Source: Chiloscyllium plagiosum
Taxonomy: Eukaryota
DNA: 64,000 bases
Direction of reading: 5' to 3'
Assembly (NCBI RefSeq): GCF_004010195.1
Contig: NC_057754.1
Coordinates: 8,113,010-8,177,009, forward strand
Part shown: piece after piece, positions 1 through 64,000 of the stretch
Layout of the letters: each line of letters begins with the position of its first letter
How positions within the stretch are numbered: the stretch's first letter is position 1
The notes under the pieces: model-generated
Seen by the model: the letters and a program-made list of their open reading frames with translations, nothing else
The model's database searches: none
Told to the model about the DNA's origin: nothing
Translations under genes and position numbers: made by a program

Positions 1-1300
1 CTGCGTACCACCCTCTGGTAAAAAGGTTGCCCCTCAGATTCCCTTTTATTCTTTCCCCTCTCACCTTAAAGTGATGCCCTCTAGTCCTCGATTCCCCAAC
101 CCTGGGGAAAAGACTCAGTGCATTCACCCTGTCCATGATTTTATACATTTTTATAAGATCCCCCTTAGTCTCCGACGCTCTCAAGAAAAAAAGTCCTAGC
201 TTGTCCAACCTCTCCCTATAACTCAAGACTGTTGAGTCCTGCCAACATCCTTGTAAATTCCTTCTGCACTCTTTCCAGTTTAATAACATCCTTCCTATCG
301 CAAGGCGACCAAAACTGAACACAATACTCCAAGTGCGGCCTCACCAACCTCCTGTACAACTGCAACATAACTTCCCAACTTCTATCCTCAGTGCCCTGAC
401 TGAAAAAGGCCACTGTGCCAAAAGCCTTCCTCACTGCCCTGTCTGCCCGGGACTCCACTTTCAAAGAACATTGCACCTGTCCCACTATACTCCGTAAGGC
501 CCTACCATTCACCATGAAATTCCTCCTTTGATTTGACTTTCCAAAATGTAAGACCTCACACTTGTCCGTATTAAACTCCATTTGCCATTTCTCGGCCCAC
601 TTCCCCGGCTGACCAAGGTCCTGCTGCAATTTCTGAGAACTTTCCTCACTGCCCACGATCCCGCCTGTTTTAGTGTCGTCTACAAACTTACTAATCATTC
701 CTTGTACATTCTCATCCAAATCATTGATATCGATAACAAACAGCAATGGGCCCAGCACCGACCCCTGGGGCACTCCACTAGTCACAGGCCTCCAGTCCGA
801 CAAGCATCCTCCCACTATTACCCTCTGCTTCCTACCATCAAGCCAATCGTGTATCCAGTTTGCCAGCTGTCCCTGGATTTCAAGCGATCCAACCTTCCGG
901 GGCAGCCCGCCATGTGGAACCTTATCAAATCCATACTGAAATCCATACAGACCACGTCTACCTCCCTCCCCTCGTCAACCTTCCTGGTCACTTCATCAAA
1001 GTGCTCCAACAGATTTATGACACGTGGTCTCCCACTCACAAAACCACGCTGACAGCTCCTAATCAAACCCTGTCTTTCCAAATACATGCACATCTTATTC
1101 CTCAGAATCTTCTCAAGTAACCTACCCACCACCGATGTTAAGCTGACTGGTCTATAGTTCCCTTTGCAGCCCTTCTTGAATAAGAGCCCACATTCGCTAC
1201 CCTCCAGTCATCTGGGACCTCACCCGTGGCTAAAGACGAGGCAAAAATATCAGCCAGGGCCCCCGCAATTTCTTCACTCGCCTCTTGCAGTGTTCTGGTC
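1..1300 (-). mobile_element. CR1-clade (HER1-like) LINE, truncated ORF2 reverse transcriptase remnant
   Basis: Minus-strand ORFs 216-815 and 818-1132 encode RT motifs ([52 protein letters not shown]), broken by frameshift/stops. Confidence 0.95.
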
Positions 1301-2330
1301 AGGATATATCCCATCAGGACCAGGAGATTGATCCACCTTCACATTCTAATACATCCAACACCTCCTCCACTGTGATAACATACTGTCCCCAAGGTATCAC
1401 CACCAATTTCCCCAAGTTCCTAAATCCTCATGTCTTTCTCCACAGTAGACACAGAGGAGAAATATTCATTGACCTGCGGGATGTTTAAAAGTGCCGAGTT
1501 CAATCTGTACAAGCGATGTCAAGTGGCCTCAAATGAAATGCAAACACTCCAGTGGTGAATCAAACAGCTTTAAGATGAACCTTTAGTTCCTGTGCAAATT
1601 GTTCAAGGAAGTGTCCTCCTCTTACGCTGTCTTTCATCCAGTATCACAAAGGGGAGAGTTGCAGTGTTGGCAGGCGGGTTTTGGAGGAGGCTGTCTGAAC
1701 TTGCAAAGCGTAAATAATGAAGCTCCAGTTTATCGTCAAAGGTTTATTAATTATTCACTCGCCATGTAGTTCCTCCCGTCTATTTTTATTTTTCTGGCCT
1801 TGGATAATCAATGTGGTTTGAAACTGCAGTGTGGGGGGGGATGTCTTCACAGCGCACAGGCCTGGATACGAACTGCAGCAACAGATCAGACCCACGGTGG
1901 AAAAACGCACCGTTCAGCCCATCTTGGATGCTTTGAGAGAGTTAGCCTCGCCTCCCACACCCCGCGATTTGCCACAGCCCTTTCCTGTTTTCACCACCTC
2001 CGTTCAAACACCGGGAGCCCATTTTCTGCGAACGGAAGCAGTATGCTCAAGCCTTGCGCCCATTTCTTTGGGATTACCCAAGATCCTCTGGTTTTCCCAT
2101 AGTTCTTTACCATGGCAATGCCTCACCTCATCAGAATCAGCTGGCCAACCAATCACCCCCTCCCCTCCCCCAGGCCTTTTATCCTGTCCGATAAATTGGT
2201 GTGAGCATTTCAAATTTGGAATTTTTGCACTTGTTGTGATGGGGGTAAAACATTTTTTTCATTTCCAGTGACATTCTGTTTTTACTGGAGATGCAAAGTT
2301 ACTCACGGCGCAGTAAAAGATGATTGTAGG

Positions 2331-2705
2331 ATCGCTACAGTTGTAGAAGCAGGCCTTTCGGCCCATTCAGTCCACACCAACCCTCCAAAGAGCATCCCTC
2401 TCCAACCAATCCCGCTACCCTATCCCTGTAACCCAACATTTCCCATGGCTAAACCACCTAGCCTGCACATCTCTGGATAATCTACTGTGGCCTATCCACC
2501 TAAGCTGCATATAGAATCCCTACAGTGTGGAAACAGGCCCATCGGCGCAACAAGTCCACTCCGACCGTCCGAAGAGTAACCCACTCAGACCCATTCCCCT
2601 AGCCTGTTACCTACATTTACCCCTGACTAATGCACCTAACCTGCACGTCCCAGAACACTGGGCAATTTAGCACGGCCAATTCACCCTGACCTGCACATAT
2701 TTGGA
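2331..2705 (-). mobile_element. Two adjacent 3' fragments of HE1-like V-SINE
   Basis: Match to the SINE 3' half seen elsewhere in the window (aatccctacagtgtggaaacaggccc...ccaattcaccctgacctgcacat). Confidence 0.8.
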
Positions 2706-2812
2706 CAGAGGGTCACAACTGATGGAGTGCCGCACTGTCAGAGGGTCAGTACTGAGGAGTTCCGCACTGTCGGAGGGTCAGTACTGAGGGAGTGCCGCGC
2801 TGTCAGAGGGAC
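2706..2812 (+). repeat. ~33-bp tandem repeat, about 3 copies
   Basis: Unit gagggtcagtactgagggagtgccgcactgtc read directly. Confidence 0.85.
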
Positions 2813-3364
2813 ACCTATTTCATTTGGACTGACTGGGAGGATGGATGTTGAAAAATGTGGAAAGCTAAGAGAGATTTGGGGGCGGTATTTGCAGGAAGTG
2901 ACAAGTATGTGGGATTAGTTTGCATGACGAGACAAATTGATTTTTGTACCATTTTTTTCCTCCCTGCCTGGGTTGAATCTACGTGCTTACCGGAAAATAA
3001 ACGCAAACTGAAGAGAAAGCCGAGATTCATATTTCTTGTATTTAATTTTTAATAAGGTACTGGAAGATGAAAAGCTCGATAGGGTCGGCACTGCTGTGGA
3101 GAAATATTTTTTTTGACAGTTAGCTGGGTTTGCTGTCCTTCGAGGAGGAAAGGTTAAAGGGAGATCAGATCAAGATGTTCGAAATCATGGCTTGGCTTGT
3201 TTTTAAAATGGGGAATGTGTCTCTGATTTTCGGAGGAACATTAATCAGACGGAAGCAAATAATCGGAAGAAGTGCCAGGGACAATACAAGGAGATTGCTG
3301 CGATTTGACACACAGTGATTCAGTTGTGACTTTCAAAAGGAAATTGTCTGAGGAGGCTGGATTT

Positions 3365-4001
3365 GCAGGCTGTTAATGTGGTCCAATCAAGGAGCCCTGG
3401 CTGACATAAAAATGTCAGGTACACAGCATGCAACTCTGGTCTCCCTACTATAGAAAAGGTATTATTAAACTAGAAAGAGTGCAGAAATGATTTACTAGTA
3501 GTTGGAAGGTTTGAGTTATAAGGAGAGGTTGGATAGGTCGGGACTTCTTTCCCTGGACCGTACAAGACTGAGGAGTGATTTGAGGTCGCTCAAGCCATGA
3601 GAGGCAAAGATAAGGTAGATTGCCAACAGCTATTCCCCATGGTCGGGGAGGCTGAAACTAGAGGGCATAGGTTTAGGGTGAGGGGGGAGAGGTCCAGAGG
3701 CACAATGTTTTTGACACGCAGGGTGGTATTTGTGGTACGGGACGCCAGAGGGAGTGGTGGAGCCGATTGCAAGTTTGTCATTTAAGAAATATTCAGACAG
3801 GTACATGGATGGGATAGAGCTATGGACCAAAGGCAAATGGGACGTATTTAAATTGTGGAAATTGGGGGCTTGGATAAGGTGGGCCGAAAGCCCTGTTCCA
3901 TGCTCTGAGTCTGGGCCAGGCAGCACTGTAGTTAAAGACTGTTCATGTGTTTATAAAGAGTGATTTGGTGACGGGGATACCGGCCTCTGTGGAATTAGTT
4001 C
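3365..4001 (+). mobile_element. Probable solo LTR split by a CR1 fragment (about 3420-3903)
   Basis: 3369-3420 (ctgttaatgtggtccaatcaaggagccctggctgaca) and 3960-3990 (gacggggataccggcctc) match the single element at 13778-13960; the intervening sequence is a CR1 3' region. Confidence 0.55.
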
Positions 4002-4924
4002 TGGAACCCACTAGCTAGCACCATCAGATATGGGCTGAGTGACCTCATTCTGTTGCTGCGTCGCCCTCAGATTCCAAGTTGGCGTCTCTACTCAGGGCGA
4101 TTTTGGGACTGAATCTTTTGGTCACATTAAGCATTCAAGTTCCACACACCGTCGAGGTTCACGCTGATGTGAGCATGAGGAGAACGAGAAACTCTGGAAA
4201 AGACTGACTGGACCGTTCCCATCAACCTCACTGCCAAATCACAGCATGAAAAAATCTTCAGCGTCTGCGTGATAAATATCAGTATTTAGCACCAGTATTT
4301 TGGTTGACTCGCGAACGGGATTGACTGTTTGGGTAAATACACTGCTCATTGGATTAATAGCTGTGCAATTATCTATGTTGCAGGCAGAAATTTGACTTTG
4401 AACTATGATAAATTTGCTAATGCTTCCAATAATTGATTATCTTTAGTCAGCCTCAGAATTCAGGTTGTCATACCTCCTCAGAACTTACATTACGACAATG
4501 TTAGGAAAACCATTGTCACAATCTGTTATACCTGCAAGTGGGAGGTTGGAGGCATCAGATACAAATGTAATTTCAGTGCTGGGGTTTGTTGGGGGGAAGG
4601 TATTTAGTTCAAAGCTGTGTTAGACCATCCCCAGAATATTAGCCTAGACCTCTGGATGACTAAACCTTTGGCCTACACCACCACTTCCACCAAATCCTCG
4701 AACCCTTTTCAATCCTTTTTTTCAGAATTCCTCTGTGGGAGATGGCAAGACCAGTATTGATTGCCCCCTGTGCCTGATTGCCTATGGAGAGGTTAGGGAG
4801 GGATAGTGGGCCGCAGACCTGTGTGATTTTGGGATATCCAGATGCTGTCGGGGGAGGACGCTTCGGACTGGACCCAGGGATTCCCAATGATTCCATTCTG
4901 TAACTCGCCCGTGGGCACTTTCCC

Positions 4925-5790
4925 AAAATTTGTGGGTATAGTAGATAAAGTGAAGCAGGTTACCTCAGTGTACAACAGGACCTTGATCAGGTGGGCTGAG
5001 GAGTGGCCGAAGGAGTTTAATTTCGATAAATGCGAGGTGCTGCATTTTGGAAAGGCCAATCAGGGCTGAACTTATACACTTAATGTTAAGGTCCTGGGGA
5101 GTGTTGCCGAACAAAGAGATCTTGCCATGCAGGTCCACAGTTCCTTCAAGGTGGAGTAGCAGGTGGTGAAGAAGGTGTTTGGTACACTTGTCTTTATTGG
5201 TCAGTGCATTGACCACAGGAGTTGGGAGGTCGTGTTGCAGCTGTACAGGACATTGGTTAGGTCATTTTTGGAATACTGCATGCAATTCTGGTCTCCCTCC
5301 TATAAGAAGGACGTCGTGAAACTTGAAAGGATTCAGGAAAGATTGACGAGGATGTAGCCAGGGTTGGGGGGTTTGAGCTATAGGGAGAGGCTGAACAGGC
5401 TGGGGCTGTTTTCCCTGGAGTGTTGGAGGCTGAGGGGTGACCTTATTGAGGTTTATAAAACCATGAGGGCCATGGATAGGATAAATAGACAAGGTCTTTT
5501 TCCCTGGGATAGGGGAGTCCAAAACTAGAGCACGTAGGTTTCAAGTGAGAGGGGAAAGATATAAAAGAGACCTAAGGGTGGTACGTGTATGGAATGAGCT
5601 GCCAGAGGATGTGGTGGAGGCTGGTACAATTGTAACATTAGAAAGTCATCTGGATGGGGACATGAATAGGAGGGGTTTAAGAGGGATACTGGCCAACTGC
5701 TGGCAGGTGGGACTAGATTAGGTTAGATATCTGGTCGGCATGGACGGGTTGGACTGGAGAGTGTGTTTCCGTGCTGTACAGCTCAGTGAT
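4925..5790 (+). mobile_element. CR1/HER1 LINE 3' fragment
   Basis: Encodes FNFDKCEVLHFGK and LEYCMQFWSPSYKKDVVKLERIQ with stops; shared CR1 3' UTR. Confidence 0.92.
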
Positions 5791-6369
5791 TCGGGCAGTG
5801 ACTTGGCTGTCTGAGAGCGTGCGCTCATTTCCAGGTACCGGCCTGGAAACCAGTGGGATTGTCGACATGGGGCCATTCGTTTTGATATGGCAGCTCCCCA
5901 ACAGAAACTTGTCCTGTGACTCACATTGCCTTCCCCCATCCAAGAAGGAAGGTGCAGTGATCCACAGAAAGCCCTCTTTTAAACCCACCTGATTGCCATG
6001 CACTGGCCGTGTTCAATAGGAAACCGAGTGCAAGAGAGTCAAAGTAATGACAGGGCGGTATTGATCGGGACTGTTGCTTCATGCAGCTCCTTGGAGCGAG
6101 CTATCATCTGTGGTACAAACTGACATTTATTTTTGATTTTCCATTTCACCTTACTGAACCTTCTAATGTGTGTGTATGTGTGTGTGTGCTGTCTGTCTGG
6201 GCATTTATGATTAGTCTCCAGCACACAGCCAGCAGTATGGCCCCAGAGCAAAATTACGGTGCTGTTCAAAATTGCTTCACTTCTTCTGAGCACTTTCTTC
6301 CCAGTCTCTCTCAATGGGTGGGCGTCGGCTGTCCCCTGTCACCCTCGGGAAGGTGGGAATGAGCGGCCT

Positions 6370-6590
6370 CCTCTGACTAATGCACCTAACACTACGGGCA
6401 ATTTACCATGGCCAATCCACCCTGACCTGCACATCTTTGGACTGTGGGAGGAAACCGGAGCACCCGGAGGAAACCCACACAGACACGGGGAGAATGTGCA
6501 AACTCCACACAGTCAGTCGCCTGAGGGTGGGATTGAACCTGGATCCCTGGTGCTGTGAGGCAGCAGTGCTAACCACTGAGCCACCATGCT
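6370..6590 (-). mobile_element. HE1-like V-SINE
   Basis: Reverse complement gives tRNA-like A/B boxes (tggctcagtgg, ggttcaatcc) plus V-domain (ggagtttgcacattctccccgtgtctg). Confidence 0.9.
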
Positions 6591-6617
6591 ACCTGTTTGG
6601 TGATGTCTGAGAAGCAA

Positions 6618-6904
6618 GTGGCCATGTGTATGCGAGGGTGAGTGTGAGAGCTGTGTGTGTGGCCATGTGTGTGCGATGAGAGCTGTGTGTGTGGCCATGT
6701 GTGTGTGTGCAAGGGTGAGTGTGAGAGCTGTGTGTGTGGCCAATTGTGTGTGCGAGGATGAGTGTGAGAGTTGTGTGTGTGGCCATGTGTGTGCGAGGGT
6801 GAGTGTGAGAGCTGTGTGTGTGGCCATGTGTGTGTGTGTGTGAGGGTGAGTGTGAGAGCTGTGTGTGTGGCCATGTGTGTGCAAGGGTGAGTGTAAGAGC
6901 TGTG
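6618..6904 (+). repeat. GT-rich ~41-50-bp minisatellite running into a gap
   Basis: Unit gtggccatgtgtgtgcgagggtgagtgtgagagctgtgtgt, about 7 variable copies. Confidence 0.9.
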
Positions 6905-7659
6905 NNNNNNNNNNNNNNNNNNNNNNNNNNNNNNNNNNNNNNNNNNNNNNNNNNNNNNNNNNNNNNNNNNNNNNNNNNNNNNNNNNNNNNNNNNNNNNNN
7001 NNNNNNNNNNNNNNNNNNNNNNNNNNNNNNNNNNNNNNNNNNNNNNNNNNNNNNNNNNNNNNNNNNNNNNNNNNNNNNNNNNNNNNNNNNNNNNNNNNNN
7101 NNNNNNNNNNNNNNNNNNNNNNNNNNNNNNNNNNNNNNNNNNNNNNNNNNNNNNNNNNNNNNNNNNNNNNNNNNNNNNNNNNNNNNNNNNNNNNNNNNNN
7201 NNNNNNNNNNNNNNNNNNNNNNNNNNNNNNNNNNNNNNNNNNNNNNNNNNNNNNNNNNNNNNNNNNNNNNNNNNNNNNNNNNNNNNNNNNNNNNNNNNNN
7301 NNNNNNNNNNNNNNNNNNNNNNNNNNNNNNNNNNNNNNNNNNNNNNNNNNNNNNNNNNNNNNNNNNNNNNNNNNNNNNNNNNNNNNNNNNNNNNNNNNNN
7401 NNNNNNNNNNNNNNNNNNNNNNNNNNNNNNNNNNNNNNNNNNNNNNNNNNNNNNNNNNNNNNNNNNNNNNNNNNNNNNNNNNNNNNNNNNNNNNNNNNNN
7501 NNNNNNNNNNNNNNNNNNNNNNNNNNNNNNNNNNNNNNNNNNNNNNNNNNNNNNNNNNNNNNNNNNNNNNNNNNNNNNNNNNNNNNNNNNNNNNNNNNNN
7601 NNNNNNNNNNNNNNNNNNNNNNNNNNNNNNNNNNNNNNNNNNNNNNNNNNNNNNNNNNN
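6905..7659. other. Assembly gap
   Basis: N run. Confidence 1.
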
Positions 7660-8399
7660 AGCTAACCACTGAGCCACCATGCTACCTGTTTGGTGATGTC
7701 TGAGAAGCAAGGAGCCGTGTGTGTGCGAGGGTGAGTGTGAGAGCTGTGTGTGTGTCCGTGTGAGGGGAGTGTGTGCATTTGCGTGTATGTGCCCCTGTAT
7801 GCATGTGTGAATGCAGTGAGAGTGTTTCAGGGATGTGTGTTTGTACATGTATATGTCTAGGCCACACAATGTAAGGACGGTCACTTTCTTTCCCAAAGGA
7901 CATTAGTGAACCAGAAGAGAAAAAGAGAGAGAGAGAATGTGTGTGTGTGTATATGATGTGTGTGTGTGTCTGTGTGTGTGTGAGTGAGAGTGGGGCATGA
8001 GTCTTCACAGATGGAACCATGTCCCGATCAAGCTCCACCCTGGCTTCACATGGCGATACCTCTGTCCTGGCCTTGAGGGAAGTGCGGGGAAACCACCACC
8101 CAGTTTCGCTTGATGACTCACAGCTCTGACTGGCTGGCTGTGCCAATTCCCACCCCCCCACCCTCCCAAACCCGGCAATGCAGGTTCTTGCTGAGCAGCC
8201 CCAAGACAGACATCTGCTGCTGGGGACCTCAGTACAAACCCCTCACTCGCTCTGGAGAGACACAGACCCTTCTCCACATTCCCGTAGAGTGTCTCCACTG
8301 CAGACCAAGTGGCGAGGAAAGCTCCAAAGCAATTGAGGAGGGTACAGTTTGAATTGGGAGATTGCCATCCACAAAATGCACCGCTCCTCTGTGTCTCAC

Positions 8400-8955
8400 C
8401 TGTTGGCGAGGCCTCTCCTGGATTACTGTGTGTAGTCCTGGTCGCTCTGTTATCGGGAGGATATTACCAAAGTGGAGATAGTTCAGAAGAGATTCACCAG
8501 CATGTTGTCGGGAATGGGGGGGGGGTTTGGGTTAGAAAGAGAGGCTGGATCAGCTGGGACTTTTTTCACTGGAGCGTAGGAGGTTGAGGGGTAATCTTAC
8601 AGTGGTTTATAAAATCTTGGTAGACGAATGGCAGGTGTCTATTCCCTAGTGGGGGGAAGGGGGGTGTTGGAATTGCAAGACCAGGCAGCGTATTTTGAAG
8701 CTGACAGGAGAAAGATTTACAAGACACAAGGGCTAACGTTTTCGCTCAGAGAGTGGTTCCTGTGTAGAATGAACTCACAGAGGAAGTGGTGGATGTGGGG
8801 ACAGTTTGAAAGACAGTTGGATAAGTTCATGAATAAGAGATATTCACCGGAACGAGGGCCAAGCGCAGGCAGGTGGGACTAGTTTTATTTGGGATTGTGG
8901 TTGGCACGGACTGGTCGGACCGAAGGGTCTGTTTCTGTGCTGCATGACTCTATGA
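8400..8955 (+). mobile_element. CR1 LINE 3' fragment (diverged)
   Basis: Same CR1 3' region and tail (gggtctgtttctgtgctgcatgactctatgac). Confidence 0.85.
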
Positions 8956-9295
8956 CTGGCGATATCGTGTTTACCCTGAACCCTGCCCAGTGCGGCTCAA
9001 CTAAGATGGGGGCAGCAGAGAGGGGTTTTTTCTGGAGAAGATTTGTGGCCGTTAAATGGAAAGGAGAGAAAGCATCGATGTTACTGAGCTCAGATCGACT
9101 GCATGATCAGCACTAAAGCTATCGCTTAATTCCGAGGTGCTGAGGGGACTTGCTGCATCGCTACTGTGGTCTGTGCAAGACAGTAACTCGACTGATTGGC
9201 CCCATTGGTGGGGACTGGGGATTAAAAGAAGTTTCAGAAGCTAGTTAGTTAGGAGCTGACGTTACTCACAAGCTAGAGGGCTTGTGAGTAATGAA

Positions 9296-9800
9296 TAGAG
9301 TGGTGCTGGAAAAGCACAGCAGGTCTAGCAGCATCTGAGGAACAGAAAAATCGACCTTTCAGGCAAAAGCCCTTCATTAGGCAGGGAGCTTTGGGGGTGG
9401 AGAGCTAAATGGGAGAGGGTGGGGCTGGGGGGACGGTTGCTGAGAGCGCAATAGGTGGATGGAGGTGGGGGTGAAGGTGATAGAATGGAGGGGAGGGTGG
9501 AGCAGATAGGTGGGAAGGGAGATAGTTAGGTCGTGAGGGCAGTGTTCAGCTGGAAGGTTGGGACTGGGGTAAGGTGGGGGGAGGCGAAATGAGGAAACTG
9601 GTGAAGTCCACATTGACGCCCTGAAGTTAGAGGGTCCCGAGGCGGAAGATGAGGCGTAGGACGGTGAGGGAGTGGCGATGGAGGAGGCCCAGGACCTGCA
9701 TGTCCTCAGCAGAGTGGGAGGGGGAGTTGAAATGTTCAGCCAGGGAGCGGTGGAGTTGATTGGTGCGGGTGTCCCGGAGATGTTCTCTGAAGCTTGTGAG
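9296..9800 (-). mobile_element. Penelope-like element 3' part (GIY-YIG remnant plus terminal repeat with decayed hammerhead motif)
   Basis: ORF 9627-9833(-) FREHLRDTRTNQ..AEHFNSPSHSAEDMQVLGL..RLIFRLGTL is homologous to 49583-49907; decayed HHR at 9351-9381. Confidence 0.85.
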
Positions 9801-10149
9801 TAATGCTTCCTGCCTCAGAGAGAGAAGATCCATGATCTGACCATAGACCTGGTTGACTCCTCTTTACCCTGTCCAAGAGACCCCTGCAGCTCTTCCGTTT
9901 TGGTCAGGCACGTGAACAAGGAACAGGAGTCAACCATTTGTCCCTGCGCCATCATTCAGTAAGATCATGGCTGGTCTGATTTTAACCTCAACTCTACATT
10001 TCTCCCTATTCCCTGATTATCTATCATCCCCTTGAGAATCTGTCTCCCTCTGGCTGAATAATGTTTAAAGGGACGACATCCTTTTTATTTTGAGGGAGGG
10101 AATTCCGAAGGTACTCAGCCCTGTGAGAGAAAACAGTGTGCCCTCATCA

Positions 10150-10390
10150 GCCACAGACAGCCTGATACAGCAACTGCTCTGCCCAGAACCGTAAGAGACT
10201 ACAGAGAGCTGTGAACGCAGCCCAGTCCATCCACTGACTCCATCGGCACTTCTTGCTGCCTGTCATTAAAGACCCCTCCCACTCCGATCATAAGCTTATC
10301 CAACCTCATCAGTCAGGCAGAAGATACAAAAGTTTAAACACATGAACCAACAGATTCAAGAACAGCTTCGTTCCCTGCTGTTATCAGACA
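10150..10390 (+). mobile_element. Rex1/Babar-like LINE 3' remnant
   Basis: Degenerate NCSAQ.RK.LQR.VN.AQSI..IKDPSH..SGRRY..FKNSF; homologous to the minus-strand remnant at 25330-26330. Confidence 0.65.
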
Positions 10391-10500
10391 GCACGGAAAC
10401 AGACCTTTCAGCCCAACTCCTCCACGCTGACAAGTTTCCTGAACACACTAGTCCCGTTTGCCTGCGTTTGGCCCATATCTCGCTGAACAATTCCATGTGG

Positions 10501-10690
10501 GTAAAAACAAGGACTGCAGATGCTGGAAACCAGAGTCGAGATTAGAGTGGTGCTGGAAAAGCACAGCAGTTCTGGCAGCATCCGAGGAGCAGGAAAATCG
10601 ACGTTTCAGGCAAAAGCCCTTCATCAGGAATAGAGGGCTTTTGCCCGAGACGTCGATTTTCCTGCTCCTCGGATGCTGCCTGAACTGCTG
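10501..10690. mobile_element. Short fold-back Penelope-derived element nested in a CR1 3' end
   Basis: 57-bp inverted repeat 10564-10620/10634-10690; flanking direct repeat gctgaac(aa/ct)ttccatgt at 10482 and 10687. Confidence 0.8.
10598..10630 (-). ncRNA. Minimal hammerhead ribozyme motif (PLE type)
   Basis: Minus strand CUGAUGA-A-GGGC(UUUU)GCCU-GAAAC-GUC. Confidence 0.65.
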
Positions 10691-11314
10691 AACCTTTCCA
10701 TGTACCTATCCAAATGTTTTTTGAAATGTTGGAATTTTACTAGCCTCTCCCATCTCCTATGCAGTTTGTTGCATACCCCGCACCACCCTGAGTGTGAAAA
10801 ATCTCAGGTCCCTTTTCAAGCTTTCCCCTCGAACCTTTCCCTGGTGTATTTGTGCCTTGTGAAGCACGCCTGGGCCCATTTTACAAAGGCATCATATAAA
10901 CGCAGTTTGTTGTCGCAGTGCTGGAGAGGCCAGCTGGTTGCGTGAGGCCACTCCCAACATGTCATCCTGCACCCCGTCTCTGCCTTTGCGACGTGAGGCT
11001 AAGGTTTCTGATGCTTCCTGACTCTTGTTGCCCTGAAGGCAACCTCGAGGAGAATTTTCAACACTCGATACGTGAACTGGGATTGATACCAATCTGGAAT
11101 GGCTGCTTCTGGACTCCGAGCTGCTGCGGAGCTCGGTGCCCTCTATCTGATGGTTGACAGTCACTTGCCATTTGGATGTGTAATGTTTGTTACAGCAAGC
11201 GAAGGACGAGCTACAGTTTGTTGACTGCGATATTTGTGCCTTTGGTCAAGCCACAGAATTCCAGTACAGCGATGTGAAGCTTTCAGATCCGAAGTCATTG
11301 CCACACCCCACATT

Positions 11315-12098
11315 AATTTGGGGAAAGCAAATTTTAGCAGGACTTATACATTAATGGTAAGGTCCTAGGGAGTGTTGCTGAACAAAGAGACCTTGGAGTG
11401 CAGGTTCATAGCTCCTGAAAGTGGAGTCGCAGGTAGATAGGATAGTGAAGAAGGCGTTTGGTATGCTTTCCTTTATTGGTCAGAGTATTGAGTACAGGAG
11501 TTGGGAGGTCATGTTGCGGCTGTACAGGACATTGATTAGGCCACTGTTGGAATATTGCGTGCAATTCAGGTCTCCTTCCTATCGGAAAGATGTTGTGAAA
11601 CTTGAAAGAGTTCAGAAATGATTTACAAGGATGTTGCCAGGGTTGGAGGGTTTGAGCTACAGGGAGAGGCTGAACAGGCTGGGGCTGTTTTCCCTGGAGC
11701 GTCGGAGGCTGAGGGGTGACCTTATAGAGGTTTATACTATCATGAGGGGCATGGATAGGGTAAATAGACAAAGTCTTTTCTCTGGGGTCGGGGAGTCCAG
11801 AACTAGAGGGCATAAGTTTAGGGTGAGAGGGGAAAGATATAAAAGAGACCTAAGGGGCAACTTTTTCTCTCAGAGAGTGGTGCTTGTATGGAATGAGCTG
11901 CCAGAGGAAGTGGTGGAGGCTGGTACAATTGTAACATTTAAAAGACATTTAGATGGGTAAATGAATAGGAAGGGTTTGGAGGGATATGGGCCGGGTGCTA
12001 GCAGGTGGGACTAGGTTGGGTTGGGATATCTGGGTCGGCATGGACGGGTTGGACCGAAGGGTCTGTTTCCGTGCTGTACATTTCTAAGACTCTAATGA
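11315..12098 (+). mobile_element. CR1/HER1 LINE 3' fragment (relatively young)
   Basis: ORFs 11421-11621 and 11631-11960 give the CR1 ORF2 C-terminus (LEYCVQF.SPSYRKDVVKLERVQK; RRRLRGDLIEVY; FFSQRVV.VWNELPEEVVEA). Confidence 0.95.
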
Positions 12099-12459
12099 CA
12101 ACCCAGACTGCGCTGGGTCTAAATAGGCAGCACAGTTGAGGTTTTAATGGCCAGATACTTAACACTTGTAATGTTACCATAACACTCACAGCCAGAGGAG
12201 CACTGTGTGTTATTTTACAGTGAAATAATAGATTGCTTTTGAAATTGCCGAGGTAAGAGAGTCGCCGTCGAAGCAATCATCAGGACTGATGGCAAATCTC
12301 AAGGGGAACAACAGTTTACACTGCATGGAATAAAAATGGTGCTGACTTGGTCCATCGGGGAAAGGTACAGCCTGTCAGGCCGCATCCGAGGAGCAGGAGA
12401 GTCGATGTTTCAAACTTCCTTCCTTGCTTCCAGCCAGCGTTAATGAGCTACGTTGTGAG

Positions 12460-13315
12460 CTAGTGGGCATTGCTTCAGTGCAGAGGGATCTGGGTGTGCT
12501 GACACATGAATTACCGAAAAGCAGTACGCAGGTTCAGCAAGTGATACGGAAGGCAGATGGAATCTTGGCCTTCGCTGCTGAAGGAATGGAGTTTGGAAGT
12601 AGGGATACAAGGTGTTAATGCGGACAGTTTTGTCCCCTGATTAAGGAAGGAGGTAATTACATCAAAGACAGTTCAGACAAGATTCACTCAGTAGATTCCA
12701 GAGACGGAGAGTTTGTCTTTTGAAGAGAGATTGAGCAGTTTGGGCCAGAGCTGTCTAGGGTCTGAAGAATGAGCAGAGATCTAATGGGCATTGGTATGAT
12801 GCCAAAGGGGACTGACAAAGTAGATGTGGAGAGGATGTTTCCTCCCTGATTTGGTTTGTCGTCATGAGTATTTATTACAGATACAGTGAGAAGTGTTGTT
12901 TGATGTCACCACTCTCCGGCACCATCTTAAAACACAACAAATAATGAACCAGAGCACGAAATATAAAGTCAGAAAAAAGCAATTAATTTCACATTGCAGT
13001 CGTATCAGTGGGGCAGTCTAGAATGAGAGGTTGCTTCAGGCTAAAGGGCGGCAGATTTCAAATAGCGATGAGGAGGAACGACTTCTCTCAAAGGAAGGTG
13101 AATCTGTGGAATTCACTCCCTCACCTCCCCCACCCCCCCTGCAGTGTGCAGGGGACACCGAATAAATTTGAGAAGGAGATGGACAGATTTTTAATCAATA
13201 ACAGGTTAAAGGGAGCACGGCAGGAGGGTCAAGTTGAGGCCGTGATGAGATCAGCCACGATTGTATTGAATGGCGGAGCAGGCCTACTGGCCAACTCCTG
13301 CCCCTCGTTCTGACA
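12460..13315 (+). mobile_element. Older CR1-family LINE fragment with internal insertion (about 12850-13005)
   Basis: QRDLGVL, VIRKADGILAF, FSQRKVNLWNSLP, MDRFLINNRLKG remnants. Confidence 0.75.
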
Positions 13316-13777
13316 TAACTCATATGAGACTTGGAATTTTCTGTGACAGAATTGCCGTGCGTGTGGAATCACATGTAGGCCAGACCAGATCAGGACAACA
13401 GATTCCCTTCCCTAGCCCGCAGTAGTGATGCAGATGGGCTCTTATAACAGTCACCACTCCTGAAACCAGCCTTTCTTTAATTCTAGGACTTTATGAAGTG
13501 AATTTGAGTTCTGTCAGCTACCACAGTGAGGTTTGAGCCTGTCCTCAGGGCTTCAGCCTTACTGAATTATTGGGCCGTGTTTAAATTTGCCCATCACTAA
13601 TTGCCCCTTGAACCGAGCCTCATTTCAGAAGATCAGTCAACCATCTCACTGTGAGTCTGCAGCCAAGTGTAGGTCGGACGGGTAACAGTGTCAATGAACA
13701 TAGCAGCAAAGAAACTAGGAGCAGGCTGAGGCCATTTGGCCCTTCCAGCCTGTTCTGCCAATCAAAAGTGTGGCAAT

Positions 13778-13960
13778 TATAACAAGGTCAGCCAGATGGG
13801 CTGCATAGAGTTCCCTCATTGGAGCTGTTAATCCGGTCCAATCAGGAAGCCCTGGCTGACAGGTAAGAACAGGCATGTCAGAGGTTCTGTTGCTGGATTG
13901 GTGTCAGGAAGTCGCCACGGTGTAACTAAAGGATGATGGGATACCGCCCTCAAACAGTAT
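13778..13960 (+). mobile_element. Probable solo LTR nested in a minus-strand CR1 3' end (about 13700-14320)
   Basis: Shares sequence with 3365-4001; CCAAT-containing; interrupts a CR1 tail. Confidence 0.5.
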
Positions 13961-14375
13961 CATGGCTGATCATCCAGTTTAGTCTCCTGCTTTCTCCCCC
14001 ATTAGCCTTCGATCCCCTTAGCCCCAGGATCTATATCTAACTCCTTCTTGAAAACATTCAGTGTTTAGGCCCCAACCCCTTTTTGTGACAGAGAATCCCA
14101 TAGGCTCCCCCATTCTCTGGGTGAAGATATTTCTCCTCATCTCAAACCGAAACGGCCCCCACCCCGTAATCCTCAGAGTGTGATCCCCCCCGGTTCAGGA
14201 TTCCCCAAGGAAGATCCTTCTGTGTTCATCCTGTCTAATCCTTTTAGAATTTGATAGATTTCGACAAGATTCCATCCCTATCTCATTCTTCTAACCTCCA
14301 ATGAATGTAAGTCCTAACTGAACCACCATAATTTTCTGATCATCCTTAGGCCAGCTTTTAATTTCCAGATTTATT

Positions 14376-14526
14376 GGATGTAGGTTGGCTCGCTGAGCTG
14401 GAAGGTTCATTTCCAGACGTTTCATTACCCTACTAGGTAACATCTTCAGTGGGCCTCAGGTGAAGCACTGCTGATAAGTCCTGCTTTCTGTTTATGTGTT
14501 TGGGTTTCTTTGGGTTGGTGATGTCA
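14376..14526 (-). mobile_element. Short Penelope-type terminal element (third family) with 13-bp TSD
   Basis: ttccagatttatt at 14363-14375 and 14527-14539; carries a hammerhead motif. Confidence 0.75.
14413..14452 (-). ncRNA. Minimal hammerhead ribozyme motif with long stem II
   Basis: Minus strand CCA-CUGAAGA-U-GUUACCU(AGUA)GGGUAAU-GAAAC-GUC-UGG; stem I CCA/UGG. Confidence 0.7.
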
Positions 14527-15301
14527 TTCCAGATTTATTATGTGAATTCCAGTTCCACCCTCTGCCCAGGTGAGATTTAAATCCACGTGCCCAAAACATT
14601 TGCCTCACTTGCCAAATTACTAGTCTAGTGATGCAGCCACTTCACCGGCACCTCCCCAGCAATCACCTGCTGCCACCTTGTCGGCTGTGAAATACTTTGG
14701 GTCTTCTGAGGCGCTACAGAAATGCAAGTGTGTCTTTTAAACGAATGAGGTACGGCCATGTCTGGAGAGTACCTTTGGCCCCTGGTGTTCATGTGACCAC
14801 TGTACGTTGACATTGTGTTCCAAAGCGATAGGCTCCATCTCTTCTCAAATCGGTTAAACTTGTACCGGGGCGGGGGGATCGGTTTAAATTGTGCAGACAC
14901 ATTAACTGTAACAGTCAGACTCGTATCATGAGAAGAGAAGCTGGTCTGTCATCAGAAATTTGATCCTGATGATAATTACATGTTCTGCCATCAGACAAGC
15001 TCCTCCAGTGAACTTGCTGTGACTCACCCCATGCTGGTTCCCTTTTTATCATGTTGGCGCCACAAGATAATGTTGCATTAATTGCAACTTTCGTCCCCTT
15101 TAAGGCGAGCCGTGTCAGGAATGTCAATCGAGGCACACCAGAGCCCAGTCCTCTGTGTGTTACCGCTGGAGCTATCAAAAGGAACAAACCGTCTCTCGAC
15201 TTCAGTTGCAAAGTTCTCGACTGCCTAGTTAGGGTAATGTGTGACTTGGAGAGATCCAGTCACACGTGGATGGGGGCGAGGGGGAGTCAGAGGCCCATGT
15301 A

Positions 15302-15720
15302 TGTTATGGACCAGACCAAACCCCCTTAGATATACGCAGGAGATAGCCTAGATGCCTAACTTTATCTGATTTAAAGGAAAATATAAGAGGTGGGCAGGTT
15401 GGGATAGCTGGTCGACACAAGAAGACCGATGCAAAAGGGGCATAACCCCCTTATTCTGCACGGGAAAGTGTTGACATTGAAAATGTGCCAGTTAGGTGAC
15501 AACTGACAGTTAGCTGCCGTACCTTGTTTAAAGTTGACACTGATTGGTCAAAGCATTGTCCTGAGAAACCAACCAGAGCAGCAACTCCTGTCCCCCTGCC
15601 CCTTTTGACTGCTGATCGACATTGTTTACGGATTGAGCAGTGTCTTGATTTTCAAATTCTCCCCGTCGTTTGCAAGTTCATCCCTAGGTCTGCATTCTCC
15701 TCCCACCCCACTCTTGTCCA
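15302..15720. mobile_element. Possible solo LTR remnant
   Basis: Starts TGTTATGG; partial similarity (agacc...atagcctaga) to 4618-4665. Confidence 0.35.
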
Positions 15721-15726
15721 GGGTAT

Positions 15727-15727
15727 C

Positions 15728-15795
<68 letters not shown>

Positions 15796-15817
15796 TGTGT
15801 GTGTGTGTGTGTGTGTG
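15727..15817. repeat. (GT)n microsatellite
   Basis: About 45 GT units. Confidence 0.99.
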
Positions 15818-15849
15818 CCCAATTTTAATTCTGCCACCATTCTCATGGA

Positions 15850-16570
15850 GGTCGACAGCACAGAAAAGGTTCCTTATGTCCATGGAGTCTGCACCAGTCA
15901 AAACCAACCACCTCACTGTTCTAATCCTGTTTCCCAACACTTAGTCTATAGTGGTGGCATCACCAACTCACATAGAGTCATAGAGATGTACAGCACAGAG
16001 ACAGACCCTTCGGTCCAACCCGTCCATGCCGACCAGATATCCCAACCCAACCTAGTCCCACCTGCTCTAAATACTTCATCAATGTTATGAAGGTTTCTGC
16101 CTCCACCATCTTTATAGGCAGAAATTCTCACCACCCTCCGAGTGAAATAAAAATTCCTCACATCCCCTCTAAACATCCTGCCTTAAATCTAGGCCTCTGC
16201 TCATTGACGCCTCCATCAGTGGAAACTCTTTCTTCCTGTCTCCCCTGTCTATGCCCCTCATAATTTTATACATCTCAGTCGGGGCCCCCTCTCAATCTCC
16301 TCTGCTCTTAAGGACAACAACACCTGAAGAAGGGCTCATGCCCGAAACGTCGATTCTCCTGCTCCCTGGATGCTGCCTGACCTGCTGCGCTTTTCCAGCA
16401 ACACATTTTTTAGCTCTGATCTCCAGCACCTGCAGTCCTCACTTTCTCCAACAACACCAGTCTATCCAATCTCTCTCCGTCACTGAAACTCTCCAGTCTA
16501 GACAACATCCCAGTAAAACTCCCTCTCTGGTGCAATCACATAATGTGGATTGCAGAACTGACCACAACAC
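15850..16570 (-). mobile_element. CR1 3' fragment with a nested younger CR1 tail (15968-16065) and a nested PLE end (16324-16448)
   Basis: FRGDVRNFYFTRRVVRI remnant; nested boundaries visible. Confidence 0.75.
16324..16351 (+). ncRNA. Minimal hammerhead ribozyme motif (PLE type), intact core
   Basis: CUGAAGA-A-GGGC(UCAU)GCCC-GAAAC-GUC; host element 16324-16448 flanked by caacaacacc at 16315 and 16449. Confidence 0.72.
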
Positions 16571-16884
16571 TCTGACTTTGTGGCCATTCCTTCAGTTATT
16601 CGGGGCCCGTTCTGCCAACCGCCTGCCTCTAGCCTGGCCTGATTGGCTGAGTGGGCTGTCAGTCAGGATAACTGGGACCAATCTGGCATGGAGACCACCT
16701 TGATTGACAGGGTAACTGGCCAGTGATTGTTGACGTGGGCGGCAGAAGCCTTGGACTGAGTGTCCCCCCCCCTACCTCCTCCTCAACACTTTGCCTCTGG
16801 ATGGGAATTGGGACCCACGTGAGGACTGTTCAGTTGGAGCTTCCTTGACTTGATGGGCTATAGAGTGACTCCCACCCCTCAGGA

Positions 16885-16990
16885 CGTTCCTGAGGGACGG
16901 TCACTCAACCCGAAACGTTAACTCTGATTTCTCTCCGCAGATGCTGCCAGACCTACTGGGCTTTACCATCAAATTCTGTCTTTGTTTCTA
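16885..16990 (+). mobile_element. PLE terminal fragment, second family, decayed hammerhead motif
   Basis: ctgagggacggtcactcaacccgaaacgttaactctgatttctctccgcagatgctgccagacct; related pieces at 18860-18948, 19733-19820, 20280-20405, 48935-49135, 50776-50905. Confidence 0.65.
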
Positions 16991-17699
16991 AATGGCAGTG
17001 CACTGTCCTTGTAGGGTTTGAACTCATGTCCCCTTAGATCTGGGTCTTAGCCTAGTGACAATGTTACGCTGCACCCGCAGTGATTTCCTTAACGTCTTTA
17101 AGCAGTCTGTTTATGTCTTCGTGACAGGTTTAATGAGTACTTCGGCAGATCCGTTTTTGAAAACAGTCGAGTCATTTAAGCCGTGAATATCCCGACAGCT
17201 GGGTTCTGCTTCCCACTCACCATCTTGCATCATCATCTTTCGAAATGCTCACTCGCCCGTCCCCCCCAGATCTGATGTTCCTGCTCTTCGGAAGCAGCGA
17301 ATTGTATCCGGAACCTGTCAGAATTGCTGCGGGCATATCCTCTCTGTTTGCCAGCGAGAGCTAAATGAGATCAGAAGCAATGAGCGCACCCAGCCAAACG
17401 AAATAGCCAAGTCGGGGGTCCAGGTGAGGGTCTTGGAGCCTGCCTTCAAATCTAGTGAGTGGGTTTAAAAATTAGGAGTGGGTGTAGGACACTTGGCCCT
17501 TTGCGTCTGCTCTCCCACTCCTCAACAACATGAGTTCCCCACCCCCCCCCCATATGGTGCTTAGTTGTGGTCTGGATGGTCTTAGTGAACCCAGTAGTGC
17601 CGGCGGTGGGGAAGTAGGGAGGCCTCAGCCAGTCCATGTCCAAATGCATCAAGAGCTGGACACTGTCCAGGCTTGGCCTGTAAAGTGGCCAGGCGAACC

Positions 17700-17975
17700 A
17701 CACTGGTGGCCCAGTGGCTAGCGCTGCTGCCTCACAGCCCCAGGGACCCAGTTTCGATCCCACCCTCGGGCGACTGTGTCTGTGTGGTGTTTGCACGTTC
17801 TCTCAGGTGCTCCGGTTTCCTCCCACAGTCCAAAGGTGTGCAGATTTACAGTGAAATGGCCATGCTAAATGTGGGGTTACGTGGATAGGGCAGGGTCTGG
17901 GTGGATGCTGTTCGGAGGGTCAGGGCAGACTGAATGGGCTGAATGGTCTGCTTCCACGCTGTAGGGATTCTGTGA
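17700..17975 (+). mobile_element. HE1-like V-SINE
   Basis: A box tggcccagtgg, B-box-like tttcgatccc, V-domain, LINE-like tail. Confidence 0.85.
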
Positions 17976-17999
17976 TTTTAATGAACATTGGTGCCACAC

Positions 18000-18765
18000 A
18001 GTTGCCAAGCAATGACCATCTGCAATACGCTCTTAAAGCTCTAAGACACTATAAGAAACAGTCTGGCCATCATCCCTTTACAGTCAATGGTGTTACCATC
18101 ATTGAAACCCCACTCTCAACATTCTAGGAGTTATAATTGAGCAGAAACACACAACTGGACTCAACACATAAATAACATTGGCTACAGAAGCTGGGAATAT
18201 TGCAGCGAATAACTCGTCTCCTGACTCCCCAAAGCATGTCCACCATCTACAAGGCACAAGTCTGGAGTGTGATGGAGTACTTGCCCTGGATGGGTACAGC
18301 TCTAACAACACTCGAGGAGATTGACACCATCTAGAACAAAGCTGCCTGTGCTTGATTGGCACTGCATTCCCCCCCCCCCCCCCCCCACCCCCGACGCTCA
18401 GTAGCAGCAATGTGCACCATCTACACGATGCACTGCAGAAATTCACCAAAGATCCTCATGCAGCATCTTCCAAACCCATGACCACTTCCATCTGGAAGGA
18501 CCAGGGCAGCAGATACATGGGAACACCACACCCCCTGCAAGTTCCCCTCCGAGCCCCTCCCCATCCTGACTTGAAAATATATTGGCCATTCCTTCAGTGT
18601 CCCTGGGTCAGAATACTGGAATTCCCTCCCCCAGGGCATTGACAGCAGGGTGGACTGTCAAGATGGCAGCTCACAATCACCTTCTCAAGGGGCACCTAGG
18701 GAGAGCCATAAATGCTAATACAGCCAGCAGTGCCCACGCCCATGCCTGAATAGCAGAAAAGAAAG
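18000..18765 (+). mobile_element. Second CR1/L2-superfamily LINE family ('LINE-B') 3' fragment
   Basis: LTPQS.STIYKAQV.SVMEY remnant; tail caccttctcaaggggca..aggga..taaatgc; copies at 21100-21570, 24290-25070, 31740-33160, 46600-47300. Confidence 0.75.
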
Positions 18766-19169
18766 TTTGCAAAATGGGTGAAAAGGGCCCTGGGGGTGAA
18801 AGCTGGCTTGATGTTCTGAAGGGCCTATGCTGGGGAAGTGGTAGCTGGCAAAATCTTGTGCAAATCCAAAACAAAAGCAGAGAATACCGGAGCAACTCAG
18901 CAGGCTCTGGCAGCAGCGTCTGGGGAGAGAGAAACAGAGGCACGTTTCAATGCTTTTTTTTCCCTCCTGCATTCTCTGCCTTTTATTTCTCGTCTTGTTG
19001 ACGTCTCGTTTCCTCTGGTCTCAATACAGATGACCCATTGCTTCTCTTTCATGCCCTAATTGACAGCTATTTTCCATCTTTCTCTCCTTCGCCAACACCG
19101 AAAACCCTTTGTCAGTTACACAGGGGTCCACCTCGGTCAAAAGTACGAAAACAAATTACCAACAAATTT

Positions 19170-19720
19170 CAGGCCGCACTTGGAGTATTGTGTTCAGTTT
19201 TGGTCACCTTGCGGTAGGAAGGATGTTATTAAACTGGAACGAGTGCGGAGGAAATTTACAAGGTACTCCAAGGTCTGAATGAGAGGGAGAGGTTGGACAA
19301 GCGAGGACTATTTTCTTTAGAGCGTAGGAGACTGAAGGGGGACCTTATAGAGGTGTATAAGATCATGAGAGGCATGGACAGGGTATGTGCACTCAGTCAT
19401 TTCCCCAGGGTCGGGGAATCGAGGACTAGAGGGCATCAGTTTAAGGTGAGAGGGGAAAGAATAAAAGGGAACCTGAGGGGCAACTTTTTTACCCAGAGGG
19501 GGGTACGCAGATGGAATGAGCTGGCAGTGGAAGTGGTTGAGGCGGGTACATTAACAACATTTAAAAGGCATCGGGACAAATATGTGGCTAGGAAAGGGTT
19601 AGAAGGATATGGGCCAAGTGCAGGGAAATAGGGTTAGTGTGGATGGACATTTTGGTCGGCATGGACCAGTTTGGACCGAGGGGCCTGTCTCCATGCTGTA
19701 GGACTCTCAGTCCGTGACTC
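19170..19720 (+). mobile_element. CR1 LINE 3' fragment
   Basis: [13 protein letters not shown] and ORF 19293-19631 GLFSLERRRLKGDLIEVYKIMRG. Confidence 0.92.
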
Positions 19721-20454
19721 TAAGTGTCATAACAGACCCGAGACGTTAAGTCCATTCCTCTCTCCACAGATATTGCCAGATTTGCTGAGTTTCTGCACCA
19801 TTCTCTGCGTTTGTTATAGATCTGGTTACAGACTCTTCCCTCCCACCCAACAATTTTCTCCCCCTCTCTGCACTTTCAAAACCCCTCGTACTGTCAAGCC
19901 TTGTTCAGCCCTGGGTTTTGACACGTGCAAGATGAAGGGCTGGCTGTTCATTCCTGAAGATTGATTGAATTAGTGATCTGAGGCTTAATGTTACCCTTCC
20001 TTGTTTCCCATTAGGTATGAGCTTTTAACAGACTTGTTAACTCTGTCACTGGGATAAGAACTTCTCACGTGAGTGCTTCATTATTACGACAACCGAGGTT
20101 CAAGTTAAGGCTAGTGGCTGTGGGCAGCGGTGCCAATCTGTTATTTTTACTCAGCGAACCTCAGACGATGGGTTTGCTAATTCTGAGTCACAGTACGTGG
20201 CTGAGCAGAGAAGGTTAAGCAACAGTTACAGTACTGCGAGACTAGAGCAGCTCAAGTTCAGGCAGCTAGGCCAAAGTACAGCAGATGCTGGCAATCTGAA
20301 ATAAAAACAGACTGCGTCAGAGAGTGAGAAACTCAGTGAGTCTGCCAGCATCCGTGGAAAGGCAAACAGAGTTCACGTTTCAAGCCTGCTATGATTCTTC
20401 TTCACAATTTATTTCCCTGCTGCGCACTGAACAAGTCATCTTGGGCTCAAAACA

Positions 20455-20965
20455 TTGTCTCTATCTCTTCCTCTGTCTGTCTTTCTTTCTCTGCTGCTCC
20501 CTCTCTCTCTATGTCGCTCGCTCTGTGTCTGTCTCTGTCATTCTGTCTGCCGCTCTCCCTATCTTTCTCCCTTTCTCTCACATTCTCCCACTCGCTCTGT
20601 CACTCTCTCGCCCCATCTTTCTATCTGTCAGTGTCTCTTGTTCTCTCTCTGTCTCTCTCTCTCTCTTTCTAGCTCTCTCTCTGTCTATCTATACCTATCC
20701 GTCCCTCTCTGTCACACTCTCTGTTTGACTCTTTCAGTCTGCCTCTCTCTCTCTTGCTCTCTTTCTCTCTGTCTTTCTAGCCCTTAGTGTCTCTCTCTCT
20801 CTCTCTATCCATCCCTATCTCTCCCTCTCTGTCACTCTCTCTCTGTTTGACTCTCTTTCAGTCTGCCTCTCTCTCCCGCTCTCTTTCTAGCCCTTAGACT
20901 CTCCCTCTGTCTCTCTCTGTCTCCCTCTCTCTCTCTCTCTCTCTTTCCATCTCCCTGTTGTTTGT
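20455..20965. repeat. CT-rich degenerate microsatellite
   Basis: Polypyrimidine (CT)n-derived tract with an internal duplication. Confidence 0.95.
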
Positions 20966-21099
20966 GTCTTCCCTACAGAAGGCAGAGTTGCTCACCCCAT
21001 TGTGGGCAGACCATCCATCTCTTACCTTGGAACACGTCATGTGCTGTAACTCGGAACTGGCCTTTTGCTTTGTTTCACCTTTCACCCTGTACCACCACC

Positions 21100-21570
21100 C
21101 CTCAGCAGCAGGAGCGTGTACAGTCTCGAAGCCGCACTCCAGCAACTCCCCAAGGTTCTCAGACAGCACCTTCCAACCCCACAACCACTTCCACCTGGAA
21201 GGACAAGGGCAGCAGATACGTGGGAATACCGTTCCCCCCACCCCACTGCAAGTTCCCCTCCAAGCCACTCACCATCCTGACTTGGCCGTTCCTTCAATGT
21301 CACTGGGTCACAATTCTGGTAAACCACACACCCCCCCCTCCCCGTGGCATGGTTCCAGGAAGTGGCTCACCATCACCTTCCCAAGGGGCAATTAGGGACG
21401 GGGAGGCAATGCTGCCCTGATCTTCAATGTCACTGGGTCACAATTCTGGTAAACCACACACCCCCCCTCCCCGTGGCATGGTTCCAGGAAGTGGCTCACC
21501 ATCACCTTCCCAAGGGGCAATTAGGGACGGGGAGGCAATGCTGCCCTGATCCCGTGAAAGGATAAATAGG
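21100..21570 (+). mobile_element. LINE-B 3' end with a 130-bp tandem duplication of its tail
   Basis: 21292-21421 repeated at 21422-21551. Confidence 0.8.
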
Positions 21571-22122
21571 AAAAGATCTTCGTAGAACCGCCATTGTAAA
21601 CGGCCTCAAGTTGAGCTGACGTCATTAATATAGCAGACAGGATTGCCTAGTTATCCACAGTCTCTGCAAGAGAGCGCTGCTATGTTCAGTGGGGTTTGAG
21701 TGACGTTCAGTCACTCGATAACGCATCCTAGCTGGAGGATTTGGGAAAATCCAATTCACGGAACTAGCCCTCGCTGTACTCGGCTGAAGAGCACTGACAC
21801 GCACTTTGCTCTCCCTACTGCCAGGAACGCAGAATAAAATGAAAGAGTGTAGTGAGGCCCAGGTGAATTGCAGGTCCTTGAAAACTGTGTGAAATTTATT
21901 GACCAGATTCAGTCTGAGACAGCGTTCTCCCTCGGTAGCTGTGCTTTCCGTTTTTTTAACACCGAAAGTCAGCCTCCTAAAGGCCTCAAAGTTTTGGAGT
22001 CACGACAACAATGAGTTTTGTTTAATGAGGGGAATGTTGAAAGATTGCTTCACCGGGGCGCAGTTAGAAACCACGTAGTTCAAAGCTTGCGAAGAAAGGT
22101 TGTCGTGTTTGGTGAAGGAGCG

Positions 22123-23815
22123 AGTCATAGTCATAGAGTTCTACGGCACGGAAACAGACCAACTCGTCCATGCCGACCAGATATCCAAAATTAATCTGGC
22201 CCCATTTGCCAGCACCCGGCCCATATCCTTCTGAACCCTTCCTGTTCATATACCCATCCTTTTAAATGTTGCAATTGTGCCAGCCTCCGCCACTTCCTCC
22301 GGCAGCTTACTCCACACACACACCACACTCTGAGTGAAAAGGTTGCCCCTTCTGTCCCTTTTATTATCTTTCCTCTCTCACCTTAAGCCCACACGCTCTA
22401 GTCTTGCACCTCGGAGAAAAACCTTGATTATTCACCCTATCCGTGCCGCCCCTGATTATAGAAACCTCTGTAAGGTCACCCCTCAGCCTCTGACTTTCCA
22501 GCTGTAGGTGTACAGGGTGCTGCGGAGGCCACATCTGGGTTACTGGGGACAGTTTTGGTCTCCTTCCTTGAGAAGGGGTATACTGGCACTGGAGGGGGTG
22601 CAGAGGTTGATTCCGAAGTTGGGGGGAGTTGGCTTGAGAGGAGACATTGTGCCGCCTGGGACTGTGCTCGCTAGAATGGGCATGGAATGCGCTGCCTGTG
22701 GGAGTGGTAGAGTCAGAATCTTTGGTGACCTTTAAGCGGCAATTGGATAGGTACATGGATGGGTGCTTAAGCTAGGACAAATGTTCGGCACAACATCGTG
22801 GGCCGAAGGGCCTGTTCTGTGCTGTATTGTTCTATGTTCTATGTTCTAGAATCTGGGGAGGGGGTCTTATGGAAACGTATAAAGTTATGAAAGGAATAGA
22901 TAAGATGGAAGCAGCGAGGTTGCCTCCCCACTGAAACTAGAACTTGGGGGGCATTGTATCACAATTCGGGGGAGCAGACTTAGAACTGAGTTGAGGAGGA
23001 ACTTTTTCCACCCAAAGAGTTGTGAATTTGTGGAATTCCCTGCTCACTGACTGTTTTTAAGGCAAAGATAGACTTTTGAACAGTAAAGGAATGAAAGGTT
23101 GTGGCGAGTGGAGCTGAGTCCATGAGAAGGTCAGCCATGATCTTATTGAATGGCTGAGCAGGGTCGAAGGGCCAGACGGCCCACTCCTGCTCCTCGTTCT
23201 TAACTTTTTACGAAAATAGCCCCCAGCCGAATCAGCCTGTCCCTCGAGCTCAAACCCTCCAACCCTGGGAACATCCTTGTTAATCTTTTCTGAACCCTTT
23301 CGTGTTTCACAACATCCTCCCGATAGGAGGGAGACCAGAACTGCACACAATATTCCAACAGTGGCCTAACCAATGTCCTGTGACATGACCTCCCAACTCC
23401 AACAGTGAGATGGTGAGGACTGCAGATGCTGGAGATCAGAGTCGAGAGTGTGGTGGTGGAAAAGCCCGGCCAGTCAGGCAGCATCCAAGGGGCAGGAGAG
23501 TCGATGTTTCCGGATGAATCTTGATGAAGAGCTTATGCTCGAAACATTGATTCTCCGACTCGTCAGCTGCTGCCTGACCGGCTGGGCTTTTCCAACACCA
23601 CACTGTCAACTCCCAACTCCTACACGCAATGCACTGCACACCAAACGGCTGCTTCTTCACCACCCTGTCAGCTTCACCCTCCATCAGGAAAGGATGAACC
23701 TGCACCCCAAAGTCTCTTAGTTCGGCAACACACCCCAGGACCTTACCATTAAGTGTATAAGTCCTGCCCTGATTTGCCTTCCCAGAATGCAACACCTCGC
23801 ATTTACCTAAACTAA
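22123..23815. mobile_element. Cluster of nested CR1 fragments in both orientations
   Basis: CR1(-) 22123-22500, older CR1(+) 22500-23200 with nested tail 22670-22850, CR1(-) 23215-23815. Confidence 0.8.
23401..23609. mobile_element. Short fold-back Penelope-derived element with 11-bp TSD
   Basis: ctcccaactcc at 23390-23400 and 23610-23620; inverted arms; HHR-like motif 23521-23548(+). Confidence 0.85.
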
Positions 23816-24289
23816 GCTGATGTAAATCAGGAGTAGCCGGGGAAGGAGAGAGAGAGAAGACGGTGTGAATTCCCCTAGGCAGGGACTATTGGAAGACGAT
23901 GGCACGACCATCCAAGAGTGTAATGAAGGGGCGAACAGGAATGATCCTGTGTGAGGGGAGAGTCAGAGGCACGGAGTTAGAGTGATTTGCAGGGATGTAG
24001 CCACGGGAAGGACGATAACAGGAGATGGACGAATCAAACCCGCGGGTTGTAGGCTGGGCGACACGAGAGCGGAGGAAGCAACGGGCGACAGAGTTTTGGG
24101 TCAATTTACTGAATTAGATGGATTTGGGCACAAAGCCAGGGAGACATTGACATCATCTGGACACTGAAGTATGGGTGATGTCTCCAAGCATCACGAAACA
24201 GAGAGACTTCAAATCCCCAGCACAGAAGCAAGCCAGTGAGGTGCCAGTGAATCACCTCAGTTGACCAAATGTATTATTTTTTGTAGTAT

Positions 24290-25070
24290 TTTTTTTCACG
24301 GGATGTAATCGCCCCTTGAGCACGTGCTGCTGAGCTGCCTCCTTGAACCGCTGCAGTCCACGTGCTGTCGGTTGACCAACAATTCCCTTGGGGAGGGAAT
24401 TCCAGGATGTTGACCCAGTGGCACTGAAGGAACAGCGGCACAATTCTGAGTCAGGATGGCGGATGGTTCGGCTTGGGAACTTGCAGGGGGCGGTGCCCCT
24501 GCGTATCTGATGCCTTGGTTTTGGAAGGTGCTGTCTGAAGATCCTGGGCGGATTTCTGCGGTGCAGTATGCGGCTTGGACACACTGCTTCGACTGATGGT
24601 GGAGAGGGTGGATGTTTGTGGATGTGATGCTCTGGGCTGGATAATGTCAAGCTTTGTCAGTGTTGTTAAGTCTGCACCATCCAGGGCAAGCCGGGAGTAT
24701 TCCATCAGACTCCTGACTTGAGCCCTGTGCTGCTTCAACTGAGGGTGGACAGGTTTTGGGGAGTCAGGAGGTGAGGTACTCGCGACAGGACTCCTAGCTT
24801 CTCACCTTCTTTTAGCTGCTGCTTGTATGCGGTGAGACCAGCTGTTTGTGGTCAATGGTAACCCTCTCAGAACGTTGATGTTGGAAGGATTTAGTGATGG
24901 TCATACCACTGAATGTCATGGGGCGATTGTCTCTTATCAGAGATAGTCATTGCCTGGCATTTGTGTGTTGCACATATTACTTGCCAGTTGTCAATCCAAG
25001 CCCGGATATTGTCCGGGTCTTGTTGCATTTGAACATGGACTGCTTCTTCAACTGAGGAGCTGCAAGGTCA
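24290..25070 (-). mobile_element. LINE-B fragment
   Basis: AQVRSLMEYS remnant in ORF 24451-24738(-); shared tail. Confidence 0.75.
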
Positions 25071-25329
25071 GAGGGCAGTGAGGAGTGTAGCAGGCCTACA
25101 TAAAGGTCTTACTGGGCAAAGATGGCCGCTTTCCCGTCCCTGAGGGACATTACTGCATCAAATGGATTTTTACAGCAATCCACTACAGTTGTTATGGTTG
25201 TGCTTAATGAAGCTGGCTGTAAAATCCAGGTGGATGAAGTAAATTTAGCTCTTCCCAGCTATCATTGTGGAATATACACCTGTGTCCTTTGTGTCTTAAC
25301 CTGGGCCTGTAGGTTACCAGTGCTTCTGA

Positions 25330-26330
25330 TTTGATTTGTTCCTGTGACATGTGCCTAGGTACAGTGAAAAGTTTTGTTTTGTGTGCAGTACAGGCAGATC
25401 ATACCGTACTAAATGCGTCAGGGCGATAGACCAGAGCAAGGAGTACAATGGTACGGCTGCAGAGAAATTGCACAATGAGCAGGATCAACATTAAATTGAA
25501 AATTTGAGAGGTCCATTCTCAAGTCTAATACTATAACAGCGGGGAAGAAGCTGTTCTTCAATCAGTTGGTACTTGTACCGTCTGCCCAATGCAAGGGGTT
25601 GGAAGAGATTATAACTGAGGTAGGCTGGGAGGTGATGGCCTACTGGTATTATCACTGGACTGTTAATGCAGAGATCCAGGTAATGTTCTGGGGACCTGGG
25701 TTTGAATCCCCCCCCATGGCAGACAGTTGAATTTCAATTCAGTAAAATTAAAAAGAGTCTAATAATGACCATAAATCCATTGTTGATAGTTGGAAAAACC
25801 CATCTGGATCAGGCATGTCCTTCAGGGAAGGAAACTGGCATCCTTACCCAGTCTGGCCTACATGTGACTCCAGACCCACAGCAATGTGATGACTGTTAAT
25901 TGCCCTGTGGGCAATAAATGCTCCCCTAACCAGCGGTGCCCACATCCCATGAATGAATAAAGAAGGGGTCTTCAATGATGTTGGCTGGTTTCCTGAGGCA
26001 ACAAGATGTTTAGTTGGAGTCAATGGACAGAAGGTTGGCTTGTGTGGCGGACTTGGCAGTGTTCACAACTCTCTGTAGTTTCTTATGGTCCTGGGCAGCG
26101 CAGTTGCCCCGCCAAACTATGATGCATCTGGATCGAACACTGTCTAAAGTGGTCTCTAAAAATTGCTAAATTGTTATGGACGTGCCAATTTCCTTACCCT
26201 TCTGAGGAAGGAGAGGCGTGATTTGCTTCCTTGATGGTCACATCAACATGGGTTGGACCAGGACAGACCATCTCTCCCAGGAATTTGACGGCTCTCAGCC
26301 ATCTCCACCTCACTCCCATTGATGTAGCCA
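25330..26330 (-). mobile_element. Rex1/Babar-like LINE RT remnant interrupted by a SINE
   Basis: INGSEVEM / VKFLG / THVDVTIKEA remnants across ORFs 26194-26710(-); homologous to 10150-10390. Confidence 0.7.
25622..25962 (+). mobile_element. Second tRNA-derived SINE family
   Basis: A-box-like tggcctactgg, B-box-like ggtttgaatcc, core aaaacccatctgg..gtccttcagggaaggaaa, tail gggcaataaatgc shared with LINE-B; relatives at 36775-37110, 55480-55770, 57500-57760. Confidence 0.75.
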
Positions 26331-27055
26331 GAGGCGTGCTGGTCACCTTGCTTCCTGCAGTGCAGTGACGTGACAACGCCAGCATTTCCTTCTAACCGGA
26401 AACAGCTCCTGTTTCTGTGTTCCTGCACACAGCACTGTTTGGGCCAACTGACCTGCTTAATACAGTGGATGTGGCCTGTTGTTTCAGTGTAGTGCAGGTA
26501 AGACGGCTGAGTGTTCATGCGAGGTATTTGCAGGGAGGGAGAGTGGTGCAGGACCACATGGGAAGCAGCCATGACAGGCACGGCTGAGTACCAGCTCACA
26601 GTAACATCACTGATGAGTGGTGAATAATTGGTATAACAGCACTGAAGGCGAGTGTGCTTTTCTGTAGATAATTGGATTAATCCGTGCATTGAGTGAACTT
26701 CCCCCTCCACCCAATCTTCTTAAGACCAGTCATATCGTTTTTCACAATGTTGTGATCTCCCATGCCCTGGGACCATGTTTGTCAAGGGTTACTTCTGTAT
26801 AATTGCACCTTGGAATTCTTCAGCGGTGCTACCTCAGCACTGTCGATTGCACATCCTGTGCCAACCTGACGAGTGAACGACACACAGAGCATGTTTTCAC
26901 TTTGATTTTAATTGAAACTTTCGAGGAACTACGAGCAGTCTTCTTGGCAGTGGCTGTTTTGGGTGTTGATAAACAATGAGGGAATTTCTTTCAATCTCTT
27001 GGCTTCTAGTTTCTCAGGGCTGGCACCAGTTTTATAACCAACTCTGAGAAACTAC

Positions 27056-28290
27056 TAGTCTTGTAGTGTCTCAGGATTGGGACCAGTCTTGTAGTGTCTC
27101 TGGGCTGGCACCTGTCTTGTAGTGTCTCAGGTCTGGCACCAGTCTTGTAGTGTCTCAGGGTTGGCACCAGTCTTGTAGTGTCTCAGGATTGGGACCAGTC
27201 TTGTAGTGTCTCAGGGTTGGCACCAGTCTTGTAGTGTCTCAGGGCTGGGACCAGTCTTGTAGTGTCTCAGGGCTGGGACCAGTCTTGTAGTGTCTCAGGT
27301 CTGGCACCAGTCTTGTAGTGTCTCAGGATTGGGACCAGTCTTGTAGTGTCTCAGGTTTGGCACCAGTCTTGTAGTGTCTCTGGGCTGGGGCCAGTCTTGT
27401 AGTGTCTCAGGGCTGGGACCAGTCTTGTAGTGTCTCTGGGCTGGGACCAGTCTTGAAGTGTCTCTGGGCTGGGAACAGTCTTGTAGTGTCTCAGGGCTGG
27501 GACCAGTCTTGAGTGTCTCAGGGCTGGGAACAGTCTTGTAGTGTCTCAGGGTTGGCACCAGTCTTGTAGTGTCTCAGGGTTGGGACCAGTCTTGTAGTTT
27601 CTCAGGGTTGGCACCAGTCTTGTAGTGTCTCAGGGTTGGCACCAGTTTTGTAGTGTCTCTGGGCTGGGACCAGTCTTGTAGTGTCTCAGGGCTGGGACCA
27701 GTTTTGAAGTGTCTCAGGGCTGGGACCAGTCTTGTAGTGTCTCAGGGTTGGCACCAGTCTTGTAGTTTCTCAGGGTTGGCACCAGTCTTGTAGTGTCTCA
27801 GGGTTGGGACCAGTCTTGTAGTGTCTCAGGGCTGGGACCAGTCTTGTAGTTTCTCAGGGTTGGCACCAGTCTTGTAGTGTCTCAGGTTTGGCACCAGTCT
27901 TGTAGTGTCTCTGGGCTGGGACCAGTCTTGTAGTGTCTCAGGGCTGGCACCTGTCTTGTAATGTCTCAGGGCTGGGACCAGTCTTGTAGTGTCTCAGGGT
28001 TGGGACCTGTCTTGTAGTGTCTCAGGGCTGGGACCAGTCTTGTAATGTCTCAGGGTTGGGACCAGTCTTGTAGTTTCTCAGGGCTGGCACCAGTCTTGTA
28101 GTGTCTCAGGGCTGGCACCAGTCTTGTGTCTCAGGGCTAGGACCAGTCTTGTAGTGTCTCAGGGCTGGCACCAGTCTTGTAGTGTCTCAGAGCTGGCACC
28201 AGTCTTGTGTCTCCGGGCTAGGACCAGTCTTGTAGTGTCTCAGGGCTGGCACCAGTCTTTAGTGTCTCGGGCCTGGCAACAATCTTGTAG
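27056..28290. repeat. 28-bp minisatellite, about 44 copies
   Basis: Unit gtcttgtagtgtctcagggctgggacca; degenerate units at both edges. Confidence 0.98.
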
Positions 28291-28464
28291 ATTTTCAGAG
28301 CAGGTGCCAGTCTCGTCTTTACTCAGGGCTGGTCTTCCAGTTTCTCTCAGAGCTGACACCAATATTGTGATATGTTAGTCCAGTGTTCATTTGAGTGTAA
28401 AACTAGCACCAGCCACTGACCAGAGAATGCATTCTGGTGCATTACGCTTTGTGATCAGCACTAG

Positions 28465-29050
28465 AGAGGCTGAACAGGCTGGGGCTGTTTTCCCCAGAGC
28501 GTCGGAGGCTGAGGGCGTGACCTTATCGAGGTTTACAAAATCATGAGGGGCATGGATACGGTAAACAGGCAAGGTCTTTTCCCTGGGATGGGGGGAGTCC
28601 AGAACTCGAGAGCATAAGTTCAGAGTGAGAGGGGAGAGATATAACAGGGACCTGAAGAGCAATGTTTTTTCGCAGAAGGTAGTACGTGTACGGAATGAGC
28701 TGCCAGAGGATGTGGTACAACTGCAACATTTAAGAGGCATTTGGATGGGTATATGAATAGGAAGGGTTTAGAGGAATATGGGCTGGTGCTGGCAGGTGGG
28801 ACTAGATTGGGTTGGGATATCTGATCAGCATGGACAGGTTGGGCCGAAGGATCTCTTTCCGTGCTGTACATCTCTATGACTCGATAGTGAGCATGGACGG
28901 GTTGGGCTGAAGGGTACCTGAATAGGAAGGGTTTAGAGGGATATGGACCGGGTGCTGGCAAATGGGACTCGATTGGGTTGGGATATCTGGTTGGCATGGA
29001 TGAGTTGGACTGAAGGGTCTGTTTCCGTGCTGGACATCTCTGTGACTCTG
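28465..29050 (+). mobile_element. CR1 3' fragment with duplicated tail
   Basis: Tail (aataggaagggtttagagg...ctctatgactc) occurs twice. Confidence 0.9.
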
Positions 29051-29728
29051 TGGTGCACTGCATAGAATGGACACTCCAGGCTTACATGTCGGCACCTTGT
29101 TGCTAAGTCGTTTTGACTCACACTTTGACCTCTTGCCTGCATGTGAGCTCCCTTTGCCTCTGCTTGTGTGCGATGCAGCGGCACGCCAGTGATCCCATGC
29201 TGGGGAAGTGCGACCTCCGATATATAAGCCTCAGGAGACCTAACGTGCAACACATCCGTACTTTACTCTCGGAATCTACCTCGGCAGAAAGTCTTTTGTT
29301 TGAAGGAATTTGCGTGAGTTGGGCTGCAAGAGCATTTCTGGGTTTTTTTTGGGGTGTTATATAACAAACAGTAAAGCCAGAAATCAAGGAGGGAACTAAG
29401 GCAAGCCAACTAAATAATGCTGTCAGCTTACTTTAGGGAAAACAGATGAAAGAAGCAAGGCGATTCGATGCTTTAGCGGAGGAGTTGGAGTTTAATACTG
29501 AAAAAGTCATAATGCAGGAGTGTTACCAAGTTTCAACCACACTGCTGTGTCCAGTAATCTGAACGGGAGACAGGATATCACACGAAGAGAACACGGGGCG
29601 ATGTCCCTTAAAAATGGTCTCCGAGATTAGTTTGTTCGATCCTGGGAGGTGGGGGTTGCAGTGCAAGATTGTGCTAATGAGCGTTCAAACCAAACGCCCA
29701 GTCAGGCCTGAGTTAATGGCTCTGGAGG

Positions 29729-29747
29729 CAGGAAGTGCTGAGTCAGC
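29729..29747 (+). promoter_or_regulatory. Overlapping ETS + MARE/AP-1 motif (candidate enhancer core)
   Basis: CAGGAAGT overlapping TGCTGAGTCAGC in non-repeat DNA; motif match only. Confidence 0.35.
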
Positions 29748-30267
29748 GAGGCAGCATCGATGTCTCAGGCGAATAATTGTTTGTCAGGACCGAAAGATTC
29801 ACCTGCATTTCATTGACTCCAGAGGCAGAGAAGTAGGCCGGGAGGAACGATCCAGAAAGGGAGCCTGCCAACTAACTGTCTGGAGAGGTGGTGTGTTACC
29901 GAACCACGGCATGTCAGTGAGTCAGGGAGGTCAGCGGCACGGAGGAAAGACCCCTTTGCACATCGAGACAGACATGTTTCACTGCCAGGGGAATAAAATT
30001 CTCTCAGCAGAGACTCAATACTGAGCATGTCCGAGGCAGGGAACGATGAGATTTCCAGATCCAAGTGACATCAAGGGCTGATGGAGTTGGTGGGGACAGA
30101 AGGCACCCAGGGAGAGGATTTGATTGTTTGGTCGTATAGGCCTGGACGACCCACACCTTCAGTTCCCTGTACCATTGTGAAATGCAGCAACTGTGGCCTG
30201 ACGTCACTTCCCTCTCTCTGAGCTGTAAATCAGCAGATGATGAAGTCCGAGAACTCTCTCATAGCAA

Positions 30268-30755
30268 GGGAAAGGGTTCAGCAAAGATTTACAAGGATGT
30301 TGCCAGGGTTGGAGGATTTGAGCTTGAGGGAGAGGTTAAATAGGCTGTTTTCCCTGGAGTGTCAGAGGCTGAGGGATGACCTTGTAGAAGTTTATAAAAT
30401 CATGAGGGGGCATGGATAGGGTAAATAGACAAGCTCTTTTCCCTGGGGTGGGGGAGTCCAGAACTAGAGGGCATAGGTTTAGGGTGAGAAGGAATTAGTA
30501 TAAAAGAGACCTAAGGGGCAACTTTTTCACACAGAGGGTGGTACATGTGTGGAATGAGCTGCCAGAGGAAGTGGTGGAGGCTGGTACAATTGCAACATTT
30601 AAAAGGCATCTGGATGGGTATATGAATAGGAAGGGTTTGGAGGGCTGTGGGCCAAGTGCTGGCAAATGGGACTAGATTGGGTTGGGATATCTGGTCGGCA
30701 TGGACGAGTTGGACTGGAGGGTCTGTTTCTGTGCTGTACGTCTCTATGACTCTAT
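30268..30755 (+). mobile_element. CR1/HER1 LINE 3' fragment
   Basis: RERVQQRFTRMLPGLEDLS; standard tail. Confidence 0.93.
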
Positions 30756-30883
30756 AACTTGGTGGGCAAGTGGCACTATTGATGGTAATCTGAAACAATC
30801 CAGGCTAGTGCTTTGAGGCCGTGAGTTTGAGTGCCACTGTGGTGCCAGGGTCAGCAGAAGCTAATCTAATGGTGGCCACCGTC

Positions 30884-31160
30884 AATCCCTGCAGTGTAGG
30901 TAGAGGCCATTTGGCCCATTGAGTCTGCACCATCACTCCAAAGAGCATTCCCCACCCCCAACATCATAACTATGACCATAACCCTGCAGTTACCAGGGCT
31001 TAATTCACCCAACGTGCACATCTTTGGACTGTGGGAGGAAACCCACGCAGACACGGGGAGAATGTGCAAACTCCACACAGACAGTCGCCCGAGGGTGGAA
31101 TTGAACCCGGCTCCCTGGCGCTGTGAGGCAGCAGAGCTAACCACTGTGCCACTGTGCCAC
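30884..31160 (-). mobile_element. HE1-like V-SINE
   Basis: tRNA head and V-domain on the minus strand. Confidence 0.88.
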
Positions 31161-31739
31161 CCTCCATCTCATTCAGCAACGTTTGTGACTGAGGTAAAAA
31201 TGTTAACGTGACTCCAAATCCCCAGCAATGAGATTGACTCTGAACTACTCTCTGAGTAGTCACTCAGTTCAGGAAGTAATTAGGGGTGGTGGTGACTGCA
31301 GCCAGCGATGCTTATGTCCCACGAGTGAGTATAAATAAACACCATTTCGTGCGAATGGAGAGAAGCAGTAATTCTGGCTTTGCTCTCATCTCTGACTGCG
31401 GAGGGAGGCGTTTCTATTTATCTGTGGGGGAGGTTGCCAATCTTAATCCTTTCCAGCTTTTTAATTAGTAGCCACAGACTGGGGTGGGGGGGGGGGCGGC
31501 AAGTTCTACTGGACTGTCTCTGTGTAACATTGTGGTTTTCTGCTCTATCAGCACATACACCTGGAGTGGGCTTTAATAGCACTTTCTGAGCAACGTGTCA
31601 CTTCAGAATCTCTAACACAGAACGAGATCCATGACAACTGCAGTCAAGCCTTAGCAAGGCACAAGGCTTTGAGAATAAACTCTCTGCTGGTTGGACTTCT
31701 TTTTAATGCAAAAGAAGGTGATCGATCACCTCAATATTT

Positions 31740-33160
31740 TCTTTCCTTCACTTGTGGGACGTGTGTGTAACTAGCTGGGCCCAACGTTTATTGCCCGTCC
31801 ATTCTTGCCCCTTGAGAAGGTGGTGGGTGAGCTGCCGTCTTGAGCCGCTGCAGTCCATGTGCTGTAGGTAAATCCACAATGCCCTTAGGGAGGGAATTCT
31901 CAGATTTTAACCCGGCGACAGAAAAGGAACGGCCAATTTATTTCCAAATCGGGATGGTGAGTGGCTTTGAGGGGGTCTTACTGGGGTGGGGGGGGGGGGG
32001 TTAGTGTTCCCATGTATCTGCTGCCCATGTCCTTCTGGATGGAAGTTGGCATCAGTTTGGAAGGTGCTGTCTGAATGTGTTTGGTGAATTTCTGCAGTGC
32101 ATCTTGTAGATGGTACACACTGCTGCTACTGAGCGTCGGGAGTGGGGGGAGTGGGTGTGGTGCCAACCAAGCGGGGGCTGCTTTGTCCTGGATGGTGTTG
32201 AGCTTCTTCATTGTTGTTGGAGCTGCCCCCATCCAGGGGCAAGTGGGGAGTATTCCCTCCCCTTCCTGACTTATGCCTTGTAGAAGGCGGGACAGCTTTG
32301 GGGAGTCAGGAGGTGAGATACTGTATTCCCAGCCTCTGGCCTGCTATTTTAGCCACTGTATGTACATGGTGAGTCCAGTTGAAGTTCTAGTCAATGATAA
32401 GCCCCCAGGGTATTGATAGACTCTCCAATAAAACACAATCTAATTGTTGCCCCTTAACATTTGGTGGTGTTCCCATCACTGAACCCCCCATTCATGATAA
32501 TTGGGGGAGGGGTCGGTAGGAGGTAAGTCACATTTGACGAGTAAGTGAACAAGACAAGCCATATAAACACATGTGGCTGCAAGAGCTGGTTGGGAGCGAG
32601 GAATACTACAGCAAGTAGCTTACCTCCTGACTCCCCAAAACCTGTCCACCATCTACAAGGCACAAGTCAGGAATGCTCCCCACTTGCCCCTGGATGGGTG
32701 CAACTCCGACAACGTCAAGAAGGTCCACGCCATCCAGGAGAAAGCAGCCCCCGCTTGATTGGCACAATACCCACTCCCTCCACCACCGACACCCAGTGGC
32801 AGCAGTGTGTACCATCGACAAACGCACTGCAGGAATTCCCCAAAGTTATTTAGACAGCACCTTTCAAACCCACAACAACATCCCCCCATAATGATAAGGG
32901 CAGAAGATACACGGGGATACTGCCCCCTGCAAGTTTCCCTCCAAGCCACTCCCCATCCCGACTTGGAAACATATTGGCCCTTCCTTCAGTATCGCTGGGT
33001 CAAAATCCTGGAATTCCCTCCCTCAGAGCGTTGATAGGTGTCTCTACTGTTCATGGACTGTAACGGTTCAAGAAGGCAATTCATCCCCATCTTCTCAAGG
33101 GGCAACTAGGGATGGGCTCAGACAGTGAGACCTGCATCTGAGTGAATTTTCAAAAAAGCA
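31740..33160. mobile_element. Two LINE-B 3' fragments in inverted, head-to-head arrangement
   Basis: Minus copy 31740-32420 and plus copy about 32440-33160 cover the same LINE segment (LLTPQNLSTIYKAQVR). Confidence 0.8.
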
Positions 33161-34217
33161 TGAAATAGCGATCAAACAGTATAAAATGGTGATTAAAAAT
33201 TGTTTTGCCCACCATGTAGGGAATCCACTGTGTTTCTGTTCCCCGAGTGCTGTTGTAAAATAATGCTGTGCGTTATGGTTATTTCTGGATAAGCAGTGTT
33301 TCTGAGCAATCTACTGGCAGAGATTGCTTTGGAAGTGGTCCTTTTCAGACCAGGATGTTAAATTGTATGAAGTTACAGAATGGAATGGTTCTGTACCATT
33401 GTGGAGTTGTGACTTGGTGGTGTCACTAATATCGATGGTGGTTGGCAGTCATCAGAAAGAGGGAGAGCGAGTCAGTCACTGCATATGCAGAGGGGGCATG
33501 CATTATTGAACAGCTCGTCTGGGTTGTCAGGAGCTGGAAGACTGAGATCATCGGCTCAGTTGTTTGCGAGGGCTCCTGGTGTGAGCTGACAGTGCCGGTG
33601 ATGTATTCATGCTGTGTTTATGCAGTGCTTCTCTGCTACTTCACAGCTCCGTGTAGTGCATTGAATGCTGTGGTGGACAGGGAGAAGTGACAAACAGAAT
33701 CAAATCACAGAATGGTGAGGGCACAGACAGAGGCCATTTGTCCCATCCTGTCCATGCCAGCCCTCCAAATGAGCAAGCCGCCTAGTTTCAATTTCACCCC
33801 CTTGCCTTCCTCCCATAAACCTGCACATTCTTGCAGTCTGGATAAAAATGAAACCCCTCCTCCAAGGCCTGTCTCGATTGAACCAGCCTCCAGCACGTTC
33901 TCAGGGACTGCGTTCCAGATCCTGGCCACTCGCTGCAGGAATGAGTCTATTCCTCCTGTCGCTGTTGCATTTTTCGCCAATCATTTCTGTCCCCTCCTTT
34001 TCGACCCTTCCACAAATGGGAGCGACTGGTCCCTCAACACTCTGCCCAAACCCCCTCCATGGTTTTAAACACCTCGATGAAATCTCCTCTCGATCTTCTC
34101 TCCTCTGAGAAAGACTGTCCCGGTTTTGACCATATTGACTGCAGAATGACAGGAGATCTCTTAGAAACCTGTAAACCTCTAACAGGACTAGACAGGGACG
34201 AAGCAGGAAGGATGTGA

Positions 34218-35105
34218 GCGGCACGGTGGCACAGTGGTTAGCACTGCAGCCTCACAGCGCCGGAGACCCGGGTTCAAATCCCGCCTCAGGCAACTGTCTG
34301 TGTGGAGTTTGCACGTTCTCCCCGTGTCTGCGTGGGTTTCCTCCGGGTNNNNNNNNNNNNNNNNNNNNNNNNNNNNNNNNNNNNNNNNNNNNNNNNNNNN
34401 NNNNNNNNNNNNNNNNNNNNNNNNNNNNNNNNNNNNNNNNNNNNNNNNNNNNNNNNNNNNNNNNNNNNNNNNNNNNNNNNNNNNNNNNNNNNNNNNNNNN
34501 NNNNNNNNNNNNNNNNNNNNNNNNNNNNNNNNNNNNNNNNNNNNNNNNNNNNNNNNNNNNNNNNNNNNNNNNNNNNNNNNNNNNNNNNNNNNNNNNNNNN
34601 NNNNNNNNNNNNNNNNNNNNNNNNNNNNNNNNNNNNNNNNNNNNNNNNNNNNNNNNNNNNNNNNNNNNNNNNNNNNNNNNNNNNNNNNNNNNNNNNNNNN
34701 NNNNNNNNNNNNNNNNNNNNNNNNNNNNNNNNNNNNNNNNNNNNNNNNNNNNNNNNNNNNNNNNNNNNNNNNNNNNNNNNNNNNNNNNNNNNNNNNNNNN
34801 NNNNNNNNNNNNNNNNNNNNNNNNNNNNNNNNNNNNNNNNNNNNNNNNNNNNNNNNNNNNNNNNNNNNNNNNNNNNNNNNNNNNNNNNNNNNNNNNNNTG
34901 TCTGCGTGGGTTTCCTCCGGGTGCTCCGGTTTCCTCCCACAGTCCAAAGATGTGCAGGTCAGATGAATTGGCCATGCTAAATTGCCTGTAGTGTTAGGTA
35001 AGGGTTAAATGTAGGGGTATGGGTGGGTTGCGCTTCGGAGGGTCGGTGTGAACTTGTTGGGCCGAAGGGCCTGTTTCCACACTGTATTGTAATCTAATCT
35101 AATCT
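34218..35105 (+). mobile_element. HE1-like V-SINE spanning an assembly gap (34349-34898), nested in an older CR1
   Basis: A box tggcacagtgg, B box ggttcaaatcc, (aatct)n tail. Confidence 0.9.
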
Positions 35106-35496
35106 GATGTTTCTGGTGACTGGGGAGGCGAAAACCAGGGGCCCACACAGTCTAAGGATGTACATTAGGCCATTTGAGGAGAAATGTCTTCACCCAGGGA
35201 GTGGGGTGCCTGTGGAATTCTCTGCCACAGAAAGCAGTTGAATGATTTTCAAGAGTGAATTAGATAGAGATTTAGTTCTTAAGTCTAAAAGGAAAAAATC
35301 AGAAAGCGGGGTCCGAGTTGAAACCCAAGGCCCTGTTTCAAAGTTCGCCCAGCTTTCTGCCTCCAATCCCTGAACATCAATCCTAAAGGGCGTTATTGCC
35401 ATTTTGTGGGACCTTGCTTAAATTGATCCATCCTGCGTGCAGGCAGTTGTAGAGTGGTGTGGTTTGGTCGGAATAAAATTGAAAGAGAATATAAAA

Positions 35497-35880
35497 TTTA
35501 GCACGGCCAATCCACCCTAACCTGCACATCCCTGGGCATTATGGGACAACTTAGCACGCCCAATCCACTCTAACCTGCACATCCCTGGACACTGTGGGAC
35601 AATTTAGCGCGGCCAATCCACTCTAACCTGCACATCCCTGGACACTGTGGGACAATTTAGCACAGCCAATCCACCCTAACCTGCACATCCCTGGACACTG
35701 TGGGACAATTTAGCACGGCCAATCCATTCTAACCTGCACATCTTTGCACTGTGGGAGGGAACTCATGCAGACGCGGGGAGAATGTGCAAAGTCCACACAG
35801 ACCGTCGCCTGAAGGTGGGATCGAACCCGGGTCCCTGGTGCTGTGAGGCAGCAATGCTAACCACTGAGCCACCATGCCAT
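35497..35880 (-). mobile_element. HE1-like V-SINE with about 5 tandem 53-bp internal units
   Basis: Repeats of tttagcacggccaatccaccctaacctgcacatccctggacactgtgggacaa, then V-domain and tRNA head. Confidence 0.92.
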
Positions 35881-37463
35881 CCAAACCTCTATTGGGCCAC
35901 CCCTCAACCTCCTACGCTCCAGTGAAAGAAGTCCCAGCCTATCCAGTCTTTCTTTATAACTTGAATTTTCCACACCCTGCAACATCCTGGTAAATCTCCT
36001 CTGAATCCTCTCCAGCTTGACAATATCCTGCCTTTAACTGGGCGACCAAAGCCGGACATGCTATAGGAAAGATGGGACGACGTTGGAGCGCGTGCAGAAG
36101 AGCTGCACTAGAATGGTCCCATTGTGAAACCACAGTGATGAAGATAAGGATGAAGAAGTTAGGACTGAGCTCCTCAGTGAGAAGAAGGCTCCGAGGAGAT
36201 TTGATTGAGGGCTTCAAGTCACGGATTGAGTAGATAGGGATAAACCGTTCCCGATTGTAAATGGAACAAAAACGAGAGGAGCGTAGATTTAAAGTGATGT
36301 GCAAATGATGCATGGATGATGTAGGAAATAGTTAGGATGTGGAAATGTCGAAGAGGCATGTTTCGTTGAAGCACTGATGGGAGTATCCGATTTTATTTCG
36401 TTAGAAATGGTGCGCAGGGATATGGAGGAGAAAACAGGAGAGGATAAAACTGGTGCAGGCAACCGATGGGCAGAAAGGCCTCCTTCTGCGCTGTAACAAT
36501 TCTGTTATTCAGAACAGGGTAGTCCCGGTGCTCCTAACGTTTGTTAGTGCAGTGCGCCCACGCCATGAACCGTTCTGCAGTGCGCTGTCTGGAGGTGTTA
36601 TAACTCTTCAGGCTTTTCGAGTTTCAAGAGTGGTGGAGATAATATTCTATTAGACTGCGGTTAAGGCCACAAACCACAGAGAAGACTTCGGCAAACCTAC
36701 AGACGAGTGAGTAATAGGGAGCACACTGCAGATTGCTGTCTGCCACAGAGCTCAGGAGAATTGTGCAGGAGGGAGAGCTGCCGAGTGGTGGCGTTATCGG
36801 CCCAGGAATCCAGCGGCCCTCTCTGACGCTCCGGAGACCGTGGGTTCGAATCATACCTCAGCAGCTGGCGAAGCCTAAATTTGATTAGTATAAGGTGAGG
36901 TGACGTTTGCCTCGCTCGCAATGGCCTGGAAACTACCGCCAGTTGTTGTCAAATCCCTTCCTTCAGAGAAGGAAATCTGCCCCCTTTACCTGGGACTGTC
37001 CTGCACGTGACTCCAGACCCACAAACACTCTCAGCTGCCCCCTGAGGTTGGCAGCTTCTGTTTAAGGGCCAAGATGGTCACATTCCCTCAGAGAATTGAA
37101 TAGAAAAATGAAAACAACAGTGGTGTGTTCCTGACCCCAAGTGATGTTCTCAAACTGAACCTCCATTGTGTTCAGAACTCTCCCCATGGGAGCTTGTACA
37201 GCCTGTGTGGTTTGGACTTGCCACACTGATTATGGTACAATGGTCCTGTGCTATATCAGTGCGTGCCCAAATGAAGTGATATCCAGCCTTGGGTAGAAAC
37301 GTGGCGAGTAACATTTGCAAGCAATGACTACCTCCAATAAGAGACAGTCTAACCTCTGTGTCTTGATATTCAGCTGCATTATCACCTCTGAGTCCCAACG
37401 ACCAACATACTTGTGGGGGGGGTTACCACGGGCCAGAAACTCTACTGGACTCACCTCTCAGTC

Positions 37464-37682
37464 AAGGAGAAAGTGGGGACTGCAAATACTGGAGATCAGA
37501 GTTGAGAGTCTGATGCTGGAAAAGCACAGCAGGTCAGGCAGCATCCGAGGGAGCAGGAGAATCGACGTTTCGGGCATAAGCCCTTCTTCAGGAATGGAGT
37601 CATTCCACTTGAAACGTCGAATCTCCTGCTCCTGGGATGCTGCCTGACCTGCTGTGCTTTTCCAGCACCACACTGTCAACGT
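37464..37682. mobile_element. Short fold-back Penelope-derived element with near-perfect 11-bp TSD
   Basis: About 70-bp inverted arms 37501-37571/37611-37680; acctc(t/a)cagtc at 37453 and 37683. Confidence 0.85.
37564..37591 (-). ncRNA. Minimal hammerhead ribozyme motif (PLE type), intact core
   Basis: Minus strand CUGAAGA-A-GGGC(UUAU)GCCC-GAAAC-GUC. Confidence 0.72.
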
Positions 37683-38237
37683 ACCTCACAGTCTAAATGA
37701 CTCAGGGAGAAGAAAGACGAGAGACTAACCAACCCAGTCCAGGCAAGTGAAACAGGAGGAAACGTAGACAGTGGCTGCCTCACACTTATAAAAGGTCTCT
37801 GACTTGTTAGTTAGAAGTCACAGCTAACAGAGCATGCTGAGGGAAACCTGGTTGGATTGGTTATCTGCAGGATTATATTAGCTTTTACTGCAGAGAACAG
37901 AGAGAGCTCCTGAGCTGGTACAGGGCTGATAGTTTCTCCCTGCCCCAAGGTGTTCATCTACCTGGGAGCCAGTCCCATAACTGTTGGCAGGCAGAAGGCC
38001 TGAGTTCTCGATAACTGGTCACTCGTCCATCGACCAGTCAGCCTCTTGTTACTGGCTGAAGTTCAATTTGGATCCAGCTGTCGGTTCCAGCGTTTCTGCA
38101 AACTATACATCAATCTCCGCTCGACCGAGCAGCTAACAATGAGTGGCAGCCTACTCGCTTTTAAAAGCACGTTGTAATCCCTCAACAGTCCTTTTCCCAT
38201 TTCAACCCACAGCAGAAAATACAATAAGACCATAAAA

Positions 38238-38845
38238 TATAGCGTCCTAGAGATGTCCAGCACGGAAACAGACCCTTCGGTCCAACCCGTCCATGCTGAC
38301 CATAGCGACCTAGAGATGTCCAGCACGGAAACAGACCCTTCGGCTCAACTTGTCCATGCTGACCAGATATCCCAACCTAACCTCGTCCCATTTGCCAGCA
38401 CCCGGCCCATATCCCTCCAAACCCTTCCTATTCATATACCCATTCAGATGCCGTTTAAATGTTGCAATTGTACCAGCCTCCACCACATCCTCTGGCAGCT
38501 CATTCCGTACACGTACCACCCTGTGTGGGAAAACGTTGCCCCTTAGGTCCCTTTTATATCTTGCCCCTCTCACCCTAAACCTATGCCCTCTAGTTCTGGA
38601 CTCCCCCACCCTGGGGAAAAGACCTTGTCTATTTCCCCTGTCCATGCCTCCTCATGATTTTATAAACCTCTATAAGGTCACCCCCTCAGCCCCCTGACGC
38701 TCCGGGGAAAACAGCCCCAGCCTTTTCAACCTTGACCTACAGCTCAAACCCTCCAACCCTTGTCAGTCTTTTTTGAACCCTTTCAAGTTTCACAACATCC
38801 TTCCCAGAGGACGGAGACCAGAATTGCACGCAATATTCCGCAGTA
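38238..38845 (-). mobile_element. CR1/HER1 LINE 3' fragment
   Basis: ORF 38310-38645(-) is the CR1 ORF2 C-terminus; short tail duplication. Confidence 0.93.
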
Positions 38846-39322
38846 GGCCATTCAGCCCATCGGTTTGATCATCCTCGACTTCCCTTTCCTACCTTTTCTA
38901 CGCAACCTTTTCAAAATCTACCAATCACAATCTCAACATGAGGACAGAAACGAGCTTGCAGGAACCCTATCACAGGCTGAACGGAACCAAGCTCTGTTCT
39001 GTTTTTTTTATTGCTGTGAGTTAAATTGCACTTCAAGGCTGTATAACAAAGAACGAGAAATGTATTTTTTAAGTAACCTCTACATGGACCACAAAATGTC
39101 ACTTTTTGAATACATCTCTTGTGCAGCTCAGAAGGAGTTGACAGCTATGGAACATTATATGCTGCAATCAATGATCAGATTCAGTTCCACTGATCCTCTG
39201 TGACCTTCGAACACTTAGAAAGAACTGCATTAATGTCAGCTCAGGTTTACCTGACAATGAGTCATACGCTTCCAGTCAATCACCGGCCTCTCTGCCAAGC
39301 CACACACGGATGTTCGGCACAT

Positions 39323-39822
39323 GAAGGATGTTGTGAAACTTGAAAGGGTTCAGGAAAGATTTACAAGGATGTTGCCAGGGTTGGAGGATTCGAGCTATAG
39401 GGTTGAATAGGTTGGGGCTATTTTCCCTGGAGCGTCGGCGACTGAGGGGGAAACCTTGTAGAGGTTTACAAAATCATGAGGGGCATGGATTGGATAAATA
39501 GACAAAGTCTTTTCCCTTGGAGTGGGGGAGTCCAGAACTAGAGGGCATAGGTTGAGGGTGAGAGGGGAAAGATATAAAAGAGACCCATGGGGCAACTTTT
39601 TCACGGAGAGGATAATACGTGTATGGAATGAGCTGCCAGAGGAAGTGGTGAAGGCTGGTACAATTGCAACTTGTAAAAGGCATCAGGAAGGGTAGATAAA
39701 TAGGAAGGGTTTGGAGGGATATGGGCCGGGTGCTGGCAGGTGGGACTAGATTGGGTTGGGATATCGGGTCGGCATGGACAGGCTGGACCGAAGGATCTGT
39801 TTCCGTGCTGTACATCTCTATG
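39323..39822 (+). mobile_element. CR1/HER1 LINE 3' fragment
   Basis: KDVVKLERVQ region through the tail. Confidence 0.92.
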
Positions 39823-39982
39823 GTGAATGGACGTTTCAGAATTCAGAGGGGTTTTCGGGCAAATCGTCCAGTCTTCACAGCCAGGTATGACCAGGGCTGT
39901 AAGGGAAGGAGGGGTTAGATTACACGGAACAAGGCCATTCAGTCCATTCTGTGACTGGATCGTTCTCATATCCCTAACACTT

Positions 39983-40670
39983 AGAGTCATAGAGTTATAC
40001 AGCACGGAAACAGACCCTTCGGCCCAACTCGTACACGCTGACCAGGTTTCCCAACTGAATTAGTCTCATTTATATAGTCATCGAGATGTACAACATGGAA
40101 GCAGACCCTTCGGCCCAACTTGTACACGCTGACCAGGTTTCCCAACTGAATTAATCTCATTTATATAGTCATCGAGATGTACAACATGGAAGCAGACCCT
40201 TCGGCCCAACTCGCCCGTGCTGACTAGATATCCTAATTTAATCTAGTCCCATTTTCCAGCATTTGGCCCAAATCCTTCTAAACCCTTCCTATTCATATAC
40301 CCACCCAGATGTCTTTTAACTGTTGGAGTTGTACCCACCTCCACCATCTCCTCCAGCAGCTCATTTCATATACACACCACCCTCTGCCTGAGAATGTAGG
40401 CCCTCAGGTCCCTTTTAAATCTTTCCTCATCAACTTAAACCTTTGCTCTCTAGTCTTGAACTCCCCTATCCTGGTGGGAAAAAAAAACCTTGGGCTATTC
40501 ACCCTAACCCATGCCCTTCATGACTGTGTAAACCTCTATAAGGTCAGCCTACAGCCTCCTACCCTCTCGGAAAAAAGTCCCAGCCTATCCAGCTCTCCTT
40601 ATAAGTCAAACCCTCCAGTCTCAGTAACATCTTTGTCTTTTTTACACCCTTTCCAGTTTAACAACCTCCT
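39983..40670 (-). mobile_element. CR1 3' fragment with 91-bp tail unit in three tandem copies
   Basis: agtcat(a/c)gag..acagacccttcggcccaact starts at 39986, 40076, 40167. Confidence 0.88.
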
Positions 40671-41674
40671 TCCTTGCCCCAAAACACTTTGTGCGCTGAT
40701 TTTAGAGAATATTTATCCAATTCCCTATTGAATATTACTGTTGTAACTAGTTCATCGAATCATGAGGACCTTCAGTCTCTTGACCTATCTACACTAGTCC
40801 CACTTTCCAGCGCTTGAATGTTATGACATTTCAAGTGCCTATCCACATATTTTTTTAAAGGGAGAAAGGTTTCCTCCTTCATATACCCTCCCAGGTGGTA
40901 CATTCCAGACTCCCAACATCCTCTCTGGATAGAGACACACAAATATCCAAAGGTAGCAACACAGCTTCACAGAGCTCTAGCAACAGCGAAGCAGTGGGGT
41001 TCATTTTTTAGAACGACAAAGTTGAAACAAAAGTGGAGAAAATTGCGTTAAACATGTTAAACTGAAACATTACTCCGTCGACCTAGCCTGAAAGAGGCTG
41101 GTATCCCACCACCCTTTCTGGACTTCAGTACTGCCTCATTCAGAGTCTGGCATCAGTGTGTCAGTGTCCCGGACGCTCAGCTTTTCTGTGAGGCAGTGTT
41201 CCCTGATTGGACCAGATTAACAGCTCCAATCTGGGAACTCCGATTCGATGCAGCCCAGCCAGGCTGACCTTGTTCCAGTCACCGTCGCGGAACTGGTTAT
41301 CCAGAGGCCTTGGTGAATGTCCTGGAACTAGGAGTTACAATTCCATCCCTGAACATGTGCGTTCCGCTCATGACAAGCTTGTGACTGCGACAACTATTGT
41401 CGATTGTCACACAAATCCGTCCAGTTTCCTCGGGCCTCCGTCAGGAAGGGAGCCTGGCCTGTCGTTGCCCAGTCACGCGCACATGTGACCCCAGGCTCAC
41501 TCGTGACGGGCTCGGTCCTTAACTGCCCTCTGAAAATGGCCGATCCAATTAAGGGTGGCCCTGCCAGTGATGTCCACCTCCTTGGGTGAAGGTCAGAAAC
41601 CCTGACCAGGTTATTGGATATATATTTGGGATGATTTCATGGATTGAACAGGTTAGGGATGAATTTGAGGGCTG

Positions 41675-42045
41675 AGTCATGGAGTCCTACAGCAAGGAAA
41701 CAGACTCGTTGGTCCAACCAGTCCACACTGACCATAATCCCAAACTGAACTACTCCCATCTGCCTGCTCTTGGTCCATATCCCTTCAAATGTTTCCTATT
41801 CATGTACTAAACTAAAGGTCTTTTAAATGTTGCAACTGTACCCACATCCACCATTTCCTCTGGAAATACATTCCACACGCGAACCACCATCTGTGTCTAA
41901 AAAAAAAGTTGCTCCTCATGTCTTTTTAAAATCTTTCTCCCCTCACCTAAAAAATATGTCCCCTCGTCTTGAAACCCCCCGCCCTAGGAAAAAGACACCC
42001 GCTATTCACCGTATCTATGCCCCTCAAGACTTTATGAACCTCAAT
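41675..42045 (-). mobile_element. CR1 3' fragment
   Basis: Similarity to the other CR1 tails. Confidence 0.8.
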
Positions 42046-42699
42046 AATAGTCACTGTGTTTATGAAAGGGTTTAGTGCTGTGGATCTTTCCACTTCTGAG
42101 TGGGACCAGGAGCGGGGCTATGCCTGTCAGTTAAATCACTCAAAAATATTTCCGGATGGGATCTTTCCCGCAGGGAGCAGTGACGCAGTGGAACCTTGCT
42201 ACCTCAGCAAGTGGTTGAGGTGAAAGATTGAAGGGCAAGTTGGAATGATCCAGGAGACAGAAGGATTAGAAGGAGGTGTCGATGTTTTGTATGAGAGAGC
42301 ATAAGCGCCAGCGTGAACCAGTCAGTCCAAATAACCCATTTCTGTCAGCAAGTACTTTGCACCGCTCTGCAGCATCCTGAAGCTGGGGCTGTGATCCCGC
42401 TTTGTCAGCAATGCTCGATTATGTTTGATGTGCTCAGTGAATTGCTAAAACTGTAGCGTGGGCTGCTGAGCCATTGCACAGATAGAGTCATCATCTGCCT
42501 CGCCATTGAGATGAAACAGGTCTGCCTCTCCTGCAGAGCAATTTCCTATTTAGGCCAATTGCGCTGGATTCCCCCAGCTAGACAGAACAAGGCAGAAGAT
42601 GACATGCCAAGCTTGAGGGTATTGTGACTGGATCCAGATTCCTTCCTGCAGAGTCCAGGCTTGGGATCTGTCTCTTCAGAAGAGCCATAAGAACAGGTG

Positions 42700-43502
42700 T
42701 ACTTACACAAGACACACATGTACAGACAGAGTCACACACATTCACCTGCACATTCTCACCTCGACATTCTTTCTCTCACACACACTTACCAATGCCCACA
42801 GTTACGCAAAAACACAGGCAGAGATAACAAGCAAGAAACGCACACAGGCACATTCACAAACGCGTTCATATCCATGCACTCATTCACACAAACACACACT
42901 TATAATCACACACAAATAATCAAATACTCGTTCACACAGGCACATTCTAACACACACACCTTCATGCACTCACTCACATAGATGCACACTTACAATCTCA
43001 CGTGCATACATTTGTACACTTACTCATACAGACACACATACACGTTTATTCTCACACATACATTCATACACAGGCACACGCTTACAATCACACATTCATA
43101 TCCTCACACACAGACACGCACTTATAATCACGCACAAACAATCATGCACTCATTCACACAGACGGATACGCACATCTCACACATACATTCATATCCTCAT
43201 TCATATAGCATTCATATCCTCATTCATATAGATACACATTCTCACACATATATTCATTCACTCACTCACACAGACATACACACGTATATTCTCACACATG
43301 TATATTCATACACACACACTTACACAGACACATGTACATTCTCTCACACACAGACACATACAGCCTCACACACAAACACGTGTGCATACACATTTTTACA
43401 CACACAGTCTTGCACACCAACATTCATACACACCAACAAAGACACACACACACAGATATACTGATGCACATTCTCACACAGACATACACATCTACATGCA
43501 CA
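42700..43502. repeat. CA-rich degenerate microsatellite
   Basis: (CA)n/(CATA)n-derived low complexity. Confidence 0.92.
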
Positions 43503-44439
43503 CTGGAATAAAGGGGACTGGCAAGCTGTGAATTGTACAAAAGGAAAAGAAGTTTTCTTCGCTGTAGTATGATGAAATATAGGTCAGCGTTTTAAGGCTA
43601 TTTTTGTAATCTCTGCTGGAGAACACAGGTAGGCTTGGCTGGATGATAAATGAGGGGTGATTGCAAAAGGTAACCTCCCACTGCCTCCCAGTCCAACCCC
43701 ACATCCACTCGCCTCCTACTAGAGTGAGGGAAACCTCAGCTGGTTGTTGTCGGGGTTGTGATCGCAACAAGAATTTAACAATGACGGATCGGCAAAACAG
43801 CCTGGTGCATCTGGACTTGTCAATCCCAGCGTCTCCCAGAGATTAACAATCTCTGGATTTTGCAGCACCAACAGAAAGCCGGCGAAAGACCGTAGGTGGC
43901 CCTGGGTCACACGGGGGCTTATCCAACAGCTTGGTTCTCATTGTGGGCCTGTTTGGCCAATGGTCAAGAACCAACCAATGAAGATTCCTTGAGCTTTCTG
44001 ATTGGTGGACTCATTTGACCAGTGCGGGGCCAGACAGTGCAAGTTCCAGGATTCTCGTCAGGGAGAACTGGCAATCCGATGCCACTGCTTCTGAATTCCT
44101 GTTAACACCCATTTCGAGGGCAGCTCGCAACTGGTATCAAATCCTGGCCTGGCCAGCCATTCCCCCATCAAAGAATGGAGAGTGGGGAGGGGACCATGTG
44201 TTCGATGAATAGTGACAATATAACTCTATGTGCAATTTCCACAATCAGTAACCTTTGCAGGAAGTAGCCTAGATTAAATTACCACAAAGCACACTTGCAC
44301 TGTCTTCCGTTTTGGGGAAAGATGTGCAGCTCAGGGAGTAGAAAGAGCAGGGAGAGAAGGATAGATCTCAGGCCGTGGCACGAGGTGATTGTAGGGAAGG
44401 GAAGAGGTCACAGTGGGATTGTTCCTGGGTCATGATCAT

Positions 44440-44589
44440 CGGGGATAGAGACAGTGGAATAGCAGGGCGGAGGAGAATAGTGGAGAGAAAGAGATAAATG
44501 TGTGGGAGGTGGAAGGATTGAAAGTTGGTGAGACAGAAAGAGAGGGACGGGAGGAGTCGGAGCTGACAGGAGAGAAAGAGATGGTCGAG

Positions 44590-44620
<31 letters not shown>

Positions 44621-44912
44621 GTAGCAAGAGAGAGAGAGACAAATGGAAGGAGAGGGACATATACACTGATGGCAGGAGCGAGAGATGGTAGGGACAGTGA
44701 AACACAGATGGCAGAAGAGAGGCGTTAGGAAGAGAGAGAGAGAGAGAGACAGATGGCAGGAGAAAGATGACATGGAGAGGGAGAGAGAGATGCTAGGGAG
44801 AGAGAGACGCACACACACAATTGGCAGGAGAGAGAGATGCTGGGGGAGAGAGAGAGATGTGGCAGGAGAGAGGTGGCCGGAGGAGAGAGAGAGAGATGGT
44901 AGGGAGAAAGAG
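44440..44912. repeat. GA-rich degenerate microsatellite before the gap at 44913-45290
   Basis: (GA)n with gatggcagg interruptions. Confidence 0.9.
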
Positions 44913-45290
44913 NNNNNNNNNNNNNNNNNNNNNNNNNNNNNNNNNNNNNNNNNNNNNNNNNNNNNNNNNNNNNNNNNNNNNNNNNNNNNNNNNNNNNNNN
45001 NNNNNNNNNNNNNNNNNNNNNNNNNNNNNNNNNNNNNNNNNNNNNNNNNNNNNNNNNNNNNNNNNNNNNNNNNNNNNNNNNNNNNNNNNNNNNNNNNNNN
45101 NNNNNNNNNNNNNNNNNNNNNNNNNNNNNNNNNNNNNNNNNNNNNNNNNNNNNNNNNNNNNNNNNNNNNNNNNNNNNNNNNNNNNNNNNNNNNNNNNNNN
45201 NNNNNNNNNNNNNNNNNNNNNNNNNNNNNNNNNNNNNNNNNNNNNNNNNNNNNNNNNNNNNNNNNNNNNNNNNNNNNNNNNNNNNNNNNN

Positions 45291-46121
45291 TAGTGCCCAG
45301 GGATGTGCAGGTTAGGGTGGATTGGCCGTGCTAAATTGCCCCATAGTGCCCAGGGATGTGCAGGTTAGGGTGGATTGGCCGTGCTAAATTGTCCCATAGT
45401 GCCCAGGGATGTGCAAGTTAGGGTGGATTGGCCGTGCTAAATTGTCCCATAGTGTCCAGGGATGTGTACGTTAGGGTGGAATGGCCATGCTAAATTGTCC
45501 CCGTAGTGCCCAGGGATGTGCAGGTTAGGGTGGATTGCCCGTGCTATATTGCCCCATAGTGCCCAGGGATGTGCAGGTTAGGGTGGATTGGCCGTGCTAA
45601 ATTGTCCCATAGTGTCCAGGGATGTGTACGTTAGGGTGGATTGGCCATGCTAAATTGTCCCATAGTGCCCAGGGATGTGCAAGTTAGAGTGTATTGGCCG
45701 TGCTAAATTGTCCCATAGTGCCCAGGGATGTGCAAGTTAGAGTGGATTGGCCGTGCTAAATTGCCCATAGTGCCCAGGGATGTGCAGGTTAGAGTGGATT
45801 GGCCGTGTTATATTGCCCCATAGTGCCCAGGGATGTGCAGGTTAGGGTGGATTGGCCGTGCTAAATTGTCCCATAGTGCCCAGGGATGTGCAGGTTAGGG
45901 TGGATTGGCCGTGCAAATTGTCCCATAGTGCCCAGGGATGTGCAGGTTAGGGTGGATTGGCCGTGCTATATTGCCCCATAGTGCCCAGGGATGTGCAGGT
46001 TAGGGTGGATTGCCCATGGGAAATACAGCGATAGGATAGTGGGGTGGGTCTGATTGGGGTGCTCATTAGAAGGTTGCTGCAGACTCTGAGCCAAATGGCC
46101 TGTTTCTCCACTGTAGATTTC
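45291..46121 (+). repeat. 53-bp tandem array (at least 13 units) inside an HE1-like SINE
   Basis: Unit tagtgcccagggatgtgcaggttagggtggattggccgtgctaaattgcccca, running into the normal SINE 3' end at about 46015-46121. Confidence 0.95.
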
Positions 46122-46599
46122 AAGGTTGTGTTGTTCACTGGAATTGATTTTCGTTTCTCTTCCACCTCCATTTAATGACCATTTCGACACCACTGTGTCA
46201 GAAATCGCGTGTGTTTTCCCATCCGGTAGCTGGGTGAGAGAGGTGAGAGTGCAGCGGGGTCAGTGCTGAGGTCGTTAGGCATTCGGCGCACTCATGTCTC
46301 TGCAGTGGAAGGCAGTGCCAGACAGTGTGGGGTTGACAGAAGCCGTTCCAGTGTCTGTTCATTGTGGTGACTGTGCAGCCATTGTGACATTCCTCCTCAA
46401 TGTTGCCATGTGACCCTCAGAGATAAGAGCGGCCATTCCAACCGATTGTGTCTCCTCTGCCATCCAAACATGGCCGATATATTTCTCCACCTCAGTCTCC
46501 TGCCTTCCCGTCATAACCATTGATCCCCTAACGTAAGATCAATGCTCCCTCACCCCTACTTTTTCTACTAGTTCCTGGATGGATGCTTTCTTTTACCAT

Positions 46600-47300
46600 T
46601 TATTCAGGACGTGGGCTATTTATTGCCCATCCCTAATTGCCCCTTGAGAAGGTAGTGAACTGCTGCCATCCATGTGCTTTAGGTAGGCCCATTATGCACT
46701 CAGGGAGGGAATTCCAGGATTTTGACCCAGCGACACTGAAGGAACAGTGATCTATTTCCAAGTCAGGATGGGGAGTGGCTCAGAGGGGAGCTTGCAGGGG
46801 GGATCGTGTTCCCATGTATTGGAGCCCCTGTCCTTATGGTTAGCAGAGTTTGTGGGTATGGAAGGTGCTGACTAAGGAGCCTGGGTGAGATGCTACAGTG
46901 TATTTTGTAGATGGTACACACTGTTGCTACTGAGCTTCCATGGTGGAGGGAGTGGATATTTGTGGGTGTGGTGCCAATCAAGCGGGGCTGTTTTGTCCTG
47001 GATGGTGCCCAGGTTCTTGAATGTTGTTGGAGCTGCCCCCATCCAGTGGGGAGTATTCCCTCATATTCCTGACTCGTGCCTTGTAGATGGTGGACAGGCT
47101 TTGGGAAGTCGGGGACGGAGTTAATCACTGCAGGATTCCCAGCCCCTGACCTGCTCGTGTAGCCAACACAGGTTATATGGCGCTCCCAGTTGAGTTTCTA
47201 GTCAACGATAATCCCAAGGATGTCGATAGAGGGGGATTCAGTGATGGTAAGGCCACTGAATGTCAAGAGGCAAAGGTTAGGTTGTCTCTGATTGGAGATG
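46600..47300 (-). mobile_element. LINE-B fragment
   Basis: Homologous to 18000-18765. Confidence 0.78.
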
Positions 47301-47304
47301 GCGA

Positions 47305-48250
47305 AGTAGAACTGCAGATGATGCAGATTAGAGTCAAGAGAGTGGTGCTGGAAAATCACAGCAGGTCAGGCAGCATCCGAGGAGCAGGAGAATCGACATT
47401 TCGGGCAAGCCTCAGGGTTGAAGAGGTAAATGGGAGGGAGTTGGGGGAAGGTAGCTGAGAGTGTGATAGGTGGATGGAGGTGTGGGGAAAGGTGATAGGT
47501 CAGAGGGGAGAGTGGAGGGGATAGGTGGGAAGGAAGATGGACAGGTAGGACAGGTCATGAGGGCAGTGCTGAGGTGGAGGGTTGAAACAGGGGNNNNNNN
47601 NNNNNNNNNNNNNNNNNNNNNNNNNNNNNNNNNNNNNNNNNNNNNNNNNNNNNNNNNNNNNNNNNNNNNNNNNNNNNNNNNNNNNNNNNNNNNNNNNNNN
47701 NNNNNNNNNNNNNNNNNNNNNNNNNNNNNTGGAAAACCACAGCAGGTCAGGCAGCATCCGAGGAGCAGGAGAATCGACATTTCGGGCAAGCCTCAGGGTT
47801 GAAGAGGTAAATGGGAGGGAGTTGGGGGAAGGTAGCTGAGAGTGTGATAGGTGGATGGAGGTGTGGGGAAAGGTGATAGGTCAGAGGGGAGAGTGGAGGG
47901 AATAGGTGGGAAGGAAGATGGACAGGTAGGACAGGTCATGAGGACAGTGCTGAGGTGGAGGGTTGAAACAGGGGTAAGGTGGGGGGGGGGGGAGGAGAAA
48001 CTGGGAAACTGGTGATATCCACATTAATGCCATGGGTTTGGAGGGTCCCAATGCAGAACATGAGGCGTTCTTCCTCCAGGCGTCGGGTGGTGATGGAGAA
48101 GGCCCAGGACCTGCATGTCCTGGGCAGAGTGGGAGCAGAAGTTGAAGTGTTCAGCCAGGGGGCGGTGGGGTTGGTTGGTGCGGGAGTCCTGGAGATGTCC
48201 TCTGAAGCGCTCTGCGAGTACGTTGTAGAAGAGACCGCACTGGGGAGACA
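47305..48250 (-). mobile_element. Penelope-like element 3' part, spanning the gap at 47594-47729
   Basis: Terminal repeat plus GIY-YIG remnant (reverse complement of rrLEEERL, DMQVLG, RFRGH), homologous to 49583-50240. Confidence 0.82.
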
Positions 48251-49574
48251 GGACGCCTACTTGCAGAGCGCTGGTGGGATTTAAACCTGAGTCCCCAAAG
48301 CGTTATCTGGGTCTCTGGATTAACAGTCCAGTGATAATACCACTCGGCCCATCGCCTGGGTGATGGAGTTAGCCCAGTCGCCTGGATTGCTGAATTTATG
48401 ATGCCACCTCAGACACGGACAGCCTACGCCCCACATAGAACTTCTTCCAACCCTCTCTCCCTTCATCTCACACCATCAGCATGTAGGAATATTGATCCGG
48501 ATTTCAGGAGAGAGGGGAAGTTGTCAGCCGTCAGAGGATCTGCAGTTGTAAAATAATTGCTAAAAGAAGTGGAAGGGAGCTGGGGGGATTGATGTTTCTC
48601 GAGCAAGTTATTGCCCCTGCCCGGGGGCATAATGAAAATTGGTTCAAGAATCCTTCTCATGGAGACGAAGAGAAATTCCCAAGGAAGACACAAGCTCAGG
48701 GGAAAAGATCAGAAAGCTCTTCCCAAGAACCGTGATATATTTCCAAGTCAGGATGGGGAGTGGCTCAGAGGGGAGCTTACAGGGGGGGATTGTGTTCCCA
48801 TGTATTGGAGCCCCTGTCCTTATGGTTAGCAGAGTTTGTGGGTATGTTTGTCGGACACAATTATTATTTTATTATTATCATCATAAGGCATGATTTAGCT
48901 CTGTAACATCGCTGGTCGGTAAATTGGCTTCCAAAATCAAAGCAGAACGCTGTGGGTGCTGGAAATTTCAAAGAGGCAGACAGGGTGTTGGAGCAACTCA
49001 GCAGGTCTAGCAGCATCTGCAGAGAGAGAAAAAAACAGCCAACGTCTCGAGAGTTTTTGAAAAGTCAGGCCAGGCTGGAAACGTTAACTCTGTTTCTCTC
49101 TCCACTGAGTATCTCCAGCATTCTCTGCTCTTTAATAACAAGGCTGAACGGAGGCCTCACGAAAGGCTGTTTGTCTTTGCAGTATCTTCACTGAAGCCAC
49201 GCCACCTTATTTGACCATCCTGAAATCCGGCTGTAACGCTTTAGCTCATATGCTGCTCGGTTTACATGCGGTTAAGTGTGAATAGAACATGGTAATCACC
49301 GCCACAGCCTGGCACCCGCTCCAGCTCCCCCTCCAGAAAGTAAGCATCCATCTCCGAAACGCCTCAGCCGCCATCCCAATCCCGCCAGGCACCACTCAGC
49401 CAGCCGATGAAACCTCCCGGCTGTTTCCGCCTCACTCCAGAAGAGGGTGAGACCGACACAGGAAGAGGAGGAAGGCCATTCAGCCTCTCGAGCCTGTTCC
49501 GCCATTCGGTGGGATCACGACCAGTCTCTGGCCTAACTCTATATACCTGCCTTTGACCTATATCCCAAGGCCCC

Positions 49575-50240
49575 AAAGGATCCTTCCACATCTGACAGGG
49601 ATTTTCCTGCACGTCTAAACACCTCATCGACTGTGTCCGTTGCTCTCAATGTGGTCTCCTCTACATTGAGGAGACAGGGCGCCAACTCGCAGAACGTTTC
49701 AGAAAACATGTCTGGGACACTTGCACCAAACAACCCCAATGCCCCGTGGCTGGCCACTTCGACTCTCCCTCCCACTCCGCCAAGGACACTCAAGTCCTGG
49801 GCCTCCTCCCCTGCCAAATCCTAGCCACCTGACGCCTGGAGGAAGAACGCTTAATCTTTCATCTTGGGACCCTCCAGCCACACGGCATCAATGTCAATTT
49901 CACCAGGTCCCTCATCTCCCCTCACCCCACCTCACCCCAGATCCAGCCCTCCAGCTCTTCAACTGTCCTACCTGTCCTTCTTCCTTCCCACCTATCTGCT
50001 CCGACCTATCACCATCGTCCCCTACCTGCACCTACTATCATATTCCTAGCTACCTTACCGCCAGCCCCACCCCACCCTCCTATTTATCTCTCTGCTCCTT
50101 TCCCCCGTCCCCACGTTCCTGATGAAGGGCTTATGTCCGAAACGTTGACTCTCCTGCTCCTCAGATGCTGCCTGACCTGATGTCCTTTTCCAGCGCCACA
50201 CGTCTCAACTCTGATCTCCAGCATCTGCAAGTCCTCACTG
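49575..50240 (+). mobile_element. Penelope-like element 3' part: GIY-YIG endonuclease pseudogene plus terminal repeat with hammerhead motif
   Basis: 49583-49907 translates FSCTSKHLIDCVRCSQCGLLYIEETGRQLAERFRKH..VAGHF..RLEEERLIFHLGTLQPHGIN, with stops. Confidence 0.92.
50119..50146 (+). ncRNA. Minimal hammerhead ribozyme motif (PLE type)
   Basis: CUGAUGA-A-GGGC(UUAU)GUCC-GAAAC-GUU, directly downstream of the GIY-YIG remnant on the same strand. Confidence 0.68.
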
Positions 50241-50775
50241 ACTCCATATTCCCTAATACCTCCGCTTAGCAAAAATAGATCTGTCGCAGGATTAAAATGA
50301 ACAAGTGATCCAGCATCCACTACCGTTGGTGGAAGAGACTTCCAACATCTCGCAGCCTTTGTGTGTCAGAGTGTTTCCCTGCATCTCTCCTGAATGCTCT
50401 GGCCCTAATTGTCCAACTCTGCTCCCTCGTTCAAGAATCCTCAGTCATTGGCAGTAGTTTATCTAGGCTGTCTTTTTCCTTTTAATATCTTGAAAGCTTC
50501 AAACAGATTACCCCTCAACCAGCACAATGCCAGAGAAAACACGCCTACGATTGTCAATCTCACTGAAGAGTAGGATTCTTAAGGGGTTTGACAGAGTAAA
50601 TGTTAAAGGTTGTTTCCCCTCTTGGGAAAGTCTAGGGCCAGCGGGCATCGCCTCACAATAAAGGGGTGCCAGTTTAGGACTGAGAGGGCGCTGAGTCTTT
50701 GGAACTCCCCAGCACACAGAGCTTTGGCAGGGTGTGCAGAGTTCCTTGTGTATATTTAAGGCTGAGATAGATTCT

Positions 50776-50905
50776 AAGGAAAGGTCACTCCACCCGCAAC
50801 ATTACCTTTGATTTCTCTCCACAGATGCTGGCAGGCCTGCTGAGCTTTTCCAGCAATTTCTGAGTATGATTCTGATGTACAGCGTCTGTAGTTCTTTCGG
50901 TTTTT
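50776..50905 (+). mobile_element. Second-family PLE terminal element with 11-bp TSD, nested in CR1
   Basis: agatagattct at 50765-50775 and 50906-50916. Confidence 0.75.
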
Positions 50906-51029
50906 AGATAGATTCTTGATCAGACTGGAAGGGAAAAGAGTTACTGGGAAAATGGACATGAGGAGTGTCAGGTCAGCCAGGATTCTATTTGAATATGGCA
51001 TATTCCTGTTCTCTTTACAGCCTCATCTG

Positions 51030-51595
51030 ATTAGATTCCCTACAGTGTGGAAAACAGGCTCTTTGGCCCAACAAGTCCACACCGACCCTCCGAAGAGTAA
51101 CCCACCCAGACCCATTCCCCTCTGACTAATGCACGTAACATTGGCCACTATTGCACAGTAGCTCAGTGGTTAGCACTGCTGCCTCACAGCACCAGGGTCC
51201 TAGGTTCGATTCTGGCCTGGGGCGACTGTCAGTGTGGAGTTTGCACGTTCTCCCCGTGTCTGCGTGGGTTTTCTCCCACCATCCAAAGATGTGCAGGTTA
51301 GGGTGGATTAGCCACACTAAATTGCCCATAGTGTTAGGTGCATTAGTCAGAGGGGGGTGGGTTACTCTTCGGAGGGTTGGTGTGGACTTGTGGGGCTGAA
51401 GGGCCTGTTTGCACACTGTAGGGAATCTAATCTCAAACATTTTGGCAATTTAGCATGACCAATCCACCCGAACCTGCACATCTGTGGACTGTGGGAGGAA
51501 ATGTGCAAACTTCATACCATCACCCGAGGGTGGAATTGAACTTGGGTCCCTGGTGTTGTGGGGCAGTAGTGCTGACCACTGAGCCACCATGCCAC
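51030..51595. mobile_element. Cluster of three HE1-like SINE pieces (-, +, -)
   Basis: 51030-51150(-), 51153-51432(+), 51445-51595(-). Confidence 0.85.
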
Positions 51596-51721
51596 CCCCA
51601 AATCTCTCCTCTGTAACACCTATAGATATTGTAACCCTATATTGGTACAACCTGCAGGGCTGGGATATCCTTCCTAAGGTGTGGTGCTTAGGTCTGCTCA
51701 CAGCACTCCCAAGTGGGGGGA

Positions 51722-51865
51722 TGAGCTTAAAAATGTGTTGCTGGAAAAGCGCAGCAGGTCAGGCAGCATCAAAGGAACAGGAGAATCAACGTTTCGGGCA
51801 TAAGCGTTTCCAGCAACACATTTTTAAGCTCTGATCTCCAGCATCTGCAGTCCTCTCTTTCTCCA
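51722..51865. mobile_element. Short fold-back Penelope-derived element
   Basis: Perfect 25-bp inverted repeat 51723-51747/51807-51831; flanking ccaagtgg(g/a)ggga at 51709 and 51863. Confidence 0.82.
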
Positions 51866-52743
51866 AGTGGAGGGAACCTAACCAGGGTTTTGTGTCGCTG
51901 CAGTATAACATCTGCAACCTTACACCTCTGCATGGAAAGGGCAGCACATCCCATTCGCCTAACCAGCAGGAATTCGGCAAACTGCATCTCTGCACCAACA
52001 TGCCTGCTCCTTGCTATCCAAAGGCCACACCCTCCTGCCCGGGGAGGAACAGGATAGCATTGTTACTCCCCCACAGCGGGGCTCACCCACACCCCTCTGG
52101 TTATTGAAGAAAGCAAAATGTAGCGATGTACCGACGTTCACCTTGGAATAATATCAGTGGAATTCAGCAGCTCAATTTACGGCCAATTACAGAGTGATTT
52201 TCCTGAGCTTACTGGCTTGAAAATGTCAAGCATTTTGAGTGCTCTGGAAAGGCTGTAGGCTTGTAGGTTTTGGCAAGCCAGGATACACTGAGAACTGAGT
52301 AAATTATTAAAAACCACTTGGGGCAGCTTTAAGTATGCAAAGACTCAAATTGTTCTCAGGGTGATGTGGAGGCGGCACGAACCGATTGTTGTTTTCAGTT
52401 GAAGCGATGTTTGGGCCAGTCTTGCAGGCTGGTCTGTGGCGCACTCTCGATCTCAAAGAGCTGCCCACTTAGTCCCGCTGCCCTTGCCCCACAAGTCTTC
52501 CAAGAATTTGTTTCATGTTCACTTCCTTCGGGGCGCTTCGTAACAGCTCAGAGTCCAATGAGCTTACCTCATCTCTTGGGGAGTAGTCACAGGACTGAAG
52601 AGCATCGTTCGGCCCATCGTGTCTGTGCCAGCTGTCCGATGCAGCATGCCACCCAGTGCAACTGTCCCTGCTCTCTCCCCACGGCAATGCCCATTCTTCC
52701 CGTTCAAGTCCCGGTTGCCCCTTGAAAGGTTTGATTGAGCCTG

Positions 52744-53415
52744 ACACACACACACACACACACACAGTCTGTCTCTCTCTCCCCTCTCTCTCTCTCTCTC
52801 TCCCCCCACTCACTCACTCTCACTCTNNNNNNNNNNNNNNNNNNNNNNNNNNNNNNNNNNNNNNNNNNNNNNNNNNNNNNNNNNNNNNNNNNNNNNNNNN
52901 NNNNNNNNNNNNNNNNNNNNNNNNNNNNNNNNNNNNNNNNNNNNNNNNNNNNNNNNNNNNNNNNNNNNNNNNNNNNNNNNNNNNNNNNNNNNNNNNNNNN
53001 NNNNNNNNNNNNNNNNNNNNNNNNNNNNNNNNNNNNNNNNNNNNNNNNNNNNNNNNNNNNNNNNNNNNNNNNNNNNNNNNNNNNNNNNNNNNNNNNNNNN
53101 NNNNNNNNNNNNNNNNNNNNNNNNNNNNNNNNNNNNNNNNNNNNNNNNNNNNNNNNNNNNNNNNNNNNNNNNNNNNNNNNNNNNNNNNNNNNNNNNNNNN
53201 NNNNNNNNNNNNNNNNNNNNNNNNNNNNNNNNNNNNNNNNNNNNNNNNNNNNNNNNNNNNNNNNNNNNNNNNCTCTCTATTTCTCTCTCTCTCTCTCTCC
53301 CTCTCTTGTCTCTCTCTCTCTCCCCCTCTCTATCTCCCTCTCTATCTCTCTCTCCCTCTCTCTCTATTTCCGTCTCTCTCTCTCTGTCTCTCTCTCTCTT
53401 TCTGTCTCTCTCCAC
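52744..53415. repeat. (CA)n/(CT)n microsatellite spanning the gap at 52827-53272
   Basis: Direct reading. Confidence 0.95.
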
Positions 53416-53913
53416 CCCCAACCCCTCGCTGCGTAAAGAACTTTCTCCTCATTGCTTCCCCTGCCAACTGCCTTGCGTCTGCACATTCTCAATCCTTCCA
53501 TCAATGCAACTGGCTTCTCAGCATCTGCTGTGTCCAGGCCCGTCATGTTTCTGAGCTGCTCAACCCCCATCTCCTTCCAGGAGGAACATTGAGTCATAGA
53601 ATCCCTACAGTGTGGAAGCAAGCTGTTTTGCCCATCAAGTTTCCACTGACTCTTGTCGTATGAGGAATAGTTGAGGACTCTAGGTCTGTACTTGATGGGG
53701 TTTAGAAGAATCAGGGGGGTTCTGAAACTTATAGAATACCGAGAGCCTGAATAGAGTGGATGTGTAGAAGATGTCTCTCCTCATAGACTTAGAGCCGAGG
53801 GCACAGCCTCAGGGCGAAGGGACTGAGATGCGGAGGAATTTCTTCAGCCGGAGGGAGGACTGTGGGGGCCTCGTCATTACGCAACTTTAAGACAGAGATA
53901 GGCTCTTGATTGG

Positions 53914-54041
53914 GTGAAAGTGAGGACTGCAGATGCTGGAGATCAGAGTCGAGAGGGTGGCGCTGGAAAAGCACAGCAGGGTCAGGCAGCACCCGAGGAG
54001 CAGGAGAATCGACGTTTCGGGCAAAAGCCCTTCATCAGGAA
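53914..54041 (-). mobile_element. PLE terminal element nested in an older CR1 (about 53660-54165)
   Basis: Same terminal sequence as 50116-50240, reverse orientation. Confidence 0.85.
54011..54038 (-). ncRNA. Minimal hammerhead ribozyme motif (PLE type), intact core
   Basis: Minus strand CUGAUGA-A-GGGC(UUUU)GCCC-GAAAC-GUC. Confidence 0.75.
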
Positions 54042-54876
54042 GATGTTCTTGGTTTGTAAGGGGATTGAGGGCGACAAGGAGAAGGCAGGCGAATGGGGTT
54101 GAGAAACATGTTCGAAGGACGGAGCAGACTCAATGGGCCGAATAGCCTCATTCTGCTCCTATATGTAATACAAAAGTTGAATGAAGTTTTGTCATTCTCT
54201 CATTGCTATTTGGGGAACTTGCTGTGTGCTCGTTTTAATGTCTTTAATATCTAAATACCTATCAATATTTCAGTGACTAAGCCTCCTCAGCTGCTGGGTG
54301 AGAGAATTCCAAAAGTGCATCCCTCTCCAAGGGAAGGAATTCCTCCTCATCCCAGTCTGAAAGGTTCCAAGACCCCCCCCCTTCCAAGACTGCACCCTCC
54401 CTAGTTCTAAACCCCTAGTGAAGAGGAAACATCCTTTCTGTACTGACCTTGTTGTAGACTGTCAGGACTTTGTAGGCTTTCTAAACGCAGGGCAGTGCAG
54501 GCCCCATCTCCTCAATCTCCCCTCATTAGCTGATACCAGGTACAGAGGCACCGTCTTGCAAGGTTGAGTCGGTTGGGCCTGTCCTCATTGGAATGTGGAA
54601 GAAGAAGAGGTGACCTTACTGAAGCATATCAGATTCTGAGGAGACGTTAAAGGGTAGTTTTGGCCAGGGAGCATGGGAGAGTGGAGGGTATCACCCCAGA
54701 GAAAGGCATTGTCCATTTGGTGCAGAGCGCAGGAGGAATTTCTTCTCTCAAAGATGGGGGATTGGAGAGGGTTGCAGGGAAGATTCAGCAGGATGGAGCA
54801 TTACAACTGCAGAGAGTAGCTGGACAAGCTCGGCTTGTTTTGTTTGGAGCAGAGAAGGTTAAGGGCGGATGGGATC

Positions 54877-55140
54877 TGGCACGGTGGCTCAGTGGTCAGC
54901 ACCGCTGCCTCACAGCGCCAGGGACCCGGGGTCGATCCCAGCTTCAGGTGAGTGTCTGTCTGGAGTTTGCACAATCTCCCCCGTGTCTGCGTGGGTTTCC
55001 CCCCACAATCCAAAGGTGTGCAGGTCAGGTGGATTGGCCGTAGCGTGGAGGCTGGGGTAGGTTAGCCATGGGAAATGTGGGGTGACAGGGATTGGGTGGG
55101 ATGCTGTCCCGAGGGTCGGTGTGGGCTGAATGGCCACTGG
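54877..55140 (+). mobile_element. HE1-like V-SINE
   Basis: A box tggctcagtgg, B-box-like ggtcgatccc, V-domain. Confidence 0.87.
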
Positions 55141-55144
55141 GACC

Positions 55145-55435
55145 TTCCGAGGTGGAATTGGTCAGTCGGGGAACAGATGCGGCAGAGGCGGAGGAATCGG
55201 GAATAAGGGATGGCGTTTTTCCAGGAGGCAGGGTTTGGAGGAGGTGTAGTCTAGGTGCCCGTGGGAGTCTGTGGGTTTGTGGTAGATGTCCGTGGTTAGT
55301 TGGTCGCCAGAGACGGTGATGGAGAGGTCCAGGGAGATGTCCAAGATGGTCCAGGTGAATTTGAGGTCGGGGTGGAAGGTGTTAGTGAAGTTGATGAACT
55401 GCTCAGCCTCCTCATGGGAGCACAAGGTAGCACCG
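55145..55435 (-). mobile_element. Penelope-like element reverse transcriptase fragment
   Basis: ORF 55162-55425(-) FHPDLKFTWT..LDLSITVSGDQLTTDIYHKPTDSH..LDYTSS is a typical PLE RT C-terminal/thumb region. Confidence 0.88.
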
Positions 55436-55852
55436 AGAAAGTGGGATCAGTCTGGTGAACCTTGTGTCACTGGACAGTGGAACAGTCATGTCACTAGGTG
55501 TGTCCTAGCAGCCATGTGGAAATGAAATTCAGTGAATACATCCAGAAGTGATGGTGACCCTGACACCTATCTGCGGTTATGATAACAAAGCCATCTGATT
55601 CGCCAACAGCCTTCTGGGGAAAAGAAATCTCCTGTCTTTCCCTGGTCTCGGCCTACATGTGACTCCAGACTCCACAGCGATAGGGAGAGGCCCAGCAAGC
55701 CTCTCAGGTCAAGGGCAATGAGGGATGGACAGCAACTGCTGCAGCTTTGCACCGACATCTGTGAAAGAATGGATTAGCAACAGGAATATAAATTCCTTAA
55801 TACCTGACAGGACAAGTGACAGGTGTGACACATGACTCTTCATCAGAAATTT

Positions 55853-56352
55853 GTTGCACAGTGGTTAGCACTGCTGCCTCAGAAACCAGGGACGTGGGAT
55901 CAATTCCAGTTTTGGGAGATCTGTGTGGAGTTTGCACATTTTCCCTGTGTCTGCGTGGGGTTTCCTCTAAGTGCTCGGGTTTCCTCTCACAGACCAAAGA
56001 TGTACAGGTTAGGGTGGATTGGCCATGTTAAGTTACCCCATAGTGCCCAGGGATATGCAGGTTAGGGTGGATTGGCCATGCTAAATTGCCCCATAGTGCC
56101 TAGGGATGTGCAGGTTAGGGTGGATTGGCCGTGCTAAATTATCCATAGTGCCCATTGATGTGCAGATTAGGGTGGATTGGCCATGCTAAATTATCCATAG
56201 TGCCCAGGGATGTGTGGGTTAGATGCATTAGCCATGGGAACTGCAGGGTTACAGGGATAGAGTAGGGGGTGGGTCTGGGTGGGATGCTCTACTGAGGGTT
56301 TGGATGGACTTGTGGGGCCGAATGGCCTGTTTCCACATTGTGGGGATTCTAT
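55853..56352 (+). mobile_element. HE1-like V-SINE with about 4-5 tandem 53-bp internal units
   Basis: Head, V-domain, repeats at about 56000-56235, then the normal tail. Confidence 0.9.
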
Positions 56353-56354
56353 AA

Positions 56355-56760
56355 ACTACTCCTACCTGCCTGCGCTTGGCCCATATCCCCCCCAAACCTT
56401 TCCTATTCATGAATATATACAAATGTCTTTCAAACATTGTAACTGTACCTGCAAACTCCCACTGCCTCTGGATGTTAATTCCACACGAGAAAAAAAATTG
56501 CCCCCATGTCCTTTTTAAATCTTCCTCCTCTCGCCTTAAAAATATGCACCCCCTAGTTTTGAACTCCCATACTCTAGGGAAAAGACACCTGCCATTCACC
56601 TTTATCTAAGCCCCTCATTATATCGACCTGTGTAAGGTCACCCCTTCAGCCTCCTACGCTCCAGTGAAAAATGTCCCTGTCTTTCCAGCCCATTTTTATA
56701 TCTCGAACCCTTCATTTCCACTGGTAAATCTTTTTCTGAACCCTCTCCCAGTTTAATATA
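56355..56760 (-). mobile_element. CR1 3' fragment
   Basis: LFPRVWEFKTRG / FERHL..FMNRKGL remnants. Confidence 0.82.
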
Positions 56761-58025
56761 ATCCTTGGATTGGCCATGGTAAATGTAGGGCTACAGGGAA
56801 TAAGGTGGGGGTGTGGGTTGGAGCTGGGTCTGGGTGGGATGTTCTTTGGCATGCTCTTTGCAGAATCGATGGGCCAAATGGCCTCTTTCCCCACTGTCGG
56901 GGTTGTACAATGTGTTGTGTAACTCCTGACTAATTGCCCAGAGCAATCACTCAGTGTGAGAGAGTCATTAAAAAGCCAATCACATACTGAGCTGCATTCC
57001 AAGAGCACTTGAATTCACGTGATTTATCAAGGGAATGGATGAGACCTTCTGTTCCTGAGTAAAACTAGGCTCCAGCTCTCTCCTTCCATTCCCCTACTTC
57101 TTTCACAGCTGGGAGCAGCAGCTTGCTTTCCAGCACTGTACCTGCCCCAGGAGAAATGTCAAGTTTTATTTGTCTTGCCTCTTTATAAAACACTGAAATT
57201 AACCAAAAAAAAAAGAAATACCCAACACACCACTTGCCTCCTACATGCTCTGAGTTAGAATGAATCTCTCCTTCTCTCCGCTATATCCACGCCTCTTGCC
57301 TTTTAAATATTTGGTAAAAGCTTTGTCTTGTTGAAGCAGTGAAGTTGGTAGAGGAACTTTTGCTTCTAAAGGGGTCCTCAGTTCTTGCGTGAATTAACAA
57401 AAGTCTGCTTTGTTGTAACTCACCGACTCCAAACCCAGTGCCATTCCCGTTACCTACTCAGGTGGGAGCTTAATCGTAAGCCCCACCTCCTGCGGGCAAG
57501 AGTGTGGCATAGTGCTATGGTCGCTGGGCTAATAACCCCAAGAGCCCTTGCACCCAAGGTACAAACCCTAGCCAGCTGGCCGGTGGGATTGGCATTCGAC
57601 GAGTTACTTAGTAAACAAGGTGTGTGAGGCTGCGAAACCGCAAAACTGTTGTTGATGAAACCCATCTGGTTCACTCATGGAGAAGGAATCCTGCCTCCCC
57701 TGGTTGGGCCCATGTAGGTCTCCATGCCCTCTGAACTGGCCTGAGCAAGCCACTCGACCCAAGTGTAGTTTCATCGATGTGCAACAGATGCCAACCTTCG
57801 CCCGGGTCCCATCAAAGATGGCACGCCGGGAACATGTGAGGTCGAAGGAACTCAATGTTGCCCCCACACCCAATGTTTTGTCAAATCAACTTGCCCGATG
57901 TTCAGTTGGTACCACGCGTCAAATTCTGGGCACCCCACGTAATTTATGGTACATGTGGCGTCGAGAGAGGGATTTGTTCAAATGGGTCCGAGGGAAGCGG
58001 GTGTGGAGAGACCAAAGAATGAATC

Positions 58026-58633
58026 GTAGAATCCCTACAGAATGGAAACAGGCCCTTCGGCCCAACACCGACCCTCGGAAGGGAATCTCACCCAACCCCA
58101 TTCTCCTACCTTATTACTTGGTATTTACCCCTGACTAATGCACCTAACCTACATATCCCCGAACACTATGGGACAATTTAGCACGGCCAATCCACCCTAA
58201 CCTGCACATCCCTGGGCACTATGGGACAATTTAGCACGGCCAATGCACCCTAACCTGCACATCCCTGGACACTATGGGGCAATTTAGCACGGCCAATGCA
58301 CCCTAACCTGCACATCCCTGGACACTATGGGACAATATAGCACGTCCAATCCACCCTAACCTGCACGTCCCTGGGCATTATGGGACAATTTAGCACGGCC
58401 AATCCACCCTAACCTGCACATCTCTGGGCACTATGGGACAATTTAGCACGGCCAATGCACCCTAAACTGCACATCCCTGGACACTATTGGAGGAAACCGG
58501 AGCACCCGGAGGAAACCCACACAGACACGGGGAGAATGTGCAAACTCCACACAGACAGTCACCCGAGGCTGGAATCGAACCCGGGTACCTGGCTCTGTGA
58601 GGCAGCCGTGCTAACCACTGAGCCACCGTGTCA
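58026..58633 (-). mobile_element. Full-length HE1-like V-SINE with about 6-7 tandem 53-bp internal units
   Basis: Tail at 58026, repeats 58140-58490, V-domain and tRNA head to 58633. Confidence 0.92.
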
Positions 58634-60316
58634 CCCATTAGAAGCTGGCATCATTCCTCTCCTTAGAGCAGAGGAGGTCAAGGGCAGAGCTTGTTACGGT
58701 ATTCTGAACTCTGAGGACATTTCAACAAGAGCAAATTGAGAGGAACAACTCCTGGGGTGTCGGAGGTCTAAGATGTCTGGCCTACCCTACACATGATTCC
58801 AGGCCCACAGCAGCACAGGGGACTCTTCCATGCTCCCAGTTGGGTACAGGCGACAAATGCCCAGAGATGGCCCACATCCTGCAGAGAAAGATCGTCCTCT
58901 AAAAGATAAAGCATGCTGGGCCTGTTTCCATGCCTATGACAGCGGAGAGATGGGACTCCAGTGCTTGGTTGGATAGTTTTCACAAAGGGAATCTACATAG
59001 ACACTTAAAGAGGACCAGGGCTATGAGGGAAAGAGCAGAAACCCTGGCCTGAGAGGAGGGCACTACCTATTGAGTGGGTAGATTGGCAGGTGCCCATCCA
59101 ACCTGTTCTTGTGCCCCCAGGCTGGATGGGCGTCTAGCCAACCCATTCGACCCCTCCGACTGGGCGTTCAGTTCCTCAGAAATCGTCGGCTAATTTTTGG
59201 GGGGTACACGATTGTGAGCAAACTTCCTGCGAAGGGGAGGGGTTCAATAAGGAACATGCCCAACCGCTCTTCTGCCAGCTATGAGGAGACACAGGTGGCA
59301 AGCAGCAATCCAAGCAGGCTCTTTAAGAGTGGCAAGGGCCCTGTGAGCTCGGAGTGTAGAGGGAATGATGCCCCCAGCGTGATCGTCGATGGATGGGGAG
59401 CAAAGGGAGTTACAAGCAAAAAGACCAAAGGGAGTGACAAAATCCGAGTTAGTGGAGCGGAGAGGGGTTGCTGGGGTTTTCACATTCCTTACGTGGTATA
59501 ATCGAGAACCCATCCCTAATTTCACCTTGAATTGAGAGGCTCGCTTGGCCATTTCAGGGGGCAGTTAAGAGCCAACCACATCGCTGTGGATCTGGAGACT
59601 AGGCGAAGGGCTCCATATTTCCCACCCTGAAGGGCATTCGGGAACGACAATGTTCTCACAGCCATGTCGTTTCATGTTTTAGCTTTAATTGCCTTTAAAT
59701 TAACTCCGAACCCCACTGGCCTGAGCTTCCACCACGCCACTGTCTCTCTGTAAAAGGGAGCGGAGGAAGAGGCTCAGTGAATTTGTGTATCCACACCCAC
59801 TCTGTTCCTTACATCCGTCGGGTACTGAGGGGCCCCTCAGCTCAAGAGGGTGCAGCTCGCGCCAATAGGCTGTGTCTTGATGACTGCATGGGGGTTCTGT
59901 TATACCAATGGTATCAGCTGGGGATCACTGAGGTGAAACCCTCGAGCTTCAGGGGCTAGTTGCCATGAAGTGAGCCAATGGAAATTATCTTTTTATTGCC
60001 TTGATTTTGGGTTGCCCTCAATTGTACAGCACCACAGTGACGGACTATCGTCTCCCTATCCTGAGCTGGTTAGTAAAAGCAATCATGCACGTTTTTAAAT
60101 AGAGGCATGGAGTCACCGGTCAAGGATAAATCAGTCGATTTCTATCTGTTAAAAGCATCTTTGGATAGTCCAGGTGATTGATGTTGAAGTGTAAGATCAG
60201 CCAAGGTCTCCGTCAATGTCAGGACCACCTCCTCCTGCTCCTGTTTCTCATTAGCTAGGCAGTCATTTCTGAAGGAAAATTGTCATCATTGGGAGAGTTT
60301 TTTTAATCTAAATCAC

Positions 60317-60678
60317 GGCACGGTGGCTCAGTGGTTAGCACGGCTGCCTCGCAGCGCCAGGGAGCCGGGTTCGATTCCGCCCTCGGGCGACTGTCTGTGT
60401 GGAGTTTGTACATCCTCCCCGTGTCTGTGTGGAGTTTGTACATCCTCCCCGTGTCTGTGTGGAGTTTGTAAATCCTCCCCGTGTCTGTGTGGAGTTTGCT
60501 CCCACAGTCCAAAGATGTGCAGGTTAGGGTGGATTGGCCGTGCTAAATTGCCCGTAGTGTTAGGTGCATTAGTCAGGGGTAAATATGGGGAATGGGTCTG
60601 GGTGGGTTACTCTTCGGAGGGTCGGTGTGGACGTGCTGGGCCGGATTCCACACTGTAGGGATTGTATGATTCTATGAT
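60317..60678 (+). mobile_element. HE1-like V-SINE with a 30-bp V-domain segment triplicated
   Basis: A box tggctcagtgg, B box ggttcgattcc; tgtctgtgtggagtttgtacatcctccccg x3 plus a partial copy. Confidence 0.92.
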
Positions 60679-61677
60679 CACTCGAAGGGTCTAAAATTAA
60701 ACCATCAAGAATACAATGGTGCAGTGTATTCGCATCTCAGGTACCTTTGGTCCTAAAAGTTCCAGGGTGTGAAATATGGCCAGACAGGCTGAGTATTACC
60801 TGAAAAGTCCTTCCATCAGGCACCTCCAACCCAACCACCATTGGGTAGGTGTGTGAGAGGCAGAGATATGCCAATAGGAGATGGCAAATACATGGCAATT
60901 ACAGGTCCATGGTCACCAAGACCATTTGAGGGCATCTCATGCAGGAACAGTTTGGAGTTGACGAAACAGGCACACTGTGACCCCCCCCGAGACCTGACAA
61001 AACCTTGCACCAATCTGGCAAATTCAAACAGTTGTACTCAGTGACAACAATTCCAACAGCAGGTTGACGGAATTTGCCTGCAACAGCTCAGTTAAGGCCG
61101 GCGTGTCTGGTGAACTATAATTTTCGTTACCAGCGGCTCAACTCAATCTTCCAATCCTGCAAAACGACCGAATTAGGATTCTCCCATCCGTGCTGTCCGA
61201 AGTGGGGAACTTGGAACCAGCAGGGCAGGTTGTACAGCCTCCCCGCAGAGACGGTCACGGTTGGGCACCGTGACAGTCTCAAAGGGCTCCCATCCGTCTC
61301 ATCACAAAGCAGAGGTTGCCACTCGTGGACAAGGCCAGAGCCAAAGGGGGCTGTCAGTGTCTCAAATATCTACGCGTGTTCATCACCCATCCCTTACTGT
61401 CCTTGATCCGAGTGGCTCGCTGAGTTATTTAAGGGGACAGTTAAGAGTCCAACACATCATAGAATCATACAGTACAGAAGAATCCCTTCACTCTATCAAG
61501 TCTATACTGCTGGAAGAATACTACAACCAACAGTAGTCCCAGCACCTGGAATGTTATGGCATTTCAAGTTCCCATCCATTTACTTTTCCTTTGAAATGAT
61601 TGTGAGGATACCTGCATCAATCACTCTCCCAGGTAGCGCATCATTGTATGGATCTGCAGCCACGGGTCAGTAATATT

Positions 61678-61945
61678 GTGGGCAGCACAGTGGTTAGCAC
61701 TGCTACCTCACAGTCCCAGGGACCCGGGTTCAATTCCAGCGTCTGCACCACTGTCCGTGTGGAGTTTGCAGATTCTCCCCCATGTCTGTGTGGGTTCCCT
61801 CCCACAGTCCAGAGGTGTAGAGGTTAGATGGATCAGCCATGCTAAATCGCCCACAGTGTCCAGGGATGCACAGGCGAGGTGGGGTAGCCATGGGAAATGT
61901 TGCAGGATATGGGTGGGCTGCTGTTCGGAGGGTCAGGGTAAACCA
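61678..61945 (+). mobile_element. HE1-like V-SINE (diverged)
   Basis: tRNA head and V-domain. Confidence 0.82.
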
Positions 61946-62209
61946 AATGGATCCCATATTAGAATGGCGAGTTGACCTTCTCTGGCACAGCCTTCAGTGG
62001 TAAATTCACAGTCACCACTGAGACTGCAACTTAACCCCTCGTTGTCCCTGACCCTGCGGTGTTTAATGGAGACGGTGTCGAGGGAACTTTACTTTGAGTT
62101 CAAAGAAGTGGTGGAACCTTTACTCTGTATTTTAACCCCTTATTGTCCCTGTGTCGGGCGTCCTTAATGGGTATCATGACGAGGGAACCATACTTTAAGT
62201 TCTATAGCA

Positions 62210-62830
62210 TCATAGAGGCGTACAGTACAGAAACAGACCTTTCAGTCCACTCACCCAAGCCCATGAGGTATCTGAAATGAGTCTAATCCCATTTGCCAGC
62301 ACCCAGCCCATATCCTTCCAAACCCTTCCTATTCACATACCCATCCAGATGCCTTTTAAATGTTGCAATTGTACCAGCCTCCACCACTTCCTCTGGCAGC
62401 TCATTCCATACACGTACCACCCTCTGTGTGAAAAATGTGCCCCTTGGGTCCCTTTTAAATCTTTCCCCCCTCACCCTAAACCTATGCCCCTCTAGTTCTG
62501 GACTCCCCCACCCCGTTGAAAAGATCTTGTCTATTTACCCTATCCATGCCCCTCGTGATTTTATAAACCTCTATAAGGTTTATGCTCCAGGGAAAACAGC
62601 CCCAGCCTGTTCAGCCTCTCCCTGTAGCTCAGATCCTCCAACCCTGGCAACATCCTTGTAAATCTTTTCTGAACCCTTTCAAGTTTCACAACATCCTTCC
62701 TGTAGCAGGGAGACCAGAATTGCACGCAATATTCCAAAAGTGACCAAACCAATCTCCTGTAGAACTGCAACATGACCTCCCAACGTCTTTACTCAATACA
62801 CTGACCAATAAAGGCAAGCACCAAATGCCA
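62210..62830 (-). mobile_element. CR1/HER1 LINE 3' fragment inserted into the degenerate edge of the 70-bp satellite
   Basis: ORFs 62283-62474(-) and 62561-62773(-) are CR1 ORF2 pieces. Confidence 0.93.
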
Positions 62831-62929
62831 AGGGAACTTTACTTCCAATTTCCTGTGAGCTCAAGGGGTAGAGAGAGCTTCACTCCATGTTCATCTCCAT
62901 GCTCTCCCTGGCCCAGTAATGTTGGTCTG

Positions 62930-63973
62930 AGGCAGTGTCGAGGGAGCTTTACTGTCCATTCATTTCAAGTCTAAAGGAGTCAAGAGGGCTTTACTCGGTA
63001 TTTAACCTGCTGCTGTCCGTATCTTGGGAGTGTTTGATAGGGGACAGGGCAGAGGGAGCTTTACTCTGTATCTAACCCCGTGCTGTCCCTGTCCTGGGGA
63101 GTGTTTGATGGGAGACAGTGTAGAGGGAGCTTTACTCTGTATCTAAACCTGTGCTGTCTATATCCTAGGAGTGTTTGATGGGGGACAGTGTAGAGTGAGC
63201 TTTACTCTGTATCTAACCCTGTGCTGTCCCTATCCTAGGGAGTGTTTGATGGGAGACAGTGTAGAGGGAGCTTTACTCTGTATTTAACCCCGTGCTGTCC
63301 CTGTCCTGGGGAGTGTTTGATGGGGGACAGTGTAGAGGGAGCTTTACTCTGTATCTAAACCTGTGCTGTCTATATCCTAGGAGTGTTTGATGGGGGACAG
63401 TGTAGAGGGAGCTTTACTCTGTATCTAACCCTGTGCTGTCCCTGTCCTGGGAGTGTTTGATGGGAGACAGTGTATAGGGAGCTTTACTCTGTATCTAACC
63501 TTGTGCTGTCCGTATCCTGGGAGTGTTTGATGGGGTCAGTGTAGAGGGAGCTTTACCCTGTATTTAACTCTGTTGTTGCTGTCCTGGGACTGTTTGATGA
63601 TAGACAGTGTAGAGAGAGCTTTACTCTGTATCTAACCCTGTGCTGTCCGTATCCTGGAGAGTGTTTGACGGGGACAGCATGGAGGAGATTTACTCTGTAT
63701 TTAACTCTGTGTTGTCATTGTCCTGGGACTGTTTGTTGGGAGACAATGTAGAGGAAGCTTTACTCTGTATCTAACCTTGTGCTATCCGTATCCTGGGAGT
63801 GTTTGATGGGGTCAGTGTAGAGGGAGCTTTACTCTGTATTTAACTCTGTTGTTGCTGTCCTGGGACTGTTTGATGGGAGACAGTGTAGAGGAAGCTTTAC
63901 TCTTTATCTAACTCTGTGCAGTCCCTGTCCTGGGTGTGTTTGATGGGGACAGTGTAGAGGGAGCTTTACTCTG
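62930..63973. repeat. ~70-bp tandem satellite, about 14-15 units
   Basis: Unit gggacagtgtagagggagctttactctgtatctaaccctgtgctgtccctgtcctgggagtgtttgatg; period 70-71 measured at 63051/63122/63192/63263. Confidence 0.97.
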
Positions 63974-64000
63974 CGTTCAAATGAATTGCGACTGAAACTA

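What the first reader, a model, noticed from the sequence alone, without database searches (positions are those of the whole stretch)
9351..54038. Dispersed family of minimal hammerhead ribozymes carried on Penelope-like element ends
Seen: the hammerhead core CUGANGA-N-stem II-GAAAC-GUH recurs at 10598(-), 14413(-), 16324(+), 37564(-), 50119(+) and 54011(-), with decayed copies at 9351, 16890, 20375, 23521, 47395 and 50775. At 50119 and 9351 it lies downstream of a GIY-YIG remnant on the same strand. Established: PLEs are known to carry minimal type I hammerheads whose helix III is a palindromic stub (here ACGU) thought to need dimerisation. Inference: three distinct HHR-bearing families at roughly one copy per 5 kb would make self-cleaving RNA motifs a bulk component of this genome, able to cut host pre-mRNA if two copies pair.
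Basis: partly seen in the sequence, partly recalled or inferred. Interest (0 to 1): 0.72.

Follow-up and report, generated by a model that had tools for sequence, protein, structure and literature searches.

The report
Penelope retroelement stubs with hammerhead motifs
The window is peppered with short, dead end-pieces of Penelope-like jumping genes that carry a small hammerhead ribozyme motif, a kind of element described in 2014, and nothing here suggests that these copies cut host RNA.

Summary
The motifs are real: 6 intact minimal type I hammerhead cores against 0.02 expected, and the 6 listed decayed copies. They lie in 23 fragments at 17 loci, all short 3' ends of Penelope-like elements (PLEs). 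Three sit behind a GIY-YIG remnant; the one searched matches RT+GIY-YIG proteins. Target-site duplications, head-to-head fold-backs and an optional tail match published PLE anatomy. Families A and B are related; C is one unrelated copy. Host-RNA cutting is not supported. Helix I is 2-3 bp, and the double-hammerhead fold is 9-17 kcal/mol worse than rival dimers. Intact same-family, same-strand copies are 16-34 kb apart. Cores decay at the background rate (3.2% vs 3.2%). One RNA run shows both strands read across the cut site alike, with no piled ends (weak test). The one oddity: 10 of 11 short arms begin at or inside the hammerhead, upstream of its cut site. The scan has noted this family many times on other pieces of this genome (99 notes match 'hammerhead'). 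Verdict: new member of a known kind.

The parts
49569..49907 (+). GIY-YIG endonuclease remnant of a 5'-truncated PLE, two in-frame TGA stops, CCHH residues kept
   Evidence: best E 3e-29, 50% identity; long hits carry a C-terminal GIY-YIG, most also RVT_1
49908..50239 (+). pyrimidine-rich 3' UTR, family A hammerhead (50119-50146, GUU, predicted cut 50146/50147) and downstream end with tail
9297..9800 (-). family A unit: GIY-YIG remnant, 3' UTR, decayed hammerhead (9380-9353), short end; 9-10 nt TSD
47730..48219 (-). third family A unit with GIY-YIG remnant; hammerhead core deleted; cut by an N gap
47304..47593 (-). near-identical repeat of the end of the 47730-48219 unit across a 136-N gap (probable assembly duplicate); carries the tail
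10498..10700 (.). family A head-to-head fold-back: long arm (-) with intact core 10627-10600 and tail, short arm (+) from 10634; 8-nt flanking match
37466..37680 (.). family A fold-back: long arm (-) with intact core 37591-37564 and tail, short arm (+) from 37611; 11-nt TSD
23413..23620 (.). family A fold-back: (+) arm with decayed core 23521-23548, (-) arm starting inside helix II and carrying the tail; 16-nt TSD with 2 mismatches
51725..51864 (.). family A fold-back without a complete core; 13-nt TSD
16324..16449 (+). family A solo insertion starting at the hammerhead core (intact core 16324-16351), with tail; TSD of about 10 nt
53913..54041 (-). family A solo insertion starting 3 nt before the core (intact core 54038-54011), with tail; degenerate TSD
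12359..12411 (-). family A stub starting at GAAAC, no CUGANGA
14360..14545 (-). family C single copy (outer limits approximate): intact core 14449-14416, 7-bp helix II, 3-bp helix I; no GIY-YIG remnant seen upstream
16880..16985 (+). family B copy, decayed core 16890-16919, small inverted duplication at the 5' end
50772..50890 (+). family B copy, decayed core 50774-50803; 12-13 nt TSD
20280..20408 (-). family B copy, decayed core 20405-20374
48935..49135 (.). family B fold-back, both arms decayed
19715..19830 (+). family B stub, old
18808..18973 (-). family B stub starting at GAAAC (limits from the covariance-model hit)

Best explanation
These are dead-on-arrival 3' ends of endonuclease-bearing Penelope-like retroelements in a cartilaginous-fish-like genome. 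Family A is probably of the Neptune/Nematis type. Shown: the GIY-YIG remnant, 3' UTR, hammerhead, and ~75-125 nt downstream form one unit; units carry target-site duplications; many are head-to-head fold-backs with a tail on one arm only. Inferred, by analogy with the anole PLE: the element's RT-endonuclease cuts the target and starts reverse transcription at one of two sites ~80-125 nt downstream of the hammerhead (tail or no tail). It usually stops after ~100-130 nt, at or just before the hammerhead. The second arm arises by snap-back or by priming from the other cut strand, joined through microhomology. Because the hammerhead lies near where copying starts, nearly every stub inherits all or part of it, which explains the density. 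The motif was kept by selection in the active master elements, probably as a protein-assisted or tandem-dimer ribozyme for processing element RNA. The dispersed copies are passengers that decay neutrally and are essentially inactive in host transcripts.
For: GIY-YIG identity: 2013 proteins at E<=1e-3; 10 long hits plus the top hit scanned, 11 of 11 match GIY-YIG and 7 of 11 also RVT_1. TSD-like matches of 9 nt or more at 6 of 15 units vs 144 of about 1900 random pairs, p about 5e-4. Five fold-backs; in 4 of 4 family A fold-backs one arm has the tail and the other lacks it, as described for PLEs (PMC3846280, PMC8557442). Selection on masters: changes shared between copies hit 0 of 107 core cells vs 46 of 752 other cells; C-G/U-A exchanges in helices I and II between A and B. 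Neutral decay of copies: private changes 3 of 94 core vs 21 of 664 other non-CpG cells. Poor fold. RNA: both strands similar, depth ratio upstream/downstream of the cut site 0.33 vs 0.30, no piled ends.
Against: No RT or full element lies in the window, so family membership rests on the endonuclease remnant and anatomy. Covariation is weak statistically (48 of 500 shuffles reach the score; 17 of 500 reach the both-sides count; 8 related sequences). The mutation test has few cells, and it left out the core deletion of the 47789 copy. Plain random 5' truncation does not explain the clustering of 5' ends. ViennaRNA ignores hammerhead tertiary contacts and proteins. The RNA test is one poly(A) single-cell sample with unknown strand convention; one strand has about 24% fewer reads on the segment just downstream of the cut site (707 vs 933), and the second run laid no reads. 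Family C has no linked coding remnant, so its PLE origin is by likeness only.
Confidence: 0.86

Rival explanations
1. The ~130-nt stubs are not truncations of long element RNA but full copies of a dedicated short RNA, a non-autonomous SINE-like PLE derivative that starts a few nt before the hammerhead (transcription start or processing site) and is mobilised by the PLE protein.
For: 10 of 11 short family A arms start between -8 and +21 of C3, none between -9 and about -420; p about 4e-9 under a constant-hazard truncation model (arms of a fold-back are not independent). The main 5' border in DNA contigs is 3 nt before C3, with unrelated flanks (1231 and 1104 contigs, agreement 0.34). Solo TSD-bounded units start at -1 and -3.
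Against: Starts are spread over 30 nt, not at one base. Three of 14 family A fragments run on into the GIY-YIG region without a break. RNA reads run on into unlike sequence in 99% of cases and show no piled starts. An RT stop or snap-back at the small hairpin just upstream of the core plus helix II would give the same pattern. The 50116 border is partly inflated because the copy used has a divergent 3' UTR.
Confidence: 0.3
2. One reading: dispersed intact copies pair in cis or in trans, with or without PLE protein, and cut host pre-mRNAs at GUH to a biologically meaningful degree.
For: Six intact cores in 62 kb; family copies are present in poly(A) RNA on both strands, embedded in other sequence (2942 of 12,955,460 records); the ACGU stub is self-complementary; one of nine frog dimer elements cleaved strongly in vitro (bioRxiv 10.64898/2026.07.22.740005).
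Against: Helix I of 1-3 bp; double-hammerhead fold disfavoured in 7 of 7 pairs; copies far apart or locked in fold-backs; neutral decay; no strand-specific loss of reads across the cut site; no host gene identified; low in vitro activity and no RNA-seq ends at the site in published cases (PMC4209133, PMC11167929).
Confidence: 0.06
3. Hammerhead cleavage of element RNA does shape the inserts: a subset of fold-back short arms are run-off copies of the 3' cleavage product.
For: Among the best-supported opposite-strand joints in DNA contigs are 50116/50117 to 50150/50152, 3-5 nt past the predicted cut at 50146/50147 (14 and 11 contigs in the two runs).
Against: 0 of 11 short arms in the window start at +29. 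The joint position is blurred by two mismatches of the copy used, and a 2-nt microhomology explains it as well. 519 joints were not shown.
Confidence: 0.15

Closest known systems
Minimal type I hammerheads (min-HHR) in pLTRs of metazoan Penelope-like elements (Cervera & De la Pena 2014, PMC4209133)
   Same: CUGANGA-H, extra nucleotide before helix II, G10.1-C11.1, palindromic 15.2-16.2 with no helix III loop; mostly solo motifs from truncated PLEs; opposite-strand pairs close together; several families per genome.
   Different: Helix I in families A/B is only about 2 bp (mostly 3-6 bp in the part of their table I saw; 2 bp in some Drosophila, Culex and Oikopleura rows). Helix II of A is 4 bp. 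Density is far higher than the 4,000 and 9,000 per genome reported for coelacanth and Xenopus. No cartilaginous fish appears in the part of their alignment I read (supplement file 2, part 2 of 3).
Insertion units of EN+ PLEs: pLTR, adjacent inverted 5'-truncated copy, optional 30-40 bp tail, 8-10 bp TSD (Arkhipova et al. 2013, PMC3846280; Craig et al. 2021, PMC8557442)
   Same: Head-to-head inverted arms, tail on one arm only, TSD around the whole unit, C-terminal GIY-YIG with CCHH residues.
   Different: Units here are mostly reduced to the last 75-130 nt, and their 5' ends cluster at the hammerhead; I did not see that clustering in the passages read.
Poseidon element of the green anole, PAc (Frangieh et al. 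2024, PMC11167929)
   Same: Hammerhead a little over 100 nt upstream of the element's end; two ends that define a tail.
   Different: PAc is Poseidon clade, active and tested (protein-assisted cleavage, not needed for insertion in vitro). Family A relatives carry the linker Zn-finger-like motif of Neptune/Nematis; nothing was tested here in vitro.
Non-LTR retrozymes (bioRxiv 10.64898/2026.07.22.740005)
   Same: Non-coding, PLE-pLTR-derived, type I hammerhead.
   Different: Retrozymes are defined as head-to-tail tandem arrays with a hammerhead in each unit; no tandem array here contains a hammerhead.

Membership tests
min-HHR of PLEs | Conserved core CUGANGA...GAAA-N-N-U-H | tested here: met
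   6 strict matches vs 0.023 expected
min-HHR of PLEs | Helix II with G10.1-C11.1 and one extra nucleotide after A9 | tested here: met
   4 bp in A, 7 bp in C; closing pair G-C, or G-U at 10627 and 14449
min-HHR of PLEs | Palindromic 15.1-16.1 stub instead of helix III | tested here: met
   ACGU in 6 of 6 intact copies
min-HHR of PLEs | Helix I closing the motif | tested here: inconclusive
   2 bp (A), 1 bp (16324), 3 bp (C); pair probability 0.12 or less, but a C-G/U-A exchange between A and B
min-HHR of PLEs | Location in the terminal repeat downstream of the PLE ORF, same strand | tested here: met
   3 family A units with GIY-YIG remnant upstream; not shown for B or C
min-HHR of PLEs | Self-cleavage 3' of NUH as dimer or with protein | not testable with these tools
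   needs in vitro assay; RNA reads showed no piled ends (weak test)
EN+ Penelope-like element | C-terminal GIY-YIG endonuclease with CCHH motif | tested here: met
   the remnant alone did not reach a Pfam GIY-YIG hit
EN+ Penelope-like element | Telomerase-like RT in the same ORF | tested here: inconclusive
   absent from the window (truncated); RVT_1 upstream of the domain in 7 of 11 homologues scanned
EN+ Penelope-like element | Inverted truncated copy, optional tail, TSD | tested here: met
Neptune/Nematis clades | Zn-finger-like Cys motif in the RT-EN linker | tested here: inconclusive
   present in 4 of the 5 top homologues aligned; the window remnant is cut just downstream of it; no tree built
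Non-LTR retrozymes | Head-to-tail tandem units each with a hammerhead | tested here: not met
   no tandem array overlaps a hammerhead
Rfam hammerhead families | Match to a covariance model | tested here: not met
   no hammerhead family among 11 hits up to E=10

The most novel reading that the evidence does not exclude
Of the order of 10^5 dispersed hammerhead-bearing stubs are latent, protein-gated ribozymes: when an active PLE is expressed (for example in germline), its protein binds the conserved downstream stem of sense-oriented intact copies and licenses cleavage of the host transcripts that contain them, making PLE expression a genome-wide RNA-cutting switch.
Probability: 0.06. Interest if true: 0.75.

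Novelty: new member of a known kind. Interest (0 to 1): 0.2.

Why it matters
As found, it extends PLE minimal hammerheads to a cartilaginous-fish-like genome at very high density and gives a clean natural sample of PLE insertion products. The role of PLE hammerheads is an open question (PMC8557442, PMC11167929). This family offers a direct genome-wide test: copies begin upstream of the cut site, so the copied template was mostly uncut, and their 5' ends cluster at the motif. If dispersed copies did cut host RNA it would be a new layer of transcript turnover, but the evidence here points against it.

Tried and rejected
No whole genome is held, so no genome-wide alignment, intron-orientation test or full-length element search was possible. 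Rfam: no hammerhead hit. Pfam on the remnant alone: no GIY-YIG hit. Word-based homologue search for longer proteins: 13 candidates, none significant. Host gene search: 0 Pfam hits in 337 of 344 stop-free frames of 45 aa or more outside repeats (the 7 left out overlap the LINE RT remnant at 1-1370); short exons could be missed. No tRNA gene. The look-up of sequencing runs: no RNA holder listed. Run X22 laid 0 reads, so it is no test. A first count suggested that cores are more conserved than the rest of the repeat (3 of 107 vs 72 of 766, p=0.025); separating private from shared changes and removing CpG sites removed the effect for private changes. An apparent 6-bp helix I at 49075 was rejected: its 5' strand belongs to the inverted arm. 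Whole-copy folding is no better than shuffles (z -0.8, 0.7, -1.8, 1.5). Retrozyme reading rejected (no tandem hammerhead arrays). Lunse et al. (PMC5785218) is not held; I saw only its title and a review's summary. Literature searches found no paper describing shark PLE hammerheads; the library lacks most subscription papers, and Repbase/Dfam could not be searched. The bioRxiv preprint includes one chondrichthyan genome whose supplementary tables are closed, and one supplement of PMC4209133 was not searchable; both may already cover this family.
Full report
Observation. The six listed decayed copies are present, each with a core defect. BLAST and a covariance model built from 8 copies extend the list to 23 fragments: 15 of family A, 7 of family B and 1 of family C, at 17 loci. 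The 47304-47593 fragment is a probable assembly duplicate of 47789 across an N gap. A and B share the region downstream of the hammerhead, so they are related lineages; C has no relative in the window. The intervals sum to 4052 bp, 6.6% of non-N bases. Rfam finds no hammerhead family.

What carries the motif. At 50119, 9380 and 47789 the motif follows a pyrimidine-rich stretch and a broken reading frame on the same strand. Read with X at its two stops, the 49569-49907 frame hits 2013 proteins (best E 3e-29). Of 11 hits scanned, all match GIY-YIG and 7 also match RVT_1 upstream of it. The Atlas places the stop-free part with GIY-YIG clusters at 0.96 (family on 13-23% of members). The best hit is a skate record, which with the repeat landscape suggests a cartilaginous fish (inference). 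Four of five top homologues carry a Cys linker motif just upstream of the matched part, the mark of Neptune/Nematis PLEs (PMC8557442, passages). The window remnant stops short of it, so the clade is not settled.

Insertion anatomy. Five loci are head-to-head fold-backs. In the 4 family A fold-backs one arm ends at +125 to +128 from C3 and the other at +75 to +101, giving a tail on one side only. Flanking direct matches of 9 nt or more occur at 6 of 15 units, against 144 of about 1900 random pairs (p about 5e-4). This is the published PLE unit: inverted truncated copy, optional tail, TSD (PMC3846280 and PMC8557442, passages). In the anole PLE the tail reflects two reverse-transcription start sites downstream of the hammerhead (PMC11167929, parts 1-2 of 4 read).

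Abundance. DNA contigs of organisms A and B laid on 49150-51000 at 80% likeness number 84,621 and 76,669. Summed depth is 4.1 million on 50142-50203 against about 7 on unique flanks, and 0.04-0.42 million on the GIY-YIG bins. The tool warns that this is no copy number; it points to an order of 10^5 copies, in line with the window's density. An organism B contig joins the element's end to the same right flank (50213-50601, 18 differences), so this insertion predates the A/B split.

Was the motif selected? Between A and B, helices I and II show C-G/U-A exchanges, but the statistics are weak (48 of 500 shuffles reach the covariation score). Among 13 family A fragments, changes shared by several copies fall on 0 of 107 core cells and 46 of 752 other cells. 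Private changes fall on 3 of 94 core and 21 of 664 other non-CpG cells, 3.2% each. I dropped the duplicate and the 51804 arm, and counted 47789 only downstream of its core deletion. This fits selection on active masters and neutral decay after insertion; numbers are small.

Can the copies cut? Helix I is 2 bp in four A copies, 1 bp at 16324 and 3 bp in C, with pair probability 0.12 or less, and 0.002 or less in native context. The double-hammerhead fold is 9-17 kcal/mol above the best dimer fold and above two monomers in 7 of 7 pairs; in family A a longer imperfect palindrome around the cut site offers a competing register. These energies ignore tertiary contacts and proteins. Intact same-strand copies are 3.8 kb (A with C, no helix I formed), 16, 23 and 34 kb apart, and two lie in fold-backs of about -130 to -140 kcal/mol. 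Published min-HHRs show no monomer activity and low dimer activity (PMC4209133, parts 1-2 of 4 and supplement file 2 part 2 read). The anole HHR needs protein, is dispensable for insertion in vitro, and leaves no RNA-seq ends (PMC11167929). One of nine frog dimers did cleave strongly (bioRxiv 10.64898/2026.07.22.740005, parts 1 and 3 of 5 and passages).

RNA. In run X21 (poly(A), single cell) 2942 of 12,955,460 records lie on the stretch; only 4 are 99% alike or better, 99% run on into unlike sequence, and the unique bins 49150-49459 and 50452-50575 have no reads. So family copies elsewhere are carried in other transcripts, and this locus was not seen expressed. Depth is 234/275 (two orientations) on the bin upstream of the cut and 708/933 on the bin holding it and its downstream side; the ratios 0.33 and 0.30 are alike, and no place has piled starts or ends. 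Bulk cleavage of the sense strand should break this symmetry. Against this: the 708/933 difference could be a 24% loss if the lower one is sense, the library is fragmented, it is one sample, and X22 laid nothing. No host exon was detected.

The oddity. Ten of 11 short family A arms start between -8 and +21 of C3, one at +67, none at the cut site (+29), and none between -9 and about -420 (p about 4e-9 under constant hazard, arms not independent). The main 5' border in contigs is at -3. Copies therefore came mostly from uncut RNA, and something at the front of the hammerhead ends them: a transcription start, or a reverse-transcriptase stop with snap-back at the small hairpin there. Some contig joints lie 3-5 nt past the cut site, so a minor cleavage-derived class is not excluded. 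I noted this clustering before reading the scan's notes; several of them report the same on other pieces, which are unchecked AI notes, not independent support.

Verdict. Observation confirmed; element class correctly named; host-cutting inference unsupported. A new member of a known kind, already noted many times in this genome by the scan. No paper on shark PLE hammerheads turned up, but repeat libraries and closed supplements were out of reach. Interest 0.2.

Noticed in passing
window 216-974 (-): LINE-type reverse transcriptase remnant (Pfam RVT_1, E 1e-16); similar fragments recur through the window, and self-matching repeats cover at least 24.6 kb.
   Followed up: partly
window 47304-47593 and 47730-47990: Near-identical sequence on both sides of a 136-N gap; probably an unmerged assembly overlap rather than a tandem PLE copy.
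   Followed up: partly
family A/B ends, e.g. window 53911-54000 (-): A 9-bp long-range stem downstream of the hammerhead is kept in 93% of cells across A and B, with one-sided changes only; a candidate binding site for the PLE protein.
   Followed up: partly
window 35495-35756, 45291-46012, 55999-56236, 58143-58491: Four separate arrays of the same 53-bp unit, 4.6-13.6 copies each; they look like locally amplified pieces of a SINE-like repeat (inference).
   Followed up: no
window 27057-28332 and 62988-63973: Minisatellites: 28-bp unit x 46 and 70-bp unit x 14; a related unit occurs at 2706-2810.
   Followed up: no
window 32212-32714: Two oppositely oriented copies of a repeat form a ~500-bp inverted structure that gives a spurious plant miRNA Rfam match far below its gathering score.
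   Followed up: no
loose end at 50109: 123 RNA reads share one upstream flank (agreement 0.93): a single expressed locus elsewhere carries a family A copy with the core region; a candidate for an end-mapping test.
   Followed up: no
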